Shown here: positions 1 through 64,000 of the stretch, one piece after another
Layout of the letters: every line of letters starts with the position of its first letter
How positions within the stretch are numbered: the stretch's first letter is position 1
IMG/VR virus record: IMGVR_UViG_3300034072_000926
Span: 248,001 to 312,000 of that record
Length of the DNA stretch: 64,000 nucleotides
Strand: one strand, 5' to 3'
Notes under the pieces: generated by a model
Databases searched by the model: none
The model's input: the letters and a program-made list of their open reading frames with translations, nothing else
Told to the model about the DNA's origin: nothing
Position numbers and translations under genes: made by a program

Positions 1-23
1 GCAGGGAGAATTGCGTTGTGTCA

Positions 24-533
24 CTATCCGATATGTTTCCAAGTTTTCCTTGATTTTACGTTCTTGATTGTAGAAACATTAACCGAGAATTTATCAGCCA
101 ACTGAACATTCGTTAGATTAGAATTCCTAATAAAACGGATATCATTTTCTTTGAGGACCGAACAACCGTTTCTTTCTCCGATTGCATTCCTACCTCGAGC
201 AATACAGTCATCAGAATTGTCTTTATGCGTTCCGATAGATAAATGAGATGGTTTCACACATGATGGATTATCACAGGAATGTCGAATGAGCATTCCGATA
301 GGTATGTTTCCGTTATGTGCTTCGTAAGACAATCGATGAGCAAAGATTTGCTTCCCGTTCAGGATTACAAATCCATAACCTTTTCTATCACGAGAGCCTG
401 TCCAGATCAAGCAATCGTTGACCTCTTTAGAGTTTAGATCTATTCTACATTTAGGAGAACAGACTTTCTTAGTCGAGTTGCTATTCACTTGCATTTCATT
501 AGAACATACAAGACATTGGACAGTGTAAGACAT
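24..533 (-). CDS. HNH homing endonuclease (N-terminal Cys cluster, HNH_3-type core, C-terminal HTH)
   Basis: CxxC..C..C N-terminus; 'CLIWTG..DRKGYG..AHRLSY..IRHSCDNPSCVKPSHL..GTHKDN'; HTH-like C-terminus. ATG at 533 preferred over track GTG at 563. Confidence 0.9.
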   Translation of the reverse strand: MSYTVQCLVCSNEMQVNSNSTKKVCSPKCRIDLNSKEVNDCLIWTGSRDRKGYGFVILNGKQIFAHRLSYEAHNGNIPIGMLIRHSCDNPSCVKPSHLSIGTHKDNSDDCIARGRNAIGERNGCSVLKENDIRFIRNSNLTNVQLADKFSVNVSTIKNVKSRKTWKHIG

Positions 534-544
534 CGATCTTGAGA

Positions 545-647
545 TTGAGGAGGTGGGGGCCACGCAAACCCCCGCAAGCTGCTCTGGAACTACCGTTCCT
601 GCGCGAAGAAAGGAATCACCTCCTCAAGAGTAAATTGGGCAGCTTGC
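545..647 (-). ncRNA. Candidate pseudoknotted structured RNA upstream of HNH gene
   Basis: Interleaved perfect helices 545-555/617-627 (11 bp) and 574-582/639-647 (9 bp), plus internal hairpins. Confidence 0.5.
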
Positions 648-649
648 TT

Positions 650-670
650 TGTGGGGCACTAGGCCCCACA
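650..670 (-). terminator. Hairpin directly after the clamp gene stop
   Basis: TGTGGGGC-ACTAG-GCCCCACA, 8-bp stem; no U-tract, so role uncertain. Confidence 0.4.
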
Positions 671-674
671 CTCA

Positions 675-1430
675 TTACTTCTTGCGAGCAGGAAGAATGA
701 ACTTGTATTCGGCAACACCCGAAGCCATCGTGATCTGCAGAGCGCCACGGCTCGAGAACTGAAGCTTGAGGTTTTCGTCAGCACCCAGCTTGAGGATCTT
801 CAGCACTGGATCAATGCCCCAGTGAAGATCGCCACCCAGGTCACCCGAGACATCGTCAGCGATGGTTAGGTAAGCGCGGTGCATGGACGAACCTTCGTCG
901 CCGATGTAGAAGCGCAGCTCGTTCTTGCCTTCTTCGTTCTTGACGGTCTTGACCATGAAGAAGTTTTCGAAGGTGCTATACAGACCTGCAAGAGCCTGCA
1001 GTTCCTTGAGCTTGCTGGCCGAAGGATCAACCTCGACGTCCCAGGTCGTGCCCAGGAACTTAGCCTGGTCAGGAATCAGATCCTTCGACATCAGACGGTA
1101 AGCTGCATTGCTCTTGGTGTTCTTGTTGTTGAACACGATTTCCTCAGGGGTATCAACGCCACCACGATCGCGACGCTTAATGTCGACGGTCACCCCGTCG
1201 CCCTTGTAGAGAGCACTGGTAACCAGACCCTGCAGAAGACCAAGCTGCGACAGACCGAATTCACCCTTGAGGGCTGGTTCGACGGTGGTCAGCTCGCCCT
1301 TGACAATGACAGTGCGATCATTGTCCATAGCTTCGATGATGGTCTTGTCATCAGTGCCGGTGATCTTCACCGTGTCGATGAAGCCAAGGCCACCAGTGTG
1401 CCTTACGATGTCCTGAAATGTTTCACGCAT
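675..1430 (-). CDS. Probable DNA polymerase sliding clamp (gp45-like)
   Basis: 251 aa, beta-rich, close to polB, clamp loader in same window; resembles jumbo-phage clamp family from memory. Confidence 0.55.
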   Translation of the reverse strand: MRETFQDIVRHTGGLGFIDTVKITGTDDKTIIEAMDNDRTVIVKGELTTVEPALKGEFGLSQLGLLQGLVTSALYKGDGVTVDIKRRDRGGVDTPEEIVFNNKNTKSNAAYRLMSKDLIPDQAKFLGTTWDVEVDPSASKLKELQALAGLYSTFENFFMVKTVKNEEGKNELRFYIGDEGSSMHRAYLTIADDVSGDLGGDLHWGIDPVLKILKLGADENLKLQFSSRGALQITMASGVAEYKFILPARKK

Positions 1431-1465
1431 TAGGGAGTTTATCCTTCTATTTGGATGTTTAACCT

Positions 1466-1494
1466 AATCTAGCAATTAGGTGAACGAACGTCAA
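1466..1494 (-). promoter_or_regulatory. Sigma70-type promoter
   Basis: TTGACG-N17-TAGATT (GCTAGATT) upstream of 1430 start. Confidence 0.55.
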
Positions 1495-1497
1495 TAA

Positions 1498-1800
1498 TTA
1501 GATCACCCTGACTTCGCATTGTCCACCGAAACGGCCCTGTCCGTCCGTGTAAACCGCAACTTCGTAACCCTCAGAATCGAGAGTCTTTACGAAGTCACAG
1601 AATGCAGTCATCTTGTCAGCTGGGATGATCCAGTTTGCTGCCTTCACATTGTTGTAGGCAATCATATACCCGGCCCAGCTGAGCTCAGGGAATTCAGCGA
1701 ATAGGAGTTCTCCCGTTCGCCGTTCACTTGAGGACAACTCTTCACGCGAAGGTGCCTTAGTGCGATTAATTAGGAGAACTCTATTCATCTTATTCCTCAA
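1498..1800 (-). CDS. Hypothetical protein
   Basis: 100-aa ORF with 4-nt overlap to polB stop. Confidence 0.7.
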   Translation of the reverse strand: MRNKMNRVLLINRTKAPSREELSSSERRTGELLFAEFPELSWAGYMIAYNNVKAANWIIPADKMTAFCDFVKTLDSEGYEVAVYTDGQGRFGGQCEVRVI

Positions 1801-4800
1801 AAGCTAAAGAGATCATTGAAAGTCGTGTCTTCGCGGGTCTCACTGAGGTCCCACTTCAACACACCAATCAGGTTGTTGATCTTCTTGTCAATGATCGTGT
1901 CTTCCATCGACGCAGAGTCGAAAGGAAGTTCCTTATACCACTCCGGAATGTTGAGCTCGTCGATTGGATAGGCAACGCTGTCCATCTTCAACGGGTTTGG
2001 CTTCAACTTGCAAACAATAACCTTCTGACCATCGCTGATTTCCATTGCATAATGGTCATTGTAGAGCTTGCGGAGAGTGTTCCAGTGGATAGACGCTTGA
2101 ACGTGTCCAGGAACCCTAACCTTTTCCTTCGGGCCGGATTTCAGAATATCTTTCTTGCCATCACCTGCGGTTAGGCGGTCAACATATCCCGTAATACCGT
2201 TCACCTTCTTCGGCGTTCCCTGAAGATATCCAGGCAAAGCACGGAAGTCCTTACGGAACTCACGAATCATATCAAAGATCAAATCCTTGCTTCCTCCGTC
2301 TAGCAGAGTGGTAATGATCTTTTCAAGAAACTCTTGCATAATCTTTGGCGTATCAGCGCGCTTGAGATCCAGACCAACGGCCTTGATCTTACCAGGCTTA
2401 CCATTAACGTCAAGACGCACCCCATCCTTGTCATACATCAGAAGAGCATAACGCTTCTTAGTGATGAACAAACCACGGCTTGCAATTAGTTCTCGACCTG
2501 CCTTAATGATTGCACCGCGTTCAAGACCAGTATTGAATGCCTGATCCATGAAGGGTGGGAAGCTATCGTTGACCTCGTCACCGATACCATCATAGAGACT
2601 GATCATTGCCTCACGACTTTCCAGCATCGAAGCCAACTCTGGATCTGCCTTCAGCATGTGATATGCGGTGAAGTAAACCGAGTCAGTATCGTTGTATAGA
2701 ATTGCATCACCACGAACGTCATAGACACCAGTGATGATTTCGTTGGCCTTGCTGCTCATGTGCTTGGTAATCGTTCGACCCGTCAAGGTAACCGACTGAC
2801 CAATACGAGCGTCATAGAAACGACAACCCTCATTGAGAAGCGCACCATATAGGGAGTTCAGGAGGATCTTACGAGCCTGCTGACGCTGATTCCAGAATAC
2901 TTCGTGTTCTTTGGCTTCCTTAAAGTGTGATTCGTTGATGAAGATTTTGCCATCATCAATCCTAATCGCACCTTGCTCAATTAGGCTTCGGAGCGAACTG
3001 GCATCCTTGGCTTTTACAAAGTCTGCCAATTCAGCAAAGCTGGCAGTTTCGGTTGCATACTGAGACATGATTGCGTCAATGAATTCAGTATCGATGGAAT
3101 CACCCTTCTTGAGAGCAAAACCCTTGGACTGTGCTGCTGCTTCACTGTAGACAGTTTCTTTGAACTGCATTGCCTTACGTTCGGAATACCAGCGAGCCAG
3201 AAGGCCCGGAATGACTGCCTCAACGTCAGTACGGAAGATCGTTCCATTTGCAGTGATGCAGTAGGGATTGCCCTGAAGGAAGATATACTCATAAAGCTGA
3301 GCACCGGTGACTTCTAGGGTGTTGCCATCCTCAAAGTCAACAACCATCTTCTCATCTGTGCGATCAGCGACCATCTGGTATTCGAGAGTGCTGAACAAGC
3401 CTTCCCAACATTCTGGACCAGGAGTACCCTGAGCCAGACGACTGTCGATGAGCGCGTTAGTGCGCTGAAGCCTGATCTGTCCAACGAGAGTCTCTGGGCC
3501 CATGTTAAGCGCACGGAGCGCAGATGGATACAGGGAGTTAATGTCGCAACATGCAATCTCATCATGCAGGCCAATCTTCGGCTTTGCCACGTATGCGCCG
3601 ACAACTGGTCGCTTACCATCGGCAAACTTGAAAGATGGGGTGCCATCTTCATTCTCTTCGTCGTCATTGTCGAAGTCATCATCAACATCGACTTCGAAGT
3701 CTGCGCGCTTCCTGTTTGGAACGCACATGCCACGACTGTGGGCTTCATTGATGATCGACTGCTCAATTAGAGCCACCGAACCCATCGTGGTTGGCAAGAG
3801 AACAGTATTTGCGTGAGCAATCTGATTTGCTAGACCGATGAAACGCTTCTTCTGGTCAATCTTATAGAGTAGAAGAGTGTCCTGGCGGTTGTATTCGAGG
3901 AATAACTTGAAGTCCCTCTTGTAGAGGTTGTCCAGGGTGCCGTTGTAGGCAACCTTATTTTCCTTGACCTCAATCTCACCCACGTAGTCTAGACGATAAC
4001 TGTGGAGTTCCTGAGGATTATGCTTCTTGTAAAGCTCAAGATAGTCAAGGTGAATACGACCAATCAGGTCATATGTATTGTGCTCTTTCTTGAACTGGGT
4101 GTACTTCTTCCGGCGAGGACGCTGGTTCCAAAGGCACATCCTCTTACTGTGGTCTTTGCCCATCAATCGCTCGATGCGGTTCACCACGTAGGGAATATCG
4201 AAACCCTTGGAGTTCCATCCGCTCAATACGTCCGAGTCCTCAATGAGGTCTAGGAAGATGTCAAGCATCTGAACTTCGTCATTACACAGAATAGTATTTG
4301 GTAGACTCTGACAGATCGCTTCTGCGGCTTCCCAAGTCAGGTGATCCTTATCGGATTCTGGCAAGTTAGGCTTTAGGCAGAGAGTGTATAGTTCGTTGTC
4401 TTGAGAGCGATGGACTGAGATAGCTGTGATTGCGCTGAACGGATCATCCGGACGAGCGAAGCCTCGCTGAGGATCAAAGTCCACCTCAATATCGAAGAAA
4501 GCCAGATTCAGTTCTGGCGATTCAGCGCCTAGATAGTTCTCCTCGAGACAACGAAATACCGGATTGATATCGCTCTCGTAGGTCTTGCGACTACCCTGCA
4601 TCCTTAGTTCAGCTTGGAACTTCTTATGCGAGGTGTAGGAACTTTTGGAAACTGGTCGACCCCACATGTCTTTGTAGCGGCCGGCGCGAGGATCTTCATA
4701 GTAGAAAACATAATTGGCAGGTAGCGAACGAAACACTCGCTGACCATCAATGCGCTCTACGATGAGAATCTCGTCCTTTTCTTTGTCGTGCATTGCATCA

Positions 4801-4811
4801 ACGTAGGACAC
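1797..4811 (-). CDS. polB: Family B DNA polymerase with 3'-5' exonuclease
   Basis: ExoI FFDIEVD, ExoII GWNSKGFDIPY, ExoIII YNRQD; motif A DINSLYPS, motif B KILLNSLYG, motif C YNDTDS. Confidence 0.97.
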   Translation of the reverse strand: MSYVDAMHDKEKDEILIVERIDGQRVFRSLPANYVFYYEDPRAGRYKDMWGRPVSKSSYTSHKKFQAELRMQGSRKTYESDINPVFRCLEENYLGAESPELNLAFFDIEVDFDPQRGFARPDDPFSAITAISVHRSQDNELYTLCLKPNLPESDKDHLTWEAAEAICQSLPNTILCNDEVQMLDIFLDLIEDSDVLSGWNSKGFDIPYVVNRIERLMGKDHSKRMCLWNQRPRRKKYTQFKKEHNTYDLIGRIHLDYLELYKKHNPQELHSYRLDYVGEIEVKENKVAYNGTLDNLYKRDFKLFLEYNRQDTLLLYKIDQKKRFIGLANQIAHANTVLLPTTMGSVALIEQSIINEAHSRGMCVPNRKRADFEVDVDDDFDNDDEENEDGTPSFKFADGKRPVVGAYVAKPKIGLHDEIACCDINSLYPSALRALNMGPETLVGQIRLQRTNALIDSRLAQGTPGPECWEGLFSTLEYQMVADRTDEKMVVDFEDGNTLEVTGAQLYEYIFLQGNPYCITANGTIFRTDVEAVIPGLLARWYSERKAMQFKETVYSEAAAQSKGFALKKGDSIDTEFIDAIMSQYATETASFAELADFVKAKDASSLRSLIEQGAIRIDDGKIFINESHFKEAKEHEVFWNQRQQARKILLNSLYGALLNEGCRFYDARIGQSVTLTGRTITKHMSSKANEIITGVYDVRGDAILYNDTDSVYFTAYHMLKADPELASMLESREAMISLYDGIGDEVNDSFPPFMDQAFNTGLERGAIIKAGRELIASRGLFITKKRYALLMYDKDGVRLDVNGKPGKIKAVGLDLKRADTPKIMQEFLEKIITTLLDGGSKDLIFDMIREFRKDFRALPGYLQGTPKKVNGITGYVDRLTAGDGKKDILKSGPKEKVRVPGHVQASIHWNTLRKLYNDHYAMEISDGQKVIVCKLKPNPLKMDSVAYPIDELNIPEWYKELPFDSASMEDTIIDKKINNLIGVLKWDLSETREDTTFNDLFSF

Positions 4812-4903
4812 TTAGATTCTCCTTATTCTTATGTTCTTGGGTGCTTATTTACCATAACACCTATTCGATCTAGAATGCGATATTCAGGTGAACTAGAAAC
4901 AAG

Positions 4904-4929
4904 AACGGGTGACCCGAAGGTCACCCGTT
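4904..4929 (-). terminator. Rho-independent terminator
   Basis: 11-bp perfect stem AACGGGTGACC, UUCG loop on minus strand, followed by CTTGTTTCT. Confidence 0.8.
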
Positions 4930-4938
4930 TGTAGGCGC

Positions 4939-5193
4939 TTAGGCGCGGCCGACGGCGGCGAGGACTTCCTCGACTTCGTTGACTGCTTCCTTCTCGCTCT
5001 CCAGCGATGCCTTGTAGGCATAGCGGATTGCCTTGTTGATCACAGCAGGCTTGAGGTTCAGTTCCTCAGCAACAGCCTTGACAGTGTCCTTGAACGAACC
5101 CTTGAGGTCTTCAACTTCCTGAGTGATCTTCAGACCTTCGTCGATGATGCGCTTCAGCTTCTTGGCATCTTCGGCAGTAAGAGTGGTGCTCAT
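4939..5193 (-). CDS. Small dsDNA-binding protein (T4 DsbA/GapR-like)
   Basis: 84 aa helical, 'LKRIIDEG..EVEDLK..KDTVKAVAEELNLKPAVINKAIR'. Confidence 0.6.
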   Translation of the reverse strand: MSTTLTAEDAKKLKRIIDEGLKITQEVEDLKGSFKDTVKAVAEELNLKPAVINKAIRYAYKASLESEKEAVNEVEEVLAAVGRA

Positions 5194-5255
5194 TTTGTTC
5201 TCCTTGCGAGCGTTTGTAAACTCACATTACGGAACACCACTCTCCTATGTCACTA

Positions 5256-6020
5256 TTATTTCCACCTTTTTACGACACGGAGGCAACGAGCGGTCTGGTC
5301 ATAGAGAACATCTAAAGCGCCAGGATCCAAAATAGCATCCTTATGCACCGCTGAATAACTCATGCTCTGTGAGGGAGCCTCAGGGGCAGGAAGGCCGGAT
5401 TCTTTCGCATCCCTCTTGGCTTTCTTGTAAGCGGCTTCAGTTTCTGCCAGAGCTTGGTCCATATCGTCAACCAATTCATCATTGGTTCCCTTAACAACCA
5501 TCATCCTCTTGCTTGCGATGAAGTCAATGACCTTGGCATAATCGTCCAAGTTGTCAAACTCGATGATAGCAACTGTTCGCTCATCATTGTTCACAAAATC
5601 CCAACGACGCTTTAGTGCTTCATGGGCTTTGGTAACGAAACTTGCATCGGCAAAATTGATATAGGTGTCAGTCTTAGACATCCAAGGAATGCCCTTATAC
5701 ATCAGCACACCGAGAGCAGCATCTAGCTCTTCACTGGTCGCAAACTGAATCGAATTGTCTGGAATACCATCTGCCGAAGATTCTTCACTACCCATGTCAT
5801 CCATCGCAGCATCGAGATCAACCTCGACTTCATCTTCTACGACTTGTGGCTTTGGAGACTTCTTGGCACGAGTTTCGAGTTCTTTGACCTCGGTTGCCTC
5901 CAGTGCCATTTCTTCTGATACGATTCGGATTGCGCTTTCGAGCAATTCGCCCTTAGTCATATGACGGGCAACACGGAACTGGGCCTCGGTCACTAGGGCT
6001 TCAAAGATTAGATCTTTCAT
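5256..6020 (-). CDS. Acidic hypothetical protein
   Basis: 254-aa ORF, GGAGG RBS, TAAATA box at 6046-6051. Confidence 0.75.
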   Translation of the reverse strand: MKDLIFEALVTEAQFRVARHMTKGELLESAIRIVSEEMALEATEVKELETRAKKSPKPQVVEDEVEVDLDAAMDDMGSEESSADGIPDNSIQFATSEELDAALGVLMYKGIPWMSKTDTYINFADASFVTKAHEALKRRWDFVNNDERTVAIIEFDNLDDYAKVIDFIASKRMMVVKGTNDELVDDMDQALAETEAAYKKAKRDAKESGLPAPEAPSQSMSYSAVHKDAILDPGALDVLYDQTARCLRVVKRWK

Positions 6021-6048
6021 GGGATACCTCCTAAAGGTTATCCCGTAT

Positions 6049-6321
6049 TTACAACTTTAAGGGAATCATTCCTGCCCAAGTGATCTTGAACAACATAGCA
6101 TCCTGTGGATCTGCAAACCAAACACCATCGTCGTGCGGATTGACATCTCCTTTGCAATTATCAAGGAGCCATTCTCTGATGTTATCGTCCCAGAACACCG
6201 CAAGCTGATCATCATGCTTTTGTGTCATCTTCCGACGAGGAGGAAGACCAAGATCTTCCCAGAATACCGTTACACTTCGAAGCGTAATGACAATCGGATC
6301 AAAGTCCTCTGACTCACTCAT
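6049..6321 (-). CDS. FKLxW-family small protein
   Basis: 'IREWLLDN...WFADPQDAMLFKITW'. Confidence 0.75.
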   Translation of the reverse strand: MSESEDFDPIVITLRSVTVFWEDLGLPPRRKMTQKHDDQLAVFWDDNIREWLLDNCKGDVNPHDDGVWFADPQDAMLFKITWAGMIPLKL

Positions 6322-6743
6322 CCCCAGGCCAACTTGAACATTGCTGCATCACCCTTACGGCGGAATTTATAGCGGTAGGGATTGATCTTGATGTAGCCGG
6401 CTTTCGAACAACTGGCAACCCATTCAGCAATCTCTTTGCGAATGTCTTCGGGAGACTCGCCTGCAATCTCACGATTCGCTAGTTTCGGAGTGTCGGCGGT
6501 TATCACAGTCCCATAGAAGACAGACCACCAAAGCTTCGGGTTCCGCTGCTTCATGAACATACCGGTCAGAAACAATATAAACGGCATTGCCATAACCCAT
6601 AGGTCAGGAGTCTTCATAGGATTGCCCATGAGCACACCGATACTGATTGGGATATAGAGCCCGGCCGAAACCGCAACAGTGCTCATAAAGAGTGGACCAC
6701 CATCGCTGGCCATGATCCACTCTTTAAAGGACGTCTTAGCCAT
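6318..6743 (-). CDS. Membrane protein with C-terminal FKLxW domain
   Basis: Two hydrophobic segments then 'IAEWV...KFRRKGDAAMFKLAW'. Confidence 0.75.
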   Translation of the reverse strand: MAKTSFKEWIMASDGGPLFMSTVAVSAGLYIPISIGVLMGNPMKTPDLWVMAMPFILFLTGMFMKQRNPKLWWSVFYGTVITADTPKLANREIAGESPEDIRKEIAEWVASCSKAGYIKINPYRYKFRRKGDAAMFKLAWG

Positions 6744-7165
6744 TACCAGCTGGCTTCTACCGTGATCGCGATGATCTCGCCATATTCGGTAGTGACCTTG
6801 CCCTTGAGGCTCTTGCGCTCATCGGCCCAGAAGTCGTTCTCATATTCACGAACTTCGCGATCCGTGCCACAAAGCTTGTTGCCCTCGTCGTCTTCGCTGG
6901 GACGATGAGTGGACAGACGAGTCCAATTCGAGGCTTCGAAGATTGCTGGCCAGAACTTCTGCTGCATTTCGCCGCTCTGTTCCTTGGTCACAATGTTGAA
7001 CTGATTGCGGACCAGTTCAGGCTCGTCCTTGATCTTGTCCATCAGAGCCTGGAGACATTCCGAACTCGTGAACTTCTTGATCTTGCCGTCTTCATCGTCG
7101 CCGAAATAGCCGCCACCGAGGCCAGTAACGCCGATCCCTGCAATTGGATGAATGATATTGCTCAT
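6743..7165 (-). CDS. Hypothetical protein
   Basis: 140-aa ORF translationally coupled on both sides. Confidence 0.75.
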   Translation of the reverse strand: MSNIIHPIAGIGVTGLGGGYFGDDEDGKIKKFTSSECLQALMDKIKDEPELVRNQFNIVTKEQSGEMQQKFWPAIFEASNWTRLSTHRPSEDDEGNKLCGTDREVREYENDFWADERKSLKGKVTTEYGEIIAITVEASW

Positions 7166-7434
7166 ATTTGCCTCCTGTAATCTGGCTTATGGATGCGCTT
7201 CAAATCTCGCACAACATCATCCAGAAGCCCCAAACCCAGTATAACAAGAATCATACCATAAAACAAGAATCCCCAGGTCGGTGCATTGCCCTTAAAGGCA
7301 GACCAAGCAAAGAGAACCCCCTTGCAGCAGAACCCATAAAGTGCAAGGCTTGCGAGGAGAGAAACGAACCCTCTGATCCGTTCCTTCCTTCGCAGCTTTT
7401 TACGCAGTTGGCCTACTGTGAGCATCAGCCCCAC
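7162..7434 (-). CDS. Small membrane protein
   Basis: Basic N-terminus and two hydrophobic helices. Confidence 0.65.
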   Translation of the reverse strand: MGLMLTVGQLRKKLRRKERIRGFVSLLASLALYGFCCKGVLFAWSAFKGNAPTWGFLFYGMILVILGLGLLDDVVRDLKRIHKPDYRRQI

Positions 7435-9416
7435 TTGGCCTTTGCTTCGACAATGCTGATCACATTGTCGCTGCCGATGAGCTGTCGAGCCTTGACCAGC
7501 TTGCTCGAATTGCCAGTGGGGTCCTTGGCCACGAGGTAGGTCGTATCCTTGTTGATCGAGCTGCCGATACGACCGCTACGGGCTTCAATCTTGGCCTCGA
7601 GTTCCTTGTCACGAATGCCGGTGAAGACTACCGTCACGCCATCGAGGTCGCCACCAACAACCTTTTCCTTGGGAGCAACGAGCGTATAATAGCCGTCGAT
7701 GTCGTCGAGGAATGCACGGAAAGCCGGCAAGTTGTCCACGATGGTAGTCGCAATGGTCGTGCCGAAGCCTTCGACCGCGGCGATTTTCTTAGCCAGTTCC
7801 GCGTTGGGAGTATCGACCAGAACCACTTCGTTGCCCAGAGCCTCAATGAGCTTGGTCATCTTCCGGCGCCCGATGCCGCGACCGAGCAAGTTGGACGACC
7901 CGGCGAGGATGCCCAGTTCCACGTTGGCCAGCTTTGCCTTCAGACCTTCATAGATCTTCTTGCCCGCCGAATCACCAACAGCCGCCTTCAGTTCAGCTTC
8001 AGTGGCCTTGATGATCGCCGTCGGATTGGTCAGACCGGCATCGAAGAGCTTCTCGATGCTGCCCTCGCGCAGATGAGCCGTATCCAGTCCACCGCTGCCG
8101 AACATTGCAGCGATGATCTCCAGCTGAACAGCCTTGTTGTTCGAGGTGTCGGTCATAACCAGATCGACCTGACCATCCGTCCATTCCATCGGACCGAATT
8201 CGCTCTCAAGCGGTTCCTGCCAGACCGAAGCCGGTTCGACAACCTTCTGGATGAAGGGGATCACATCGCCGGAGCGCGTGATCTGAATCTTGGCGCCTGG
8301 GCCAATCAGCTTGTCGCGAATGAACTTGGCGTTGAAACCGGTTGCGTAGGTGATCGTTACCCCGACGAGATCGACGGGCTTGATTTCCACACGCGGCTTG
8401 AGATAGCCGGCCTTGCTGGGGTTCCAGTGAACCTTGACCACTTCAGCGATTGCCACGTTGTCGTCGCTGCCGATTTTGAACTTGCGCGAATACATGGGGT
8501 TGATCGACGAACTGTTGCGACGCAGGTTGTCTCGCAAAGTCGCATCATCGAGATCGATTACCAGGCCGTCGATTGCCGTCTTGGTTTCCGCACGACGCTT
8601 TGCCAGCAGAGCGGTCAGGAATTCGTCGGTGAGTTCACGACCATATGCCGTAACATACGGAGTAACTTCGTAGCCTGCCGCTTCCAGTGCCTTGAACTGT
8701 GCCAGCTTGCCCATCTTGGGCGAGACAATCGAGGTCGCGATAACACGAACGTTATCGTAGAAGTCCTTCGGACTCTCGCTTGCGTTCATGCGTCCCGCAA
8801 CATAGTTGCGAGCATTCTTGTAGACGCGACCACCATCGGCTTCGGCCTGTGCCTTCATTGCCGCGAAGGTTTCATCTTCCATGATAACTTCGAGGCGTAC
8901 GTCGTATCCACCGATGTTCATAACATCCAGCGAGCGGGGCATGTTCTTGATGCGCTTCATGTGTCGCGTGATATCCGCGCCCTGGAAGCCATTGCCGCGC
9001 GAATAAGCAATTCGGAGTTCGCCGTCCTTGGCATGACAGTTGAGAGCCGAAGTGCCGTCCTGTTTGTCCGAAATGACGAACAGTTCGTCTTCCCAACCGT
9101 TCGACTGGATCCACTTGATCGTGTCGCCCTCATAGACCTGGTCCAGAGAGCCCATCGGATGGGGAAGGTCGATTTTGCCGCCACGCACATCGGAGCCGAC
9201 TGCCTCGAGGAACTTGTTCTTGGGATCGATGCTCTTCAGCATCTTCTCGAGCTCGTCATATTCGGCATCGCTGATGAACGATTCGCCGTCGCCGTTGTGA
9301 TATTGATCCGACGCCTCGGTCAGAATGTGGACGAGCATATCAGGGGTGGCTTCAATCTCACCGCTGATGATCTGCTGGGATGCTTCGACCGCATCGAAAA
9401 GCTGAACCGTGGTCAT
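7425..9416 (-). CDS. ligA: NAD+-dependent DNA ligase
   Basis: Ia domain 'YHNG..ISDAEYDEL', motif I KQDG, 'SRGNG..G.DIT', IDGLV, OB 'TRSGDVIP', HhH, C-terminal BRCT 'VFTG..INKDTTYLV'; no Cys4 zinc finger. Confidence 0.95.
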   Translation of the reverse strand: MTTVQLFDAVEASQQIISGEIEATPDMLVHILTEASDQYHNGDGESFISDAEYDELEKMLKSIDPKNKFLEAVGSDVRGGKIDLPHPMGSLDQVYEGDTIKWIQSNGWEDELFVISDKQDGTSALNCHAKDGELRIAYSRGNGFQGADITRHMKRIKNMPRSLDVMNIGGYDVRLEVIMEDETFAAMKAQAEADGGRVYKNARNYVAGRMNASESPKDFYDNVRVIATSIVSPKMGKLAQFKALEAAGYEVTPYVTAYGRELTDEFLTALLAKRRAETKTAIDGLVIDLDDATLRDNLRRNSSSINPMYSRKFKIGSDDNVAIAEVVKVHWNPSKAGYLKPRVEIKPVDLVGVTITYATGFNAKFIRDKLIGPGAKIQITRSGDVIPFIQKVVEPASVWQEPLESEFGPMEWTDGQVDLVMTDTSNNKAVQLEIIAAMFGSGGLDTAHLREGSIEKLFDAGLTNPTAIIKATEAELKAAVGDSAGKKIYEGLKAKLANVELGILAGSSNLLGRGIGRRKMTKLIEALGNEVVLVDTPNAELAKKIAAVEGFGTTIATTIVDNLPAFRAFLDDIDGYYTLVAPKEKVVGGDLDGVTVVFTGIRDKELEAKIEARSGRIGSSINKDTTYLVAKDPTGNSSKLVKARQLIGSDNVISIVEAKAKWG

Positions 9417-9460
9417 CTAAACTCCTTGTGTTTCCGATCTATATCACGTGATAACACAGG

Positions 9461-9853
9461 TTATTCAGAAGTCAAGCGGATTAGTTCTTTCTGGAGGGTT
9501 GCCATAGGCAAGTGCTTGGAAAGGCTGTTAAGGAGTATCCTACGATACCATAGATTCCATTCAAGGGCATTTGCGGAAAGAGCGGCCGCTTCAATAGCCT
9601 CGTCGGCTTCTTGGCCTTGAAGATTGCCACTTGATATACGCATGGCTAGGGAGAAGAAATCCCCAAAGGTAAAAGTGCCTGGCTCGGTATCTTCAGGATC
9701 GAGCGCAGGCACATTTGAGATATTAAATGACAGAGATGTTGCTAGATCGAGTCCGATCCAGAATTCCTCACCATCCTCCCATGCCTCATTGATTGTTTGA
9801 ACATGATCGGCGGTATTATCCATCAGTGAGAGAACAATATCTATAGGCTTCAT
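9461..9853 (-). CDS. Protein resembling only the N-terminal domain of phage ATP-dependent DNA ligase
   Basis: 'EWNLWYRRILL' and preceding helices recalled from jumbo-phage ATP ligases; no KxDG. Confidence 0.45.
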   Translation of the reverse strand: MKPIDIVLSLMDNTADHVQTINEAWEDGEEFWIGLDLATSLSFNISNVPALDPEDTEPGTFTFGDFFSLAMRISSGNLQGQEADEAIEAAALSANALEWNLWYRRILLNSLSKHLPMATLQKELIRLTSE

Positions 9854-9860
9854 TGTTCTC

Positions 9861-10460
9861 TCACTTAATCCATTTATTCAAATCATTTCTACTCACTACC
9901 ACATAGCCTTGTTCGACAAGCATGTTCATGAACAAATGTGGCAATTCATAATCGACATTTCGATATTGTTCTGGTAGGTCTTCCCATGGGCGCATAAGCG
10001 GGTGTTGTTTACTCGTCTTATCTTCCTTCAAACCAAATGACCAACCTCTGGCCGAACGTGCTTCATACCAGCGTTGGTGTTGGTGCTTAGCCAGCGTTAC
10101 ACAAAGAGAGTTGTAATCGTCCTCGTCCATTACAACAGCGTCAGCTGGACCTTGACGCGCGGATTTAACATCTTCAGAACTTGTTTCAATTTCGCCCTCA
10201 GGATATGCAGATTCAATTATAGCCGTTTCATCTTCGGTGAGGTCACGGGTTAGTGGAATTTCATAATAGTGGGTGCCACTCTTTGTTTCTTTATGAACCA
10301 TAAAGACTACATCGGGGTCACCTTGAGGATTTGTTGTCTGCACACTGGATTGAACCCCAGATGGCAGATTGTTCTTTACACAATGATACCACGCGATAGC
10401 CTCCTCTTTCGAGAGAGGCTCGCTTGTTTTTAGTCGGATGAAGAGTGGAATCTCTGTCAT
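9861..10460 (-). CDS. RyR-domain protein
   Basis: 'LAKHQHQRW..GWSFG..KQHPLMRPWEDLPEQYR'; start moved to ATG 10460. Confidence 0.75.
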   Translation of the reverse strand: MTEIPLFIRLKTSEPLSKEEAIAWYHCVKNNLPSGVQSSVQTTNPQGDPDVVFMVHKETKSGTHYYEIPLTRDLTEDETAIIESAYPEGEIETSSEDVKSARQGPADAVVMDEDDYNSLCVTLAKHQHQRWYEARSARGWSFGLKEDKTSKQHPLMRPWEDLPEQYRNVDYELPHLFMNMLVEQGYVVVSRNDLNKWIK

Positions 10461-10461
10461 G

Positions 10462-10998
10462 TTAATACTTATCAGGCTCCGCATCTGGATTATCAATTCC
10501 TGCCGCAGTTGTCTGATCAACAGCTGGATTATTACCACCCGTTACGTTGACCTGAGTCACTGGAGTAGGATTTGGATTCAGCTGGCTTGGCACATAATAG
10601 GTAGGAACCATCGTCGGAGTATATGGAGAACGATCGCTCTCACCCGACTGACGAATGCTCTCAATCTGTGCGCTACCACGAGTCCATGCCGCAACACCAA
10701 GAATTGCACCGAAAGCAACGTGGAAGAGACCACTACCCTGCATAGTCAGAGGTTGCCAAGGCGTCCTGTTCTGGATTAACGCAACTGCAATCTGTGGATC
10801 CAAGTCCTTAATCGCAGCGGCCATCTGTGCCATGTTTGCACTCTTGAAGCCCATGAAAGCAGGGGCGACAATAAAGTCGAATACGCAGATTGCCAAATAT
10901 ACGACGGCGGCTGCTGGTCGCCAAGACCTATTCAGCCAGCCTTCGCCCTCTTCCAATGGATCGTATGGATCCTTCTTAATTTGCTTCTTCTTTGCCAT
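10462..10998 (-). CDS. Putative holin (3TM/GTA-holin-like)
   Basis: 'WRP...YL.IC.FDF..P' and 'WQPLTMQG.GLFH.AFGAILGVAAW.R'. Confidence 0.55.
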   Translation of the reverse strand: MAKKKQIKKDPYDPLEEGEGWLNRSWRPAAAVVYLAICVFDFIVAPAFMGFKSANMAQMAAAIKDLDPQIAVALIQNRTPWQPLTMQGSGLFHVAFGAILGVAAWTRGSAQIESIRQSGESDRSPYTPTMVPTYYVPSQLNPNPTPVTQVNVTGGNNPAVDQTTAAGIDNPDAEPDKY

Positions 10999-11069
10999 GA
11001 TAGCCGATCTCCCATTTGGGTTACCGGCTATTTATGGTAAAACATTCAAATGTTATTCAACTCCGAATA

Positions 11070-13433
11070 TTATAATGTTGCTAGGTTGAAATAATCAATC
11101 GAAGCCAATATATTATTGGTTGTCCTGTTATAGAATCCTCCAATGCCCACGTGTGTTGGTCTAGCTGTTAGCCAAGTCGCTTGTTGTTCCGAACCTAATG
11201 TTACCCAATTTTTACCATCTCGGCTAACATATCCATATATGGTAGTGCCTATAATAGAAAGCCTCAACCACTCCCAGTATGTAGATGCCGTATTTGATGC
11301 GATAGTAGCACTGTATGTTGATGGAGCCGCAGTTCTAGTGAAAGTAACATTCAAAGAGGCATTGAATTCATTTTGGATATTAATTAGCCTGTTATTAGAA
11401 GAATTAAAAAATCGTAATCCAAAACCGGCATAATTGCTCATAAGTGTCGTAGTATTATGATGTATGGTAACCTGACAGTTACCAGTGGTCGGCAGTTCAA
11501 ATCCTTTACCAATTTGAACATCGCCAGTTGCTGGTGTACCTAAATCTATACAAAGGCCTACTTCATTGTCATCTGTCAACGTCGGAGCAGTATTGCCCCA
11601 AGTGGTTGTAAAAATAGATGAAGTCGGCGGGCTCCAATACCAAGGCTTGCTAGATCCTGTGCCACTGCTATCCTTGGCTATCCAAAGATTGGATATACTA
11701 TCAAATGTTAGAACTTGTCCGTGTGTCGGAGATAAGATACTTGTATCAGTTAATGAGGTTAAATTAGCAATTTCCCAACTTCCGTTTTTTCGCAAATATG
11801 ATTTATTATCATTTGCGGGATCAATCATCGAAGAATTCGGATCAAAGATTTCAACCCATGCATCAGATGTGCCAGGTTCGTCATTCGTGCCAGGAGTCAA
11901 GCAAAGCCAGGTTTTGCCATTGTGATCAGCGGTGTCTCCGTGTTGATACGCATTAGCAGCAACCATGTCAGGATAGCTGATTGTGGAGAAGTGAGTGTTC
12001 TGGAATCCAGACTGATATGCACGGTCACTGGTATAACGGAAACGAACAGTATGAGTGCCAACTGTGAGATTTTCTACTCGTTCCAACCAAACATCAGTGT
12101 GGTTCAGATAGTTGTATTTCTCAACACCATCGATCAGGAGTCGGAAACCATCATACCCTGGTTCACCCTGAGATTTGAATCGAACAGTGAGAGTCTTATT
12201 CTCTTCAGTTGCAATCACAACAAATTCTAGCCAATAATCAGCAAAGTTGCCGAGATTGTCAGAGTTACCGAAACGTAATGCCTTAGTCGTCGATGGACCA
12301 GCATCCGGGTCATCTACGATCGAACCAGGAGTGTTATTATTCCAAGTGAAATTAGAAGGCAATACCATGCTGTCAAAGGACTGTGTAATGGTTGCACTTG
12401 TTAGACCCCACGATGGGTAATGGACCGTTGGATTGGTGTCACTACCTCCGCCACCTTCTGGTGGGTCAATCCATGCGGTATTAAAGTCTTCGCCGTTTAC
12501 CTTCGAAAGAAGCTGTCCAGTGTAACCGCCGACTGGAACACCGTTGCCGTTGGTGCCATTGGTTCCATTAGTGCCTGCCGGACCTTGAGCACCCGTGTCA
12601 CCCTTGTCACCCTTGTCGCCCTTTGGACCTTGGAGGGTTTCCATTACAATCCACTCTACGCCATCCTGTGTAGAGTTGACTGCAAGAACATCACCTGCAT
12701 GACCGGTCATATCTGGATATTCAGCAGAACCTCCGCCTGAGGCATCCTGCCAAGTAGCATCACCATTCATATTTGAGTTCTTAGTTAGAACTTGACCAGT
12801 GGTGCCGCCATCAGGAACACCATTGCCGCCGGTCTGATCTGCCCAGATAACATCTCCGGAAGTTGCAGAAGCCTTAGTCAATACCTGACCCTGGTTACCA
12901 CCATTAGGAAGTTCGGGCGAACCTTCGCTACCTGCTGGAAGATCCAACCAAGCAAAATCACCATCAGTCGCAGAGGTCTTACCAAGGAACTGACCCTGGT
13001 TACCACCGAGCGGAACAGTATAGTCGCTCAAGTAGTCAGGAGTTACCCAGATAGTATCGTAGTTTGCACCAGATGCCTTAGTTAGCACCTGTCCTTGAGC
13101 GCCGCCTGCTGGAACACCTTCACCGTCAACACCATCAGTTCCGTTTGTTCCATCAGCGCCGCGATCACCTGGATCGCCCTGGACACCACGTTGTCCGGTT
13201 TCGCCCTGTGGACCTTGATCGCCAGTATCACCCTTGACACCCTTAAGGCTGGCAATCCATTGTGCTTCGGTTCCTACAAAGCCGAGTTCAACGGCAGATT
13301 CATAAGCAGACTTGCCAGCAGCTTGGGTTCTAAGAACACGCCAAGCAACGCCAGTCCATTCCCATGACTTTAGTCCAACCGTATGGATTTGACCAACAGT
13401 TGGATTGGATGGGAAATTAAGTTCAGCCATCAT
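11070..13433 (-). CDS. Virion fibre protein with collagen triplets and C-terminal lectin-like domains
   Basis: Gly-X-Y runs, about six 'VPxGGxxGQVLxK..W' repeats, beta-rich C-terminus. Confidence 0.75.
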   Translation of the reverse strand: MMAELNFPSNPTVGQIHTVGLKSWEWTGVAWRVLRTQAAGKSAYESAVELGFVGTEAQWIASLKGVKGDTGDQGPQGETGQRGVQGDPGDRGADGTNGTDGVDGEGVPAGGAQGQVLTKASGANYDTIWVTPDYLSDYTVPLGGNQGQFLGKTSATDGDFAWLDLPAGSEGSPELPNGGNQGQVLTKASATSGDVIWADQTGGNGVPDGGTTGQVLTKNSNMNGDATWQDASGGGSAEYPDMTGHAGDVLAVNSTQDGVEWIVMETLQGPKGDKGDKGDTGAQGPAGTNGTNGTNGNGVPVGGYTGQLLSKVNGEDFNTAWIDPPEGGGGSDTNPTVHYPSWGLTSATITQSFDSMVLPSNFTWNNNTPGSIVDDPDAGPSTTKALRFGNSDNLGNFADYWLEFVVIATEENKTLTVRFKSQGEPGYDGFRLLIDGVEKYNYLNHTDVWLERVENLTVGTHTVRFRYTSDRAYQSGFQNTHFSTISYPDMVAANAYQHGDTADHNGKTWLCLTPGTNDEPGTSDAWVEIFDPNSSMIDPANDNKSYLRKNGSWEIANLTSLTDTSILSPTHGQVLTFDSISNLWIAKDSSGTGSSKPWYWSPPTSSIFTTTWGNTAPTLTDDNEVGLCIDLGTPATGDVQIGKGFELPTTGNCQVTIHHNTTTLMSNYAGFGLRFFNSSNNRLINIQNEFNASLNVTFTRTAAPSTYSATIASNTASTYWEWLRLSIIGTTIYGYVSRDGKNWVTLGSEQQATWLTARPTHVGIGGFYNRTTNNILASIDYFNLATL

Positions 13434-13441
13434 TTTCTCCT

Positions 13442-13621
13442 TTAGGCGATCTCTACCCAGACAGGCCCATTAGTATCTAGGATGTAGATATAGATGGCCA
13501 TTGACTCGGGATCGAACCAGACTTGATTGATTTCGGGATTTTCAGGTGCTTCGGTCGAAACACTGAATGGTTGTTTTAGGGCAACCAACAATCCAGTAAT
13601 TTGTTTCATTTGGAGCTGCAT
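13442..13621 (-). CDS. Small virion-associated protein (59 aa)
   Basis: ATG 13621 with AGGGG RBS and TAAATA box at 13675; 'APENPEINQVWFD' motif. Confidence 0.6.
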   Translation of the reverse strand: MQLQMKQITGLLVALKQPFSVSTEAPENPEINQVWFDPESMAIYIYILDTNGPVWVEIA

Positions 13622-13685
13622 GGATGATCCCCTAGATATGGTTAGAGCGTGGAAAGAACTAACTCTCCACGCTCTATTTAATCGT

Positions 13686-14456
13686 TTAGGATGCGAATGC
13701 GTAACGTGCCGAAACCACATCACCTGGATCAAGATCGTAAGGCAGAGTGTCGAGGTCTAGGACCAAGTTACGACCGCTTACGGTGTATTGATTGCTCTCG
13801 ATACGCTGACCATTCACTTCAACAGTGATCGTGCCTGCCTGTGGAGCATACTCGAAGAAGTTGTTGAGAGTGTAGGTGCCAGTTGCAACGCTGTTACCAG
13901 CATATTCAACTGCCGTGTCACGCATGTTAACACCTGCACCGCCTAGACCAGTAGCACCGATGTAACGGTGACCTACGAGCCATAGCGAAGTGATACCAGC
14001 AGGAACAGTGTTAACAAAGCGCAGGGTGCCTGCTGCATAGTCAAAGACCCATTCCTGGCCGTTGGTGCCGCCGTTGAGCTTGTTTGCAGAAACGCTTGGA
14101 TCGTTCTTGTAAACTTCAACGAGGTAACCTGCGTCAAGTGCTGGTGGAATCCAGTTGGTCAGACGAGTTGCTGCATCACCGAAGGTGTCAGTAGCAAGCC
14201 ATGCTGCCTGTCCGGAAACAGTCGAGTCAGCAGTCATCTGCAAAGCTGCGGCCTTCGAGTAATACTCAAGAACCGAAGTCGAAGCAGCTGGCGCAGGAAC
14301 TGGGACGTTCTCGGCCATGATGTTATTGCTGTAGACTGCACCATTGCTACCAATGGTTTCTTCGAAGCCTTGCTTGCCCGAACCACCAGTGTTGGTTACG
14401 TTATAGATCGTCTTCTTCCAGAGGAAGTCGACCTTTTGGGTATCGGAAATAGCCAT
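13686..14456 (-). CDS. Virion structural protein
   Basis: 256 aa in fibre cluster; C-terminal 'VEVNGQR..YTVSG..GDVV..Y' module. Confidence 0.7.
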   Translation of the reverse strand: MAISDTQKVDFLWKKTIYNVTNTGGSGKQGFEETIGSNGAVYSNNIMAENVPVPAPAASTSVLEYYSKAAALQMTADSTVSGQAAWLATDTFGDAATRLTNWIPPALDAGYLVEVYKNDPSVSANKLNGGTNGQEWVFDYAAGTLRFVNTVPAGITSLWLVGHRYIGATGLGGAGVNMRDTAVEYAGNSVATGTYTLNNFFEYAPQAGTITVEVNGQRIESNQYTVSGRNLVLDLDTLPYDLDPGDVVSARYAFAS

Positions 14457-14469
14457 TAGTCAATCCTCC

Positions 14470-16206
14470 TTATGCGATGGACAGCGCAGTGATTTCCTGC
14501 GAGCCAGTTAGCTTGAAGCGGACGAAGATAGCGTTGTCGGTCGCAGAGGACGACGAAGCAGTACCAAAAGTCAGCGTGAAAGTCTGAGTGCCAGTCTTGG
14601 CAGGTAGAGTACCAGCTGCACAACCTGCATCAGTATCACCCGAACGTCCTGGAACACCTGCACCGCTGTAAAGTGCCGAACCGTTCCACCAAGCGCCGTT
14701 GATCGAAGCTGGCTGAGCAGTCGAAACACCTGGAAGTGCAATCCAGACATCCGAGTAAGTTCCCGTTACAGTGATTGCAATCGAGCTCTTACCAGCAGCA
14801 TTGAGACGATATGTCACATACTGGCTAGCGGACTTGCCCGAATAGTCGATACCGACTGGCAAGTAACCGGTGGTGTAGTTGGTGCGATCGCTACGGATTA
14901 CGCCGCCAACAATTGCTGCTTCGTGGAGGAAGTCAGCTGCCGAAAGATCCTGAGTGTTATCCCAGTTCACAGTCGAGGCAGTTGCACCCGAGAAAACAGT
15001 TGCCGCAGGAGTGTCAGTGGTTGCGGTGTTGCCGAGGCTTACGCGCTTCACAGTGCCAATCGCAGCATCGTCGATACCCGCACCCGAACCGACCCAAGTG
15101 ATCAGGTTAGTAGAGTCAGTGCCATTACCCGAACCGTTTGGATTGGTTGCAGTCAAGACTAGCTTTGCAGAACGACTCTTAACATTAACACCAGTGCCGC
15201 CAATGTTGAAGTTCTGAGCAGCCATGTTAAAGGACAGAGTATCCTTTGCTAGGATGCTTGGCAGGCCGCCCTGACCAGCAGTGAAGTTCACAGTAGTGCC
15301 TGGACCGGAGATCGAAAGAATCGTGCCCGAAACATAAGTTTCACCAGCAAGATTCGAAGCGGTGCCTGCAAGCGAGACGACTGCACCAGTGGTGTAGTGG
15401 TCAATACCCGACTTCTTAACAACGGTCTTGGTTACTTCTGCAGAAGTAAGAGCGCTGATTGCTGGGTTCGCGGTCAACGAGTCACGGACGAATCCGAGAA
15501 CATTGGTGTTACCCGAAAGAGTGTGACGAAGCTGGAAGGTGTTGTAACCAACAGCCGCAGCGCCACCAACAATCTGAGAGTCGAAGGACTGGAAGAAACC
15601 ATCAGGTGCTGCGCCGCCGCCAACTGCGGTGCCGCCCCACTTATTGTCGGTGATACGTAGAACACCGGTGGTCTTTGCATCGCCAGTAGCTTCGGTCATG
15701 GTCAGGGTTTCGCCACTAACTGCCGAGCCATCCTTCCAGTAAGAAACAACACCAGCGGTGCCATCGCCCAGATCCTGAAGGATCGCAGTATCAGCGGTTG
15801 CTGCAACGATACGAACAACCGACGAACCGGCTGCTGGAGCATTGACAACGCTGTTAGTGGTGTAGCCCGATGCTGCCCTCTGTGTGCTGTTGGTAGTCGA
15901 CAGTGCGAGCGTACCAGAGCTCAGTGGAGCAGGAGCCGTTGGGAGAAGAAGTCCAAGGACTTCGTTGATCGAGTCGATTGCGCTCGAAACTAGAGTAGTT
16001 GGCTGCAGAGCAACTGCCGGAGCCTTACCGCCATCATAGCGGGACTCAGTGTAGCTACCGTCTTCTGCTGGGCCGAGATAGGAATTAGCACCGGATGCCG
16101 CTTCAGGAACAACCCACTGGTTGTTGCCTTCACCGTCTGTCATCAGGACTGCGCCTTCTGGCTGACCATCAGAGGAAATCTGCTTGATTTTAATCTTGGA
16201 CATCAA
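14470..16206 (-). CDS. Virion structural protein (G/T/A/S-rich, beta)
   Basis: 578 aa, GGAG RBS, inside fibre cluster. Confidence 0.7.
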   Translation of the reverse strand: MMSKIKIKQISSDGQPEGAVLMTDGEGNNQWVVPEAASGANSYLGPAEDGSYTESRYDGGKAPAVALQPTTLVSSAIDSINEVLGLLLPTAPAPLSSGTLALSTTNSTQRAASGYTTNSVVNAPAAGSSVVRIVAATADTAILQDLGDGTAGVVSYWKDGSAVSGETLTMTEATGDAKTTGVLRITDNKWGGTAVGGGAAPDGFFQSFDSQIVGGAAAVGYNTFQLRHTLSGNTNVLGFVRDSLTANPAISALTSAEVTKTVVKKSGIDHYTTGAVVSLAGTASNLAGETYVSGTILSISGPGTTVNFTAGQGGLPSILAKDTLSFNMAAQNFNIGGTGVNVKSRSAKLVLTATNPNGSGNGTDSTNLITWVGSGAGIDDAAIGTVKRVSLGNTATTDTPAATVFSGATASTVNWDNTQDLSAADFLHEAAIVGGVIRSDRTNYTTGYLPVGIDYSGKSASQYVTYRLNAAGKSSIAITVTGTYSDVWIALPGVSTAQPASINGAWWNGSALYSGAGVPGRSGDTDAGCAAGTLPAKTGTQTFTLTFGTASSSSATDNAIFVRFKLTGSQEITALSIA

Positions 16207-16226
16207 GAGCTCCTTTATAGGCGAAA

Positions 16227-16252
16227 GGGAGAGGATGTTTCCACCCTCTCCC
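16227..16252 (-). terminator. Terminator-like hairpin
   Basis: GGGAGAGGGTG-GAAA-CATCCTCTCCC on minus strand. Confidence 0.7.
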
Positions 16253-16260
16253 AGTAATTA

Positions 16261-18480
16261 TTAAGCGGCCTTGGTGTAGCTTACCGACAGGGTGTCGCCA
16301 GCTTCATAAGGATAGCCATTTGCCGAGTCGACCAGGGTAACAGTCTGTCCGGAAACAGTGTAACCTGCCTTCTTGAGCTTCACGCCGTTCATGTAAACTG
16401 CGACGTCACCGGTTGGGGTGTTGTCGAGAGTGAACGAAACGTTCGCAGCAGCAGCTGGAGCATAGTCTTCCTCAACCGATACGGTTGCACCCAACTGAGC
16501 AGCAGTTACATACTCAATCTGCTTCGAAGTGCCATTCCAACGCAGGAACATGCCATCTGCTGGAGTGCCAACCTGGCCAAGTGCCGAGAAGTTGATCTTC
16601 GAAGGATCCAGGTCAATCGAAACGCCAGCGATGACTGCGCCTTCGCCACCGGTGATCACGATTGCTTCGTCTGCCGACTCTAGGTCTGCAAGAGCAGCAA
16701 CGCCAGTACCACCATTAGCAACAGGAACAACGCCGCTCAGTGCAACGGTGAAACCAGTGTCAGTCGAACCAGTAACAGCGATGTTCTGGCCGGCCAGGAC
16801 TTTGCTGTTGGTGTTGTCGATGATGTCAACGCCACCAGTGGTGTTGAAGACCAGACCGTCCTGCGACTTAACGAAGAAAGCTTCGCCTTCTTCACCGACC
16901 TTGAACCAACCATCAGCGCCTACCTTATAGTAGTCACCAGCGTCCTTGCCACCAGCTGGCAGGGTCGAGAGGTCAAATGCGTTCTCAGCATCTGCACCAC
17001 CTGCAGTTGCACCCGAGAGCAGACCAACATAGTTGAAAGCTGCACCCAGAGCGTCAACGCGAGCGTCGAGGGTTGCAATGTCAGATTCAGCAGTGGTCAG
17101 AGCAGCATCGAGACCTTCGATTGCAGCCTTGAGGGTTGCGCCAGCAGCATAGTGACCGTTGTTCGCATAAGCGTCCAGATCGCCATTTGCGTTCAGACCA
17201 ACAGCAGCTTCAATCGCATCAACTTCTGTCTGCAGATTAGCAACGCCGCCGCTGCTAAGAGCAGCAATTGCGTCCGCGTTTGCCTTAACGGCTGCGTCCA
17301 AGAGAACGTCTGCACCCTTGAGGGTGGTTGCCGAACCTAGGTAGGTAGTGCCAGTTGGAGCAACGTATGCACCAGTGACTTCTAGACCAGCACCTGCCTG
17401 GGTTGCATCGACTTCTGCCTGAAGAGTCGAAACTGCGGTGCCGCGAGTAACTTCTTCAGCCTTCAGAGCAGCGTCCAGCTTGCCGATAGCCACAGTGTGG
17501 TTATCTGGAGCAACAGCAGGAACAGCTGGAACCGCAGGAACATAACCCTCTTCGCCTTCAACGCCTTCTGCTGGGATTTCAGCCGAACCAGCCGAACCCT
17601 GAACGATATAGTTACCGTTTGCATACAGGTTTGCGGTGCCGTCTGCCTTCGAACCAACAGTGACTTCCAGAGCATCTAGCTCAGTCTGCAGAGCAGTGTC
17701 AGCAGCGGTGCGGTCAGAAATCTCGTCAGCCAGGTCAGTCTGCAGAGTAGTGATATCACCCTGTGCAGTTGCCAGGTCTGCTTCAACAGTATCCAGACGA
17801 CCGTCAAGTGCATTGTCAGCTGCCGAACGAGCAGCTTCTTCAGCAGCAAGAGCAGTGTCGACTGCCATGATGGTGTCCATGACCGAGGTTGCCGCAGCAA
17901 CACCAGCATGAGCCGAACCAGCGTTCTTGGTTTCGTCAAACGCACCAGTCGAAGTCAGACCAACCGCATCTTCAATTGCGTCAACTTCGTCCTGCAGGGA
18001 CTGTAGCGAAGTGCCTTCGCCACCGCCCGACAGTGCGTCCAACTGAGCCTGAAGGTCCTGTTCAGCAGCAGTTGCGCGAGCAACTTCGTCAGCCAGGTCA
18101 TCTGCGACAGCCGAAACAGCCGTAGTGCGGTCTGCGATTTCAGTAGCGAGATCAGCTACAACATCGTCAATACGACCACCAAGGGCAGTATCAGCGTTGG
18201 TGCGATCGGTAATTTCCGTTGCGAGATTAGCAGCGGTAGTCGATGCCAGAGCCTTTGCTTCGATCAGCGCAGCAGCGACGTCGGTAGCAGTGAAGGAAGC
18301 ATCAGAGAAGGTGGTGTCAGCGGCTGCTACCTTTTCGTAACCAAGTTGGCCGCCTGCCAGGACCTTTAGGACCTGACCAGCGGTACCCTTGGAAAGAACA
18401 GTACCATTGCCGCTAGCGCCACCAATTAGCAGATCGTCTTGATTAGAAAGCTTGATCTGCTTTGCGCGTAGCTGTGCCAT
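16261..18480 (-). CDS. Long coiled-coil fibre/whisker-like virion protein
   Basis: 739 aa with extended Ala-rich heptads, Pro-rich hinge 'VPAVPAVPAV', C-terminal beta module. Confidence 0.75.
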   Translation of the reverse strand: MAQLRAKQIKLSNQDDLLIGGASGNGTVLSKGTAGQVLKVLAGGQLGYEKVAAADTTFSDASFTATDVAAALIEAKALASTTAANLATEITDRTNADTALGGRIDDVVADLATEIADRTTAVSAVADDLADEVARATAAEQDLQAQLDALSGGGEGTSLQSLQDEVDAIEDAVGLTSTGAFDETKNAGSAHAGVAAATSVMDTIMAVDTALAAEEAARSAADNALDGRLDTVEADLATAQGDITTLQTDLADEISDRTAADTALQTELDALEVTVGSKADGTANLYANGNYIVQGSAGSAEIPAEGVEGEEGYVPAVPAVPAVAPDNHTVAIGKLDAALKAEEVTRGTAVSTLQAEVDATQAGAGLEVTGAYVAPTGTTYLGSATTLKGADVLLDAAVKANADAIAALSSGGVANLQTEVDAIEAAVGLNANGDLDAYANNGHYAAGATLKAAIEGLDAALTTAESDIATLDARVDALGAAFNYVGLLSGATAGGADAENAFDLSTLPAGGKDAGDYYKVGADGWFKVGEEGEAFFVKSQDGLVFNTTGGVDIIDNTNSKVLAGQNIAVTGSTDTGFTVALSGVVPVANGGTGVAALADLESADEAIVITGGEGAVIAGVSIDLDPSKINFSALGQVGTPADGMFLRWNGTSKQIEYVTAAQLGATVSVEEDYAPAAAANVSFTLDNTPTGDVAVYMNGVKLKKAGYTVSGQTVTLVDSANGYPYEAGDTLSVSYTKAA

Positions 18481-18508
18481 AGTTTGTTATTCTCCTAGTT
18501 GATCAACT

Positions 18509-19597
18509 TTAGGATTTGTAGATGAAGAACACTTCATCATCTACGTCGACCCCATAACCGGTTTCAACGGGGTCGAAGTTCAACACCTTAGACACGGGGT
18601 CAAAAGTGAAGTTCTCATTTTCGATACCATTGATTGCCATGTAGAGAACCTCTAGTGCATCGTCTGGAATCGTGAATGTGGTCTGACCGGCAGTCACATT
18701 CTCAACGTCATATTTATATGTTTCCGAGTCCTTTGGTGGCGGTGGAATCGTAATTTCTGCTCCACGTTCCAACATAATTGCACGGTTTGGTAAGTCCAAT
18801 TGCAAGTAGACTGGGATAGCATTGCTGGCTGGTTTCTCGTTCGTTAGAGCACCAGGTTCATTAGGATCAAGGTAGAAAATGTCACCATGAGCACCCCATA
18901 GAGGTGGATTGACATCGTTGATCAAACGACCTAGTGGACGATAGGCAAAGTAATAGAGTCCAGGGACTCCTACTTCTGTAACGATACCAATGGCGCGATT
19001 GAAGTTTGCCGCATTTACTTTCTTGTATCCGTAGTCAGTTTCAAAGTCGGCATAAATCACGTCTCCTACCACGAAGCCGTGAAGTTCTTGGCGGACTAGA
19101 ACAAACTCCTTGAGGCCGTTACGAGCGAAGAATCGAGCCTGGAGATCCTCGATTGTCTTGGTTGGAAGGTAGAACTCTTCAATCGGACCCAGGATGGGCA
19201 TACCCTCATTGTTGAGTCGGAAGAAGAAGCCCGGCTCCTGTGTTACGAGGCCATAACCCTGTAGGTTAGGATCGGTAAACAAGTTCCAGCGCTCATAGTC
19301 CTCGACTACAGCTTCGACCTGGAAGTCGTTCTGATTCTTGATCTCGATGATGACCACGGCCTTGCCGTTGATACCCGAGGCGAACCAGTCGCCAACCTTG
19401 ATGTCCATACCAGTGAAGTAATTGGGCGTCAGAGTGGTGTGGTTAGAATGTTGCTGAGGAGTGATATTGAAAGTGATGTCCCATCGGTATGCGTAACCGA
19501 TGTAGGGATCACTCGTATTATCATTCTCGCTCCAGAAGGCGTTCTCTGAATATGAGTCGAAGAACGCCTTCAAGAGGAATGTAGGAGAAACTGGCAT
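18509..19597 (-). CDS. Virion structural protein
   Basis: 362 aa, GGAG RBS, cluster context. Confidence 0.65.
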   Translation of the reverse strand: MPVSPTFLLKAFFDSYSENAFWSENDNTSDPYIGYAYRWDITFNITPQQHSNHTTLTPNYFTGMDIKVGDWFASGINGKAVVIIEIKNQNDFQVEAVVEDYERWNLFTDPNLQGYGLVTQEPGFFFRLNNEGMPILGPIEEFYLPTKTIEDLQARFFARNGLKEFVLVRQELHGFVVGDVIYADFETDYGYKKVNAANFNRAIGIVTEVGVPGLYYFAYRPLGRLINDVNPPLWGAHGDIFYLDPNEPGALTNEKPASNAIPVYLQLDLPNRAIMLERGAEITIPPPPKDSETYKYDVENVTAGQTTFTIPDDALEVLYMAINGIENENFTFDPVSKVLNFDPVETGYGVDVDDEVFFIYKS

Positions 19598-19608
19598 CTA
19601 TAATCTCC

Positions 19609-22191
19609 TTAGACCAGGGTAATGCTGATACGAGCCTTACCGTTTGCAGTAGAACCCGACTGGGTCGCACCAAGAGCAGCCATCGAGAACGAACCCTGCA
19701 AGGCACCGAGTGTGATGCTGAAGCCTGGCGAAACCTTGTAGAGGTAGACGCCGCTGCTGTTGGTGCCAAAGCAACCAACGATGCCTGGCCAGCCTGCAGC
19801 CGTGTAGGTTGCATCCAGGGTGTTGTTACCAGTCCTCGTGACAGTCAGACCAGAGGATACATCGCTGAAGCTCAGGATAGCACCACTGCCGTCGAAGTTG
19901 ACCACAAAGCTGATCACGTTGGTGCCACCGCCAGTTCCTCCACTGCCGCTACCAGCAGCAATATCAACCACAGCTTCTGTGCCGCTCTGAGTTACCGTGA
20001 CACCTGAACCAGTGAACTTGATCGCAGTTGGGTTGGAGGCAATTGTTGCATTCTCCCACTTGACCGCGGTGATGTTTCCGTTCGTGCCCGCCGGACCAGT
20101 TGCGCCAGTTGCACCAGTATCACCCTTTACCTGACCAACGTCGGCAGTGGTCGAATCGCTGTAGGTTAGGATCAAGCGACCTGAACCGTTTATAGCCGAA
20201 GAAGTAATTCCACGGCCATCCGTGCCAGGTGTTCCTGCTGCACCGCGAGCAATACCAGCATTGATAGTGGTCGAGTCGCTCATCGACAACACGAGTTCAC
20301 CCGAGCCATTAATTGCTGCGGCCAAAACATTGCGTCCGGCTGGACCAGTTGCACCTGTGGCACCTGTTGCGCCAGTAGGACCTGCATCACCAGTATCACC
20401 CTTTGGACCAGCTGGGCCGGTCGCGCCAGTAGGACCAGTGTTACCAGTATCACCCTTTGGACCCTGCGGACCTGCTGGACCAGTGATGTCACCTGCGTCA
20501 ATGGTAGTCGAATCGCTCATCGAAAGGATGAGATGTGAGTTGGTTACTGCCGCACTGGTTACGTTACGGCCAGCCGGACCCTGTGCGCCCTGTGGACCTG
20601 TTGGACCTGCATCGCCAGTATCACCCTTTGGACCCAACACACTACCCGAAACCACAACCGTCGAGCTGTCGTTCATAGTCAGAGTCAGAGTCGAACCAGT
20701 AACACTTGCACTTGCGACACTCGTTCCCTGTGGACCAGTATCACCTGTGTCGCCCTTAGGTCCTGCTGGACCAGTTGCGCCGGTCGGACCTAGAATGCTA
20801 CCAGAGACGTTGATTGTAGAACTGTCGTTCATTGTCAGGACCAATGTGGAACCCGACACGCTTGCGCTCGAGATACTTGTTCCTGCTGGACCAGCCGGAC
20901 CCTGAGGGCCGGTATTGCCAGTGTCACCCTTTGGACCAGCTGGACCAGTGTTACCAATTGGGCCCTGTGGACCAGTTGCACCAGTATCACCAACAACCTT
21001 GCCTACGTCAACTGTTGAAGTGTCGGCGTAGGTTACAATGAGGTGACCTGATCCATTGATGGACATCGAGGAGACTTCTCGACCGCCGCCGCCAGAACCA
21101 CCAGTCGAAGTGATCTTGATACGACGATTACCCTGAGCGTCCATGTCATTCATGGAGATCTGGATGCCTTCGCCCTGTTCGAAGATCAGGAACTTCTGAG
21201 CACCATAGGAATTTGCCGACGACGTTCCGGTGTTCCAGATACCAATAGCTGGACCTTTAGCCGAGAGTTCGACGCTAGTGCCGTTGCCGCTGTCTGCAAC
21301 TAGACCATCGCCGATGATAAGCTGAGCAGGGGTCCACGTCTGAGTTAGCTCGCCTGGATAGACGACCTCAAGTGGATTGCTAGGAGTTGTTCCGCCGCTT
21401 TGTTCGACATCAACAAATACCTTAGAAAAGTCACTGCCCTGACGAACAATTACACCTGGGCCAAATTCAAAGCCAGTGATAGAATCGTTCTGATACTGCT
21501 GGAAATTACCACTGTCGTCTTCGACAGTGCTGTCCTGACCAGTAACATCTAGGGTCGACCAAACAACCTTATGACCTGGGCCTTCACCGGTATCAACTTT
21601 CAGACCCATTCCAAATTCGATCATGCCAGTGTAGCTGCTGGTTTCTAGACCATCGCCGTACACCATAAGACCAGGAACGTGGACAATCGCTGTTGAATCA
21701 GAGTCATCATCGGTGAGAAGTTCGACACCTTCGCCGGTGAATACTAGATTGGATACTGGTTCGATCGTTGGGTCATCAACAAATCCGCCTTCTTCGTCAT
21801 AGACGCGTTCAGCAACAATTAGAGTTCCGCCTGCTCCTGGAGGACCGGCAGGACCCTGTGGGCCGGCAGGACCTTGAGGACCGGCGGGACCAGCTGGACC
21901 CTGTGGTCCAGTAGCGCCGGTGTCGCCCTTATCGCCCTTGGCTCCCTTTTCGCCATTACCTGTCGAGACAATTCCGCCGCCACTGTTAATGGCAATTGCG
22001 CTCGAGACAGGCGCGCTTGGAGCCTTAATGTATTGCTTACCATCATGAGCACCCGATTCAATACGGATATCATTCGAGGTCTGACCCATATCTTCGCCAG
22101 TGTAGCCGACGGTCGAGGTGTTAGTGGTAGGAGTTGTAGCACCTGGAATGGGAAGGTAGGTGCCTGGATTTTCAGGTGTAGGTCCGGCCAT
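19609..22191 (-). CDS. Collagen-like tail fibre protein
   Basis: Gly-X-Y segments alternating with six ~30-aa 'SAxVxGSxLxLTMxDSxT' units. Confidence 0.8.
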
Positions 22192-22244
22192 GATCGATCA
22201 TCCTCTAAAACTGGAGTTCCAATATTTAGCCCTTTTCGGGCGCT

Positions 22245-22673
22245 TTAACGTGCCAGGACCACCTTGACCACGTTACCGTAACGGGGGAGAACATTAGGGT
22301 CCTCTTCAAACAGAATGTCTTCTAGATAACTGCGATCCATACGAGCGCGCAGCCAGAGGGCATTGATCTTGAAGGAGCGACCAATCACCATGGTATCTCC
22401 GCCAATATCAAAACTACCAGTTGGTTTGAGTGGATTTAGGGGAAACTCAACATAGGGAGTTTCAGGCTGCAAGGCAATAGGGAACCAATCCTCTTCAGTC
22501 GGAGCGGATGCTAGGCTTGCTTCAATATAGACACGACCAGTGAAATTAACTACCTGGATCGAAACTGTGTGGAGACCATCGCGGTGCCCATACCAACCAT
22601 CTGCCCTACAAATAGGTCCAGTTAGGTTTGCAAACTCTTGGCTGTTCCCCATCATAACAGTGGTGTTGGGCAT
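22245..22673 (-). CDS. Conserved hypothetical (likely virion) protein
   Basis: ATG 22673 with GGAG RBS and TAAATA at 22697-22702. Confidence 0.65.
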   Translation of the reverse strand: MPNTTVMMGNSQEFANLTGPICRADGWYGHRDGLHTVSIQVVNFTGRVYIEASLASAPTEEDWFPIALQPETPYVEFPLNPLKPTGSFDIGGDTMVIGRSFKINALWLRARMDRSYLEDILFEEDPNVLPRYGNVVKVVLAR

Positions 22674-22744
22674 GGTCGATCTCCTTTTTACCCGCATATT
22701 TAACGAATAATGACTTTCACCCAACACTCCAGTTAATTAGGTGA

Positions 22745-23527
22745 ATGAGCATATTTTCAAAGATGATGGGTCTGATAGGACTACAATCGGTTACAGTTTA
22801 TGAGGATCTGATTCCTCACGACAATACTAACCTGTTCTATACGGTAATTGATATCCCTGAGGGTCCGGGAGTGGAAAAACTCAACTGGATCCTAGAACAG
22901 TTGCCGCCTCTTGACCTCAAAGCAGGGCCGTGGGTTGCAGGCGGCGCAGCTCGTCGACTACTAGAGGGTCAGCCACTAGAAGGTGGAGATGTTGATATCT
23001 TCTTCTCTTGTAGGAAGTCTTTCAAGATCTTCTGTCAGCATCTGGAGAGTTATCAGTTGGTCATTTCGACCGAACGAGCAAAGACCTTTATGGTGCAAGG
23101 GATCAAGGTTCAGGCAATTTGTCGCCAGACCTACATCACAGTTGAAGATCTCTTCAAGGATTTTGATTTCAGCGTCTGTCAGATTGCCACAGACGGCAAG
23201 AAGATTGCTATCTCGAATCAAGGTCATCGAGATATGAAGGAACGAGTCCTTCGATTTGCCCCAGGTGGGAAGGTTGCTCGTCAGACTGTCATCAAGCGAA
23301 TGACCAAATATCTCGCATACGGATTCATTCCCGAACCAGGTCTCTATGAGACTATGGTCAATAGCGGGTTGTTAGGTGTGAGCAGTTATTCGATCTTTGA
23401 AGGCTCAGAAGCTGATTCGTCAAACTATGATATTCCGGAAGGTGAAGAATTGCCTCCGGTTGATGTTGAGGAAGCCAATGCAGAGTTTCTGCGTGATGCT
23501 GCCCTCCGTCTAGGGATTGAAATCTAA
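22745..23527 (+). CDS. Class II nucleotidyltransferase head domain (CCA-adding/poly(A) polymerase-like)
   Basis: 'WVAGGAARR..GDVDIFF' and 'DFDFSVCQIA'. Confidence 0.7.
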   Translation: MSIFSKMMGLIGLQSVTVYEDLIPHDNTNLFYTVIDIPEGPGVEKLNWILEQLPPLDLKAGPWVAGGAARRLLEGQPLEGGDVDIFFSCRKSFKIFCQHLESYQLVISTERAKTFMVQGIKVQAICRQTYITVEDLFKDFDFSVCQIATDGKKIAISNQGHRDMKERVLRFAPGGKVARQTVIKRMTKYLAYGFIPEPGLYETMVNSGLLGVSSYSIFEGSEADSSNYDIPEGEELPPVDVEEANAEFLRDAALRLGIEI

Positions 23528-23970
23528 TGACCGATCTACAACAATTCATCAAGACCAATTGTGTCTGGAGTAAGCTATCTGAGAAGCCCGTAGTGCGTCA
23601 ATGGAAGCATCTAGAGCTAGTCTTTGTTCACGGATACCCTATGACATTGAGGGCGTTCTACATCCTTTGTAACAAGGCTGTGTTCGGCAATACTCTCTAT
23701 CTGCGTGGGAAGATTTGGAACGAACTACATGCAGAAACGAAACTGCTCTGTAGGGGAATGAATCACAATCTCATCGAAGGTCGTGAGGCGTTCAGTATCG
23801 TTGATGGAATCAGAGCCGCTATTGGATGGGACAAGAATACGGCCAAGGCAAGTCTAGGATATCATTACAATACCGAACCCACTAAACCAGTCCAGCATTG
23901 GTTGGAAGACGTAGAGCGACAGATCGCCGCTCTACGCGGTGTTACCCTTCCAGGTCCACAACTTCGATAA
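23527..23970 (+). CDS. Hypothetical protein
   Basis: 147 aa, TAATG coupling to upstream gene. Confidence 0.7.
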   Translation: MTDLQQFIKTNCVWSKLSEKPVVRQWKHLELVFVHGYPMTLRAFYILCNKAVFGNTLYLRGKIWNELHAETKLLCRGMNHNLIEGREAFSIVDGIRAAIGWDKNTAKASLGYHYNTEPTKPVQHWLEDVERQIAALRGVTLPGPQLR

Positions 23971-24124
23971 GAAGCTTCGTGCCCTGTGCTTCGAAGAAGA
24001 GCTGCTCTGCCATAAGCATCAGCGCTTCTTTCATTTCCGGAGTCAGGATAACTTCCTGAATCTCTCCGTCCTTGAGAAGCTTGCTCAGCTTAACAACGAC
24101 AATCTCTTCATGCAACTTAGCCAT
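23942..24124 (-). CDS. Small hypothetical protein
   Basis: GGGAGG RBS and TAAATA at 24152-24157. Confidence 0.6.
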   Translation of the reverse strand: MAKLHEEIVVVKLSKLLKDGEIQEVILTPEMKEALMLMAEQLFFEAQGTKLLIEVVDLEG

Positions 24125-24158
24125 GATCGGCCTCCCAATTAACTGACTATATATTTAG

Positions 24159-24389
24159 TCAGGATTTGGAAAGCCTTTTCAGCAGGTTATCGAGGTTGTT
24201 CTGAATGACCTGCATCTGAGATATCAAATCATTCACGCTGTTCTGTAGGTCACAAGCCTGCAAGGTCAGCATCTCTTTCACAGCCGAGAGGTTTGTGATC
24301 TGCGTCTTGAGCGCTTTGATCTCCTCGTCCTTCGCCGCAAGTTCTTCTCGTAGCTGGGCAGGCGTCTTGAAATCAATGACGTTGCTCAT
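24159..24389 (-). CDS. Small coiled-coil protein
   Basis: 76 aa heptad pattern, GGAG RBS. Confidence 0.65.
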   Translation of the reverse strand: MSNVIDFKTPAQLREELAAKDEEIKALKTQITNLSAVKEMLTLQACDLQNSVNDLISQMQVIQNNLDNLLKRLSKS

Positions 24390-24455
24390 ATTTTACTCCG
24401 GCCCGAAAACCTGGCGGGTTTTTGGATCCATGCAAAGAACTTATCCATTCAACCC

Positions 24456-24575
24456 TCACGAAGCAACAGAGAACAAAAGCAAGATGGATGCGAAGATTAG
24501 GACGAATACTAGACAACCGAAAGCGATGAATACCCTTGCGGCTATTTCGAAAATCCTAGCGAAGAAGTCGCCCAT
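24456..24575 (-). CDS. 39-aa single-TM micro-protein (not in ORF track)
   Basis: MGDFFARIFEIAARVFIAFGCLVFVLIFASILLLFSVAS; TAATG coupling. Confidence 0.45.
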   Translation of the reverse strand: MGDFFARIFEIAARVFIAFGCLVFVLIFASILLLFSVAS

Positions 24576-24961
24576 TAGAATTCATCATCCTCGTCTTCTT
24601 CCGGACGGCGGTTCTTTGGCTTACGACCACGACGCTTGCCGAGGATCGCTTTGCCGCCATCTGCCGTGACATTGTAGACATCAGCAAAACGAACCGGGTC
24701 CATTCCGTCGATGGTCTCTACGGCTTCTGCCAGCACGTCAGTGGGCTTGCCCGAACGTAGGTCAGCAAGTCGGAATACAACCTTGCCATCTTCACGAATA
24801 GTTGTGCCGATAATCGAAAAGTCGTTGCTCACCAACACGGTGTTTACTGAACACAAACCCTTAGCGAAATGCTTTGCATGAACCTCAGTTCCGGCAGGCA
24901 GAACACCCTTCTTGACCAGAGCTTCGGCTAGTTTATTTTCCATTTTGAAACGACTCCACAA
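24575..24961 (-). CDS. Hypothetical protein
   Basis: 128 aa, basic then acidic tail 'KRRGRKPK..EDEDDEF'. Confidence 0.7.
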   Translation of the reverse strand: MWSRFKMENKLAEALVKKGVLPAGTEVHAKHFAKGLCSVNTVLVSNDFSIIGTTIREDGKVVFRLADLRSGKPTDVLAEAVETIDGMDPVRFADVYNVTADGGKAILGKRRGRKPKNRRPEEDEDDEF

Positions 24962-25050
24962 CGTACCGATCTCAGGACGCCGTTTCGATCTATGTCGTTT
25001 CTGTATATTGCTTGTTTAGCAGTTTCGAGAAGTTAATCAAGTGTCAAGGT

Positions 25051-25084
25051 GAGCACTAGGTGAGATTTTTCTCACCTAGTGCTC
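25051..25084 (-). terminator. Terminator after clpA
   Basis: 15-bp perfect inverted repeat GAGCACTAGGTGAGA with 4-nt loop. Confidence 0.7.
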
Positions 25085-25091
25085 ATAGTTT

Positions 25092-27434
25092 TTACGCGAT
25101 TTCAGTGAGTTCCAGAACGTCTTCGACTGGAGCCGAACCACTGACCTTCAATGCATCGCCATCTACATCCAAGTGGGCAATGCCACCGGACTTCAACAGA
25201 CCGAAGAGCATCAGTCGGCTAAGTGGCTTGCTGACTTCATTCTGAATCACGCGAGCCAGAGGACGCGCACCCATCTTAGGGTCATAGCCCTTACGAGCCA
25301 GGTAGTCCAGTGCAGCATCAGTTGCCTCGATGGTAACACCCTTCTCCTGAGCCTGCGAGTTCAGCTGACCCATGAACTTCTGCACGATGCGAATCATGTT
25401 CTCGCTCTTGAGCGCGTTGAACTTCACAATCGCATCCAGTCGGTTGCGGAACTCAGGGGCAAACATCTTCTCAATGACCTTGTCATCGTTGCCAGCAATC
25501 GAGTTGCTACCGAAGCCCAGGTTATTCTTCTGGAGTTCACTTGCACCGGCGTTGCTGGTCATGATCAGGATCACGTTGCGGAAGTTCACCGTCTTGCCTG
25601 CACTGTTGGTCAGTTCACCATTGTCCATGACCTGCAGGAAGATGTTAAAGATGTCCGGATGAGCCTTTTCGAGTTCGTCGATGAGAAGCACACAATGCGG
25701 GCTGTTCTCAACAGCATTGGTCAGAAGACCCGAACCCGAAGCACCATCGCCAAAGCCCACGTAACCCGGAGGGGAACCGATGAACTTGCTGACGCTGTGC
25801 TTCTCCATGTATTCCGACATATCGAAACGATGAAGAGGAATATTGAGTGTCTTGCTCAACTGCTTCGCAAGTTCAGTCTTACCCACGCCGGTCGGACCAG
25901 CGAAGAGGTAGTTACCCTGAGGCTTGTTGGGATCGCGCAGACCAGCACGGCTCAGAAGAACCGCATCGACGACTTCGTCGATTGCCTGATCCTGTCCGAA
26001 AACCACACCATAGAGGTCACCATGCAGACGTTCCAGCTTCTCGGTCTCGTCTTCCTTAACCGAACGAGCAGGGATCTTTGCAATGCGACTGACTTCTTCC
26101 TCGATGAGTTCGACCGTGATCTGTGTCTTGCGGTCGGCCTCAGGCGCAATGCGCTGACGAGCACCAGCAGCGTCGATGACGTCAATGGCCTTATCAGGCA
26201 GCATCTTGTCAGTCACATAGCGGGCAGTCAATTCGACCGCTGCATCAAGGGCAGCATCGTCGTAGGTGATGCCGTGATAATCAGCATAGACCTTCGAAAT
26301 ACCAGCGATGATCCGCTTTGCATCAGCGATGCTTGGCTCGGCAATATCCAGCTTCTGGAAGCGACGCAGCAGAGCGCGATCCTTCTCGAAATGCTTGCGA
26401 TATTCCTCATAGGTTGTGCCACCAATGCAACGCAGCTTACCCTTTGCCAGTGCAGGCTTCAAGAGGTTTGCAACGTCGAGTGCGCCATTGCTTCCGGCAC
26501 CTGCACCCATCATGGTGTGGATTTCGTCGATGAACAGGATGATGGGAACCTGCTTCTCTTCACTGACCTTCTCGAGTGCTTCGAGAATCTGCTTCACACG
26601 CTCTTCCATGTCACCACGGAACTTCGTGCCGGCCATCAGTGCGCCGATTTCCAAGCTGTAGACAGTTGCACCCTTGAGAGCATCTGGGACATTCTCTTCG
26701 GCAATCATCTTCGCAAGACCTTCGACAACCGCAGTCTTACCAACGCCGGGTTCACCGACGATGACCGCGTTGTTCTTGGTCCTACGAGCAGTAGTGAGGA
26801 TCAGGCTTGCAACTTCGGCTTCACGACCAATCAGAGGGTCAATCTTGCCCTCAAGTGCCTGCTCGTTGAGGTTGACACAGAACTTGTCCAGCAGGCGTTC
26901 GTTCTTGGACTTCTTAGGGCCCTTGTCTTCACCGCCAGGAACGTCTTCGTCATCCTTGGTCTTGACCTCGCCGGTCTCTTCTTCGTCAAGAAGATCGTCA
27001 TGAGCAACAGCCTTCTTCACGTCGAAGATGTCCAGATTCTGCTTCGCGAGGAAGTAGCAAGCAAAATTGCTCTCCTCAGCATTCTCTTGCATGATTGCGA
27101 TGAGAATGTCGATTGCACGGAAATCATGACGACCGCTGAACAACACCTGGCTAACAGTGCGCTGAACAACTCGGGCAAGGCTCATAGTCTGACGGGGTGG
27201 CTGTCCATTTGCCTTGCCGAGAACGCCGGCGTTAAAATGAGCAACCAAGTCAGCGCTCAATTCGGGCATGTTTGCCCCGAGTTCAGAGAGCACTTCAATG
27301 ACCCGATGGTCCTGAATGACAGCAGCCAACAGGTGTTCCAGGGTCAGGTATTCATGATCATATTTCATCGCAATGTCTTGCGCCTGATCGATGATCTGCT
27401 GGGCCCGGGTCGGGTCGTAGTCTTCCATGGCCAT
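25092..27434 (-). CDS. clpA: ATP-dependent Clp protease ATPase subunit ClpA
   Basis: Clp N-domain 'HEYLTLEHLL', Walker A GEPGVGKT and GPTGVGKT, 'FIDEIH', LGF docking loop, no M domain. Confidence 0.95.
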   Translation of the reverse strand: MAMEDYDPTRAQQIIDQAQDIAMKYDHEYLTLEHLLAAVIQDHRVIEVLSELGANMPELSADLVAHFNAGVLGKANGQPPRQTMSLARVVQRTVSQVLFSGRHDFRAIDILIAIMQENAEESNFACYFLAKQNLDIFDVKKAVAHDDLLDEEETGEVKTKDDEDVPGGEDKGPKKSKNERLLDKFCVNLNEQALEGKIDPLIGREAEVASLILTTARRTKNNAVIVGEPGVGKTAVVEGLAKMIAEENVPDALKGATVYSLEIGALMAGTKFRGDMEERVKQILEALEKVSEEKQVPIILFIDEIHTMMGAGAGSNGALDVANLLKPALAKGKLRCIGGTTYEEYRKHFEKDRALLRRFQKLDIAEPSIADAKRIIAGISKVYADYHGITYDDAALDAAVELTARYVTDKMLPDKAIDVIDAAGARQRIAPEADRKTQITVELIEEEVSRIAKIPARSVKEDETEKLERLHGDLYGVVFGQDQAIDEVVDAVLLSRAGLRDPNKPQGNYLFAGPTGVGKTELAKQLSKTLNIPLHRFDMSEYMEKHSVSKFIGSPPGYVGFGDGASGSGLLTNAVENSPHCVLLIDELEKAHPDIFNIFLQVMDNGELTNSAGKTVNFRNVILIMTSNAGASELQKNNLGFGSNSIAGNDDKVIEKMFAPEFRNRLDAIVKFNALKSENMIRIVQKFMGQLNSQAQEKGVTIEATDAALDYLARKGYDPKMGARPLARVIQNEVSKPLSRLMLFGLLKSGGIAHLDVDGDALKVSGSAPVEDVLELTEIA

Positions 27435-27934
27435 TAGTTCTTCCTTTCGCGCTTATCACGCTTTTTCTTTGCCATATCCAGCGTCAGCTTGCTGACCTTG
27501 GACGTAAAGCAAACACCATCCAGATGGTCCAGCTCGTGTTGGAAGCACCTTGCCGCAATGCCGGACAGTTCTTCTTCAAAGAACTCTCCCTTTGAGTTTT
27601 GGTAGCGCACCGTCACGATAGCTGGTCGTTTGACTTTGAAGTATAGCCCAGGGAAACTGAGACACCCCTCTTCAGACATAACCTGTTGTTCTTCACTTGC
27701 GGTCAGAATTTCTGGGTTATAGAAGAAGCGGGCTTCATCGTCGATCTTCATCGCAAAAATGCGATACAAAAAGCCCATCTGATTGGCCGCGAAGCCAATA
27801 CCACCTTCCTCGTCCATTAGACGAGAGAGTTCAGATTCAATATCCTCGGAATTCGCTGGTGGATTCTCGAAGTCCCATTCGGAACTCGGAACGTAGAGAC
27901 TCTCGGCCCCATCGGTCTGAAGGTTGAACTTCAC
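27434..27934 (-). CDS. def: Peptide deformylase
   Basis: GIGFAANQ, EGCLS, QHELDHLDG. Confidence 0.95.
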   Translation of the reverse strand: MKFNLQTDGAESLYVPSSEWDFENPPANSEDIESELSRLMDEEGGIGFAANQMGFLYRIFAMKIDDEARFFYNPEILTASEEQQVMSEEGCLSFPGLYFKVKRPAIVTVRYQNSKGEFFEEELSGIAARCFQHELDHLDGVCFTSKVSKLTLDMAKKKRDKRERKN

Positions 27935-28289
27935 TTAGCAACGCCCTCGCATATTGTTCGATCTGGGTGCGAGCCATTGCCGTAACGTGTCTGCAATCGG
28001 CAACCTTAGGTTCACCGCCAACGAGTCTAGCTCGTTGGACATACACTATATTATCATGCACGAAATCTCGGGCAGATACAAGAGCAAAATTGAAATCTGT
28101 AATTAAAGATTGATCAACCCTGCCACCTCGGTCGGTCGAGTTGCGTTCAAGCAATCGACGGAAGTCCAATGCCCAAGAGCCATATTCTTGTTCGACCTTA
28201 TCACACGCACGAATCACAGTCTGGTCAGAAGTCTGAGCCATTGCTGGGACACTTGAGAGCATAAGAATCAAACCGGCTAGTAGTCGCAT
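27837..28289 (-). CDS. Putative exported protein
   Basis: Signal-peptide-like MRLLAGLILMLSSVPAMA-Q; GGAGG RBS; 3' end overlaps def by 98 nt. Confidence 0.6.
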   Translation of the reverse strand: MRLLAGLILMLSSVPAMAQTSDQTVIRACDKVEQEYGSWALDFRRLLERNSTDRGGRVDQSLITDFNFALVSARDFVHDNIVYVQRARLVGGEPKVADCRHVTAMARTQIEQYARALLSEVQPSDRWGRESLRSEFRMGLRESTSEFRGY

Positions 28290-28332
28290 TGAACCTCCTT
28301 TCGTCCCATAGATAAAAGGATTAGGTTAGAAG

Positions 28333-29178
28333 TCAAGCTTTTCTTTTCGCCCTGATGGCTTCAATGGCTTGACGATCCTCTTCATCAAGCTTTTCAGGAG
28401 TGAATGCAATTTCTACCATCATGTCTCCGCGACGACCATCGCCGAGTGGCATACCTTTACCAGCAGCCCTCAAGGACTGACCGGGATGAATACCCGCCGG
28501 GACGCGCATCTTGATCTTACCGCCCTCAATCGTTGGGATTTCGACTTCGGTTCCCAATAGCGCATCGAGATATCCGATGTTTACATTTGCGACTAGATGG
28601 TGTCCCATACGAGTGAAAGTAGTGTGAGGCATGACGTTGATCTTCACATATAGATCACCGGCTTTCACATTCGACATAGAGTCATCACCCTTGCCTTGGA
28701 ATCTCAGACGAATGCCGTCCTGGATACCTGCTGGGATTTTGATCTTGATGCTCTGCGTTTCCTTGTTGGGAAGATTGTAGGAGATCTCTGCTTCGCGTCC
28801 TGTATAGCTCTCTTCAAGGGTAATCGTGTAGTTGAGCACAATATCACGATTGCGAGCATCTTCAGGATACGGGTTTCTCGAACGACGAATATCTTTGAGG
28901 ATCTCCTCAATGTCAACTTCTGGGCGAGGTTGATTGGACCAATGAAAGTTTGGATTGGGACGAAATCCACCGGTCCTCTGTGCATCATACTGGGAACGCT
29001 TGTTTGCGTCCTTCAACACATCATAGGCTTCGCCGACTTCTTTGAAACGAGCCTCTGCCTCTTTGTTGTTCGGATTGGTATCAGGATGGTTCTCCTTAGC
29101 CAACTTGCGATAGGCAGACTTGATCGCTGCTTCATCAGCCGTGACTGGAACACCGAGGACCTGGTAATAATCTTTCAT
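28333..29178 (-). CDS. dnaJ: DnaJ-class co-chaperone (CbpA-like, no zinc finger)
   Basis: '[19 protein letters not shown]' J-domain, C-terminal 'GDLYVKI'. Confidence 0.92.
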
Positions 29179-29265
29179 AATCTCTTTCTACAGATAGAAA
29201 TGCTCTATGTCAAAATTGACTAAACGGTTTCCGAATAATTATCAACGTAGATAAAGGAGAAAAAG

Positions 29266-29604
29266 ATGGACGATCTGTTCGGTAAGGTATTTCAGACCAA
29301 TCGCCAGCGAGTGATGGACATTTTCGACCGTCGTATGCTCAAGCTGGGTGAAGAGTATGGCGAAGCATGTCAGGCCTACCTGAGTGTTTCGAGTGAGAAC
29401 AACAGCAAGAAAAAGTCGTGGGATGATGTCCGTGAGGAACTCGTCGACGTCTTAGTGGTCACCCTTGATCTACTCTGTCACACTATGCCCGATGAAAAGG
29501 ACATGACTGAGGAGGAAAAACTCGCTAGTGTGACTAAGATTCTTAATCGCAAGCTTGATAAGTGGGCGAAGAAAATTAAGAAAAGTGAGGACACAAGCAA
29601 GTGA
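29266..29604 (+). CDS. MazG-like NTP pyrophosphohydrolase
   Basis: 'KLGEEYGE...EELVDVLV'. Confidence 0.7.
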   Translation: MDDLFGKVFQTNRQRVMDIFDRRMLKLGEEYGEACQAYLSVSSENNSKKKSWDDVREELVDVLVVTLDLLCHTMPDEKDMTEEEKLASVTKILNRKLDKWAKKIKKSEDTSK

Positions 29605-29918
29605 AATATGTTCTGGCCCAGAAGCCTGAGAAGCACAATGGAGGAGTGTTCTTCGAGCACGAGATCCATTTCGTTCTTGAAGGCGACGGAGCCCGATTCA
29701 GTTCCACAAGACTGCGCGCACAGGTCGAAGCTTTTATTGCTGAGAACATAGGCGCCAAACACTCTGATTTCAGGGTTTCAGTAAGTCTGCGATGGAATCG
29801 CGAAGCAAAAACTATCAGCAGCTACGGCCAATATCATATGAGCGCAGTTGCTACCGTCAAGGCTAGATTTGTGGACAAGAACAAAGCTTTGCGTTTTAAG
29901 CTGTCCTGGCCTCATTAA
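29601..29918 (+). CDS. FKLxW-family protein
   Basis: 'RFVDKNKALRFKLSW'. Confidence 0.7.
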   Translation: MKYVLAQKPEKHNGGVFFEHEIHFVLEGDGARFSSTRLRAQVEAFIAENIGAKHSDFRVSVSLRWNREAKTISSYGQYHMSAVATVKARFVDKNKALRFKLSWPH

Positions 29919-29958
29919 AATATTGATATTTTCCATGCCGTGATGCTTTAGCCGCGGC

Positions 29959-30489
29959 ATGGAATATCGATACCAAGAACCACCCGAAAAACACAACGGC
30001 CAGAAATGGTTCGGCCACGAAATTCACGTGAAGGTTGTTCCTGCACGGAAGACAGAGCTCTTCGAGTTCGTGGAAAAGATCGCCGGCGAAAAAGGCACCG
30101 GTTTTCGGGTTGTCGATATAAATCACAAATGGTCTTTCAAACGAATTGAGGATGTCGTTATACGCTTTGTGGATAAGAACTCCGCATTGCTGTTCAAGTT
30201 GACTTGGGATCCATGTCCCGAACCAGAAGATATCTTTGAACAGTTGAAAAAGATCATGGCACAATTTCCGCCCATCACAAACCATACTGCGATCATGAGT
30301 CGGCGATATCCTACTATTGATCAGTATGCGGACATATATCCAACATCGGTAGATCCTATAGTCTGGTATAAGGATTATAAAGAGCACCAGAAAACCTACT
30401 GGACCAAATCCAGAAGGATTAAAGCTGGTGATACCATCATGGATTTCAGCGAACTAAGAAAGAGGCTAGACGGTGGAACTGAATCGTAA
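29959..30489 (+). CDS. FKLxW-family protein with C-terminal extension
   Basis: 'RFVDKNSALLFKLTW'; N-terminus paralogous to 29601 ORF (QKPEKHNG / EPPEKHNG). Confidence 0.75.
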   Translation: MEYRYQEPPEKHNGQKWFGHEIHVKVVPARKTELFEFVEKIAGEKGTGFRVVDINHKWSFKRIEDVVIRFVDKNSALLFKLTWDPCPEPEDIFEQLKKIMAQFPPITNHTAIMSRRYPTIDQYADIYPTSVDPIVWYKDYKEHQKTYWTKSRRIKAGDTIMDFSELRKRLDGGTES

Positions 30490-31075
30490 TCGTCCTGACC
30501 GGCCGCATCAATCCGGAAAGAAACGTCATTTCAAAGACGGTTTTGATCTCTGGATTAAGAAAGAGCGTATCGGCGAACTGAGGAAGCTTCTAAAGGGTTG
30601 GGACCTCAAAGCTGAGAAAGATTATATCTTCTCAGTAAAGTCCACCTATGATTTTGATAGGATGAAATCCTTCGGCGGAGTAATCTGCATGGAAGCTGTC
30701 ATCTCGTTCAAATCTTCTGACAAGGCCACACTGTTTAAGCTCAGCTGGGCAGAATGTGAACCAACCCGATCTGATAGGGTGCGCTATCTCAACAAGGTCG
30801 TCTTGCCAGTCATCCGAAGGGTGATGCCGAGTATCATCGCGCATGACATCATAGGTGTTCAGCCAATGACAACACCGGCGGCCCAGGTTCACTCTTTGAA
30901 GGTGAAATACGGAACAGGCACCCCGCAACCGCAACCGCCACCGCAATCGCAATCCAAGAGCAAGCTGGAGAAGATGCTAGATGATGCCCGAGAGGAATTG
31001 AAGAAAGCCGCGGGCGCCACGTCATCCTCTCCCAACCACTCTTTCTCTCTTATCCGACCTGACGAAACGGAGTGA
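30473..31075 (+). CDS. FKLxW-family protein fused to a major-capsid-protein (Gol-like) segment
   Basis: 'SFKSSDKATLFKLSW' followed by 'IRRVMPSIIAHDIIGVQPM'. Confidence 0.75.
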   Translation: MELNRNRPDRPHQSGKKRHFKDGFDLWIKKERIGELRKLLKGWDLKAEKDYIFSVKSTYDFDRMKSFGGVICMEAVISFKSSDKATLFKLSWAECEPTRSDRVRYLNKVVLPVIRRVMPSIIAHDIIGVQPMTTPAAQVHSLKVKYGTGTPQPQPPPQSQSKSKLEKMLDDAREELKKAAGATSSSPNHSFSLIRPDETE

Positions 31076-31263
31076 GTCTGTGTCGGATCGCACCTCTGGT
31101 GTTTTCTTAATTGAAAATATTCTAAATCCATGTTATCTGGGTATACCCGCTGGGCGGGTACATCTAGACAACCTGCTTTTGTATGTTCTATTAAGCAAAT
31201 ACCGGAGTGGCGTTTATATAGTACGGAAGAATCGCTCAGAAAGAAATCAGAAAGAACAGCCAC

Positions 31264-31746
31264 ATGACAGACCTAATAACCACTCCCCATATCTATTGTG
31301 ACTTCGATGGAGTCCTAGTAGACTTCGAACGAGGTTTCGAGATGCAATATGGCAAGCGACATGATTCCGTACCTGAGTTTGTTATGTGGAAGATCATCAA
31401 GAACAATATGAGTCACTGGGAACAACTCCCAGCCATGCCAGGTGCTCTACAGCTCTGGGCATATATCGCTCGCTACAATCCAACGATCCTCACTGGCTGT
31501 CCTAGCTCTGGAATGCAGCAAGCTGCCGAAGGCAAAACCATCTGGAAGAATCGTGAACTAGGTGAGCATGTTCCGATCATAACCTGTCTATCGCGTTACA
31601 AGCCCAAGCACATGAAAGCTAAGGGCGACTTCCTCATTGACGATATGCAGAAGAACATCGACCGCTGGAATGAAGCAGGCGGTGTTGGTATCCTGCATAC
31701 CTGTGCGGCTTCTACAATCGAAAAGCTCAAGGAGCATGGTCTATGA
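31264..31746 (+). CDS. HAD-family 5'(3')-deoxyribonucleotidase
   Basis: 'IYCDFDGVLVDF' and 'LIDD..KN..W..AGG.GILH'. Confidence 0.85.
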   Translation: MTDLITTPHIYCDFDGVLVDFERGFEMQYGKRHDSVPEFVMWKIIKNNMSHWEQLPAMPGALQLWAYIARYNPTILTGCPSSGMQQAAEGKTIWKNRELGEHVPIITCLSRYKPKHMKAKGDFLIDDMQKNIDRWNEAGGVGILHTCAASTIEKLKEHGL

Positions 31747-32201
31747 ACCAGAAAGATTTCGTCCTCACTCTGATGATCATCATTGCCTGTATGGCCGCTT
31801 ATTGTCTCTTTCTCCATCTGAAGATGGAGGGAATGAAACTTGATAAAGGACGTCGTCAGCGAGTGTTCAGCGGAGATCAGGTCGGAGGCAACATTGACAT
31901 TGCCGGGCGTCATTTCAAAGGCAAAAATGTCGTCATCAAAGGAAACAAGGTCTTTGTTGATGGTCGAGACGTGTCTGAATACTTCGATGAAGGTCAGATT
32001 GTTGAGATCAAACTCACAGGTCCATTGGAGAGCTTGACTACCAGTGCGAATGTGACTTGCAAAGACGTCCAGGGCAACGTGAATGCTAATGGCAATGTTG
32101 TGTGCGGCGATGTGCGTGGTTATGTTAAGACAGACGGAAACGTGACTGCTAAGGATATCACGGGCGGCGTAAAAGCCGGCGGCAATGTAATTTATGGTTG
32201 A
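31743..32201 (+). CDS. Membrane-anchored protein with beta-helix-like repeats
   Basis: N-terminal TM helix; 'NVTCKDVQGNVNANGNVVCGDV' repeats. Confidence 0.65.
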   Translation: MNQKDFVLTLMIIIACMAAYCLFLHLKMEGMKLDKGRRQRVFSGDQVGGNIDIAGRHFKGKNVVIKGNKVFVDGRDVSEYFDEGQIVEIKLTGPLESLTTSANVTCKDVQGNVNANGNVVCGDVRGYVKTDGNVTAKDITGGVKAGGNVIYG

Positions 32202-32225
32202 CAAACCGAACTAGCCTGCTATAGG
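32198..32225 (+). promoter_or_regulatory. Sigma70-type promoter overlapped by a hairpin (32208-32237)
   Basis: TTGACA-N16-TATAGG with upstream TG. Confidence 0.55.
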
Positions 32226-32362
32226 GTGGGCTAGTTCAACAAAGGAATTTGTCATGATTATATGGTGTCAATATTGGAGATCGGCAGGGTCCTAATACAC
32301 GATACCATATCTATGGCGTGATTGGCCACCCTGCGAGGAATAACCTTTCAGGGTGGTTTATC

Positions 32363-33253
32363 ATGGGCGGAAATGCTTTTCCGGGTCTGCAGATGGTGCG
32401 GGTCCGAAGGGAGGATGTTGCCTCCACAGTTGATCATGTCGTTCAGGCTCTAGCAATGCCTGATTTCACTCTCGCATACGCGATGGACAATCTCATGGGA
32501 AGTGCTGGTAAACAGGACGACTCTGGAGACCTTGACTTCGCGATGAACAACAAGCCAGCACGGTTTGTTGGAGAGCCCGAACTTCCTGTGTTCAAACTTC
32601 GTGAAGTTGCGGAGAGAGCACGAGCAGTTCTGCCTCAGGGACACGTGAACACAAAGACATTGAAGGGCGGACAGTTCCAGACTGCCTTCCCAGTTGCTGG
32701 TGATCCCACAAAGGGATATGTTCAGGTCGACTTTGTAGCAGGAAATCCTGAATGGTTGAAGTTCAGTCACTTCTCACCGGGTAAGGATTTCAGCCCCTAC
32801 AAGGGTGTCTTAGTGTCCACAATGTTGGGTGTGCTCGCTAAGATGCGAAAGGACTTTGAGCTCTTCAGCGGGGATCTACGGGTTGCTCGCGTGGGTCTAA
32901 GGTTCGATCTTGAGAAAGGACTCTCACGTTCCTGGAAGATGCAGAAGCGCGAAGGAAACGGCATGTCGTTTGTTTCTGCAGACGAATTTGAGACTGCTGT
33001 TGCAACTTCTCCGCGTTTCACACGTTTAGAGAATGTTACAGCGCCTGACGAGGTTCTGCAACTGCTGTTCGGGATGCCAGTGACTCATGAGGAAGTTAAC
33101 ACTTTCGAGAAGTTGGTAGCGAAGGTTCGGGAAGTGCTACCGGACCGTTTTGAAGAGGCGCGTGAGCGTTTCCTAGAAGCGGCTTCAAGGAGTGCAGCGA
33201 AGAACGACTATACGCTGGAAGGTCTCTCAAACTTGCCAGTGTGGTCACAGTAA
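32363..33253 (+). CDS. Pol-beta superfamily nucleotidyltransferase-like protein
   Basis: 'MGSAGK..SGDLDFAM' (GS..DxD) and 'VQVDF'; ATG 32363 preferred. Confidence 0.6.
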   Translation: MGGNAFPGLQMVRVRREDVASTVDHVVQALAMPDFTLAYAMDNLMGSAGKQDDSGDLDFAMNNKPARFVGEPELPVFKLREVAERARAVLPQGHVNTKTLKGGQFQTAFPVAGDPTKGYVQVDFVAGNPEWLKFSHFSPGKDFSPYKGVLVSTMLGVLAKMRKDFELFSGDLRVARVGLRFDLEKGLSRSWKMQKREGNGMSFVSADEFETAVATSPRFTRLENVTAPDEVLQLLFGMPVTHEEVNTFEKLVAKVREVLPDRFEEARERFLEAASRSAAKNDYTLEGLSNLPVWSQ

Positions 33254-33255
33254 AG

Positions 33256-33320
33256 AAGAACACCTAAGTTGTCGAGCATGAGGGACCCCCGCCTCTCTAG
33301 ACTCCAACTTAGGTGTTCTT
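33256..33320 (+). terminator. Long hairpin/terminator after NTase gene
   Basis: 16-bp perfect IR AAGAACACCTAAGTTG/CAACTTAGGTGTTCTT followed by TTCTCTT. Confidence 0.6.
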
Positions 33321-33388
33321 TTCTCTTGCGCTTCTAGGGTAAACCTGTTACAAACAGAGAGCTTAAGAACACAAGAGATACAGGAACG

Positions 33389-33748
33389 ATGGCTCGTCGT
33401 AAAAGAAAAACCTCATATCGTTTCTCACTATCTATGTTCCTCGTAAACAGAACCTCCAAAGTTGATCGCAGGCGTCGTCGTCGCATTCGTCGTTCGAAGA
33501 ATCATTGGCGGACGATTGACAAGCTTACCTACTCAAAGATCCTCATCACGGATATTGAACGGGTATGGCTTGAGCTGAACGCACCCACGGCAACCATTAC
33601 CTATGAACGGGCTCCCAAATATAAGGAGAGCATCGCGTATCGGAAGGGTTATTGGCATGGCTATGTCTATGTCGTGCGTTTTCCTGAATCGATTTCTGAC
33701 AAGGCGATCACATTCAAACATACTTGGTGGAACAAGAAATGCCTGTAA
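33389..33748 (+). CDS. Arg-rich protein, divergent FKLxW family
   Basis: 'VRFPESISDKAITFKHTW'. Confidence 0.65.
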   Translation: MARRKRKTSYRFSLSMFLVNRTSKVDRRRRRRIRRSKNHWRTIDKLTYSKILITDIERVWLELNAPTATITYERAPKYKESIAYRKGYWHGYVYVVRFPESISDKAITFKHTWWNKKCL

Positions 33749-34041
33749 AGCCAATTGCCATCGAATGTGATATAAAGACTTTGTCTCAGGAAGCTCGTGA
33801 TTGGCTGTGGGAAGGCTCGACCGATCTCTGTTGGATTCAATCAGATTATCGGATTGAAGATCGAGAAGTCACTCGAGAAAGTGTTATCACTAATCCTGTG
33901 CCACAACATCTTATGAGTCCACATCTTATAGCTTGGTATTATAGGGCGGATGATACTTCCTTCTGGCTCACGATCAAGCATGATGCGGTGATGTTTGCTA
34001 GTCCCTCTGATGCAACCTATTTCAAGTTGACCTTCCTATGA
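33724..34041 (+). CDS. FKLxW-family protein
   Basis: 'MFASPSDATYFKLTF'. Confidence 0.7.
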   Translation: MVEQEMPVKPIAIECDIKTLSQEARDWLWEGSTDLCWIQSDYRIEDREVTRESVITNPVPQHLMSPHLIAWYYRADDTSFWLTIKHDAVMFASPSDATYFKLTFL

Positions 34042-34340
34042 AGCCCTTATTCTATATGCTCGCCAAGCATGGTCCTTGGTTACATCATGTCAGGATCTCA
34101 AAGTCTGTTAACTTCGTGAGCGCAGTTGAATGGCTAACGAAACAAGGCAAGAAGCAAGATATTGATTACGAAATCTTGATTGAGAAGATCGAGCATCGTA
34201 ATACACAGATCGTTCAACCTGGTAAGACCTCGGGATCGAAGCAATTCACTAATCCAACAGTGAAAGCAATCGAACCAATTCTGTTTTTCAATGACGCAAG
34301 TCTTGCCAGCTATGTGAAGCTTACGTGGGGTGGTCGATGA
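34038..34340 (+). CDS. FKLxW-family protein
   Basis: 'FFNDASLASYVKLTW'. Confidence 0.7.
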   Translation: MKPLFYMLAKHGPWLHHVRISKSVNFVSAVEWLTKQGKKQDIDYEILIEKIEHRNTQIVQPGKTSGSKQFTNPTVKAIEPILFFNDASLASYVKLTWGGR

Positions 34341-34723
34341 GTATCCTGAAAGCCTTTACGCATCCTGATTTTATCAAGGAAGCCAAAGAACTCATCGAGA
34401 GCTATTCTATCCTTGATAATGATGCATTTGACCTTGGATCAGAACTCCAAGCTATCTTGCTTCGACAATATGAATGGGAATTTGAGGACGAGATCAAAGA
34501 CCATCCCTATGGGATAGGAATCCCCAAGTTGGGAACCTATGATTTTGCCCAAGAGGTAGAGCTTGAACTGCTAGAATGGCTTGACAACACCTATCCCAGA
34601 GACGATTACATTTTCATGCCTCTGTCTGCTTATGGCAAATATAAGGATAAGTGGAATTGGATCTATTTCAAGAAAGCATCACAAGCTGTTCATTTCAAAC
34701 TAATCTGGTTTGATTACTTGTAA
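34337..34723 (+). CDS. FKLxW-family protein
   Basis: '[15 protein letters not shown]'; ATGA coupling at 34337. Confidence 0.7.
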
Positions 34724-34932
34724 CGGAAACTGATACGTCCCTTCGAAACATCGTAGGGAGTCATTTCTACCTCTACTCGATCGCCGAGTAGGACATTGAT
34801 ATTGTTCTTACGCATCTTGCCCGAGATATGACCGATAATCACAAAGTCATTCTCGAGCTTGACACGGAACAAAGCATTAGGAAGGACCTCGATGATTTGG
34901 CCCTTCATTTTCATTACGTCTTGCTTTGACAT
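34714..34932 (-). CDS. infA: Translation initiation factor IF-1
   Basis: 72 aa '[43 protein letters not shown]'. Confidence 0.95.
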
Positions 34933-34963
34933 TATTCCTCGCAGATGGGATACCCAGGTATAT

Positions 34964-35368
34964 TTAGCCTGAGACCGTGATCGTCTGCACTTCGATGGTG
35001 TCATCATTCATCATCGGGATAATCCACCACAGATTAGGAATAAGGTTCTCGGGAAGGTCGTAGGTCTCAACGACTTCCACGACTTCATCGGTCATCGTGC
35101 GCAGGTAGGTCATAGCCTCCGTATTGTGACATGAGAAGAAGTGAACCTTGTAGTCTGGACCCTCAAGAGTGATTCGATGATCCCAATCAATGTCCACGCC
35201 GGCTTCTTCGATGAACTCGCGCTTCATAGCATCATAGGCTGTTTCGCCGAATTCAATCTTGCCACCAACAGCGTTATAGAGTCCAGCTTGCCACTCTGGA
35301 CGGTTCTTTTGGATGAGGGTGACACGATCACCCTCATCGCTATAGAGAAGACCTGCGACGTATTCCAT
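34964..35368 (-). CDS. NUDIX hydrolase
   Basis: Nudix box [23 protein letters not shown]. Confidence 0.9.
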
Positions 35369-36009
35369 TACTTCGAGTTGCCTGCACCGAGGATCTTGAT
35401 CTCATCGCAAACGCCGAGGTCTTTAGCTTCCTGAGCCGACAGCCAAACATCATGGGCAGGAAGCAGACGTTCCAAGACCTGTGCCTTGGTCAAGCCAGTG
35501 TGCTTCATGTAGTGGTTCAGCATACGCTCCTGAGTGAGTTCAAATTCACGAACAGTAGCAAACAGTTCGTGCGACTTACCGCGAGAACCCCACGACCATT
35601 CATGCGACAGAATCGAAGTATTGGGAGTGAGAACGCGATGACCCTTTGCACCGGCGATGAAAGTGAGGAAGCCACAGGAGCCAATCATACCCAGGCCCAT
35701 AGTGTGGACGGGGATTGCGCTGCCTTCCATCGCGTCGATGATTGCGAATGCGCTATTGACTTCACCGCCAGGACTGTTGATGATCAGGGTCAGGTGATCA
35801 TACTCCTGACGAGGAGCAAAGTTTGCCTCGAGAATCCAGGTCACAATCTTGTGAGCATTCTCAGAATTGAAACCGCCGCTCAGGAAATAGACGCCCTTGT
35901 CACGCAGGGTGGGAGCAAAATTCGGCGGGGTGGTTGCCATTACAGTAGTTGCCTCGGGCGTTTCCTTCTCGATGACAACACCTTTTTCAGCACCAGTCTT
36001 CTTAACCAT
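35368..36009 (-). CDS. clpP: ClpP serine protease
   Basis: 'INSPGGEV', Ser in GSCG, His in LSHE, Asp in HDVWLSAQEA. Confidence 0.9.
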   Translation of the reverse strand: MVKKTGAEKGVVIEKETPEATTVMATTPPNFAPTLRDKGVYFLSGGFNSENAHKIVTWILEANFAPRQEYDHLTLIINSPGGEVNSAFAIIDAMEGSAIPVHTMGLGMIGSCGFLTFIAGAKGHRVLTPNTSILSHEWSWGSRGKSHELFATVREFELTQERMLNHYMKHTGLTKAQVLERLLPAHDVWLSAQEAKDLGVCDEIKILGAGNSK

Positions 36010-36119
36010 ATAAACTCCTAATACGCCCTTGTGGGCTGCATCTTTGTTCTTAAAGGGGCGGAGAAGAGTTTGTCAGTATTTTATTTGCAGAAGTTAATTC
36101 TGCCTGCTAGTCGGTCTCT

Positions 36120-36473
36120 ATGATGCATATTGTCGTTATCCAAAACTCAAACACTGGTCGATTCCTCCTAAAGAAAGAAAACGACGTCTGGAACTGGCCA
36201 TTCGTGGAAGAATGCAATCCAGAAGAACCGATGCTCTTTAATAGTCTCACGGTTTGTGAAGCATTGACCAACGTCGGCGTGGATAACATGCTCATGGATT
36301 TTGTAGATTATCCGAAGGATCAATTGTTCTTCATCTATATAAGAGATGAGAACCTAACCCCTGATGTTGCTTGGCATTACCTCTATGAGTTTCCTGAGAA
36401 CGTTTCGACGTTCATCGAAGAGGTTTGTGATCACGAAACTTTCATAAAGAAAGCAATCTCACCTGCCTTGTAG
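36120..36473 (+). CDS. Hypothetical protein (possibly degenerate NUDIX-like)
   Basis: 117-aa ORF. Confidence 0.6.
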   Translation: MMHIVVIQNSNTGRFLLKKENDVWNWPFVEECNPEEPMLFNSLTVCEALTNVGVDNMLMDFVDYPKDQLFFIYIRDENLTPDVAWHYLYEFPENVSTFIEEVCDHETFIKKAISPAL

Positions 36474-36520
36474 AAAATGGTTGCAATAAGGAAACAGTCT
36501 AGCTATAAGTAAGACATAAC

Positions 36521-36605
36521 GCGCCTGTGGTGAAATTGGTAGACGCGCTGGTTTTAGGTACCAGTATCGAAAGATGTGGGGGTTCGAGTCCCTTCAGGCG
36601 CACCA
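36521..36605 (+). tRNA. tRNA-Leu (anticodon UAG), CCA encoded
   Basis: Acceptor GCGCCTG/CAGGCGC, anticodon loop TT-TAG-GT, long variable arm, GTTCGA, ACCA end. Confidence 0.95.
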
Positions 36606-36648
36606 CCCTTTAAAGCTTTAGATCGGATTACCGTTAGAAGGCTTTAAG

Positions 36649-36792
36649 ATGTCGAGCGATACTATTCTGCACGTTGTCAGCGCGTTTGCATTTGCTGGCA
36701 TGATCTACTGGGGTTGGTCACAGATTCCTCCCGAAGATCCTGAAATCGTTAAGGCCCGCGCCGAACACGGCAAGGTCGATTTGAACGACTAA
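36649..36792 (+). CDS. 47-aa single-TM protein (not in ORF track)
   Basis: MSSDTILHVVSAFAFAGMIYWGWSQIPPED...; TAATG coupling to next ORF. Confidence 0.5.
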   Translation: MSSDTILHVVSAFAFAGMIYWGWSQIPPEDPEIVKARAEHGKVDLND

Positions 36793-36920
36793 TGGACACC
36801 GTCCATAAAGTCTTGTTTGTGGTGTTAATCAGTTTAGGTGTGTTTCTCATCTGGGCAACATATCAATTAATTAAACCCACTACGTTCTATAATATCGATC
36901 CTTCTGAGGACGATATTTAG
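36792..36920 (+). CDS. 42-aa single-TM protein (not in ORF track)
   Basis: [29 protein letters not shown]... Confidence 0.5.
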
Positions 36921-36924
36921 AATT

Positions 36925-36998
36925 GGTCCCGTAGCTCAGCTGGATAGAGCGTCTGCCTCCTAAGCAGAAGGTCACTGGTTCGAATCCAGTCGGGATCA
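36925..36998 (+). tRNA. tRNA-Arg (anticodon CCU), no encoded CCA
   Basis: Acceptor GGTCCCG/CGGGATC, loop CT-CCT-AA, GTTCGAATC. Confidence 0.93.
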
Positions 36999-37006
36999 CA
37001 GATCGA

Positions 37007-37732
37007 ATGAAGATCTTCCCCGAAATCACATTTCATCACTTTCCCAAAGATAGGTCTTTGGTTGAGAAGGTGATTCGTAAATTCTACATTCCGGAATTTG
37101 CAAGGTTTCGTTCCATCGGTGGATATGAGAAATACTGCCGTAGGATGAAGAAGTCCTTTCCTGTCCGTTGGTTTATCAGCGATAGTCTACCCGACTTCTG
37201 GCACTTCAAAGTCAAACAGCCCTACTATAATGTAAGGGCTTGGTATCGTTATCGGTTCACCGAAAAGTATCATATCGTAAAGCTAGACGTCAAACCTGGC
37301 TATATGGATCCTGATGATCGCATCTTGCATGTGAACTTTCAGATCCTCAAAGACTTTGTTGAGATTGAGTTGGGTGCGATGCATGATGCATCAGAAGCCA
37401 AAGACAACGGCAAGATTCTAGGTTCGTTTTCTAAACTTTACCGAAAGTATAAGAAGAAGAACATTCGCAACCCGGAGGGCGGTGTTCAGTATTTGGATTG
37501 GGAGATTGCTGAGTCAGGTTCTTCCCATCAGGCACACGCGGCTGCTGAGAAGAAGGCAATTTACCTGTGGTGGACTGAAGAACGCCCTAATCGTCTTGAC
37601 GTCTATGATAATCCATACATGGATAATGAAACCAACTACAGGGCTATGAATCGTCTCGAGAGTTTCTATTACGAACAAGACCAAGAAATGCTAAAGCGTT
37701 TGATTGATATCAGAAGTAGCATTTGGATGTAA
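37007..37732 (+). CDS. Hypothetical protein
   Basis: 241-aa ORF between tRNAs. Confidence 0.75.
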
Positions 37733-37762
37733 AAAGATATTGCAATGCAGATTATCCATGTG

Positions 37763-37770
37763 TATAAATA
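37763..37770 (+). promoter_or_regulatory. T4-type late promoter upstream of tRNA-Pro
   Basis: Perfect TATAAATA 32 nt before the tRNA. Confidence 0.55.
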
Positions 37771-37801
37771 AACACATAGAGCAGCACATTGCTTTATACC
37801 T

Positions 37802-37875
37802 CGGGGAGTAGCGCAGTCTGGTAGCGCGCTTGCTTTGGGAGCAAGATGTCGCAGGTTCGAATCCTGTCTCCCCGA
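37802..37875 (+). tRNA. tRNA-Pro (anticodon UGG), no encoded CCA
   Basis: Acceptor CGGGGAG/CTCCCCG, loop TT-TGG-GA, GTTCGAATC. Confidence 0.95.
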
Positions 37876-37964
37876 CATAGTTGAAGTGGTCCCACTGACG
37901 CAAGTCATGCACCCTCAACCCTCCTAGGCCAGTTGGTCGGATTAGTCCCACCCATTGAGCTGGA

Positions 37965-37992
37965 AAAAGCCGAGCCGAAAGGTTCGGCTTTT
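37965..37992 (+). terminator. Rho-independent terminator
   Basis: AAAAGCCGAGCC-GAAA-GGTTCGGCTTTT then CTCTT. Confidence 0.85.
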
Positions 37993-37995
37993 CTC

Positions 37996-38023
37996 TTGAC
38001 TAGTCTGTCAATCCTGCTACCAT
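37996..38023 (+). promoter_or_regulatory. Sigma70-type promoter
   Basis: TTGACT-N16-TACCAT (TGCTACCAT). Confidence 0.45.
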
Positions 38024-38029
38024 CCCCCT

Positions 38030-38305
38030 ATGTCTTTTGTTTACAAGCCATATAGAAGGGATTCATCCCTCGACAGTAAGCCTTTCGTTAGGATCGAACT
38101 CCTTGTTGATGTCGTCGAATTTGAGGGTCTTGTAAACTGGCTTCACCAGAGAAATTCTAGAGCCTTCCTCAATGGATGGACTACTGACCAATGGCTAAGA
38201 AGTTTCAATCTCTATATACCAGATAGCGGCGTTATAATCTCTCTTGAGAGAGAATTTGCCAAAACCTTGGTTCTTCGTTTTCCATCAGTGGTCTTGACAA
38301 ATTGA
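38030..38305 (+). CDS. Hypothetical protein
   Basis: 91-aa ORF after promoter. Confidence 0.6.
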   Translation: MSFVYKPYRRDSSLDSKPFVRIELLVDVVEFEGLVNWLHQRNSRAFLNGWTTDQWLRSFNLYIPDSGVIISLEREFAKTLVLRFPSVVLTN

Positions 38306-38327
38306 GCAAAGGTGCTACGACTTTGGT

Positions 38328-38615
38328 ATGGATTATGAAGTCGTCTATACAGATCATGTGATGCATCTCACAGACGAAGAGACTGATCGTTTCTTCGATG
38401 CCTTTGATAAGTCAGATGACGACTTGCCTTTCTATCTCCACAACGCCCGTCACCGCTTCATAAAGCAAGATCTGTATGACTGGCTGGAGAACAATGTTGG
38501 CCAAGCTGGTTATGATTGGACACATATCAAGGGATTGACCCGAGATTGTCGTTCAATCAAGTTCAGACAACAAAGTCACGCAATGCTGTTTAAGCTGACG
38601 TTTGGAGGGAAATAA
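38328..38615 (+). CDS. FKLxW-family protein
   Basis: 'LYDWLENN...KFRQQSHAMLFKLTF'. Confidence 0.75.
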   Translation: MDYEVVYTDHVMHLTDEETDRFFDAFDKSDDDLPFYLHNARHRFIKQDLYDWLENNVGQAGYDWTHIKGLTRDCRSIKFRQQSHAMLFKLTFGGK

Positions 38616-38875
38616 TGGGTAAGACTCACAAGATTGAACGTGCTCGTGCTCTCAATGTCGCTCAGGGACGTCCACACAAGGAAGTGGATTTGATTCCAAC
38701 TGGGATGCCGGAAGGACTTATCGATACTCGCACTGGCATCGCGCACGAACGTCACATTAACAATGGCGGTCAGCGTTATGGCAATCAGCGCAAGATGCGC
38801 GCCAAGATGAAGGTCGACGAAAGGAAAAAGGAGCGCAAAGAAAGAAACCGCGCTCCTTTAGATTTGGACGATTAA
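38615..38875 (+). CDS. Basic hypothetical protein
   Basis: 86 aa, TAATG coupling, GGAGG RBS. Confidence 0.7.
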   Translation: MGKTHKIERARALNVAQGRPHKEVDLIPTGMPEGLIDTRTGIAHERHINNGGQRYGNQRKMRAKMKVDERKKERKERNRAPLDLDD

Positions 38876-39291
38876 AGTTTCTTAATCATGAGTGGACCTG
38901 AGTTGGTTTCCTTCATGATCTGGTATCCTGATCTTTCATACCAAGACGTGAGGTCAAAACCCTCACTCTGTGATTCGTGAACATCTGCTATTAGCAGAAC
39001 AATCTGAGCACCATGACTTGAAGCTTCTGATTCGAAAGATTCTAGGAGGTCATTGCCCATTCCAGTTCCTCGAGAATCTTCTTCGACGTTGATATTGTTG
39101 AGCATTGCAATCGTCTGATATTGGCTGCGAATGTTTTCGACAATTTGGTCATCGTAGATATCATATCGAGCAAGCCAATTTGGAAGCTGTTCTGCCGAAC
39201 TATCTACGGTATATCCTTCAACGCTTCCACCATCAAAGTCGAACTCGATTGAGCTAGGACCTTGAGATTCAAATATCTCATTCCAGCGCAT
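38872..39291 (-). CDS. GNAT-family acetyltransferase
   Basis: 'LNNINVEEDSRGTGMGNDLL' motif A, 'WYERSGY'. Confidence 0.8.
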   Translation of the reverse strand: MRWNEIFESQGPSSIEFDFDGGSVEGYTVDSSAEQLPNWLARYDIYDDQIVENIRSQYQTIAMLNNINVEEDSRGTGMGNDLLESFESEASSHGAQIVLLIADVHESQSEGFDLTSWYERSGYQIMKETNSGPLMIKKL

Positions 39292-40031
39292 TATACAATC
39301 CTAAACAGTGCAACTTCGTGGAGGGCATTCGCGACCAGCAAGTGTTCTCCACGCTGTTCAACTAGCCAGAAGTCACCCAACATCCTCTGAACCCTACGAC
39401 AGTTTGCATTCGCGGTTTCATCGAGACGGGTTGCGGACATCATAGCTGCGTTATTCTCATAAACAACATCGTAGCTACCATGATCAACAAACTCAAGCTC
39501 TACGGATACTCCACGAGCTTCCATAGTAGCAATCTTTCCCTCTACGACAAGATTGTCTAGATCACTTGCACGGAAGAATTCCGTGAGGTCTTCTGCGATC
39601 TCGTCTTCGTGACCTTTATGGTCTTCGAGGGATTCTAGACGAACATCCTGCTGAAGAGTCTCGAGAGTTACTGGCTGAACAACGCCAGTTTCATAGAATG
39701 TGCCTTTCCAGCTTTTAATGCCCGTCAGACCATTCAAACTATCAAGCATTGCCACGACCTTCTTGGGAAGGTCAGCATCCCTGAGAAGTTCTACAAATAC
39801 GAGATAATACCCTTCCTCATTAGGAGCGGGGCTCACATCAGTATCTAGAATTGGAGTAGCGCCCTTCTGGATGAAACGGTTCAAGTCTTGAGCTGGTTCT
39901 CGGTCAATGACGAAGAATGCGATAACAATCGAGTCGTCATCCAACTTGCTGTCATATTCATCAATAGAGATGAGAGGGAAGACTAGTTCTTCCAAGTCGC
40001 CTTCTTTGAGACCTTCAAAGAGATTTTCCAT
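39291..40031 (-). CDS. Conserved jumbo-phage hypothetical protein
   Basis: 'ISIDEYDSK...LDTDVSP..EGYYLVFVE'. Confidence 0.75.
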   Translation of the reverse strand: MENLFEGLKEGDLEELVFPLISIDEYDSKLDDDSIVIAFFVIDREPAQDLNRFIQKGATPILDTDVSPAPNEEGYYLVFVELLRDADLPKKVVAMLDSLNGLTGIKSWKGTFYETGVVQPVTLETLQQDVRLESLEDHKGHEDEIAEDLTEFFRASDLDNLVVEGKIATMEARGVSVELEFVDHGSYDVVYENNAAMMSATRLDETANANCRRVQRMLGDFWLVEQRGEHLLVANALHEVALFRIV

Positions 40032-40582
40032 TATAGACCTCCAGTCTCAGATTCGTCTTCCTCTGCGTCTGGTTCGGCATCACCAGCATCATCAGTGAAA
40101 GCATCAGTCTCATCAACGTCTTCGTCACGAGCGTCCGAGACATTCTCAATGTCAACAGCTTCGTCATCAACGTGCATTTCAAGATCAGAGTCATCAAGTT
40201 CTTCGATAAAGCGACGCGGGATCTGAACATCAACTAGCCAGATCTCTTCCTGCTTCATCTTCGGTTTGTTATTAGGCTGAAGGTCGCTAGGAGTTTCAAT
40301 CTCAACTGCGACTTCTTCCTTGGCCTTACGGAAGACAACCTTTGCGCCATGCTGTAGGAGACGTTCAGCACCGGCGGGATCAGGCATCTGCTTGTAGGCA
40401 TATTTGAGAGTCATCGATACCCAGTAACGACGAATATTTGGACCTTCAACAATCTCACCATCAATCCAGTTCTTGAACACATATAGGTCAAGCGAGTCCA
40501 GAAAGTCTTCCATCTGTATCAAGACGTCCGTAAGGCTGTCTGAGTCACTTAGACGCTTATAAAGATTAGGATTTGCTGGCAT
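40031..40582 (-). CDS. Conserved jumbo-phage hypothetical protein
   Basis: 'LDSLDLYVFKNW..GEIVEGP..MPDP.GAERLL', acidic tail; TAAATA at 40605. Confidence 0.75.
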   Translation of the reverse strand: MPANPNLYKRLSDSDSLTDVLIQMEDFLDSLDLYVFKNWIDGEIVEGPNIRRYWVSMTLKYAYKQMPDPAGAERLLQHGAKVVFRKAKEEVAVEIETPSDLQPNNKPKMKQEEIWLVDVQIPRRFIEELDDSDLEMHVDDEAVDIENVSDARDEDVDETDAFTDDAGDAEPDAEEDESETGGL

Positions 40583-40663
40583 TATTGTCTCCTTAATTCC
40601 GTTCTATTTACCAAAATGCTCAAAAAGGTAAATAGGATATAGAATTCTGATTGGAGCCAAGCT

Positions 40664-41128
40664 ATGCGTCTTTGGGAACTATTCAGCGACCTTAATGAAC
40701 GAAACCTGAAAGATATTGAACGCGATCTAGATTCGCAGGTCTATCAACCAGCAGAAAAGGTTTCGCAAGGTAAGCCTGTCATCGACCTCGATCTACTAAG
40801 CAGTCCACATTTTATTCAGCGAGTAAACCAGCGCGCAGGTAATGCTGGTGTCTCTCCTGAGGAGGTGGAAGATCTCTTCCGTGCAGGTCGTGAAAAGTTT
40901 AAGGTCGAAATTGGCCAGGCTTCCCGCAAAGATAATTTCCAGGACACTGGTTCACACATCGATTTCTATGATCCAAAGACCAAGCTGATGGTTCCTACTA
41001 TCGTTCAGCCAAATCCGAATTGCAAGCCAAATAGCCGTGGTAAGGTTGTATGTCAGACACCTAATGGCACTGAACCAAAGAACAGGCTAGTTGCAAAGAC
41101 AATGTTTCGTAAGGGTGTCGACGATTAA
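40664..41128 (+). CDS. Hypothetical protein with capsid-targeting-like N-terminus
   Basis: MRLWELFS..; 'HFIQRVN', 'LVAKTMFRK'; TAAATA at 40629. Confidence 0.7.
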   Translation: MRLWELFSDLNERNLKDIERDLDSQVYQPAEKVSQGKPVIDLDLLSSPHFIQRVNQRAGNAGVSPEEVEDLFRAGREKFKVEIGQASRKDNFQDTGSHIDFYDPKTKLMVPTIVQPNPNCKPNSRGKVVCQTPNGTEPKNRLVAKTMFRKGVDD

Positions 41129-41775
41129 AAGCTGATCATCTTATTGAGGATAGTTGCTATATCCTCAATAGAGACATCGTCGAACTTGTCCCAGTCGACA
41201 CGCATTACTCGGCCTTCCGAGATTTTCAGAACCTTCAGATTAAACAGACCTAGAACGAGGATCATATCTCGTTCATGAATGCTCGACAGACGAGCATCTT
41301 TTTCTAGCATCTTCGCTAGACCCTTACGAGTCCGGTTCCATCGGATGCGAATACTCTCTCGACATTTCTGCCAGCTTTCGACCATGCGCTTCGAATGTGC
41401 ATCGAACTCTCGAAGCTTCATTTTTTGCTCACGATCATACTGAGCTTTGCGCCGGACGATATTATCCTCTTCGGATTTAATGGCCTGATCAGCTTCTTCA
41501 CTATAGATTCGAACCGCCATGAGATAGCGGCGATAATAATGAAGCAACATACCGGTTTTATCGTTCAGCATCGCGGAACGACCGTTCGTTTCGAGGATAT
41601 CAAGCTTGTAGGGCTCAAGGCCAAGGAGGTCAGCTAGACCTCCTTTCCTCGTATAACCTGCACTGAAAGGCTTGGGCTTCTTCTCTACTAGCTTATCCTC
41701 GATCTTGGAACTGCCGAACTCTAAGCGTCCGGCAATATCCTCGAGGAAGTCATCAGAGAAGAAGGGATCACTCAC
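41125..41775 (-). CDS. Hypothetical protein
   Basis: 216 aa, charged helical. Confidence 0.7.
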   Translation of the reverse strand: MSDPFFSDDFLEDIAGRLEFGSSKIEDKLVEKKPKPFSAGYTRKGGLADLLGLEPYKLDILETNGRSAMLNDKTGMLLHYYRRYLMAVRIYSEEADQAIKSEEDNIVRRKAQYDREQKMKLREFDAHSKRMVESWQKCRESIRIRWNRTRKGLAKMLEKDARLSSIHERDMILVLGLFNLKVLKISEGRVMRVDWDKFDDVSIEDIATILNKMISF

Positions 41776-42269
41776 AGGTTAGTGATCTTGTTGTCTTGCT
41801 TCTGGCCCTGCATCTTGAAATAGACCAGTTTGCTCTTCAGTGCCTTGAACTCTTCTTCCTGATTGTTGACGATCAGGTCGACGAAACGCATGTCGATGCT
41901 ACCCTTGTCCATCATTTCCTGATAGAACTTGATCGAGCTCTCAAAGTCGGGCTTGCTGTGCGTCGAGTTCCAGAAGACGCCCATTTGCAGGTTGTTGTAA
42001 ACGGTCTGACCGATTTCGGTGAGTGCCTTTTTGATCACCCATTTGCCGTCGACCATGACGGGTTCCTGAACTTCGATGAGGGCTTTGTAGATGCCCTGGC
42101 TTGCCAGCTCTGCATCATATATCTCACTGGCAATGTCCTCGGCGGAATCGCCGTCAGTGAGATCTGCGATCTTGTCCATATCGATGGTAAGATTCTTCTT
42201 CCCTTCGGCGACGAGGCTTAGGGTGCTGTGTTCCCGCTCGAGGGGACGGAAGTGAGATGCGTTTGTCAT
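41772..42269 (-). CDS. Hypothetical protein
   Basis: 165 aa, coupled to downstream gene. Confidence 0.7.
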   Translation of the reverse strand: MTNASHFRPLEREHSTLSLVAEGKKNLTIDMDKIADLTDGDSAEDIASEIYDAELASQGIYKALIEVQEPVMVDGKWVIKKALTEIGQTVYNNLQMGVFWNSTHSKPDFESSIKFYQEMMDKGSIDMRFVDLIVNNQEEEFKALKSKLVYFKMQGQKQDNKITNL

Positions 42270-42365
42270 GCCACTCTTTTAGCATATAAGGTGAGCTTGT
42301 CAACTAAAAGAAAACGGCCCGAGGATATTTCCCCGGACCGTCTCAATTTCTATACAGGATTGCTC

Positions 42366-43163
42366 TTAGATTCCTTTGTTGTCGCCATAAATGCCAAGGA
42401 GTTCCTTGACCACTGGGTGACGCTCAACATCCTGACGAGCAAACTTGATCACATCAATATGCTTCGAACCCTGAAAACGATTCAGGAAGTCCGCAAGACC
42501 ATTGTCTGCGCCACGGTCGCTCTGCGCCAAGTCGCCGGTGACTACCATCTGCGAACCTTCACCAATACGGGTAAGGATCGACAGTAGGGAGTTTGGCGTA
42601 GTGCCCTGCGCTTCGTCAACTAGGATATATGCGTTCTTGAAGGTACGACCACGGATGAATGCAATAGGCACCATTTCAATGATGTTCTCTTCCAACATGG
42701 TCTGAATCTCAATCTGAGTGTAATATTCAGCAAACACGTCGAGAACTGGCATCATCCAAGGAGTCATCTTCTTCAAGATGTCACCTGGGAGGTAACCAAT
42801 GTCCTTATCGTCAACTGCTACGTTTGGACGAGTGATAACAATCTTCTCTACAAGACCTGCCTTGAAGCACTTGATCGCGTGTAGGGTTGCAAGAAGAGTC
42901 TTACCGGTTCCTGCTGGGCCAACAGCAAATGTCACATATTTGCTGGAATCTTCTAGGCTTGCTAGGAGATTTTCCTGAGTCAGGTTACGTGGGACAATGT
43001 CCACGCGCTGCTTCTTTGGCTTTTGAGGGAAGTTTAGCTCAATAACATTCGAGGTGCGATCCTGCTGCTGGTAACGTCCGCCACGGGCGCTTGGAGCACC
43101 AATGTTACGGTCTGCACGAGGATTAGCGCGATTTGCGCCCTTAGCACGGGGTTGTTTAGCCAC
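42366..43163 (-). CDS. phoH: PhoH-family ATPase
   Basis: GPAGTGKT, 'ITRP', 'GYLPG', 'RGRTF', 'DEAQ', 'TRIGE..GD..QSD'; GTG 43163 with GGAGG RBS. Confidence 0.95.
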   Translation of the reverse strand: MAKQPRAKGANRANPRADRNIGAPSARGGRYQQQDRTSNVIELNFPQKPKKQRVDIVPRNLTQENLLASLEDSSKYVTFAVGPAGTGKTLLATLHAIKCFKAGLVEKIVITRPNVAVDDKDIGYLPGDILKKMTPWMMPVLDVFAEYYTQIEIQTMLEENIIEMVPIAFIRGRTFKNAYILVDEAQGTTPNSLLSILTRIGEGSQMVVTGDLAQSDRGADNGLADFLNRFQGSKHIDVIKFARQDVERHPVVKELLGIYGDNKGI

Positions 43164-43257
43164 TTTCGACCTCCACAATGAGGGTTGTTATTGCGGGCTG
43201 CTCGAAAGTATTTAATGGTTTAGGTTTCTGAAAAGTGCGTATGTTAAGTCATGGGAA

Positions 43258-43279
43258 TGGGCCACTAAATAGCGGCCCA
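43258..43279 (-). terminator. Terminator-like hairpin
   Basis: TGGGCCGCT-ATTT-AGTGGCCCA on minus strand. Confidence 0.5.
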
Positions 43280-43285
43280 CCCTAC

Positions 43286-43930
43286 TTACATTGCTGCCTG
43301 ATTACCTGGATAGGTCCTAGCAACAGGGAATGGTTCCAAGGCTTCTGGATCATAGATCTTCTCATAGATCTCATGCCAATCATCAACTCTTGTTACACGA
43401 TCATCGCTATATTGCTCATTGTGCTTATAGTTGATCAGGAAACTCTTGTGTCCATGATCAGCACCGGCGCTGGCGTGCTTCATCTTGTCTTCAACCCAGA
43501 AGGTTGGCTTATAGCGAGCCAAATGACCTGCCTTACTGGAAGCCAAGCCTACACAATGAAGTGCATCAAAGACCCCGAATCCAAACACGTCGTTGAGATT
43601 CTGCCAACGACCTTCCCAAGTCTGACGATCTTCAGCACATGCGGTGATCGCTACAAACTTGAAGCCTTCATCATGTAGCTTCAGAACATTCTCGACCACA
43701 CCAGGCAGTGGCTTGAAGTGATTCCAATACTTTGGATCGCCGTTGAAGATGCGAATCATTTCACGCGACTCTTCGAGGGTCGTGCCAAGCCATGCTTCAA
43801 CATGCCAGTAGTCGGTTAGATTACCCAGTGCATCGCGATGTTCTGGATAGGTTTCACGAACCCATGCTTCGAAGGGCGATGCCCAGTCGAAGAGCACTTC
43901 ATCGCAGTCAGTCAGGATTACTTTGGTCAT
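43286..43930 (-). CDS. HAD-family phosphatase/nucleotidase
   Basis: 'ILTDCDEVLFDW', 'AITA', 'WVEDK'. Confidence 0.8.
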   Translation of the reverse strand: MTKVILTDCDEVLFDWASPFEAWVRETYPEHRDALGNLTDYWHVEAWLGTTLEESREMIRIFNGDPKYWNHFKPLPGVVENVLKLHDEGFKFVAITACAEDRQTWEGRWQNLNDVFGFGVFDALHCVGLASSKAGHLARYKPTFWVEDKMKHASAGADHGHKSFLINYKHNEQYSDDRVTRVDDWHEIYEKIYDPEALEPFPVARTYPGNQAAM

Positions 43931-44201
43931 CTAGTTCCTCTGGCTTCTTGGGACCAATCATAAGATTGTAGATGCTGAACTCTTCAGTCCCAGTTTCCCT
44001 AATCCTAACATCTACCCTCAGTTCGAAGGCAGCAATAGACTCAGGCGTATTGTTGTTCTCGTCACAACGAACAGCATATTCCTTTACTGAGATATCCTGA
44101 TTGAGGAACTCGTAGAAAGCATCAACTACTTTGCTACGAGTTGCCTCATCATTCAACTCAAATCGGAACTGGTTCAGAACCCCGTAGAGCTTACTCTCCA
44201 T
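43908..44201 (-). CDS. Stand-alone tail-sheath C-terminal-like domain
   Basis: 'FELNDEATRS..EYAVRCDENNNTPESI..E'. Confidence 0.7.
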   Translation of the reverse strand: MESKLYGVLNQFRFELNDEATRSKVVDAFYEFLNQDISVKEYAVRCDENNNTPESIAAFELRVDVRIRETGTEEFSIYNLMIGPKKPEELDDQSNPD

Positions 44202-44586
44202 CGGTGACCTCAGGAGCAGCTTCCTTCTTCGTGGAGAAGCGGTCGATGAATACCTGAACCTTCTTGAGGTTCATAGGATCCTTCTGAATCCAAGTAGTCA
44301 GCGCAGCCTTGACATCATCGAAGTGACGAGACACAAACATATTGATCAGCTTCTCATGTTCCAGTTCTTGATCCCGGCACATTACAACCTTGTTTTCAAA
44401 CAAGTCGATAATCAGTTCGGCAGCTCGCATCTGCTTGTTCGAGACACGATCAACGATGACCATGTTCTCAATGGGTTCCCACTGAGCAGTTTCGCCAAAT
44501 CCCTTGACCTGGCTCTTCTGACCAGCAGCCAAGACGTAGGTGTAGCTGATGATCATGAATGGACGATTGCGTAGATAGTTAGACAT
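44191..44586 (-). CDS. Hypothetical protein
   Basis: 131 aa, coupled operon. Confidence 0.7.
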   Translation of the reverse strand: MSNYLRNRPFMIISYTYVLAAGQKSQVKGFGETAQWEPIENMVIVDRVSNKQMRAAELIIDLFENKVVMCRDQELEHEKLINMFVSRHFDDVKAALTTWIQKDPMNLKKVQVFIDRFSTKKEAAPEVTDGE

Positions 44587-45085
44587 TCTTTACCTCAAAA
44601 ATTTCGTAGGGGAGTTCAACCCATTCTACGCCTGCTTCCTCGAAGCGCCTCTTGCTCTCCGAGAGGATTGGTGCCCAACGGTCAGCCTTATCAGGCGGAC
44701 AAGTAGGGGCGACTACTCGTGTAATACCGGCCTGGATCATATGGACCGCGCAGCGATCACAAGACAAAAAGGGCCATGTGTAAAGGGTGTTACCACGCAC
44801 ATTATCATGTGCGCTTAACACCGCGTTCATTTCACAATGCACGATGAAGCTGTATTTGACCTCACGATCCTCATAGCGTTCAGGGGTGTCCTCAATACCA
44901 CGAGGGAAGCCATTATAGCCGATGCTCGCTACCGAATTGTCAGGTCGAACAATGACAGCACCAGTCTGAGTGCTAGGATCTTTGGACCAGCTCGCAACTA
45001 GGCGAGCTAGTTCAACATAACGGATATCCCACTTGACCTTGCTATTTTGAGCGTCTAGGACTTTCTGGATATCTACATCAATCAT
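44579..45085 (-). CDS. dCMP deaminase
   Basis: 'SKDPSTQTGAVIV', 'GYNGFP', HCEMN, 'CDRC..IQAGI'. Confidence 0.92.
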   Translation of the reverse strand: MIDVDIQKVLDAQNSKVKWDIRYVELARLVASWSKDPSTQTGAVIVRPDNSVASIGYNGFPRGIEDTPERYEDREVKYSFIVHCEMNAVLSAHDNVRGNTLYTWPFLSCDRCAVHMIQAGITRVVAPTCPPDKADRWAPILSESKRRFEEAGVEWVELPYEIFEVKNV

Positions 45086-46020
45086 AGTTGACTCAGTTCC
45101 ACAAGAGTGGCAGCCAAGTTGATTTCAGCATCGGCCGAGATAGCGTGATTGCGAAGACCAGCAGCGATGATGATAATTGCCTGACTCTGAGTTACTTCAT
45201 CAGCGCCGAAGAGATGCAGGTTCTTATACATGAAGCGGAAGATATCTTCGTAGTCGTTAATGTCAGCCTTGCTGACAATCAGCTTACGAGCTTCAGTGAA
45301 GTGACGAGCCTTAAACAGTTCAACAGCTTCTTCCATATAGTTGAGGCTAGTTGCGCTGGCTTCCTTCAGAGGAGAAAGAACACCACCAGTAGTGTGCTGG
45401 TCAAGCAGGTTGATGCACTTGCGAAGATCAGGATAGGTGTTTGTGACATAGAGCTCAAGGTCATTTATGTCGTAGGTCACATTTTCCATAGTCAGGATCT
45501 CAAGCGCACGACCGAAGAAGCCTTCCATGTCCAGTGCGTCGAAGTGAATACCTTGCATCCTCGAGTGCAATGCGCCCATGATCTTATGAGGCAGGTTGCA
45601 GGTAATGATGAAGCGAACGCTATCGGCGAACTTCTCCATTTCGTTACGGAGGATTGCCTGTGCGTTCTGAGACAGGTAGTCGCCTTCGTCGATTAGAACG
45701 ACCTTGTAGTCGCCATTCGGGAAGGTAGAACAGAAGCCGAGAACCTTATCCTTCAGAATATCAACGCCGTTTTCACGCGAACCGTTGAGCTCAAGGATGT
45801 CATACTTGTTCACGCCAAGCTCGTTGAGCATCAACTTCGCAAGCGTGGTCTTGCCCACCCCTGGCGATCCGCTGAGGAGCAAGTGAGGGAAAGGAATGAT
45901 TTTACCCTCAGGGTTCTTAACCCAGTTTTCAATTTGTGCGCGGATGTGATCATTCTTGAACACATATCCGTCCAGCGTATTAGGGCGATACCGCTCAACC
46001 CAAAGATCTGGTGTGGCCAT
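45082..46020 (-). CDS. Clamp loader AAA+ subunit (RFC small/gp44-like)
   Basis: 'WVERYRP', GSPGVGKT, 'LIDEGD', SRC-like 'LHSRM', 'PDLRKCIN'. Confidence 0.92.
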   Translation of the reverse strand: MATPDLWVERYRPNTLDGYVFKNDHIRAQIENWVKNPEGKIIPFPHLLLSGSPGVGKTTLAKLMLNELGVNKYDILELNGSRENGVDILKDKVLGFCSTFPNGDYKVVLIDEGDYLSQNAQAILRNEMEKFADSVRFIITCNLPHKIMGALHSRMQGIHFDALDMEGFFGRALEILTMENVTYDINDLELYVTNTYPDLRKCINLLDQHTTGGVLSPLKEASATSLNYMEEAVELFKARHFTEARKLIVSKADINDYEDIFRFMYKNLHLFGADEVTQSQAIIIIAAGLRNHAISADAEINLAATLVELSQL

Positions 46021-46100
46021 GTTTGGCTTCTCCTTAATTTGTATCGCTACAATAGGTGAAAACAGGCCAAAACGTCAATTTATCTTTGAGCTAAATGGAA

Positions 46101-46134
46101 GCCCGCACAAGCCCTCATGGGAGCCTATGCGGGC
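46101..46134 (-). terminator. Terminator hairpin
   Basis: 14-bp stem with three G-U pairs on minus strand, followed by TTCCATTT. Confidence 0.65.
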
Positions 46135-46190
46135 GCATTAGTGTTTGATTAAACTGGGCTTTTATAGACAGCCGCAGGGTATCTCAGATG

Positions 46191-46466
46191 TTATTCGCCA
46201 CCCCAGGATAGTTTGAACAACATTGCATCTTTCTTATTCTTAAAATAGAAAGCTAGACCGCCATAGCCTGCCCACTGACCGGCTGCGAAACGACCGTGGA
46301 TCATTTCGCCCTCGCACCATTCAATGGCCTCATTCACGCGAACGCGATAAGCCTTGGTATCAGTATATCCATACTGATCTTCATTGAAGTCAGAGGCCTT
46401 CAAAGGCATAAAGATACTATGCCACCGATTAACCATCAACGGATTGAATTCTCTCTTGATTCCCAT
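46191..46466 (-). CDS. FKLxW-family protein
   Basis: 'AIEWCE...YFKNKKDAMLFKLSW'. Confidence 0.75.
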   Translation of the reverse strand: MGIKREFNPLMVNRWHSIFMPLKASDFNEDQYGYTDTKAYRVRVNEAIEWCEGEMIHGRFAAGQWAGYGGLAFYFKNKKDAMLFKLSWGGE

Positions 46467-46776
46467 CTGACCAACGAAGCCTGTAAGCTTCTTCTCCCTG
46501 TTCAGTCTTAAATTCCAATTGCAAGCGATACGCTCTTGGATGGTCTTCTGTCAAGTTATCCAGATAAGTGTAGGAAACTCGAAAGGCTATCTTTGATTCC
46601 TTTAACCAAGTCATACGCTCATTCACTAATGTGTGGAACCTTTCATCCTCCCAGATGAAATTATGAAGGTCATGCCAACTACAAGGTGTGAACACTTGAT
46701 AGACAGCGCATGGATAGAGATATCTAGTGATCAACCCGCGTTCTCGGGTATCAACCTCTATTGCATCGATTTTCAT
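46429..46776 (-). CDS. Divergent FKLxW-family protein
   Basis: 'EFKTEQGEEAYRLRW'. Confidence 0.6.
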   Translation of the reverse strand: MKIDAIEVDTRERGLITRYLYPCAVYQVFTPCSWHDLHNFIWEDERFHTLVNERMTWLKESKIAFRVSYTYLDNLTEDHPRAYRLQLEFKTEQGEEAYRLRWSDGNQERIQSVDG

Positions 46777-46780
46777 TGGA

Positions 46781-47002
46781 TTATCCGTGGCTCAACTTAA
46801 ACAGGAGCGCATCAATCCTATTATGGAATGAGACAGTTAGGGTGCTGCAATCATCACAGTCTAGTCCGCGATGATACCATTCATAGGATTTGATCTTAGG
46901 TCTATTGAATGCAACAAAGTCATTCAGAGACTCAAAGTGGTTGTGATCACGAACAATCACAACCACTTCGGGTGGATTAGAGTGGGCATTCATCCTGAAC
47001 AC
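46781..47002 (-). CDS. FKLxW-family protein
   Basis: 'SFHNRIDALLFKLSH'. Confidence 0.65.
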   Translation of the reverse strand: MFRMNAHSNPPEVVVIVRDHNHFESLNDFVAFNRPKIKSYEWYHRGLDCDDCSTLTVSFHNRIDALLFKLSHG

Positions 47003-47321
47003 CCAAAATACCCTTGACGTCTACGCGCTGAACGTAGAATACATCTTCGTCGCTGCCTTCTGGAATAGCAGTCTCGATGCCATAGGTCCAGCGACCATGT
47101 TCAACGAGAATCCACTGACCTTGTTCGAGATCAGTATTCTCAGAACCGACCTTCCAGACTTGACACCAACGAGGACGGATGCCTCGATCCTTGCCGTTAT
47201 CGTCAAGGATGATGACTCCGCCTTTGGAAACCTTGTCGCCTTGTTCCATATTGATCACAAGAACGTGATCCTTGATGGGACGAAGATCTCCACTGATCTT
47301 GTTATAAACTGTGCTTGGCAT
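46977..47321 (-). CDS. groES: GroES-like co-chaperonin
   Basis: 'LRPIKDHVLV...KVSKGGVII..V..VG'. Confidence 0.8.
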   Translation of the reverse strand: MPSTVYNKISGDLRPIKDHVLVINMEQGDKVSKGGVIILDDNGKDRGIRPRWCQVWKVGSENTDLEQGQWILVEHGRWTYGIETAIPEGSDEDVFYVQRVDVKGILGVQDECPL

Positions 47322-47347
47322 AACTTCTCCGGTTGTAACCGAAGTCC

Positions 47348-47725
47348 TTAGTCATCGCTGTCTTTGATTAGCCTGCGACCCTTCTTCGACATCAGACCAT
47401 CTGGCTCATCGTTCTCCGGATACGCTGGAGCAGGCTTTGCTGCACCGGTGATCCTTGACATTGCCTGTTCTGGTGTCTCGAAGACATCTGGCACAGCTGG
47501 CTTCAACGAAACCTGTTGTGCTGCACCTGGGTTGCGGTTATAATAATCGCGAGCGATTTGTTCCCTACGGACTTCGATCTGGCCATTACGACCCATAATG
47601 TCCCCGCGGGCATTCATCCTTGCGTTACCAAGAGCCTTCATTTCCTCGTTAGCAGAACGCATTGCGTCCATATCAACAACCCTGCCACGCATGGAAACGG
47701 CTGGTTTTCTAAAGTTGCGAGCCAT
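47348..47725 (-). CDS. Conserved jumbo-phage hypothetical protein
   Basis: 'GRVVDM..AL.GN.RMNARGD..G.NG'; TAAATA at 47755. Confidence 0.75.
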   Translation of the reverse strand: MARNFRKPAVSMRGRVVDMDAMRSANEEMKALGNARMNARGDIMGRNGQIEVRREQIARDYYNRNPGAAQQVSLKPAVPDVFETPEQAMSRITGAAKPAPAYPENDEPDGLMSKKGRRLIKDSDD

Positions 47726-47777
47726 GTTGCTCCTCCTAATACGACCTATGCTCTTATTTATGCGTAGTTTTCTGTGC

Positions 47778-48314
47778 TTACTTTAAGAACTCTCTCACAT
47801 CGAGATCGAACTTGAGGCTGTCAACTTTATGAACGCCAATGAGGTATAGGATATAGCTCGCAACACTCGAACCACGACCCACACCCCATACGATGCCACG
47901 TTCCCTAAAGCTGGCGATCAGATAGATCAAAACCTTGAGAACTTGTGTCATTTCACGCTCCTCAAATAGCAGCCATTCTTCTGCCACCCGAGTCATCTGA
48001 ACTTCTGTCTCACAACGTTCAATCAGCCATTCCAACACGTCAATGCTCTTGAAGGGTTCGGGAACAAACCATTCACTCTGGAATGAGGCATCCCATTCCT
48101 CAACTGAAACACTTGGTTCCTGATAGATAGGAATCTGATCCTGTGGATGATCAAGTTCCTTGCAAAGTTTGTTGAAACGATGAATGTCAGGGTTGTCGAT
48201 GGCTTGAAGCTCTCCCGACAACTCTTGACCTTTCATCAACAGGTCAATGAGGCCATTCTTATCGAAAGCCACATTGCCCCATTGATCTAGCTGACGACCG
48301 TCAAGCTCTTTCAT
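47778..48314 (-). CDS. Short DNA polymerase III alpha (DnaE)-like fragment
   Basis: 'GIVWGVGRGSSVASYILYLIGVHKVD'. Confidence 0.8.
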   Translation of the reverse strand: MKELDGRQLDQWGNVAFDKNGLIDLLMKGQELSGELQAIDNPDIHRFNKLCKELDHPQDQIPIYQEPSVSVEEWDASFQSEWFVPEPFKSIDVLEWLIERCETEVQMTRVAEEWLLFEEREMTQVLKVLIYLIASFRERGIVWGVGRGSSVASYILYLIGVHKVDSLKFDLDVREFLK

Positions 48315-49012
48315 TCCGTCTTGCCTCCGTCAATCACCTTGGGACGGAACTCAGGACGAACAACCACATTACTGGTCGTTTGCGGCAAAGCCATCTGTTC
48401 AGCAATAAAGCTCAGACTATACGCCCACATCGGCGGTGTGCTAATGTCATCTTCCTCGTCTGGACTGATATCCAGGGTTGATGCATCATTTCGATTCCAC
48501 CAGGACTTGCTGAAATAGTTTCTCTCGCCGAGCCATTCTTCATCCGTCGGGAAGGTCTCGCCAGGAGTCCCGCCAACAAACATGAATGACAACCCGCGTC
48601 CATCGGACGATTCAATTTCACAGCTATGAAAATCAAAGGCGCCGTTAGACAATGCCTTGAACTTACAAAGGAAGAGTTCACACAAGAGCGCGTCTGTTGG
48701 AACTTCCGGAGTGAGGATGATCATATTAGTGGTCTCCGGTCGGGTTTCTCCCATGAAACAACTAATAGCCCATTCATTATCGGCATCGATGATAATGGAC
48801 TTGTCTATAACCTTCTTAACCCAATAGTCCATCTTGGCGAGAGCTATTTCCATTTTGGCGGAATAGTCATCAGTGTCTTCTCCCAAGGTGCTAACATCGA
48901 CCTTGAGTTTGATGGTTGCTGGGGAGAGTTTCTGTCCGATGATACGGGTAGCCTGGAACTCATGGCGCAGGCTTACGAACAGATGATTAGGTAGAATGTC
49001 TTCTTCGTCCAT
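48311..49012 (-). CDS. Conserved hypothetical protein (possible QueD/T-fold-like)
   Basis: 233 aa, coupled to the DnaE fragment; fold is a guess. Confidence 0.7.
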   Translation of the reverse strand: MDEEDILPNHLFVSLRHEFQATRIIGQKLSPATIKLKVDVSTLGEDTDDYSAKMEIALAKMDYWVKKVIDKSIIIDADNEWAISCFMGETRPETTNMIILTPEVPTDALLCELFLCKFKALSNGAFDFHSCEIESSDGRGLSFMFVGGTPGETFPTDEEWLGERNYFSKSWWNRNDASTLDISPDEEDDISTPPMWAYSLSFIAEQMALPQTTSNVVVRPEFRPKVIDGGKTE

Positions 49013-49027
49013 TTTAGTCCCATTGAG

Positions 49028-49178
49028 GACGCAGGACTCTAGGCGCGGAAAGCGCGATATGAGGTAATTGCTGGGCCCAGCAACACAACTACAAGATTTG
49101 AGCAGCCCTGTTGAGCATCCTGTTGTCGTTCGTTGTATTTAGTGCCTTGCAGTTAAGCCTCACCTAGTAGCCTGCGTC
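49028..49178 (-). ncRNA. Candidate multibranch structured RNA
   Basis: Nested helices 49028-35/49171-78, 49039-43/49163-67, 49060-64/49158-62 plus internal hairpins. Confidence 0.5.
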
Positions 49179-49230
49179 GTAATCAAAGCTATCTTAGCAA
49201 ATAGGATAGACAGGAGTCATTATGTGAATA

Positions 49231-49596
49231 TCACTTCTTGCTAGGCTCGAGGTATTCTTTGTTGAATGTCGGCGTTGGCAAGGTCACATTCTTAGTAACA
49301 GCGGGCTTGACAACCTTAGTGTTGGTGTCTTCAACCTCACTCTTACTCTTTACGAAATCAGGATCCGATTCAGTAGTTTCAGGGAACATGGCTTGCATGG
49401 CCTCGAACTGCTGCTTCTTCATGCGCTCCATTTTCTCTTCCTCAATCATCTCCAACATCCAATGAAGTTGGTTGATGATCTCAGTGCTTGAACCCCACAT
49501 ATGCGCCTTTGACAGGCGCTTGTGTAGAGCTGAAGTCTTTTCGAGCAACTCGTCGTCGCTCATATCCTTAAAAGAGAGAAATGGATGATCAATCAA
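49231..49596 (-). CDS. Hypothetical protein
   Basis: 121 aa 'MIDHPFL..MSDDELLEK'. Confidence 0.7.
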   Translation of the reverse strand: MIDHPFLSFKDMSDDELLEKTSALHKRLSKAHMWGSSTEIINQLHWMLEMIEEEKMERMKKQQFEAMQAMFPETTESDPDFVKSKSEVEDTNTKVVKPAVTKNVTLPTPTFNKEYLEPSKK

Positions 49597-49997
49597 AGGT
49601 CGCCTTCTTTCCTGTTCTCGCTGCGCGAGATTTCGAACTTGCCGCCTGGATAACGAGCTTCCAGCTTACGGACGTTCTCTTCAATAATATCGTATGGATT
49701 GAGGTTCAGAGCCATACAAGCATTTGCCCAATACCACATCACGTCACCAAGTTCACGCTTCATGTGAAAGATGTTGTCTGCGTCATATGGCTTGCCCTGG
49801 AACGTGATCTTCTTCACGATTTCCATAAACTCGCCAGCTTCTGCCGACAGACCATCAGCCGCAGTATGGAGGCGTTCCACGTTGCAACCCTGCTCATACA
49901 GTTCTTCGATACGAGCTAGGAACGCAGCCTTATCCTTAGAGGGCTGGCTAGTCACACCGTCGACGAAAGTCAGGTATTGCTCGAGAAAGTTTTCCAT
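49593..49997 (-). CDS. MazG-like NTP pyrophosphohydrolase
   Basis: 'GLSAEAGEFMEIVKK..RELGDVMWY..N..KL.ARYP'. Confidence 0.88.
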   Translation of the reverse strand: MENFLEQYLTFVDGVTSQPSKDKAAFLARIEELYEQGCNVERLHTAADGLSAEAGEFMEIVKKITFQGKPYDADNIFHMKRELGDVMWYWANACMALNLNPYDIIEENVRKLEARYPGGKFEISRSENRKEGDL

Positions 49998-50053
49998 TAG
50001 GTTCTCCTATTTCTTATTTAGGATGACCATAGCAAACCTGGTGATAGAAGTCA

Positions 50054-50419
50054 CTAATTGGCAACCACATTCATGGGCGGCCTACGACGCTTTCCTTCAA
50101 TGGATCGCAACACCTCAACTGACATTGTATCAACCCTGGCAGGTGTGGTAGCTTTTGGTATCGCGACCAAACACTCGATCGAAATCGTATGAGCACGAAC
50201 TGGCCCAGGAGGCATACCCTGTAGGGATTCGACCTGTAGAGCATGTCCGCGAACCGAGCCAGGAGGCATATCGAGAAGAGACTCGACCTGAACCGAATGA
50301 GCTTTCACTGGAGGATTAGGTTCAGAGCCAACGACATTTACATCAGCGTGAATGGCAACCACAGGAGAATTCATCTCCTGTAGCGTTTCAATCTGAACTC
50401 CAGTTACATTCTGGGTCAT
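50054..50419 (-). CDS. Small repeat protein, likely virion
   Basis: About five 'HxVQVESL'-type repeats with PPG hinges. Confidence 0.6.
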   Translation of the reverse strand: MTQNVTGVQIETLQEMNSPVVAIHADVNVVGSEPNPPVKAHSVQVESLLDMPPGSVRGHALQVESLQGMPPGPVRAHTISIECLVAIPKATTPARVDTMSVEVLRSIEGKRRRPPMNVVAN

Positions 50420-51444
50420 TACTTCTTAATCTCGTAGCCTGCCTGAATTGCATTGACACTTGTAATATCCCAAGCAGTTCCAGTTGCTGGATTCAAATTC
50501 TCAATACGATTCATGTTGAGGTGATTCGTAGGCAGATTGTAATTGGCACTGGTTGTCTCAGTTGAACCGCTCTTCACAATTGTTGCTAGTTCACGAGTTT
50601 CTGCATCAGTCTTTGCAGCCCAGACATTGAGCTGGATTGCATCAATCTTGTCCGGATTAGTGGTTAGATTGCTGAAATTATACATGTCCTTTGCACCGAG
50701 AGCAGTTGCACTCACATAGTTATTTGCGCTTACAAGTGTCTCATTCAACATGGCATAATTAGAACCGGGGGTGCTTGGAGTGAATGCAACCGTAACATCT
50801 CCATTTGGACGCAGAGTTTCAATGCGGCGCTCGCCGATACGAGTCGCTTCATTGATGACGTAGAGGTCGTCGATGATATATCCCGATTCGTTACCTGCGT
50901 TGAACTGAATACCATTTACGCCATATGCTGCGGCGTTCTGGGTGTTGCCATTAAAGTTCAGAACTTCGACACCGTCAATGAATAGAGTTGCTCGACCGGC
51001 AGAAGTATGTCCAACATATTCTAGTTCGAAGAAATGCCAGTCATGTGTGTGAATGATGTTTGGTTCACTCTCGGCTACCATTGTGTTACCACGCCATAAA
51101 CGAAGCTGACCAATGTTGCTGACACTAACTGCAAACTGAGAAGTCTGATTATGCAGAACACTGAACATTTGACCTTGTCCTTCAGCACGAGCAACAAAGT
51201 CAGTCTTGTAAGCAAATGCAAAAGTCGCTGATTGCTGGAAGACATTTCCGTTGAAAAATCCACGGATCTGACAACCAAATGCCGTGTTACCCAGGTTCAT
51301 ACCCTGACCGCCATAACGACCTTCAGAGAAGAAGATGTTGCTCGGATTGACGATTACCCACTTACTGTGAACACCTGGACGAACTGATTGGTTGTTTGCG
51401 GAATCGTAGGAATCGAAACCGTCCATGAAAATTACGTCAGCCAT
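50419..51444 (-). CDS. Virion protein with LamG/concanavalin-like fold
   Basis: 'MDGFD.Y', 'WHFFELE..LFIDGVEV..IDDLYV'. Confidence 0.7.
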   Translation of the reverse strand: MADVIFMDGFDSYDSANNQSVRPGVHSKWVIVNPSNIFFSEGRYGGQGMNLGNTAFGCQIRGFFNGNVFQQSATFAFAYKTDFVARAEGQGQMFSVLHNQTSQFAVSVSNIGQLRLWRGNTMVAESEPNIIHTHDWHFFELEYVGHTSAGRATLFIDGVEVLNFNGNTQNAAAYGVNGIQFNAGNESGYIIDDLYVINEATRIGERRIETLRPNGDVTVAFTPSTPGSNYAMLNETLVSANNYVSATALGAKDMYNFSNLTTNPDKIDAIQLNVWAAKTDAETRELATIVKSGSTETTSANYNLPTNHLNMNRIENLNPATGTAWDITSVNAIQAGYEIKK

Positions 51445-52646
51445 TAGTAACGATCTCCCTTGAAGCTGATTACGAGGTCTGCAATCGTCCCATCAGCTTG
51501 AGCTGGACCAACGATCTTAATCTCTTGATTTGCGGGAACATCAATCTCCCCGATCACACTACTTACCATGGTTGCCGCACCTACGGTATTGATAGTCCAG
51601 ATACCTACCTGCTGTCCATTGATCCAAACTGTGCAGGCAAAATCCTCAGTTGGATTCACTCCACAGGTGAACAAGCATCCATCGAAGTCAGCACTGAGCT
51701 TGTGAGCCCTTGGTGCCCTCCAGCGATAGATTGTCTCGCCATCAAGTGGCTGTCCATCAAAATAAGCACCATAGTCATAGGCAAACTGATCTTGAACTGT
51801 CGACGCAGGCTCACTTGCGCCGCTTTCTACCCACTGACCCCCGTCGGTGTCCTCATAGAACAGATAGAAACTCCCATCGGTCGTATTCCACCAACCGTCT
51901 CCCTCTTGCGGGGCGGGGCTTGTAGGGGGAGTCTCAGCAAAGGTAATCTTGTTACCGCTCTCAGGAATCACAACATTCGAGAATTCGATCTTACCAGTTG
52001 TCGCATTAACGGTTAGGAACTTGCCGTTCGATCCCACGTAGGTATCTGGCGTATCAGTGAGGCTTAGGAAGTCCTGAACGCTAACTGGGACATTGGCAAA
52101 TTCAACTCGACCTGAGATTGCATTGACTCGAAGAAACTTTCCATCATGACCAAAATACGAGTCAGGAGTGTCAGTGAGTTCAAGGAAGGAATAGTCTGTT
52201 TCTGAGATATCTTGGAAGACTAGGCGGCTATTTGCTTCATCAACAACAGGGACTTTGCCATTCTGACCAACATAGGTCGACGGGGCATCAAGGAGATTTA
52301 CGAAGCGATTAACACCGCCCGTGCCAGTAATGAGGATAGAGTCATTCTGTTCAAGAACCGCAACACCGTCGCCGCCGAGGATTCGTCTGAAGCTGTAGGT
52401 CAGTCCGTCACGTTCTTTACGTGCGAAACTTCCTGCTCCTGCACCAATGTTCTGAATCTTGATGTCTAGGTTGACAGGAACATTGCTCACGTAGCTATTG
52501 TCTACCACGGTGCTGCTTCCACTAAGGAAGTCACCTGTGCCAGGTTGAATCCTAACAGTGTCTGTGCCGCCCGTTCCAAAGGAGGAGCCGTCAAGATTAC
52601 CAATGCTACGTCTAGAAGCGTTCCTAGACGGTTCCTTATAAGCCAT
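51444..52646 (-). CDS. Virion fibre-associated protein
   Basis: Three 'FLxLTDTPxxYxGxxGKFLxVN' repeats, 'GDGWW..FYL.Y..WVE'. Confidence 0.7.
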   Translation of the reverse strand: MAYKEPSRNASRRSIGNLDGSSFGTGGTDTVRIQPGTGDFLSGSSTVVDNSYVSNVPVNLDIKIQNIGAGAGSFARKERDGLTYSFRRILGGDGVAVLEQNDSILITGTGGVNRFVNLLDAPSTYVGQNGKVPVVDEANSRLVFQDISETDYSFLELTDTPDSYFGHDGKFLRVNAISGRVEFANVPVSVQDFLSLTDTPDTYVGSNGKFLTVNATTGKIEFSNVVIPESGNKITFAETPPTSPAPQEGDGWWNTTDGSFYLFYEDTDGGQWVESGASEPASTVQDQFAYDYGAYFDGQPLDGETIYRWRAPRAHKLSADFDGCLFTCGVNPTEDFACTVWINGQQVGIWTINTVGAATMVSSVIGEIDVPANQEIKIVGPAQADGTIADLVISFKGDRY

Positions 52647-52694
52647 AGAAACCCTCCGATCTAACTTGAATATTTATTGGGAGGGTAGGCTTTA

Positions 52695-53741
52695 TTAAAC
52701 CGACTTAGCCTGCATTGTGATATTCACAGGCTCACCAGGTGCGGGTTCTGCTAGAGTCTGGCTATTGTCAGTCTGCCAAACAACCGTTGTCTTGGTGTTT
52801 GCAACCGAGATCGAGAAGTTGCCAGTAATCGAGAGATCTGTTGAGTCCGTGACCTTGACTGTGAAGCTGTAAATGGTATCTTCGGTAACTTCAGCGAGTC
52901 GACCAGAGATAACACCAGTTGTCATATTGAGAACTGCACCACCCGGTAGAGCACCGGCGATGACTTCATACTTCACGATATTGTTGTCAGGATCTTCGGC
53001 AGTGATTGGGATACTGATATCAGTATCTTCTGCGAATGCACCCAAGTTACCGGTCTGGGTCGTCCATGTGGGTGGATTGGTTCCTACGACAGGTGGCTCT
53101 TCGATGGTCTCAATCAGTGGGAAAACTGTGATATTGCGAAGACGACCATTGAAACAACGAATCTTCGAACCATTAAGACTACTCGTGCTAGTATAAGTCC
53201 AGTCTGCACCGAAACTCATGCCGTTTGAGGTGTTGTATGGCTGTGTTGCTGTTACATCAAATGCAGTAGTTCCATTCACATACCCGCGACAGCGAAGTTG
53301 GCCAGTCAGGACATAGAACATGAAGCCAATGCGATACCAACGCTTGGTCATGTAGTTTGAGATTAGCGTCTGATTAAATTGGTAGCCGTTATTATCGTAG
53401 GAACATTGGAGTGTGACGTTGGTGGCCTCCTGCAGAATCAACCATTCGCCCCATCCCCCGCCAAAACCGTCGCCGTTAGTGGCAATAACCTTACCACTAC
53501 CAGCTTCCATGAATACATCCATTTCGACCGAATAAGGAGCAACAGTCTGTAAGAGATCCTGGTGACTATAACGAATTGTCTTTGTTCCATCGAACAACAT
53601 ATAGTCGTCAACAGTTGTTGGCTTTGGCGCACTAGCGATTGCAGTAAAACCAGACGAGGACAGATTGGTATTGCTGTTAGTCATACGAATTCGTTCGTTA
53701 GACCTGTTGTAAAGATCGTATGGAACGAATTGAGGAATCAT
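52695..53741 (-). CDS. Virion protein with LamG-like and Ig/cadherin-like (He_PIG) domains
   Basis: 'GALPGGAVLNMTTGVISG..YSFTVKVTD'. Confidence 0.75.
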   Translation of the reverse strand: MIPQFVPYDLYNRSNERIRMTNSNTNLSSSGFTAIASAPKPTTVDDYMLFDGTKTIRYSHQDLLQTVAPYSVEMDVFMEAGSGKVIATNGDGFGGGWGEWLILQEATNVTLQCSYDNNGYQFNQTLISNYMTKRWYRIGFMFYVLTGQLRCRGYVNGTTAFDVTATQPYNTSNGMSFGADWTYTSTSSLNGSKIRCFNGRLRNITVFPLIETIEEPPVVGTNPPTWTTQTGNLGAFAEDTDISIPITAEDPDNNIVKYEVIAGALPGGAVLNMTTGVISGRLAEVTEDTIYSFTVKVTDSTDLSITGNFSISVANTKTTVVWQTDNSQTLAEPAPGEPVNITMQAKSV

Positions 53742-53744
53742 CTG

Positions 53745-54467
53745 TTATTCTCCGGTGTCTTCTTCTGGTGTCCAGTCTGGATGCTCTGCAAGCCAATCTG
53801 GATCTTCGCTATTCTTGATACCATCTTCGTCATCATCGCCCTCAGGGTCAAGTTCTGGTGGGTTAGGATCGAATATATTGATATTTACACACTTTGGTTC
53901 AGCGATCTGTCCACGGTCAGTTATCACAGTATAGGAGAATGCATCGTCCCCGATGAAATTGTAACCTGGAATGTATAGGATACTCTTGCGATCAGGAGTC
54001 AACATTGCCTCGCCATATAGAGGCTCGGTAAGGATAATAGGTTCACAGTTATAGGCAACCTTGGCCTGGCCAGGTGTCGTGTTCTTGGTCTTTGCACCTT
54101 GTTCGTTAGAGACCCTGACGAAATAGCTTTCGTCCATATTATAATAAAATTCCTGTTCTGCTACCACCTTAATGAAACCCTCAATAGGTTCCATGAATGT
54201 GATAATATGGTCTTCTACTTTATAGACTCGGGTCTCACCAAAATCCAAAGTTTGATTAACGACACGAAAACCATCCTGCCAGATCTCTACCCATTCAGGA
54301 CTGCTAGGAATCCAGGGGAGTTCGATTTCGGTTGTTGGTCCATCTAGTGTCACGCTGAACACTTGCGCATTACGCTTCAAATCTTGATCGGTGATCATTT
54401 CCACCTTCAAGGTTTTAACATCCACAAATGGCTGAACAAAGCGACAATTAACCTGCGATGCTTGCAT
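53745..54467 (-). CDS. Virion protein with Ig-like domain and acidic Ca-binding-like tail
   Basis: 'Y.PGYNF.G.DAFSYTV.TD', 'DDDEDGIKNSED'; start at TAATG overlap. Confidence 0.7.
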   Translation of the reverse strand: MQASQVNCRFVQPFVDVKTLKVEMITDQDLKRNAQVFSVTLDGPTTEIELPWIPSSPEWVEIWQDGFRVVNQTLDFGETRVYKVEDHIITFMEPIEGFIKVVAEQEFYYNMDESYFVRVSNEQGAKTKNTTPGQAKVAYNCEPIILTEPLYGEAMLTPDRKSILYIPGYNFIGDDAFSYTVITDRGQIAEPKCVNINIFDPNPPELDPEGDDDEDGIKNSEDPDWLAEHPDWTPEEDTGE

Positions 54468-57400
54468 TAGCCACCTCCAATTAGCCAAGCCACAACAGTG
54501 AATCCTGCATTCTTGACCTCACAAACAAGTCCAGTGTCGCGCTTAACAATGAAGCTGAACGAACCCTCCGGCTGCTGATAAACCTCATATGGCTTATCCT
54601 GACTGTAAAGGATTGCTGCCTCTTCTGCTGCGTCTTCAGTTTCAAAACCACCAGCTGTTGACACGTTTGAACTTGCACTGTAGAGCTCAGGGGTTGCCTT
54701 TGCCTTCACTTCCTTAGATGCAACCGAAACTCCAGCATACATTACAGATGGGCTATAAACAGCCGCCACCGAAGCAGTAGGAACAGGTTTCGATTCAATG
54801 ATCACTTCTATTTCGTTATCGACAGTATCGGCGGTTCCGAAGATATCCTGATATTCGAGATGCTTGTAGGAACGCACCCAGCCGGCATTATAGCCAAGAT
54901 GTTGAGCAGCGAGTGGCTTGAACCAAATACTATCTGCTGTCCAATATGGATTCTCTTCGTTTACATACAACCATTCAGGCTCGTAGATACGATCAGATGG
55001 GTCATTGAGATATGCGTAGAACGGAGTCACACGAGTAGGCAATACTGAAGCTTCAAAGTCGAAGACTGGAATGAAGATCTGATACGAAGCCGCCTTACCG
55101 AACGACATTTCGTGACTGTAGACTGGGATTACTTCAATATCAGTATTCTCAAAGTTCTGGAACCCATATACTGGATCCTTCTCGTCTTCACTAGCAATCA
55201 GCTTTTGATTCTCGAAGAGATGCTTAGGAGACTTAGTCTGTGTCTCGATTGACCTGAAGGTAGAAAGCCTTGCAGTTCTTTTGGTCTGTGTATCAATAGA
55301 CCTACTAGGACGCATCTTTTCAGTAGCGATGATTCGACCATCAGTGGCCGAGGTAGCACCAAACGCCAAAGTGCTAATCGCAGAGCGAATGTTAGCATAA
55401 ATGATCGTGCGATCGACCTTAGCAATTGGAACAGAGGCGGTGTTATAGGCACCCTTCGATGCGTCCGCTTCTGCACGAGTTCCTATCATCAATAGTGGAT
55501 TCTTAACAGGTCCAAATCCAGTTTGGTGACGAGAGAAGTAACCACCTGAAGAATTAGTCTCCTTCTGAGTCGTAACTAGAGGGATGATATTTCGTTCGGC
55601 CGATTCACTTGGATGCTCCCATACCTGTAGCCAATCAGTGTCAACGGGATGAACATCAGACAACGGAGGCATGAATTGTCCAAGGGTAGGATCAATGTTT
55701 AGGAAGCCAAATTCATATTCCGTTTCACCGTCGGACAGAAGAGTCTTTGCCCACTGGGTTTCGAAGAAATTCTTAACATTGTATCGAGCCTGAACAGTAT
55801 CACCATTCTTCACAGTTGGACGCACTTCGAAAGGACCACCATTGACACTGAATGTCATACGTGGATGGAAGATTTCAATGGAATAGCCTTCAGTCAAGCC
55901 GAGGACTTCTGGGAACAAGTCACCGTCATATTCGAAGTCTGGAATACCATTGTGAACGATGCCGAAGTCCATTTCGTCGGGAACATCGTCAACATAAGAG
56001 AAGCTGCGAACAATGTAATTTGTTCCAATTCCGATCAGAACAGTGTCACGGCGGTCATACCAGACTCCGGATGCCCTAACGTGACGAATCGTAATCTCAT
56101 CGCCTTCGGTCAATTCAACAGGGAAGCTGAGTTCTTCATCATTCCTTGTTACCTTGACATTCGTATAATTGGGGAGATCAAACGTATCAGTTGAATCGAC
56201 CGTGATAGTGGAATAGGTTTCTAGATCACCAAAGTCCCTATAACGCTGTGTATCCTTGATAGTCTCAGCCGCAGTATTCACTACGAGAGCATATTGGGCA
56301 TCAGCAAAACTCAGCATTCCGTAATAGCTATTCAGGCCGGTTGGGACATCGATCGTGATTGCCAAAACATCGCCAGCATTGACACGCGTCAAACCGTCGT
56401 GAGTAACCCCGTTGACAGTCATAGAACCATGGCTAATAGCAATGGGTGCATTGTCCACTTCCTCAGGAACAACCACGTTAAAGACGGCCTGTGCAGTCAT
56501 GAAGATATTTGGAATATCAACATAACGGCTTACAAACTCGCCTGGGATTGCATTCACTTTCATGTCATAGGCAAAATAGCCGACGATCATGACAAGATTG
56601 GTACGTCCTTCAGTGGATCGACCATACATTGCAATCTTAGAACCCGCGTTCACAATACCATCAGTGACCTTCAAGCCATTTAGCAACAATTGTGCATTTG
56701 GCGAGACATAGACTGGTAGGTTTTCACCAAGTGTCGAGACAGTGAATTCACCCGAACCTACATCGACTTCGGTCGGGGTATTCTTAGGTGTTGGATTGAC
56801 ATTATAGACTGGTGGATTCGCGGGGATGACCATTTCGTAATCATCGAAACGAGTCGACGAGAACAAATTATCCCCGCCTGGGACTGAGAAGGTCGAATCC
56901 CTAGAGAATGTCCTGTATGCTGGGTCTTCGTCAACACTTGTGAAGATTGCCGCATCATGAGAAGATGCAAAGGAAACTGAGAAGGAGTTCCTTCCCGCTC
57001 TTGCATACATTGGAATCCTGTCACCAGTGTCGATGGTCTTGACTAGATCAAAATTAGCATCATAGACCCTAATAGCCCATTCGGTAGGAACGGGAACGAT
57101 ATACTGGTTCTTGAACTTGGTTGGCCTCCCAACCATCTGAGCATGATAGAGGACTTCAATGCCAGTCGGAGTGGATTTGTAGACATTACCCTTGTTGGTT
57201 GTGAGAATGAAGCCATTACCAATAGCTTCGCCACCGTAGACAGTTTCATCTACGAGTGCGATCGTCCTACCAATTGCGTTGATGTCAGACATGATGTTCA
57301 GGAAGTTTACGCCACCGACGAATAGCGTCACGGTATCAGAGAAGATACATTTCGCATTGGTCATTACGGCTGTTCCGTTTGTCTTTCCATAACTCTTATC

Positions 57401-58006
57401 GATACGACAAATTACGCCATTTTCCATAAGCCAGAACTGTTCCCAATTCTGCGATCCGTTATTCCACACGATGGTGCCATCTAGCGCACCATTAGGTTCT
57501 GATCCTTCACTGATCTGGTTACCATTGAGTGCATAATAGTTAACCTTTTTAGTGCCATTGTAGAATGGACCTTCGAAGAACACCACGAGATCCTGATTAA
57601 TCTGAGTGCTACCCCAGCTGGAAGAATTGATAGGAGTCTCGGTGCCGTTCGGGCTAACCATCTGGTGATAACCAGAGTTATTGGTTCGTGGCAAATCAGT
57701 TGGAAGGAAATTGATAAACCGACTCTTCAACGACAAGCGAGTATCGCCAGAATTGGCCACAACTGCAAAGCAAGACGGAGAATCATTATAGGTATAGTCA
57801 ATGAATCGGTGACTCTTAGCAGCAGGAGCCACTACGTCGATCTGGATAGTATCACCGGAGACTAGATTGATTGGGCGAGCAGAAGTTGCTGTTCCGTTTA
57901 CACGAACAGGAAATGAAGACGCGACATCAATGACACAGGTTTCATCTGCGACAAACGAAGACGTTACTGTAGAATTGGGTGTTGCGATTGAAATGGAATT
58001 GAACAT
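54467..58006 (-). CDS. Large virion structural protein
   Basis: 1179 aa, beta-rich repeats, cluster context. Confidence 0.75.
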   Translation of the reverse strand: MFNSISIATPNSTVTSSFVADETCVIDVASSFPVRVNGTATSARPINLVSGDTIQIDVVAPAAKSHRFIDYTYNDSPSCFAVVANSGDTRLSLKSRFINFLPTDLPRTNNSGYHQMVSPNGTETPINSSSWGSTQINQDLVVFFEGPFYNGTKKVNYYALNGNQISEGSEPNGALDGTIVWNNGSQNWEQFWLMENGVICRIDKSYGKTNGTAVMTNAKCIFSDTVTLFVGGVNFLNIMSDINAIGRTIALVDETVYGGEAIGNGFILTTNKGNVYKSTPTGIEVLYHAQMVGRPTKFKNQYIVPVPTEWAIRVYDANFDLVKTIDTGDRIPMYARAGRNSFSVSFASSHDAAIFTSVDEDPAYRTFSRDSTFSVPGGDNLFSSTRFDDYEMVIPANPPVYNVNPTPKNTPTEVDVGSGEFTVSTLGENLPVYVSPNAQLLLNGLKVTDGIVNAGSKIAMYGRSTEGRTNLVMIVGYFAYDMKVNAIPGEFVSRYVDIPNIFMTAQAVFNVVVPEEVDNAPIAISHGSMTVNGVTHDGLTRVNAGDVLAITIDVPTGLNSYYGMLSFADAQYALVVNTAAETIKDTQRYRDFGDLETYSTITVDSTDTFDLPNYTNVKVTRNDEELSFPVELTEGDEITIRHVRASGVWYDRRDTVLIGIGTNYIVRSFSYVDDVPDEMDFGIVHNGIPDFEYDGDLFPEVLGLTEGYSIEIFHPRMTFSVNGGPFEVRPTVKNGDTVQARYNVKNFFETQWAKTLLSDGETEYEFGFLNIDPTLGQFMPPLSDVHPVDTDWLQVWEHPSESAERNIIPLVTTQKETNSSGGYFSRHQTGFGPVKNPLLMIGTRAEADASKGAYNTASVPIAKVDRTIIYANIRSAISTLAFGATSATDGRIIATEKMRPSRSIDTQTKRTARLSTFRSIETQTKSPKHLFENQKLIASEDEKDPVYGFQNFENTDIEVIPVYSHEMSFGKAASYQIFIPVFDFEASVLPTRVTPFYAYLNDPSDRIYEPEWLYVNEENPYWTADSIWFKPLAAQHLGYNAGWVRSYKHLEYQDIFGTADTVDNEIEVIIESKPVPTASVAAVYSPSVMYAGVSVASKEVKAKATPELYSASSNVSTAGGFETEDAAEEAAILYSQDKPYEVYQQPEGSFSFIVKRDTGLVCEVKNAGFTVVAWLIGGG

Positions 58007-58026
58007 CTATATCACCCAAAGAAATA

Positions 58027-58054
58027 ATCTGGGGAGGATTAGCCCTCCCCAGAT
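58027..58054 (-). terminator. Rho-independent terminator
   Basis: 11-bp stem ATCTGGGGAGG, then TATTTCTTT on minus strand. Confidence 0.75.
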
Positions 58055-58061
58055 ACTTAGC

Positions 58062-59369
58062 TTAGTCGATGCCGCCGCCCTGTTCCAGGATCATGACGCG
58101 CATACCGGTGTTAGCTGGACCGTTTGCGTGAAGTGCCCTGTAGGTTCGAGCAGCCGATTCGCCGTAAACAGTTAGTTCAACCGAAGTATTCTGCGAGACA
58201 ACGTCTGCTGAAGTGGTTGCCATCATGTCTAGTTCGTGCGGGTAACGATAGCGTGAGGAATTCAAACGGGATGGGAAAGTAATGATATATTTGCCATCTT
58301 CCGAAAGAGAAACCTGGTTCTCAATGTTCAGAATTGCTTCTGCGTCTTCTGAGTCTACTGAAGCGTCGATTCGCGAGCTTGGACGCATGATGTCCGATTC
58401 ACGAACCACAAACCTCCAGAACTTGTTACCGACTGCATTAACACAGAACACTGGTGCCTTACCGTCAATAACGGTTTCACCAGTGGTGCGATCAACTGGA
58501 CGCTGAACTAGAACCCAATTGAAATACATCGAACCTTCCTGGGTGGTCGATTCTTCCCAAACACCAAGCCAGAAGCCGCGGTTAGTAATAACCAGGCGGT
58601 AGGACATTGGATATCCGAATGGGTTAGCAGAACCAATACGCTTGGTGCGGTTGATGAAGCACTTTAGGACGTTATCCTTCGAGTTATCATCGGTAACAGT
58701 AGCACCGGTAATGGAAACAGTAGCATCAGGTACCCACCTGAGGTTTTCGTTATCCAGGAAGTCTTCCTGCATGTATCCGCCTGCATTAGGGTTTTCGTCA
58801 CCAGCAACCCTATAACCAGTTACAATGCCCTTTGGAATGTAGGTGCCATCCTCTTCAAGACCTTCGTTAGCCTCGTAACCAGCAATGGTTGCACCCTTAG
58901 AAACAGTAGGCGAGGGCTTTGTTGTTGGATCGGTTGATGGCTTAGTGATTGGATCCAACGTAGCGTTGGTCAACTTTGCACCGGTGGTTCCGATGACATC
59001 GACTGGCTTCCAACCTGCACCCTTGGTAGGATCACCTGCAGCAAGTTCCTTATAGATAGGAAGCTTTTCAACATCATAAAGAGTTGTTGGCGAACCAGTG
59101 TGAATCAGAACCTGATGAGCACCCTGAATATCAACACAAACTCGCCAAGGCTGCTTTGTTGTGATCGCGCTACCATTGAGAGGATCGACCGTTGGACCTG
59201 CTTCCATGATAACACAGAAGTTTTCACCGGCCGATGCCTTATTGAAAGTTGGTTGACCATTAGACTGGTCAACCAGTGTGAAACCATTTGCCAACATATC
59301 GACAATAACTTCTGCAGCTAGTTCAGCGCCAGTAGCATAACCGTGGCGCTCAATTACAAAACCTGCCAT
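58062..59369 (-). CDS. Virion protein, paralog A
   Basis: MAGFVIER.GY..; 'YRLVIT.RGFWLGVWEE', 'RYRYPHELD' shared with next gene. Confidence 0.8.
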   Translation of the reverse strand: MAGFVIERHGYATGAELAAEVIVDMLANGFTLVDQSNGQPTFNKASAGENFCVIMEAGPTVDPLNGSAITTKQPWRVCVDIQGAHQVLIHTGSPTTLYDVEKLPIYKELAAGDPTKGAGWKPVDVIGTTGAKLTNATLDPITKPSTDPTTKPSPTVSKGATIAGYEANEGLEEDGTYIPKGIVTGYRVAGDENPNAGGYMQEDFLDNENLRWVPDATVSITGATVTDDNSKDNVLKCFINRTKRIGSANPFGYPMSYRLVITNRGFWLGVWEESTTQEGSMYFNWVLVQRPVDRTTGETVIDGKAPVFCVNAVGNKFWRFVVRESDIMRPSSRIDASVDSEDAEAILNIENQVSLSEDGKYIITFPSRLNSSRYRYPHELDMMATTSADVVSQNTSVELTVYGESAARTYRALHANGPANTGMRVMILEQGGGID

Positions 59370-59389
59370 TTTATTCTCCTATTGAGCTA

Positions 59390-60391
59390 TTAGATGCCAC
59401 CGCCGGACTTGAGGATAAGAACCCTCATGCCGATGTTATTGCCACCGTTTGCGTGAAGTGCCATATAGACACGATCTGAAGTCTCACCGTAGAAACGAAG
59501 TGGAACGTCACTATACTGAGAAACAACGTCTGCCGAAGTGATACCCATGATATCTAGTTCGTGTGGGTAACGATAGCGAGAAGTGTTCAGACGACTTGGG
59601 AAAGTAACGATGTATTTTCCATCCTCAGACAGAGACACCTGGTTCTTCGTATTGATCACCTGTTCCGAGTCATTGGTGTTAGAGTCAGCGGGACGACGCT
59701 TACCTGGACGAGTAATGTCCGATTCACGAACAGTGAACTGCCAATACTTGTTACCAACAGCGTTGACGCAGAATACAGGAGCCTTACCAGTGGACAAAAC
59801 AGTTCCAGTGATACGGTCAACTGGTCGCTGAACTAGCATCCAGTTGAAGTTGGTTGCGCTTTCAGTGGTGATTGCTTCTTCCCACACGCCAAGCCAGAAA
59901 CCACGAGGAGTGATAACCAAACGATAAGAAAGTGGATAGCTGGCACCCTTGTCCGCAACACGGGTAACACGGTTGATAAAACCTTTAGTAGCATCGTCGG
60001 CGGTTGGAGAGTAGACACCTTCGACGGTCAAACCGGTCGAACCAAGAGCATCACCAACACCTCCGATGATATCAGTAGCAACTGTAGCACTCGAACCGAG
60101 TTCAGTAGCAACCTTACCTTCATTAGTAAGCTGAGTTGGGGTAGCGACATATACCATCAAACGCTGTTCGTGCAATAGATCAAAAGTCACACGCCAAGGT
60201 TGAGTAGCGTTGAGTGGATCAACATTTGGACCTGCTTCGAGGGTTGCTCGAAATAGTTCAGTTCCGGTGGAAGGAATTTCGCCAGTGGGGAACTTCTTGA
60301 CGAAGCCATTTGCAATCATATCTGCGATCACTGCCCTAACGAGAGCGCCGGCGGTCGTATAACCGTTACGCTCGACAACAAAACCAGGCAT
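59390..60391 (-). CDS. Virion protein, paralog B
   Basis: MPGFVVER.GY..; same motifs; TAAATA at 60422. Confidence 0.8.
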   Translation of the reverse strand: MPGFVVERNGYTTAGALVRAVIADMIANGFVKKFPTGEIPSTGTELFRATLEAGPNVDPLNATQPWRVTFDLLHEQRLMVYVATPTQLTNEGKVATELGSSATVATDIIGGVGDALGSTGLTVEGVYSPTADDATKGFINRVTRVADKGASYPLSYRLVITPRGFWLGVWEEAITTESATNFNWMLVQRPVDRITGTVLSTGKAPVFCVNAVGNKYWQFTVRESDITRPGKRRPADSNTNDSEQVINTKNQVSLSEDGKYIVTFPSRLNTSRYRYPHELDIMGITSADVVSQYSDVPLRFYGETSDRVYMALHANGGNNIGMRVLILKSGGGI

Positions 60392-60439
60392 CTCTTTCTC
60401 CTTTATAGGAATTTCGTAACCTATTTACCGCTCTACCAT

Positions 60440-61147
60440 TTATGGTGTAACAGTATTTTCTTCCTCATCTTCGGCTGCTGTCTCTAGTGGAACATAGGTC
60501 AAAGTTAGAGTCACTGGACCTTCATCCTCTCCAACATTTGAAACTGTGAAGTAAATGTCATTCTTCGCAGGATCTTCGAAGTTAGCAAGAATAGAATAGT
60601 TGCGAGTGCGGAAGATAGTCCCATCGGCAAGTTTCTGGCTACCATCGTCGGTCAAATGATCCTCAGTAGCTAGGAATTCGTATGGATTTGGATCGTCCTT
60701 TGCAGCGGTGCTGAATGCCTTAACTCTTACTGGTCGGCTAACAGTAAGCCTTAGAACGATCACAGAAGTGCCTAGCGAAAGAGGAAATTCTACTTCGCTA
60801 TCAACAGCAAGAGTTTCAATAGTATGGATAACTACTGCTCGCCTCTGGACATCTCCAGGAGTGCCCGTGCCGTCATCGCCCCCGCCAAGCTTGAGCTCTT
60901 CCCAAGTTGCTGATTCAGTAACATCTGGAGTCTCAGGAGTAATCTGAACCAGGGTTGTGACTTTCCAAATCTTTCCATCATCGACCGTAAGGCAAAGCGC
61001 ACCTAGTTTAAGGTTCGAGATTGGAATAGAATCTCGATCCGTAATATCATTACGAACTTGGAGACCACCTTTTAGGTAGATGTCCTCCATCATATAATAA
61101 GTCTGGCCATTTTTTGGAGCAATATTACTGGCTAGCTGAACTGCCAT
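60440..61147 (-). CDS. Virion structural protein
   Basis: 'LASNIAPKNG..EDIYLKGG' N-terminal module, cluster context. Confidence 0.7.
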   Translation of the reverse strand: MAVQLASNIAPKNGQTYYMMEDIYLKGGLQVRNDITDRDSIPISNLKLGALCLTVDDGKIWKVTTLVQITPETPDVTESATWEELKLGGGDDGTGTPGDVQRRAVVIHTIETLAVDSEVEFPLSLGTSVIVLRLTVSRPVRVKAFSTAAKDDPNPYEFLATEDHLTDDGSQKLADGTIFRTRNYSILANFEDPAKNDIYFTVSNVGEDEGPVTLTLTYVPLETAAEDEEENTVTP

Positions 61148-61158
61148 AGCTGATCTCC

Positions 61159-62484
61159 TTAGTTAATCTGCCAGTGTGTAGAACCGAGGTTGTTATAATC
61201 GGTTCTGAAAAGGTTATATTGGACCGAAGATCCGTTGATGGTCAGTGTTACAACTCGAGGAACTGATCCAGTGTAGGCACCGTTGTTTGCCCACATTGCA
61301 CCGCCCCATCCGCCACCGAGCAACCCGGAGTCCCTATCGAGGAACTGCTGGTCGCTAGTAATACCGAAGCTCACCGGTGCTGCATACCAACCATACTGAC
61401 CAGAACCGATATTAACATCAAACTGGGTCGCCCTTGCAGTGGCTCCGACGGTTAGAGTTTGAACAAATGCTGCCCAATCAATTGCACTGTAGGTACCCGA
61501 CGGGATAGCAGCAGCACCATAGAATGCAGTTAGTGCGGGGGCCACGATGGTCACATTTCGAGTTGCAGTAACGGTCTGACCCTTGAAGGTGTAGCTTGCA
61601 CCAATGACACCAGAGGCGTTCGAACCTACAGTAGACGCAGTCAATACGTTAGCATTCAAGGTTCCGATTGAACCGCTCTGAATTGCAAAAGTAGTTGACG
61701 ACGTCACAACTTGAGTTGAACCATCGTTGAAAGTAGCGGTAGCGGCATAGGTTCCGGAACCTGCACTGTTGATGCTGGTAGGACCGCTTATTGACAAGCT
61801 AACAACTCTGAATGCGCGAATCTGCACGTCAGTTGATGCCGTGAAGTTCTTACCTGCACTGTCAGTATAGTTGGCGGTAACAGTTACAGTGGTGTCTTCA
61901 GCAACATCTGCTGCGGTCAATAGACCTGCGTTAGTAATTGTGCCAACACCCTGGAGACCAAGAGTATAATTGGCCTGAACAATCGCCGAGGTCTGAAGAA
62001 GTAGATCCAAGTATTCAACTGGAAGGCTGACTGACTTTGTTCCGTAGACGTATGTTGCAGGAGGCTGAACGAAACGGAAGTCCTTGAGGTTCAGCATTTC
62101 TTCAATCATTGCGCGAACAAGATCATAGTCTACTACACCAGCAGGACCCTGCGGGCCAGCTGGTCCAGCTGGACCCTGTGGTCCAGTATCGCCGCGATCG
62201 CCCTTAGGACCCTGTTCGCCAACGGTTACTGGAATTTCTTTGATGATAGTAGCAGCCGGAACGCTAGTTACTGACTTACCTGCACCAGTATAGAGTTTAC
62301 CATCGTTGGCTGTTGGATTAACAACAATCTCATTCGAGGTTGCTGCTGCCTGGCTCTGCGAGGTATTCTTCGTGGTGATCTTGGTAGAATTTTCCGCATC
62401 CTTGTTGGAAGGATCGGTATTTGTAGGTTGACCTGGAACGGGAAGATACGTTCCTGGATTGCTCGGAGTTGGGGTGTCAGCCAT
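61159..62484 (-). CDS. Fibre protein with short collagen and Ig-like domains
   Basis: Gly-X-Y run, 'ISGPTSI..Y.ATATF.DG'; N-terminus shared with 22191 gene. Confidence 0.75.
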   Translation of the reverse strand: MADTPTPSNPGTYLPVPGQPTNTDPSNKDAENSTKITTKNTSQSQAAATSNEIVVNPTANDGKLYTGAGKSVTSVPAATIIKEIPVTVGEQGPKGDRGDTGPQGPAGPAGPQGPAGVVDYDLVRAMIEEMLNLKDFRFVQPPATYVYGTKSVSLPVEYLDLLLQTSAIVQANYTLGLQGVGTITNAGLLTAADVAEDTTVTVTANYTDSAGKNFTASTDVQIRAFRVVSLSISGPTSINSAGSGTYAATATFNDGSTQVVTSSTTFAIQSGSIGTLNANVLTASTVGSNASGVIGASYTFKGQTVTATRNVTIVAPALTAFYGAAAIPSGTYSAIDWAAFVQTLTVGATARATQFDVNIGSGQYGWYAAPVSFGITSDQQFLDRDSGLLGGGWGGAMWANNGAYTGSVPRVVTLTINGSSVQYNLFRTDYNNLGSTHWQIN

Positions 62485-62523
62485 ATCGATCTCCTGGATG
62501 AGGATTTCTGATATTTAGCTGTC

Positions 62524-62787
62524 TTACTTCTTTGGGGTCACGCTCGAGAATGCGGGATTGGTTACCTTGTGCATTGCCCCACAAGTCGCGCAATAAAACT
62601 CCACCTGTCGGAAAATCATGTTCTCAGACTCGAATGAGGTCTTTGTATTGCACTTCTGGCATGTGAAAACCCAAGGCCCTAAAAGCATCTGCGGATTGTT
62701 TTTGACCGTCGAAACGGCGGGCTTCATGGCTAAATCGCCCCTTGATGCTTGAACAGCATTAGGAAAATGGATAATATTGTTGTCCAT
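62524..62787 (-). CDS. Zinc-ribbon protein
   Basis: CQKC..CATC; TAAATA at 62827. Confidence 0.7.
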   Translation of the reverse strand: MDNNIIHFPNAVQASRGDLAMKPAVSTVKNNPQMLLGPWVFTCQKCNTKTSFESENMIFRQVEFYCATCGAMHKVTNPAFSSVTPKK

Positions 62788-62935
62788 AGCCTAAATCACT
62801 CTTTACTCCTACTGGCTGCTCCCAGATATTTAGTGAGTGATTTCCAAAAGATTTCCATACACTTTTATTCCCAATCTAGGTGCTATAGGAATATTGCAAT
62901 CCTGAGATACGCTCGCTAACAAGGTATCGGAAAGG

Positions 62936-63187
62936 ATGTTTATGGAAGTCTTTATCAAACTCGGAGTGCTCTTCGGTTGCCTATTCACTTCGGCACTCTT
63001 TGTCGTTATGGTAGGCTGCATTCTGGTCCTAATTCTACTCCAGTGGCCTATATGGCGAGACAAAGCATCGCCGCTTTGGGCACGCTGTCTGATCTCCGTT
63101 GGTCTATTGGCTTCAACGTCAATGGGCGGCTTTTTGACCTACAAGACAGCACTCGTGATCTGGGATATGATGCAATATCTCCGATAG
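62936..63187 (+). CDS. Small membrane protein
   Basis: Two or three hydrophobic helices, GGA RBS. Confidence 0.6.
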   Translation: MFMEVFIKLGVLFGCLFTSALFVVMVGCILVLILLQWPIWRDKASPLWARCLISVGLLASTSMGGFLTYKTALVIWDMMQYLR

Positions 63188-63193
63188 TCTGAC

Positions 63194-63221
63194 TTGACAA
63201 CAGGTCATTAGGCTTTATAGT
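63194..63221 (+). promoter_or_regulatory. Sigma70-type promoter
   Basis: TTGACA-N16-TATAGT. Confidence 0.6.
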
Positions 63222-63251
63222 CGATTGAACACTTAACAGGTGAGATCGACT

Positions 63252-64000
63252 TTGGACCTTTTGAACCTTATATGGCGTGATCTTCATAACGCCCGTATCT
63301 GGAAAGATGCTCCGGTTCTCGCCCGAGATATCTATAAGGATCATTACGCTAACTATCGGCGCATCTTCCATCGTGCTCGTCCTTTTAACCTCGATTCTAA
63401 GGCGCTTCGGGTCGCCATCGAATTGTCGATGGAAGGCCCGGAGAAGATGGCGGATCGTCTCCTTCTTGCACGACTACCCTTTCCCGAAATGTGGATCGAA
63501 TTTGATCTACACGACAAGCTATTCATCGGCAACGAACTAGGCATCAGTCCCGGTCCGGCCGAAGACACCCCAAGTCGTATTGGCTACCTCTTGCAGGAAG
63601 ATCCTGGTGATCATCTTCGCTGGACTGCAACCACATGGGTGAGTGTAGATAGCATCCGTCAACCGGTCCATAAAGCGCATCGTGATGAAATGCTCACAAG
63701 TGTGGCCATGAATGCGTGGATGATCGACACTGAGAAGCGAGCAATCCCTGAACGAATTGGCGCGATCAATGGTGTAACTCGCCAAGAGATCGAGAGCGCA
63801 ATCAGTCTCAATATCAAGAACGGCGACTATACCAAGGATGATGCTTGGAGGGCTTTTGCTCATCTGGGATGGGGTTATGGCTCCACAATGGATGATGTTA
63901 AGGAAGCCTATGATGGTATTGATCCTATGCGCGTTTTGGGACAGGTCCCTCTGCTTCAGAACTCGATCAACGTCGGATGGGAGCCACTGAGCTATCAGAT
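63252..64000 (+). CDS. Hypothetical protein, truncated by window end (not in ORF track)
   Basis: TTG start with AGGTGAG RBS; open to 64000: MDLLNLIWRDLHNARIW..LARLPFPEMWIEFD.. Confidence 0.7.
   Translation, partial: MDLLNLIWRDLHNARIWKDAPVLARDIYKDHYANYRRIFHRARPFNLDSKALRVAIELSMEGPEKMADRLLLARLPFPEMWIEFDLHDKLFIGNELGISPGPAEDTPSRIGYLLQEDPGDHLRWTATTWVSVDSIRQPVHKAHRDEMLTSVAMNAWMIDTEKRAIPERIGAINGVTRQEIESAISLNIKNGDYTKDDAWRAFAHLGWGYGSTMDDVKEAYDGIDPMRVLGQVPLLQNSINVGWEPLSYQ

What the first reader, a model, noticed from the sequence alone, without database searches (positions are those of the whole stretch)
545..670. Pseudoknotted RNA candidate fused to the 5' end of the HNH endonuclease gene
Seen: the 140 nt between the clamp stop and the HNH ATG hold two interleaved perfect helices (11 bp 545-555/617-627; 9 bp 574-582/639-647), a GGGGG/CCCCC hairpin extended by two G-U pairs on the minus strand, and a GGAAC/GTTCC hairpin. 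An alternative AGGAG-GUGA-UUCCU GNRA hairpin competes with the 11-bp helix. On the minus strand the order P1-P2-P3-P1'-P4-P2' matches HDV-like ribozyme topology, but the 3-bp P3/7-nt L3 and C-containing J4/2 are not canonical. Inference: an endonuclease-associated RNA, which could be a processing or self-cleaving element, a translational switch delaying a toxic nuclease, or a partner RNA travelling with the HNH gene.
Basis: partly seen in the sequence, partly recalled or inferred. Interest (0 to 1): 0.72.

Follow-up and report, generated by a model that had tools for sequence, protein, structure and literature searches.

The report
Conserved jumbo-phage RNA hijacked by endonuclease
The RNA structure is real, but its core is a conserved, previously undescribed structured RNA of a group of 400-kb phages that displays an unusually long ribosome-binding sequence. 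The HNH endonuclease gene is a recent insertion at its 3' end that brought 14 bases able to mask that sequence.

Summary

They are of two ages:
- **Conserved core.** The 9-bp helix (P1), the GGAAC hairpin (P2), the GGGGG hairpin (P3) and the hairpin after the clamp stop (P0) form a ~110-nt structured RNA on the gene-sense (minus) strand. It occurs once per genome in about 10 related jumbo-phage contigs, nearly all without an HNH gene, and is supported by compensatory changes. It matches no Rfam family.
- **Invariant loop.** The most conserved part is an unpaired 13-nt stretch, UGAGGAGGUGAUU. It is complementary to the canonical 16S rRNA 3' tail and has no start codon at initiation distance.
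- **Recent addition.** The 3' arm of the 11-bp helix lies in a 14-nt insertion found only in HNH-bearing alleles. A near-identical HNH-less allele lacks both. In another relative a GIY-YIG endonuclease gene starts at the same nucleotide.

Best reading (inferred): a cis-acting 30S-docking leader used as an expression slot, with an HNH-linked anti-SD that masks it. There is no support for an HDV-like or other ribozyme. The function is untested.

The parts
650..670 (-). P0: 8-bp hairpin starting 5 nt after the clamp stop codon. Every family member has a hairpin here, with a different sequence in each.
   Evidence: In group 2, P0 has two pairs with changes on both sides and G.U pairs only on this strand. 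The weak Rfam blv_FSE hit here (E=0.28, below the gathering score) is chance.
639..647 (-). P1 5' strand (GCAAGCUGC). It pairs with 574-582.
   Evidence: Across the family AAGCUGC:GCAGCUU alternates with GCCUGC:GCAGGC, giving two pairs changed on both sides. The covariation score is 0.277 against 0.000 when the partner is slid.
614..626 (-). Invariant unpaired UGAGGAGGUGAUU in the P1-enclosed loop. It is complementary to the canonical 16S 3' tail and has no start codon at initiation distance. It supplies the 5' arm (617-627) of the window-specific 11-bp helix.
   Evidence: Invariant in all 12 loci. The duplex with GGAUCACCUCCUUA has 14 bp and -22.5 kcal/mol. It is one of only two sites in the 465-kb genome with 10 nt or more of contiguous complementarity.
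600..605 (-). J3 segment CGCGCA containing the invariant CGC. It is a candidate loop-loop partner of the P3 loop (562-566).
   Evidence: CGC in J and GCG in the P3 loop are present in all variants. There is one G.U to U.G double change (L001 vs L056). Inferred, not proven.
586..599 (-). P2 hairpin GGAAC-GGUA-GUUCC.
   Evidence: Family variants are GGGUC/GAUCC, GAGAC/GUCUC, GGGAC/GUCCC and GGGAC/GUCCU, and all of them pair.
574..582 (-). P1 3' strand (GCAGCUUGC), preceded by the invariant AGA (583-585).
555..573 (-). P3 G+C-rich hairpin (GGGGGUU-UGCGU-GGCCCCC). It has no U tract, so it is not a canonical intrinsic terminator.
   Evidence: In the family, four P3 pairs show changes on both sides and the loop keeps GCG/GGCG. 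The HNH-less allele in run X4 has a different P3 loop and 3' strand.
541..554 (-). 14-nt insertion ACCUCCUCAAUCUC, an anti-SD that resembles the 16S tail. It is present only in HNH-bearing alleles. With C555 it forms the 3' arm of the 11-bp helix.
   Evidence: Absent from all 11 other family loci. Absent from the near-identical HNH-less allele in run X4 and present in the HNH-bearing contig of run X3. Duplex energy -18.4 kcal/mol.
534..540 (-). Conserved 3' tail AAGAUCG (GAUCG invariant). This is the slot after which the first downstream ORF starts.
   Evidence: Start codons lie at +0 (window HNH, L006 GIY-YIG), +1 (L012), +2 (L056), +3 (L003/L005) and +7 (L001).
24..533 (-). Free-standing HNH homing-endonuclease gene (169 aa). 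It has low G+C (about 38-40% against about 53% in its neighbours), no local SD, and is flanked by an AUCG direct repeat.
   Evidence: A presence/absence polymorphism spans window 33-569. It is single-copy in the genome.
675..1430 (-). PCNA/gp45-like sliding-clamp gene, the upstream neighbour in most relatives.

Best explanation
**The conserved element (shown).** Window 534-670, minus strand, is a clade-specific structured RNA. It lies in the polycistronic transcript of the replication module of a group of roughly 280-465-kb phages, between the sliding-clamp gene and an Ogg-HhH-like glycosylase gene. Its layout is P0 hairpin, P1 enclosing a large internal loop and the P2 hairpin, P3 hairpin, then the tail AAGAUCG(A).

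**How it probably works (inferred).**
- The internal loop presents an invariant, non-initiating, extra-long Shine-Dalgarno-like sequence as a high-affinity docking or standby site for 30S subunits.
- The bound subunit would protect the downstream message and feed the ORF that begins within 0-7 nt of the tail. Those ORFs have no SD of their own.
- That makes the tail an expression socket. Unrelated genes have been plugged in at the same nucleotide: HNH here, GIY-YIG in L006, a 132-aa ORF in L012 and L056, and a 12-codon uORF coupled to the glycosylase-like gene in L003 and L005.

**The window-specific part.**
- The HNH cassette (window 33-569) carries a 14-nt anti-SD that can pair over 11 bp with the docking sequence.
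- This pairing competes with the ribosome, and sterically with P1/P3.
- It would throttle or delay translation of the nuclease. That is the same logic as the RBS-sequestering hairpins of T4 homing-endonuclease genes, but acting on a remote, borrowed SD.
For: **Shown**
- *One copy per genome.* The covariance model finds exactly one copy in each related record and locus, at E of 1e-16 to 1e-24. It finds none in the 118 pattern-matched loci it scored from other viral, metagenome and prokaryotic contigs.
- *Covariation.* In group 2, 96.7% of cells pair, against 37-51% when the partner is slid. Six pairs changed on both sides, against 0-2. P1 covaries between the two groups. No helix is disrupted in any variant.
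- *Strand.* G.U pairs occur only on the gene-sense strand.
- *SD-like loop.* It is invariant, forms a 14-bp duplex of -22.5 kcal/mol with the canonical 16S tail against -11.3 for an ordinary SD, and is left largely unpaired in the predicted folds of the family.
- *Rarity.* Only two sites in 465 kb have 10 nt or more of complementarity; the other is a true RBS.
- *The phage uses SDs.* 43% of 305 crude genes have 5 nt or more of complementarity, against 18% at control positions.
- *ORF starts.* They cluster at +0 to +7 after GAUCG without a local SD, in 6 of 11 variants.
- *A second endonuclease.* A GIY-YIG gene starts at the same nucleotide as HNH.
- *HNH and the 14-nt insert go together.* Both are absent from an allele whose laid flanks are about 99% identical (run X4). 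Both are present together in another genomic background (run X3).
- *Energies.* Nested folds give -60.1 kcal/mol for the conserved fold against -55.4 with the 11-bp helix forced.

**Supporting precedents**
- The two next-most-distant relatives (clamp identity 47% and 41%) have a shorter element with GG(A/C)GGUGAU(U/C)C in a helix-closed loop right after the clamp stop.
- T4 endonuclease genes are regulated by RBS-sequestering hairpins (PMC2988022).
- T4 genes 25 and 38 use a split SD (PMC3014915).
- STAB-SD: Agaisse & Lereclus 1996, as cited in PMC5737220.
Against: - No experiment or usable transcript map exists. The only RNA-library evidence is one 155-nt metatranscriptome contig of a relative at depth about 6, which could be DNA carry-over.
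- The host and its 16S tail are unknown. The canonical tail is assumed, supported only by the phage's own RBSs such as GAGGTGATC.
- The SD lies about 85 nt upstream of the start codons. P1, P2 and P3 do not shorten that path to a normal 5-11-nt spacing, so a simple split RBS is not demonstrated.
- Four or five variants (L004, L099, L068, L021 and perhaps L007) have no ORF abutting the tail, or have ORFs with their own SD. They still keep the element, so feeding an adjacent ORF cannot be its only role.
- 57% of this phage's genes have 4 nt or less of SD complementarity anyway, so SD-less starts are not rare here.
- L006's GIY-YIG gene has no anti-SD, so a brake is not obligatory for an endonuclease in this slot.
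- In L263 the mini version is followed by a hairpin and a promoter-like site. That points to a clamp 3'-UTR role rather than a leader role.
- The 14-nt insert could be a repair scar.
Confidence: 0.42

Rival explanations
1. The conserved RNA has a function unrelated to the endonuclease. The 14-nt insertion, and with it the 11-bp helix, is a non-functional scar. It would have arisen by template switching or snap-back synthesis during double-strand-break repair at a homing-endonuclease hot spot, or it is a target-site change that protects the HNH-bearing allele from its own nuclease.
For: - The insert is an inverted copy of nearby sequence, with CAAGA/TCTTG microhomology at its edge.
- The site is an insertion hot spot used by two endonuclease families.
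- The swapped tract also covers part of P3, like a co-conversion tract (PMC2988022).
- L006's endonuclease manages without such an insert.
Against: - The complement targets exactly the invariant, functionally constrained 11 nt of the element.
- The insert is retained in two different genomic backgrounds (the window and run X3).
- The HNH ORF insertion already disrupts the site, so an extra immunity change is not needed.
Confidence: 0.28
2. The element is primarily a 3'-UTR module of the clamp mRNA. P0/P3-type hairpins plus a ribosome-holding SD would protect the 3' end, block Rho or RNases, or recycle terminating ribosomes. Downstream ORFs merely sit next to it.
For: - In most relatives it follows the clamp stop within 5-40 nt.
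- The mini versions in L263 and L266 start 1-12 nt after the stop.
- In L263 the mini version is followed by a strong hairpin and a 10/12 sigma-70-like promoter for the next gene.
Against: - In L005, L006, L012, L056 and the run X3 background, other genes separate the clamp from the element. The element stays next to the downstream block.
- P3 has no U tract.
- The conserved tail and the clustering of start codons behind it are left unexplained.
Confidence: 0.15
3. The element is a ligand- or protein-binding regulator (riboswitch-like aptamer or translational operator) of the Ogg-like glycosylase operon. On this view the invariant nucleotides reflect a binding pocket, not rRNA pairing.
For: - It has a multi-helix junction with long invariant unpaired stretches and a possible loop-loop contact.
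- It always lies upstream of the same gene block.
Against: - No Rfam riboswitch model matches.
- A 13-14-nt match to the 16S-tail complement is unlikely to be a coincidence of a binding pocket.
- The distance to the regulated start varies from 0 to more than 800 nt.
Confidence: 0.1
4. The element is a self-cleaving ribozyme (HDV-like or other) or an RNA-processing element that serves the HNH gene.
For: The interleaved helix order on the minus strand superficially resembles a double pseudoknot.
Against: - No Rfam ribozyme hit at E<=10.
- The helix needed for that topology is absent from all relatives.
Confidence: 0.02

Closest known systems
RBS-sequestering hairpins of T4-type homing-endonuclease genes (I-TevI, I-TevII, I-TevIII, segB, mobE; PMC2988022)
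   Same: A free-standing or intron-borne nuclease gene sits in a phage replication or nucleotide-metabolism region. A very stable helix involving an SD sequence lies just upstream of its start codon and is presumed to limit or delay translation.
   Different: - In T4 the hairpin hides the nuclease's own SD, about 8 nt before the AUG. A late promoter inside the hairpin relieves it.
- Here the gene has no local SD. The arm next to the AUG is an anti-SD, and its partner is a remote SD (about 85 nt upstream) belonging to a pre-existing conserved RNA.
- No internal promoter is evident.
STAB-SD / ribosome-mediated 5' stabilisers (Agaisse & Lereclus 1996, cited in PMC5737220; hbs mRNA, PMC5737220)
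   Same: An SD-like sequence with extended complementarity to the 16S 3' end is not used for initiation at the normal distance. It is preceded by a hairpin and lies in an untranslated region ahead of the genes it could protect.
   Different: - STAB-SD is a short linear motif near a transcript's 5' end in Bacillus.
- Here the sequence is embedded in a conserved four-helix RNA inside a polycistronic phage transcript.
- Stabilisation is untested and the host is unknown.
Split translation-initiation regions of T4 genes 25 and 38 (PMC3014915)
   Same: SD and start codon are separated by intervening RNA structure. The arrangement is phylogenetically restricted to one phage clade.
   Different: In T4 one hairpin shortens 22-27 nt to 5-11 nt. 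Here about 85 nt with three helices intervene, and the secondary structure alone does not bring SD and AUG to a normal spacing.
Ribosome standby sites (own knowledge: de Smit & van Duin standby model; tisB mRNA, Darfeuille et al. 2007)
   Same: A 30S-binding site tens of nucleotides upstream of a start codon that lacks an accessible SD.
   Different: Known standby sites are unstructured, S1-dependent stretches, not an extra-long SD displayed by a conserved fold.
HDV-like ribozymes
   Same: Only the order of interleaved helices in this one sequence.
   Different: There is no model match and no conservation of the second pseudoknot helix. The catalytic-core features are non-canonical.

Membership tests
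HDV-like self-cleaving ribozyme | Match to the family covariance models (nested double pseudoknot P1/P1.1/P2/P3/P4) | tested here: not met
   An Rfam 15 scan of window 1-2000, both strands, at E<=10 gave no ribozyme hit.
HDV-like self-cleaving ribozyme | Both pseudoknot helices conserved among homologues | tested here: not met
   The 3' arm of the 11-bp helix is a 14-nt insertion absent from all 11 other family loci.
HDV-like self-cleaving ribozyme | Site-specific self-cleavage | not testable with these tools
   Needs in vitro transcription and a cleavage assay.
Any described RNA family (Rfam 15) | Score at or above the gathering threshold | tested here: not met
   The only hit is blv_FSE at 21.9 bits against a gathering score of 34, on the P0 hairpin.
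T4-type endonuclease RBS-sequestering hairpin | The hairpin contains the nuclease gene's own SD about 8 nt upstream of the AUG | tested here: not met
   The 20 nt before ATG 533 contain no SD. The arm at -22 to -12 is an anti-SD.
T4-type endonuclease RBS-sequestering hairpin | A late promoter inside the hairpin so that late transcripts escape repression | tested here: inconclusive
   There is no sigma-70-like site on the minus strand in 534-674. This phage's promoter types are unknown.
STAB-SD-type stabiliser | Extended complementarity to the 16S rRNA 3' end | tested here: met
   14 bp and -22.5 kcal/mol with the canonical tail. It is among the two longest such sites in the genome. The host 16S itself was not available.
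STAB-SD-type stabiliser | No start codon at initiation distance | tested here: met
   No AUG, GUG or UUG lies 4-12 nt after GGAGG in any family member. Candidate short frames are not conserved.
STAB-SD-type stabiliser | Increases the half-life of the downstream mRNA through 30S binding | not testable with these tools
   Needs half-life and toeprint experiments.
Split RBS (T4 genes 25/38 type) | Intervening structure reduces the SD-AUG spacing to about 5-11 nt | tested here: inconclusive
   With P1, P2 and P3 formed, more than 25 unpaired nt plus a 9-bp helix still separate SD and AUG. A tertiary contact (J3 to the P3 loop, or UGAUU to GAUCG) could shorten this but is unproven.
Free-standing homing-endonuclease cassette | Nuclease domain of a homing-endonuclease family | tested here: met
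   HNH_3 at 3.7e-12. PHROG HNH endonuclease families down to 1e-31.
Free-standing homing-endonuclease cassette | Presence/absence polymorphism between otherwise near-identical genomes at an intergenic site | tested here: met
   A run X4 contig joins window 32 to 570 with 17 other letters between. Its laid flank (570-698) differs from the window by 1 letter. Relatives lack the gene at this site.
Free-standing homing-endonuclease cassette | Cleavage of the gene-less allele and homing | not testable with these tools
   Needs a nuclease assay or co-infection crosses.
Intrinsic terminator | G+C-rich hairpin followed by a U tract | tested here: not met
   P3 is followed by ACCUCC.. here and by AAGAUCGA in relatives. 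The scan finds no terminator-like site on the minus strand in 534-674.

The most novel reading that the evidence does not exclude
The element is a dedicated ribosome-capture RNA of huge phages. Its conserved fold would pre-organise a 13-14-nt complement of the 16S 3' tail.

Two versions of this reading remain open:
- It acts as a portable, SD-in-trans expression socket. Any ORF dropped behind the GAUCG tail, including two kinds of homing endonuclease, would then be translated without an RBS of its own.
- After processing, it acts as a stable decoy that titrates 30S anti-SD tails during infection.

On this reading the HNH cassette carries a 16S-tail mimic (CACCUCCUCAA) that competes with the ribosome for the socket. 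A selfish gene would be tuning its own expression by imitating rRNA.
Probability: 0.15. Interest if true: 0.8.

Novelty: new variant of a known kind. Interest (0 to 1): 0.56.

Why it matters
- **A new RNA motif in huge phages.** Phages over 400 kb are known for carrying translation-related genes, yet few of their RNAs have been described. This would add a conserved, covariation-supported motif whose most constrained part is an rRNA-tail complement. That points to direct manipulation or recruitment of ribosomes by a structured phage RNA.
- **How mobile nuclease genes settle.** Two unrelated homing endonucleases begin at exactly the same nucleotide behind the element. One of them brought a sequence that masks the element's ribosome-binding loop. 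This is a testable example of a selfish gene borrowing, and damping, a host-phage expression signal.
- **Practical use.** If the socket works, it could serve as a compact translation or stability module for phage engineering.

Tried and rejected
- **Rfam.** A scan at E<=10 gave nothing relevant.
- **Annotated phage records.** BLASTN of window 1-1500 found only short HNH-internal matches to Salmonella phages.
- **Pattern scans.**
  - The SD..AGAGCAG pattern in prokaryotic genomes gave 41 hits. None scored as a family member with the model (best E=0.094, 20.6 bits).
  - The 3'-half pattern in viral contigs gave 114 hits (77 new loci scored) but no new family member.
  - The exact insert-plus-tail string gave 0 hits.
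  - The mini-version pattern recovered only L266 again.
- **HNH relatives.** The closest in viral contigs is 43% identical, so the HNH leader could not be compared at other loci. The genome has no HNH paralogue.
- **Second covariance model.** It did not re-register P2 and P3 between the two subgroups. Helix tables were therefore made by anchored extraction, and covariation was counted within group 2 and for P1 only.
- **Rejected pairings and ORFs.**
  - *UCUUG:CAAGA closing helix and a 5'-flank:tail closing helix.* Both are inconsistent across variants.
  - *Mini-ORFs inside the element* (UUG-AGG-AGG-UGA, or an AUU start). Neither frame nor stop is conserved.
  - *GTG at 563 as the HNH start.* The ATG at 533 matches the slot used in L006, and the extension would be encoded by RNA-structure sequence.
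- **Clamp identity.** PDB sequence and Pfam searches gave nothing. Atlas look-alikes gave PCNA/gp45.

Full report
**Context**

The window is bases 248001-312000 of a 465,259-bp virus record. All genes at its left end run on the minus strand:
- a family-B DNA polymerase gene (1797-4811);
- a 100-aa ORF (1498-1800);
- a 251-aa gene (675-1430);
- the 141-nt intergenic stretch (534-674);
- an HNH gene (24-533).

The 251-aa protein has no Pfam or PDB sequence match. The HNH gene is confirmed (HNH_3 at 3.7e-12; PHROG HNH families). Its G+C content (about 38-40%) is well below the ~53% of the adjacent intergenic stretch and clamp gene. The next gene, just outside the window, encodes an Ogg-HhH-like glycosylase homologue.

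One search recovers the perfect inverted repeats 545-555/617-627 (11 bp), 574-582/639-647 (9 bp) and 650-657/663-670 (8 bp). The minus-strand MFE fold (-60.1 kcal/mol, z = -3.2) contains the 8-bp hairpin, the 9-bp helix, the GGAAC hairpin and the GGGGG hairpin with two U.G pairs. The 11-bp and 9-bp helices are interleaved. In 3000 dinucleotide-preserving shuffles, a helix of 11 bp or more appeared 7 times and the 11+9 combination never.

**Relatives show the helices have two different ages**

*Where the element occurs.* Protein-guided and pattern searches recovered a set of jumbo-phage contigs, up to 463 kb, whose clamp proteins are 75-88% identical to the window's. These hold a ~110-nt element homologous to window 534-650. 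A covariance model finds exactly one copy in each related record or locus, at E of 1e-16 to 1e-24. It finds none in the more distant 480-kb relative. None of the 118 pattern-matched loci it scored from other viral, metagenome and prokaryotic contigs is a member. The window's genome also holds a single copy. None of these relatives has an HNH gene at the site.

*Shared architecture*:
- a hairpin of variable sequence (P0);
- helix P1, either AAGCUGC:GCAGCUU or GCCUGC:GCAGGC;
- a long internal loop containing the invariant UGAGGAGGUGAUU, and later an invariant CGC;
- hairpin P2, with stems GGAAC, GGGUC, GAGAC or GGGAC and their matching partners;
- the invariant AGAGCAG, which supplies the P1 3' strand;
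- a G+C-rich hairpin P3, with stems GGGGG, GGGGAG, GAGGAG or GGGGGUC and their partners, and GCG/GGCG in its loop;
- the tail (A/C)AGAUCG(A/G).

*Covariation.* Within the second subgroup 96.7% of cells pair, against 37-51% when partners are slid. Six pairs changed on both sides, against 0-2. The covariation score is 0.322 against 0.03-0.14. P1 covaries between the subgroups, with a score of 0.277 against 0 when slid. G.U pairs occur only on the gene-sense strand. This is therefore an RNA of the window's minus strand.

*The 11-bp helix is not conserved.* Its 5' arm is part of the invariant loop. Its 3' arm lies in a 14-nt insertion (window 541-554, ACCUCCUCAAUCUC) between P3 and the tail, and no other family locus has it.

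**The insertion travels with the HNH gene**

Public runs were laid on window 1-1500.
- *DNA run X4.* A contig joins window 32 directly to 570, with 17 other letters between. Read on the minus strand, this is an intact element with a different P3 loop and 3' strand, the tail ACGAUCGG, no 14-nt insert and no HNH. Its laid flank (570-698) differs from the window by 1 letter.
- *DNA run X3.* A contig covers window 1-651 without gaps, so it holds HNH, the insert and the element. Upstream it continues into a different P0 and flank.

The unit that is present or absent is therefore window 33-569: the 3' part of P3, the anti-SD insert, AAGAUCG and the HNH ORF. It is bounded by an AUCG direct repeat. 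The ORF's ATG directly follows GAUCG, and the resident sequence GGAUAG supplies the end of the reading frame, including its stop codon. This is what a free-standing homing-endonuclease cassette with a short co-conversion tract looks like (PMC2988022).

**The tail is an insertion and start-codon hot spot**

| Locus | Start offset after GAUCG | ORF |
|---|---|---|
| Window | +0 | HNH, 169 aa |
| L006 | +0 | GIY-YIG + NUMOD3 endonuclease, 273 aa |
| L012 | +1 | homologous 132-aa ORF |
| L056 | +2 | homologous 132-aa ORF |
| L003, L005 | +3 | 12-codon GUG uORF; its stop overlaps the glycosylase-like gene's AUG (AUGA) |
| L001 | +7 | 82-aa ORF |

The same uORF follows the HNH stop in the window's genome. 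None of these starts has a local SD. Four or five other variants (L004, L099, L068, L021 and perhaps L007) have starts 11-23 nt away, some with their own SD.

**The invariant loop is an rRNA-tail complement**

- *Pairing.* UGAGGAGGUGAUUCC can form 14 consecutive pairs (two of them wobble) with the canonical 16S 3' tail GGAUCACCUCCUUA. The energy is -22.5 kcal/mol, against -11.3 for an ordinary SD.
- *Rarity.* In the 465-kb genome only one other site has 10 nt or more of contiguous complementarity, and that one is a real RBS followed by ATG.
- *SD use by the phage.* 43% of 305 crudely called genes have 5 nt or more of complementarity, against 18% at control positions. The longest is 9 nt.
- *No initiation.* No start codon lies at initiation distance from the loop in any member, and candidate mini-frames are not conserved.
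- *Mini version.* The two next-most-distant relatives (clamp identity 47% and 41%) lack P2 and the tail. They keep GG(A/C)GGUGAU(U/C)C in a loop closed by a G+C helix that starts 1-12 nt after the clamp stop, followed by a strong hairpin. In one of them a 10/12 sigma-70-like promoter follows.
- *Limit of the family.* Relatives at 33-41% clamp identity have the next gene abutting the clamp and no element.

**Interpretation**

*Shown:* a conserved structured RNA; an invariant, exposed, non-initiating SD-like loop; an HNH cassette with a linked anti-SD; and a shared start slot.

*Inferred:*
- The loop docks 30S subunits.
- The docked subunit stabilises and/or feeds the downstream cistron.
- The 11-bp pairing (-18.4 kcal/mol) competes with the ribosome to damp HNH translation.

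In nested folds the conserved structure (-60.1 kcal/mol) and the structure with the 11-bp helix forced (-55.4 kcal/mol) are close in energy. P3 abuts both P1 and the anti-SD arm without any linker. I therefore think (an inference) that full coexistence as a pseudoknot is sterically strained and a switch is more likely.

The logic matches the RBS-sequestering hairpins of T4 endonuclease genes (PMC2988022), STAB-SD (cited in PMC5737220) and the split initiation regions of T4 genes 25 and 38 (PMC3014915). It meets the defining features of none of them completely; see the membership table.

A separate, family-wide pseudoknot is possible. The invariant CGC in J3 (window 601-605 region) can pair with the GCG of the P3 loop. 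That gives 5-6 bp in the window, L001 and L056, with one G.U to U.G double change, and only 3 bp elsewhere. The evidence is thin.

**Against and open**

- Transcription is not shown. One 155-nt metatranscriptome contig of an insert-less relative, at depth about 6, is weak evidence.
- The host 16S sequence is unknown.
- The SD lies about 85 nt from the start codons.
- Some members keep the element without an abutting ORF.
- L006's endonuclease has no anti-SD.
- The mini versions look like clamp 3'-UTR elements.
- The 14-nt insert could be a repair scar, since it is an inverted copy with microhomology at its edge.

**Verdict**

The RNA is real and a translational-brake role for the 11-bp helix is plausible. 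But the RNA is not an HNH partner, and it is not HDV-like.
- The conserved element appears undescribed: it matches nothing in Rfam 15.
- Its kind (cis-acting structured leader or stabiliser with an SD) is known, but the form is new.

Noticed in passing
L006:4681-5502 (+): A GIY-YIG + NUMOD3 homing-endonuclease gene starts with its ATG at exactly the same slot (AAGATCG|ATG) as the window's HNH gene, behind an insert-less copy of the element.
   Followed up: partly
L263:4736-4830 and L266:1594-1675: A shorter version sits directly after the clamp stop in the 47%- and 41%-identity relatives. It is a G+C helix closing a loop with GG(A/C)GGUGAU(U/C)C, then a strong hairpin. In L263 a sigma-70-like promoter follows. 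The covariance models do not detect it.
   Followed up: partly
G000:C1 ~247900-248025 (L026:912-946, minus strand); L003:3933-3975: A 12-codon GUG uORF begins 3-4 nt after the tail (after the HNH stop in the window's genome). It ends in AUGA, overlapping the start of the Ogg-HhH-like gene. Its length is conserved but its peptide is not.
   Followed up: partly
L001:4743-6320; L012:1119-2140; L056:128-1576; L006:6066-6562; L026:128-394: Downstream of the glycosylase-like gene, every relative carries a tandem array of small paralogous ORFs (about 70-140 aa) ending in ..(L/M)FKL(T/R)W(L/M). Their function is unknown.
   Followed up: no
L012:3282-4670 (-): A 462-aa class-I aminoacyl-tRNA-synthetase-like gene (tRNA-synt_1 + Anticodon_1) lies between the clamp and the element. 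L005 and L006 keep only a short 3' remnant of it (..ISQRW / ..IQERW) just upstream of the element.
   Followed up: partly
window 596-616 / 674-694: A 21-nt, 76%-complementary inverted repeat links the J3/SD-flank region to the last codons of the clamp gene. It may be chance, or an alternative pairing that a terminating ribosome opens.
   Followed up: no
window 562-566 with 600-605: The P3 loop UGCGU can pair with J3 CGCGCA (6 bp here). CGC and GCG are invariant family-wide, with one G.U to U.G double change between L001 and L056.
   Followed up: partly
G000:C1:315310: This is the only other site in the genome with 10 nt or more of contiguous 16S-tail complementarity. It is a genuine RBS (TAAGGAGGTG-caa-ATG), probably of a very highly expressed gene.
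   Followed up: no

What the first reader, a model, noticed from the sequence alone, without database searches (positions are those of the whole stretch)
6049..47002. Dispersed 13-member paralog family ending in F-x4-A-x2-FKL-x-W
Seen: ORFs 6049, 6318, 29601, 29959, 30473, 33389, 33724, 34038, 34337, 38328, 46191, 46429 and 46781 share a terminal motif (e.g. FADPQDAMLFKITW, FRRKGDAAMFKLAW, FVDKNSALLFKLTW, FASPSDATYFKLTF, FRQQSHAMLFKLTF, FKNKKDAMLFKLSW). Most also have an upstream 'EWL..N' helix. They occur in five clusters on both strands with very variable middles and different fusions (TM helices, capsid segment, Arg-rich tract). Inference: a small scaffold expanded and diversified as a library of host-interaction adaptors, such as anti-defence proteins or substrate adaptors for the phage ClpAP.
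Basis: partly seen in the sequence, partly recalled or inferred. Interest (0 to 1): 0.66.

Follow-up and report, generated by a model that had tools for sequence, protein, structure and literature searches.

The report
Huge unnamed small-protein family in jumbo phage
A 465-kb T4-like jumbo phage devotes about one gene in eight (about 95 genes, 11 to 12 of them in this window) to fast-diverging copies of one unnamed 60-residue domain whose function is unknown and which is found almost only in phages.

Summary
Eleven of the 13 listed ORFs are significant members of one family (HMM E 5e-14 to 9e-6). ORF 46429 is a probable divergent member. ORF 33389 is not supported.

Genome-wide, the 465,259-bp phage record carries about 95 members. 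That is about 13% of its genes and 6.6% of its DNA, mostly in tight, co-oriented, overlapping arrays; a 35-gene array starts 472 bp after the window ends. Sinorhizobium phage Phosso has 57 copies. Three other 417-462 kb uncultured jumbo phages have 84-95 matches each. PA5oct has 3, and T4 has none. A library-wide profile search finds 1,831 clusters.

No Pfam, PHROG, NCBIfam, PDB-sequence or literature match exists. The AlphaFold model (pLDDT 78) is a beta-alpha-beta-beta-alpha sandwich that resembles only generic ferredoxin/ACT-like folds. The six near-invariant residues are five hydrophobic or small positions plus one lysine. Loops, N-terminal parts, length and charge all vary.

Paralogs are only about 34% identical to their closest in-genome copy. 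A 97%-identical relative nevertheless shows purifying selection.

A diversified binder library aimed at host proteins is the best reading, but it is inferred and not shown. The ClpAP-adaptor idea has no robust support. Some members are conserved fusions to fragments of the major capsid protein.

The parts
6049..6321 (-). Family member, 90 aa; domain at aa 46-84, 8-residue tail
   Evidence: HMM E 9.7e-12; strict motif FADPQDAMLFKITW
6318..6743 (-). Family member, 141 aa; N-terminal TM-like stretch (aa 18-40) plus C-terminal domain
   Evidence: HMM E 5.3e-8; hydropathy scan
29601..29918 (+). Family member, 105 aa
   Evidence: HMM E 3.8e-6; its best paralog is the adjacent gene 29959
29959..30489 (+). 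Family member, 176 aa; domain at aa 45-83 followed by a 93-aa extension with no family match
   Evidence: HMM E 1.1e-7; no Pfam hit
30473..31075 (+). Conserved fusion: family domain (aa 59-92) plus a copy of the Gol-region segment of the major capsid protein (aa 93-147)
   Evidence: HMM E 8.8e-6; Pfam Gp23 E 1.6e-13; 60% identical to own MCP aa 59-113; 44% identical to T4 gp23 aa 85-132; orthologues in G002 and G003
33389..33748 (+).
   Evidence: HMM E 8.1; hhalign probability 12%, only 24 C-terminal columns aligned
33724..34041 (+). Family member, 105 aa
   Evidence: HMM E 1.7e-6
34038..34340 (+). Family member, 100 aa (VKLTW variant of the motif)
   Evidence: HMM E 2.2e-7
34325..34723 (+). 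Family member, 132 aa
   Evidence: HMM E 6.4e-7
38328..38615 (+). Family member, 95 aa; closest paralog lies at genome 464347-464637
   Evidence: HMM E 5e-14; 39.5% identity, 62 bits to that paralog
46191..46466 (-). Family member, 91 aa; the protein that was modelled
   Evidence: HMM E 7.7e-15; AF2 pLDDT 77.8; in the 97%-identical relative it has 9 synonymous changes, and its amino-acid changes all lie at residues 13-31
46429..46776 (-). Probable divergent member, 115 aa (motif FKTEQGEEAYRLRW)
   Evidence: HMM E 0.87; hhalign P 2e-4 over 53 columns; 6 synonymous and 0 non-synonymous changes outside the overlap with the next gene
46781..47002 (-). Family member, 73 aa (FKLSH variant of the motif)
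   Evidence: HMM E 6.8e-6; the close relative carries an in-frame 9-bp insertion

Best explanation
The ORFs are copies of one uncharacterised domain of about 60 residues, found almost only in phages.

Fold: strand, helix 1 carrying a near-invariant Trp ('E-x2-WL-x-EN'), beta hairpin, then a C-terminal helix 'D-A-M-L-F-K-L-T-W', often followed by G-G.

Scale: the domain has been amplified to about 95 genes in this T4-like, Phosso/Atu_ph07-clade jumbo phage, and to comparable numbers in its relatives. The copies lie in tightly packed, co-oriented, translationally coupled arrays in the accessory regions between core genes.

Pattern of variation: five of the six near-invariant residues are hydrophobic or small and probably form the fold's core. 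The sixth is a lysine whose role is open. The N-terminal part, the loops, the overall length and the net charge differ from copy to copy.

Proposed function: the domain serves as a stable mini-scaffold that displays variable surfaces. It would be a library of non-virion accessory proteins, each binding a different, mainly host, protein for takeover or counter-defence. This would resemble the arrays of immunity proteins in bacteria and the multigene families of large eukaryotic viruses.

Shown: family membership, copy number, array organisation, fold class, deep divergence with purifying selection, near-restriction to phages, and portability in fusions.

Inferred: that the copies bind proteins, that the targets are host proteins, and when the genes are expressed.
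For: Family and scale: 95 ORFs in the genome, and 0 hits on reversed ORFs. Copy numbers elsewhere are 57 in Phosso and 84, 95 and 91 matches in three other 417-462 kb IMG/VR genomes. Two metagenomic contigs carry 38 members in 20 kb and 26 in 8.3 kb. The library-wide profile search finds 1,831 50%-identity clusters.

Fold and conservation: AF2 pLDDT 77.8, beta-alpha-beta-beta-alpha. Only W39, A70, F73, K74, L75 and W77 are conserved in at least 90% of sequences.

Variation: 33 members are acidic and 38 basic. A 55-sequence alignment of proteins of about 70-115 aa spreads over 299 columns because of indels.

Divergence: the median best in-genome match is 34% identity and 32 bits. Only about 4 members have a Phosso counterpart above 70 bits, although the capsid protein is 88.5% identical and the clamp loader 55%.

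Selection: a 96.8%-identical contig shows 15 synonymous against about 7 non-synonymous changes and one in-frame indel. In ORF 46191 every amino-acid change lies at residues 13-31, outside the conserved domain.

Arrays: 39 of 49 consecutive same-strand pairs overlap or lie within 10 nt.

Distribution: Atlas and BFVD neighbours are viral and unnamed. The three PA5oct homologues carry no virion mass-spectrometry flag, although neighbouring genes do.

Portability: fusions exist to a TM segment, to capsid fragments in either order, and to a second copy of the domain.
Against: There is no direct evidence for any binding partner, host target or defence system.

No recent duplicates exist (best paralog pair 62 bits, 40% identity). 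This is therefore not an ongoing 'accordion' amplification of the kind expected in an active arms race.

The near-invariant Lys in FKL and the very strong conservation of the whole C-terminal helix could instead mark a shared functional site used by all copies. The capsid-fragment fusions point towards capsid or translation biology rather than defence.
Confidence: 0.4

Rival explanations
1. Capsid- or assembly-associated proteins. The domain would be delivered to, or act on, the major capsid protein (MCP) or its folding and translation machinery, for example as internal or decoration proteins, or as modulators of MCP, EF-Tu or the chaperonin.
For: A family domain fused to the MCP Gol-region segment is conserved in three genomes: the window ORF 30473-31075, and ORFs in G002 and G003. 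A different, C-terminal MCP segment is fused to a family domain in G000 and in Phosso, in opposite orders. In one neighbouring Atlas cluster 13% of members carry the Gp23 Pfam family. Three members lie directly downstream of the GroES-like gene at 46977-47321.
Against: Only 2 of about 95 copies in this genome carry MCP pieces. The members share no N-terminal targeting or protease-cleavage motif. The PA5oct homologues are not among the virion proteins flagged by mass spectrometry. The arrays lie among replication and auxiliary genes, not in the structural modules.
Confidence: 0.12
2. Nucleic-acid- or small-ligand-binding regulators that use a ferredoxin, ACT or RRM-like fold, for example RNA-binding or translational modulators, with the conserved Lys and Trp forming a common binding site.
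For: The best structural neighbours are ACT, RRM, EF-G-domain and MzrA-type two-layer sandwiches (Z 5.3-7.0). K74 and W77 are near-invariant. The phage invests heavily in translation: an IF-1 gene at 34714-35007 and tRNA genes. One fusion partner corresponds to the EF-Tu-binding region of T4 gp23.
Against: Z values of 7 or less are within the background for this search. Net charge ranges from strongly acidic to strongly basic. About 95 paralogous regulators in one phage would have no precedent.
Confidence: 0.1
3. Substrate adaptors for the phage-encoded Clp protease.
For: The genome encodes two ClpP-like genes, a ClpA-like gene and a ClpX-like gene. The member at genome 229245-229559 abuts clpP. 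Two of PA5oct's three members lie just downstream of its clpP.
Against: The Phosso and Atu_ph07 counterparts of that member are not next to clpP. With 21 clusters in the genome, chance adjacency to any given gene is likely. No similarity to ClpS, SspB or other adaptors was found. No direct test of a family member against ClpP was made.
Confidence: 0.05
4. Largely dispensable or selfish cargo: old duplicated cassettes that persist in the roomy genome of a headful-packaging jumbo phage and have no specific function.
For: The divergence is extreme, few orthologues are shared between related phages, and copy number varies from 57 to 95.
Against: The reading frames are intact. Close relatives show a synonymous excess and an in-frame indel. 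The fold-determining residues are conserved across 1,831 clusters. Syntenic orthologues are conserved near the RNA ligase and MoxR/vWA genes in three phages.
Confidence: 0.05

Closest known systems
Lineage-specific expansion of a zinc ribbon in Bacillus phage G (about 35 copies; Iyer et al. 2021, PMC7824862)
   Same: One small domain is amplified to dozens of copies in a jumbo phage genome. Its function is also only guessed at.
   Different: The fold is different (an alpha/beta sandwich, no metal ligands). The copy number is about three times higher. The expansion is shared by at least five genomes and by thousands of metagenomic clusters, rather than being confined to one phage.
Tandem arrays of polymorphic-toxin immunity proteins in bacteria, and multigene families of large eukaryotic DNA viruses (from general knowledge, not tested here)
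   Same: These are tandem arrays of small, fast-diverging paralogs with a conserved fold core and variable surfaces, thought to match variable targets.
   Different: There is no sequence or significant fold link to any such family. No cognate toxin or target is known. The copies here are old (about 34% identity), not recent duplicates.
ACT, ferredoxin-like, MzrA and MESD-type two-layer alpha/beta sandwiches
   Same: The secondary-structure order beta-alpha-beta-beta-alpha is shared, with three strands backed by two helices. Best matches are 3ofg (Z 7.0), 4pwu (Z 6.2) and 5v0s (Z 5.9).
   Different: The fourth strand of the ferredoxin fold is missing. Sequence identity is 7-20%. The Z values are at background level. 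Foldseek against the PDB gave no hit at E 0.001 or better.
Uncharacterised proteins of Agrobacterium phage Atu_ph07, Burkholderia phage BcepSauron, Pseudomonas phage PA5oct and uncultured Caudovirales
   Same: For Atu_ph07 and PA5oct the link rests on profile hits and so on homology: PA5oct EST35_0247, 0274 and 0275 (E down to 4.7e-7) and four weak Atu_ph07 hits. For BcepSauron and the uncultured Caudovirales it rests only on weak BFVD fold matches (Foldseek E about 0.015-0.09).
   Different: Cultured relatives outside the Phosso group have only a few copies. All of these proteins are annotated as hypothetical.

Membership tests
Any Pfam-A, PHROG or NCBIfam family | A significant profile HMM match | tested here: not met
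   The 13 window ORFs had no relevant hit. Of the 142 aligned members, Pfam and NCBIfam gave only scattered single chance hits and PHROGs gave none.
Any protein with a solved structure | Sequence-profile match to a PDB chain, or a fold match above background | tested here: not met
   Best hmmsearch E against PDB sequences was 0.46. Foldseek against the PDB gave no hit at E 0.001 or better. The best VIA-align Z was 7.0, within the stated background of 7-8.
ACT / ferredoxin-like fold | A beta-alpha-beta-beta-alpha-beta unit with a four-stranded antiparallel sheet | tested here: inconclusive
   The model has beta-alpha-beta-beta-alpha and ends after helix 2 with no fourth strand. ACT domains align at Z 5.9 over 60-64 residues.
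T4 Gp23 major capsid protein (PF07068), for ORF 30473-31075 only | A full HK97-type capsid fold covering the 376-position profile | tested here: not met
   Only profile positions 4-49 are present. The true capsid gene lies at genome 160571-161794. The ORF carries a fragment and is not a capsid protein.
Clp adaptors (ClpS / SspB type) | Sequence or fold similarity to a known adaptor, and conserved linkage to clp genes | tested here: not met
   No adaptor appears among the sequence or fold hits. Adjacency to clpP is not conserved in Phosso or Atu_ph07.
Known anti-defence proteins | Homology to a characterised anti-defence protein, or experimental inhibition of a defence system | not testable with these tools
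   None of the libraries searched gave a named hit. No dedicated anti-defence library was available, and the PADLOC defence library was not searched. Function requires bench tests.

The most novel reading that the evidence does not exclude
The domain is a previously unrecognised general-purpose 'display scaffold' of giant T4-like phages. About 85-95 versions per genome each neutralise or redirect a different host protein. A conserved subset is fused to mimics of the two most conserved capsid-protein peptides, including the region that in T4 binds EF-Tu and triggers the Lit abortive-infection protease. Those fusions would intercept host factors or immune sensors that recognise the capsid protein.
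Probability: 0.15. Interest if true: 0.9.

Novelty: new variant of a known kind. Interest (0 to 1): 0.7.

Why it matters
About one gene in eight of a whole clade of jumbo phages of roughly 420-470 kb belongs to a single family that no database names and that none of the papers searched describes. This accounts for a visible share of the 'unique ORFs' reported for such phages; the AP-J-162 paper, for example, reports 304 unique ORFs (PMC11242549).

The family also gives a concrete handle on why these genomes are so large. If the copies are binders of host proteins, the family is a ready-made natural library for finding host targets and counter-defence mechanisms in rhizobia and other bacteria. 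A 60-residue scaffold that tolerates this much variation is of interest in its own right.

The conserved fusions to capsid-protein peptides offer a specific, testable entry point, through EF-Tu, the chaperonin or capsid-sensing immunity.

Tried and rejected
- Near-identity and single-sequence searches of GenBank phages found nothing for the family. It is too divergent and needs profiles.
A degenerate DNA pattern of the motif was used instead.
- The sigma-70 promoter and terminator scan showed no enrichment.
- The T4 late-promoter motif TATAAATA is not enriched: 7 sites in the genome.
- De novo 8-mer enrichment in upstream regions gave only a candidate GGTAAATA motif, upstream of 8 non-family genes. 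Expression timing therefore remains open.
- The per-gene expression tables of the PA5oct paper are not held.
- Complex prediction on two copies of the domain gave no verdict (score 0.01). This is not evidence for or against dimerisation.
- Pfam and PHROG scans of the longer fusion proteins (603, 336, 211, 197 aa and others) and Pfam scans of ten two-domain metagenomic members found no partner domain.
- The context in a Rhizobium prophage and a Novosphingobium contig was uninformative: unknown ORFs, an Ig/GDSL tail-fibre-like protein and a DEAD-box helicase.
- ORF 38030-38305, which has a WL-type helix, was tested and rejected as a member.
Full report
**What the window is.** The window is bases 248,001-312,000 of a single 465,259-bp IMG/VR virus record (49% GC, CheckV 100% complete). 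It is a T4-like jumbo phage. Its clamp loader is 55% identical to that of Sinorhizobium phage Phosso (469 kb), 47% to Agrobacterium phage Atu_ph07 and 46% to Pseudomonas phage PA5oct. Its major capsid protein is 88.5% identical to Phosso's.

**Check of the observation.** All 13 ORFs exist at the stated coordinates.
- The strict C-terminal motif occurs in 9 of 300 window ORFs. Shuffled ORFs give a mean of 0.06.
- An HMM built iteratively from the genome's own ORFs scores 11 of the 13 at E 5e-14 to 9e-6 and gives no hit on reversed ORFs.
- ORF 46429 is a probable divergent member. hhalign gives P 2e-4 over both helices, and in a 97%-identical relative the ORF ends 2 residues after the motif.
- ORF 33389 is not supported.

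**Scale.** The genome holds about 95, in 21 clusters. That is about 13% of roughly 712 genes and 6.6% of the DNA. A 35-gene array starts 472 bp beyond the window's end. Within arrays, 39 of 49 consecutive same-strand pairs overlap or lie within 10 nt of each other.

Copy numbers in other genomes, using the profile:

| Genome | Size | Copies or matches |
|---|---|---|
| This genome (G000) | 465 kb | about 95 ORFs |
| Phosso | 469 kb | 57 ORFs |
| IMG/VR G001 | 436 kb | 84 matches |
| IMG/VR G002 | 417 kb | 95 matches |
| IMG/VR G003 | 462 kb | 91 matches |
| PA5oct | 287 kb | 3 |
| Atu_ph07 | 490 kb | 4, weak |
| Provirus G004 | 35.7 kb | 1 |
| T4, SCTP-2, CBB, XbC2, Vibrio phage 2.275.O | 169-440 kb | 0 |

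- Two bacterial genomes, a Rhizobium and a Novosphingobium, carry two copies each; the Rhizobium pair lies in a prophage.
- Two metagenomic contigs carry 38 members in 20 kb and 26 in 8.3 kb.
- A profile search of 1.84 billion representative proteins finds 1,831 clusters at E 0.001 or better. The 150 best-scoring are 61-246 aa long. All 24 that were read carry the same motif, and some carry two domains in tandem.

**What the domain is.**
- No Pfam, PHROG, NCBIfam or PDB-sequence match exists for the window members or for 142 aligned members.
- Source databases give no informative name.
- The motif does not occur in the paper library. The papers on AP-J-162 and on jumbo-phage comparative genomics do not describe the family.
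- With a 142-sequence alignment, AlphaFold gives pLDDT 77.8 and the order strand, helix, hairpin, helix.
- Structural neighbours are generic two-layer sandwiches (BMY-1/MESD, MzrA, ACT, EF-G domains, RRM) at Z 7.0 or less, which is the stated background level. Foldseek against the PDB gives no hit at E 0.001 or better.
- BFVD and Atlas neighbours are unnamed viral proteins.
- Only W39, A70, F73, K74, L75 and W77 are near-invariant. Apart from the Lys, these are what a small hydrophobic core would need. That reading is inference, because the model coordinates could not be inspected.

**Evolution.**
- Paralogs are old. The median best in-genome match is 34% identity and 32 bits, and the maximum is 62 bits.
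- Only about 4 members have a Phosso counterpart above 70 bits.
- Adjacent genes are each other's best match 8 times, against 2.0 expected. This is a faint trace of tandem duplication.
- A 990-bp metagenomic contig 96.8% identical to window 46057-47037 shows 15 synonymous against about 7 non-synonymous changes and an in-frame 9-bp insertion. In ORF 46191 the amino-acid changes all lie at residues 13-31, outside the conserved domain. The genes are therefore real and under purifying selection.
- Net charge is spread widely: 33 members have pI below 6 and 38 have pI above 8.5.

**Interpretation.** The data fit a stable mini-scaffold with variable surfaces, kept as a large library of accessory proteins. 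The arrays sit between core genes in syntenic but variably filled slots. For example, three copies lie between the GroES-like gene and the clamp loader here, and five hits lie there in Phosso. The PA5oct homologues carry no virion mass-spectrometry flag.

Binding to diverse host proteins, for takeover or counter-defence, is the most economical reading, but it is inferred. The ClpAP-adaptor idea rests on adjacencies that are not conserved. The capsid- or translation-linked rival and the ligand- or RNA-binding rival cannot be excluded.

**A lead found on the way.** ORF 30473-31075 joins the family domain to a 55-residue copy of the capsid protein's most conserved N-proximal segment. That copy is 60% identical to the phage's own capsid protein and 44% identical to T4 gp23 residues 85-132.
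- A review describes the Gol region as a 29-residue stretch in the first quarter of gp23 that binds EF-Tu, triggers the Lit protease and is the most conserved part of the protein (PMC3014915). From memory, not checked here, Gol spans about residues 93-122, which lies inside the aligned stretch.
- The same fusion is conserved in two other jumbo genomes.
- A second, C-terminal capsid segment is fused to a family domain in this genome and in Phosso, in opposite orders.

This shows that the domain is a portable module, and it gives a specific hypothesis to test.

**Verdict.** The family is real, very large and unnamed, and its function is unknown. The general 'diversified scaffold' reading is reasonable. 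The specific functions proposed are untested.

Noticed in passing
window 30473-31075; L100 685-1206 (G003); L101 722-1198 (G002); Phosso 182175-182855: A conserved fusion gene joins the family domain to a copy of about 50 aa of the capsid protein's most conserved N-proximal segment, which aligns to T4 gp23 aa 85-132 (the Gol / EF-Tu-binding region). The Phosso ORF has the fragment but no detectable family domain.
   Followed up: partly
genome 317636-318028 (L045 1252-1641); Phosso 113923-114303: A second capsid-protein piece, the C-terminal 'AFYxPYxPL' segment (MCP aa about 335-377), is fused to a family domain. The domain comes first in this genome and the fragment comes first in Phosso, which suggests independent fusions.
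   Followed up: partly
family arrays genome-wide, e.g. window 33724-34723 and L001: Many members end TGG-GGN-GGN-NNA-TGA. The W-G-G tail may therefore double as a G-rich Shine-Dalgarno-like tract, with an ATGA stop/start overlap for the next gene. This could partly explain why the terminal GG is conserved. The second Gly codon is GGA in 9 of 24 cases, against 17% genome-wide.
   Followed up: partly
genome-wide upstream regions, e.g. window 40031-40582 (-) and 40664-41128 (+): GGTAAATA lies 22-34 nt upstream of the start codon of six non-family genes (8 carry the motif in all) and upstream of none of the 17 family genes that have an upstream gap. It is a candidate late-promoter motif replacing T4's TATAAATA.
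   Followed up: no
window 28333-29178, 34714-35007, 34964-35368, 35398-35904, 46977-47321, 7425-9416, 36521-37876: The window also encodes host-like auxiliary genes: a DnaJ-like protein, translation initiation factor IF-1, a NUDIX-like protein, a second ClpP-like protein, a GroES-like co-chaperonin, an NAD-dependent-type DNA ligase, and tRNA-Leu, tRNA-Arg and tRNA-Pro. A ClpA-like ATPase lies at about 25.4 kb. Most were identified by eye from the translations.
   Followed up: no
L056 4566-5245 (Rhizobium sp. 2MFCol3.1 = L086); L057 2034-3295 (Novosphingobium guangzhouense); L077 7280-7585: One or two family copies also occur in proviruses of about 35 kb and in bacterial genomes of Alphaproteobacteria. 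The domain is therefore not confined to jumbo phages; only the massive expansion is.
   Followed up: partly

Follow-up and report, generated by a model that had tools for sequence, protein, structure and literature searches.

We analysed a 64,000-nucleotide window covering positions 248,001 to 312,000 of the 465,259-bp viral contig IMGVR_UViG_3300034072_000926 (the same as JGI Ga0310127_000020); the window is also on a 304-kb ENA contig. Within the window, a short operon on the plus strand ends with ORF200 (P0001; 30473..31075), a 200-aa accessory protein that carries a copy of the capsid "Gol" segment. The operon starts at a divergent intergenic region between DnaJ and a MazG-like gene, where a sigma-70-like promoter candidate (TTGACT, 15 nt, AATTAT) lies at 29216..29242. 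This candidate was found by pattern search and is conserved in a sister phage (L001), but it is a consensus match only and its function is inferred. The first gene (29266..29604) encodes a MazG-like pyrophosphatase of 112 aa (PHROG 1247, E 1e-12) that is 87.5% identical to its L001 orthologue. It is followed by two tandem paralogues. The first (29601..29918) encodes 105 aa consisting of an FKLxW domain alone, ends in the FKLSW motif and shares the "PEKHNG..HEI" N-terminus with the second. The second, ORF176 (29959..30489), contains an FKLxW domain plus a 75-aa C-terminal extension, is hit by ORF200 in a tblastn search at E 0.02, and overlaps ORF200 by 17 nt, an overlap that also occurs in L001. 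We tested the ORF176 extension as a possible second structural-protein fragment, but it had no homologues. ORF200 starts with GTG at 30473 and stops at 31073-31075, with an AAGAGG Shine-Dalgarno (30459..30465) 7 nt upstream of the start. Immediately downstream, a conserved non-coding element (31088..31255) contains a terminator-like hairpin (terminator-like site at 31090-31102), a second hairpin and AT-rich boxes. This element is 82% identical in DNA to L001 although the flanking genes have saturated dS, has no match in Rfam, and may belong to the next operon.

The N-terminal FKLxW domain of ORF200 spans residues 1-96 (30473..30760), with the FKLSW motif at 30734-30748. The capsid-derived segment follows at residues 90-147 (30740..30913), with the Gol core at 30797-30883. 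Next come a Pro/Gln-rich linker (residues 148-163, 30914..30961) that is absent from the sister orthologue, a C-terminal helix (residues 164-182, 30962..31018), and a Ser/Thr/Pro-rich acidic tail (residues 181-200, 31013..31072; GATSSSPN ... IRPDE) that is conserved in the orthologue, with invariant columns in their alignment (A1). Similar tails occur in family members P0020-P0032. Residues 106-158 match Pfam PF07068 Gp23 only at profile positions 4-49 of 376 (E 1.6e-13, 51 bits against a cutoff of 24), and PHROG 138 "major head protein" matches at E 5e-14. Residues 110-141 also match the C-terminal end of the short, 128-position profile PHROG 12830 "major head protein" (E 4.5e-6). Short Gol-bearing proteins therefore already sit in a phage protein-family library under a capsid name, although that family is named by homology only and the name would be a mis-annotation for proteins of this kind. 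A phmmer search against PDB sequences aligned residues 100-148 to T4 gp23 residues 85-133 (chains 6uzc and 5vf3, E 2e-6), with 14 of 29 identities to T4 Gol (gp23 residues 93-122) and the same R-R ... P ... A.D ... G-V-Q-P-M core. This is the only Gol-like stretch in the window.

A preliminary description, made from the sequence alone, had reported a Gol segment in this ORF, and that observation is confirmed, including its T4 Gol sequence and its count of 14 matches in 29. Minor corrections are needed. The peptide was placed at 30794 but starts at 30797, 30794 being the codon before it. The ORF was said to contain nothing else of a capsid protein, whereas in relatives the C-terminal helix and tail are homologous to the capsid propeptide helix. 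It was also placed far from any structural operon, whereas tail genes lie within 8 kb and the head module 117 kb away.

We next placed the window among known phages. It had no near match in GenBank phages, but its genes include a T4-type DNA polymerase, an NAD ligase, a gp44-like clamp loader, tail sheath and fibres. The polymerase is closest to that of Sinorhizobium phage Phosso (57%), followed by Agrobacterium phage Atu_ph07 (50%) and Eneladusvirus (43%). Tail-sheath similarity to the HRDY3, Lu11 and PaBG phages raised the possibility that the phage lacks a gp23-type capsid, since PaBG has a non-gp23 capsid (PMC7412058). The true major capsid protein (MCP) was not found by tblastn inside the window, by walking the contig at both ends of the window, among the 600 rows returned by each of two IMG/VR scans, or through two 42-kb chunks of HRDY3. 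A search with the Phosso MCP, however, returned P0186 (407 aa, 89% identical to that of Phosso) on the same 465,259-bp contig, as well as P0193 on the 462-kb contig of the sister phage. Together with the polymerase, this excluded a non-gp23 capsid. P0186 lies at about 160.6-161.8 kb in a T4-type head module of portal, S77 prohead protease (3923-4561 of its locus, L184), a 470-aa scaffold-like protein (4574-5986 of L184) and the MCP, about 117 kb from ORF200 at about 278.5 kb. ORF200 thus has neither the genomic position of an MCP nor a match across the capsid fold, but it does have the conserved N-arm/Gol motif.

With the true MCP in hand, we asked whether the segment is a recent copy that is absent or eroded in relatives, the outcome that the preliminary description had named as refuting its reading. 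In tblastn, the MCP hit only this place in the window (MCP residues 56-112 to 30740-30910, 58% identity, E 7e-18), and no other head-module protein has a copy there. Over 43 aligned codons, the ORF200 segment is 29/43 (67%) identical to its own MCP in protein and 61% in DNA, with a longest exact run of 14 nt, a pS of 0.83 (saturated synonymous sites) and identities of 0.51-0.72 by sub-segment. Only one DIIGVQPM-coding stretch exists in the whole contig. The segment is therefore an old paralogue rather than a recent duplication or gene conversion tract, and DNA-level selection for homology, as in a homing or mobile-element model, is rejected for the same reason.

The segment is also conserved rather than eroded, both in the sister phage and in dozens of distant relatives. 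L001, which is from the same run as its MCP locus L186, encodes an orthologue, P0002 (173 aa, 43% identity), at the syntenic position: ClpA-like, deformylase, DnaJ, then divergently MazG-like, 101 aa, 206 aa and P0002. Nei-Gojobori estimates were dN 0.44 and dS 1.5 for the whole gene and dN 0.30 and dS 1.2 (omega about 0.25) for the Gol segment, with an omega of about 0.24 for the C-terminal tail. The two phages are close, as their MCPs are 98.3% identical (dN 0.016, dS 0.27) with Gol segments identical in all 43 aa. ORF200 thus evolves about 27 times faster in dN than the MCP. Neighbouring genes are 70-93% identical between the two phages, whereas all FKLxW genes are only 36-61% identical. 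The accessory protein therefore diverges fast, with its Gol segment and tail as conserved islands.

To determine how widespread such proteins are, we performed an exhaustive profile search (A1), which found 1,509 proteins at E <= 1e-3 and 136 at E <= 1e-10 among 50%-identity representatives. Of 167 sequences classified (150 listed representatives plus earlier hits), 32 were type I (FKLxW domain, Gol, tail, as in the window), 18 were type II (short N-terminus, Gol, about 90-aa domain ending F-x-L-x-W) and 1-2 were type III (capsid propeptide plus Gol, then such a domain; P0019). At least 50 clusters therefore join Gol to an FKLxW domain, and dozens of diverged members have intact frames. The P0019 locus is an array of 16 consecutive FxLxW genes, while the short contigs carrying P0034 and P0163 gave no context. 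The FKLxW domain itself belongs to a fast-evolving multigene family, with at least 11 members in the window and 16 in a row in locus L004, for which we found no description. It is a roughly 90-aa alpha/beta domain closed by a terminal strand-helix motif, V-x-F-x4-D/K-A-x-L-F-K-L-x-W. Through this motif hhalign linked the type I N-domain (prob 94%, E 9e-8) and the type II C-domain (prob 97.7%) to the free-standing paralogues, although the shared region is short (23-45 columns). Pfam and PHROG scans of ten FKLxW paralogues gave nothing. No GenBank phage record had a full-length type I or type II match. Phosso has the same chaperone block and FKLxW-type genes but no Gol fusion at the syntenic position; tblastn reported a second Gol-like place in its record (PV764938.1), which we did not locate.

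In many type I tails, a "LLENTR"-type helix follows Gol. A profile HMM of capsid pre-Gol regions hit 12 such tails at E 8e-12 to 0.02, against a best shuffle of 0.028. The ORF200 tail was only marginal (E 0.18; pairwise HSP E 0.04), but it aligns with the others and keeps "AAGATSS", which resembles the first residues of the mature MCP. At family level the tail thus derives from the capsid propeptide helix and the start of the mature protein, with the capsid pieces in permuted order, and the ORF200 helix is a degenerate counterpart. The positions conserved in accessory Gol (R-R, P, A, G-V-Q-P-M, P and Y) are the same as in MCPs, which argues that these residues serve an intermolecular contact.

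An AF2 model of ORF200 (34-sequence alignment, pLDDT 77) predicted a confident beta-alpha-beta-beta-alpha-beta-alpha domain over residues 1-92, with pLDDT mostly 82-97 over residues 21-100 and lower in the first 20. The Gol part was modelled as helices (pLDDT 63-77), followed by a low-confidence linker (about 53-67) and the helix at 164-182 (79-90), with no HK97 body. Fold searches of the N-domain (Foldseek against PDB and AFDB, VIA wide and ESM Atlas) gave only a generic ferredoxin- or ACT-like resemblance below the noise level, with a best Z of 6.3 to an ACT domain and small viral hypothetical proteins as the nearest Atlas models. In an AF2 model of the true MCP, the copied segment forms the N-arm, the G-V-Q-P-M loop and the first E-loop strand, preceded by the propeptide helix at residues 32-52. 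In T4, gp23 residues 66-105 are disordered in the unexpanded head, L106 points inward and the N-terminus probably contacts the scaffolding core, while after expansion the region forms the N-arm and N-fist (PMC9546572; PMC9958956).

Taken together, the sequence analyses show that ORF200 is a real, selected accessory gene of a T4-superfamily jumbo phage whose closest cultured relative is Sinorhizobium phage Phosso, and that it is a chimera of an FKLxW domain, an old copy of the capsid N-arm/Gol segment and a tail that is capsid-derived at family level. Everything concerning its function, including binding to EF-Tu, an effect on Lit, packaging and decoy activity, is inferred. We suggest that the capsid pieces are not there to build a capsid but act as a portable docking peptide that brings the variable FKLxW domain to a partner of the N-terminus of newly made capsid protein. 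Three features point to this: the invariant residues are kept without a capsid body, two separate linear pieces of the capsid N-terminus are retained in permuted order, and the tag occurs on either side of the domain. Known partners of the T4 capsid N-terminus are EF-Tu, GroEL, the scaffolding core and prohead protease, and neighbouring capsid subunits.

Of these, we tentatively rank EF-Tu first, as it is the only partner shown by experiment to bind an isolated Gol peptide. The 29-aa T4 peptide binds EF-Tu domains II/III, 13 residues of a 20-aa core matter for this binding, a longer N-terminal piece binds more stably, and Gol is the most conserved part of gp23 (PMC3014915). This has been shown only for T4 and E. 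coli, where Gol activates the Lit abortive-infection protease of prophage e14, which cleaves EF-Tu at Gly59-Ile60. As in the T4 experiments, the segment in ORF200 stands outside a capsid fold. The context also fits, with IF-1, peptide deformylase, DnaJ, a ClpA-like ATPase and ClpP encoded within 6 kb. The operon carries the host-type promoter candidate and lacks the phage nTAAATAn motif, which lies 24-46 nt before many other genes, including head and tail genes. In this view, the protein would be made from a host-type promoter, together with nucleotide-metabolism genes and next to translation and proteostasis genes, sit on EF-Tu and modulate it, shield it or ride on it to the translation machinery. 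However, the neighbourhood argument is weak, because nucleotide-metabolism and other FKLxW genes sit in the same cluster. Moreover, the FKLxW domain gives no hint of an activity on EF-Tu, and retention of the propeptide helix fits a scaffold or GroEL partner at least as well.

It is possible, if doubtful, that the family is a new class of phage factors that use a capsid-derived Gol peptide to dock variable FKLxW effector domains onto EF-Tu. If so, the extreme conservation of Gol in all gp23-type capsid proteins would be imposed by a trans-acting host partner rather than by capsid architecture, giving the 25-year-old Gol-EF-Tu interaction a physiological role. More broadly, Gol is the classic example of a phage peptide sensed by an abortive-infection system. 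Its conservation, and any benefit to the phage of its EF-Tu binding, have lacked an explanation, and the family offers a natural experiment that could help to provide one. The same residues stay conserved in proteins without a capsid fold, pointing to a binding function that small soluble proteins make directly accessible. The family also shows that short capsid-derived peptides are reused as modules on a large, fast-evolving family of jumbo-phage proteins, which annotation pipelines currently label "major head protein". We found no paper describing capsid-fragment accessory proteins or decoys. Modular phage accessory proteins that carry a peptide borrowed from head assembly are already known, and we regard these proteins as differing from them in the peptide and its placement, with a reasonable chance that they are more than that.

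A close precedent is the T4 internal proteins (IPI, IPII and IPIII) with the capsid-targeting sequence (CTS), a diverse, fast-evolving and defence-countering set of small proteins that shares only a short targeting tag (PMC3012670; PMC9958956), and by analogy ORF200 may be targeted to the prohead. Its capsid pieces would then bind the scaffolding core, as the capsid protein's own N-terminus does, so that the FKLxW domain is packaged as an internal head protein and delivered with the DNA into the next host. In T4, the N-terminal region of gp23 (residues 66-105) points into the prohead and probably contacts the scaffolding core (PMC9546572). Although we consider this unlikely, it is the strongest alternative. 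Both retained pieces are interior-facing, the capsid-length mutations A94V and G97S fall inside T4 Gol (PMC9546572), the FKLxW family is fast-evolving, and the tag occurs at either end of the domain. Conversely, the gene is 117 kb from the head module, in an operon that lacks the nTAAATAn motif and sits with nucleotide-metabolism genes. There is no sequence similarity to the T4 internal proteins, whose tag is a roughly 10-aa N-terminal peptide removed at L-x-E, whereas here it is 45-57 aa of capsid protein. The N-terminus (ME-L-N/D-x-S/R-R/K-P) is a conserved strand of the predicted domain. No conserved L-x-E site lies between domain and tag or in the tail, and in the window the equivalent position is L-K-K. 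Most FKLxW paralogues carry no tag, and competition with the capsid protein for core sites would be costly.

The interpretation offered in the preliminary description, that the phage displays the epitope separately as a decoy for capsid-sensing defences, an EF-Tu modulator or a capsid-assembly effector, is partly supported. The segment is the Gol/N-arm motif of gp23-type capsid proteins and is kept by selection as a separate module, but all three functions remain hypotheses. The description also missed the large family with three architectures, the capsid-derived tail and the fast-evolving multigene family of the N-domain. Of its three functions, we find the decoy the weakest, because the copy keeps the residues invariant in capsid Gol and by T4 precedent would be expected to trigger a Lit-type sensor, and to do so earlier in infection, rather than blind it. 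A decoy or antagonist that titrates a capsid sensor, or occupies EF-Tu in a form that cannot be cleaved, is nevertheless conceivable, if improbable. Gol is a proven Lit trigger (PMC3014915), capsid proteins directly trigger other systems (PMC9712102), and the FKLxW family evolves 2-4 times faster in protein identity than its neighbours, as arms-race genes do. In addition, the L001 orthologue of window gene 22745-23527, about 7 kb upstream of ORF200, carries a precomputed Pfam Gad2 (anti-Gabija) hit. This hit was not reproduced on the window's own protein, PADLOC and anti-defence libraries were not informative, and the Gol part is the slow-evolving island of the protein rather than its fast part.

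A modulator of capsid folding or assembly is similarly improbable. Such a protein would compete for GroEL or other chaperones, or mimic the N-arm on capsomers, tuning the timing, size or fidelity of assembly of the very large head or interfering with co-infecting T4-like phages. The gp23 N-terminus strongly targets fusion proteins to GroEL (PMC3012670, citing Snyder and Tarkowski 2005), the N-arm of mature T4 heads makes contacts within and between capsomers (PMC9546572; PMC9958956), and the gene lies beside DnaJ, a ClpA-like ATPase and ClpP. However, nothing ties the FKLxW domain to chaperones or capsids, a self-directed inhibitor would be costly, and the absence of such a gene at the syntenic position in Phosso indicates that it is dispensable for building this kind of head. 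Finally, a functionless relic, in which an accidental recombination product or assembly chimera joined part of the capsid gene to a small ORF, is effectively excluded: FKLxW arrays look recombinogenic and P0019 sits at the very start of a short contig, but ORF200 is on independent assemblies (ENA 304 kb, JGI 465 kb and Logan contigs), its orthologue is under purifying selection, family members have intact frames, and there is no DNA-level identity to the capsid gene.

The phage occurs in subsurface, soil, indoor and wastewater data sets. Metatranscriptome contigs showed presence only, at low and scattered depth that cannot indicate the timing of expression or exclude DNA carry-over. In wastewater metatranscriptome assemblies, the scattered pieces at >=99% identity include 30548-30773 and 31001-31423.

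The window contains a multigene family of small proteins of about 90-130 aa that end in F-K-L-x-W or a variant of this motif. At least 11 members were found in the window, including ORFs at 29601-29918, 29959-30489, 33389-33748, 33724-34041, 34038-34340, 34325-34723 and 38328-38615 on the plus strand, and at 6049-6321, 46191-46466 and 46429-46776 on the minus strand. A further 16 members occur in a row in L004 (positions 1-4543), the 4.5-kb contig that encodes the type III protein P0019, and Sinorhizobium phage Phosso also has members. None of these proteins has a Pfam or PHROG family. Between sister phages they diverge far faster than neighbouring genes, with identities of 36-61% compared to 70-93%. 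One member, ORF176 (29959-30489, plus strand), consists of an FKLxW domain with a 75-aa C-terminal extension that has no detectable homologues. Its 17-nt overlap with ORF200 is conserved in the sister phage, which suggests translational coupling.

The type III protein P0019 (L004 71-574) comprises the capsid propeptide plus Gol in residues 1-97, diverging from true MCPs only after G-V-Q-P-M-T-G, fused to an FxLxW domain that is paralogous to L004:1695-2114. Since this ORF lies at the very start of the contig, an assembly chimera cannot be fully excluded. In the cultured 469-kb phage Phosso (GenBank PV764938.1), a tblastn search with the Gol segment reported two places. One of these is the MCP (246,731-247,957), whereas the other could be a vertex paralogue or an accessory Gol protein in a tractable system.

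Immediately after ORF200, a non-coding stretch at 31088-31255 is 82% identical in DNA to the sister phage, while the flanking genes have saturated synonymous sites. This stretch holds a terminator-like hairpin, a second hairpin with partly compensatory changes, and AT-rich boxes. A search against Rfam gave no match. Metatranscriptome contig depth is highest here. Further downstream, a 5'-nucleotidase-like gene (31264-31746), which had only a weak NT5C match, is followed by a repeat-rich 152-aa protein (31743-32201). The Phosso counterpart of the latter is annotated as a polymer-forming cytoskeletal (bactofilin-like) protein.

The motif nTAAATAn lies 24-46 nt upstream of many gene starts, including those of the DNA polymerase, IF-1, tail fibre and sheath-region genes, and head genes. 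It was found at window positions 4852, 6052, 22229, 34967, 40611, 40628, 43215, 47761, 50021, 52677, 60428, 62518 and 62833, and at positions 1389 and about 2890 of L184, the head-module locus of this phage. This motif is probably the phage's own promoter core, related to the T4 late promoter TATAAATA.

A cluster of translation and proteostasis genes occupies 25092-29178 and 34717-36009, and includes a ClpA/B-like ATPase (780 aa), peptide deformylase, DnaJ, IF-1, NUDIX and ClpP. The DnaJ-deformylase-ClpA block is syntenic in Phosso, and Atu_ph07 also has a DnaJ homologue. For the gene at 22745-23527 (plus strand), the orthologue in the sister phage (L001 2347-3105) carries a precomputed Pfam hit to Gad2 (anti-Gabija). 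Conversely, the 70%-identical protein from the window gave no Pfam hit at 1e-3, so an anti-Gabija assignment is at most possible. The window also contains three tRNA genes, namely Leu (tag) at 36521-36605, Arg (cct) at 36925-36999 and Pro (tgg) at 37802-37876.

Finally, a 389-kb contig in an NCBI genome assembly (GCA_902726455.1, contig CACUZI010000001.1) encodes exactly the same MCP, in a head-module region that is largely, but not fully, the same as in this phage. The phage may therefore be deposited under a cellular-genome assembly accession.
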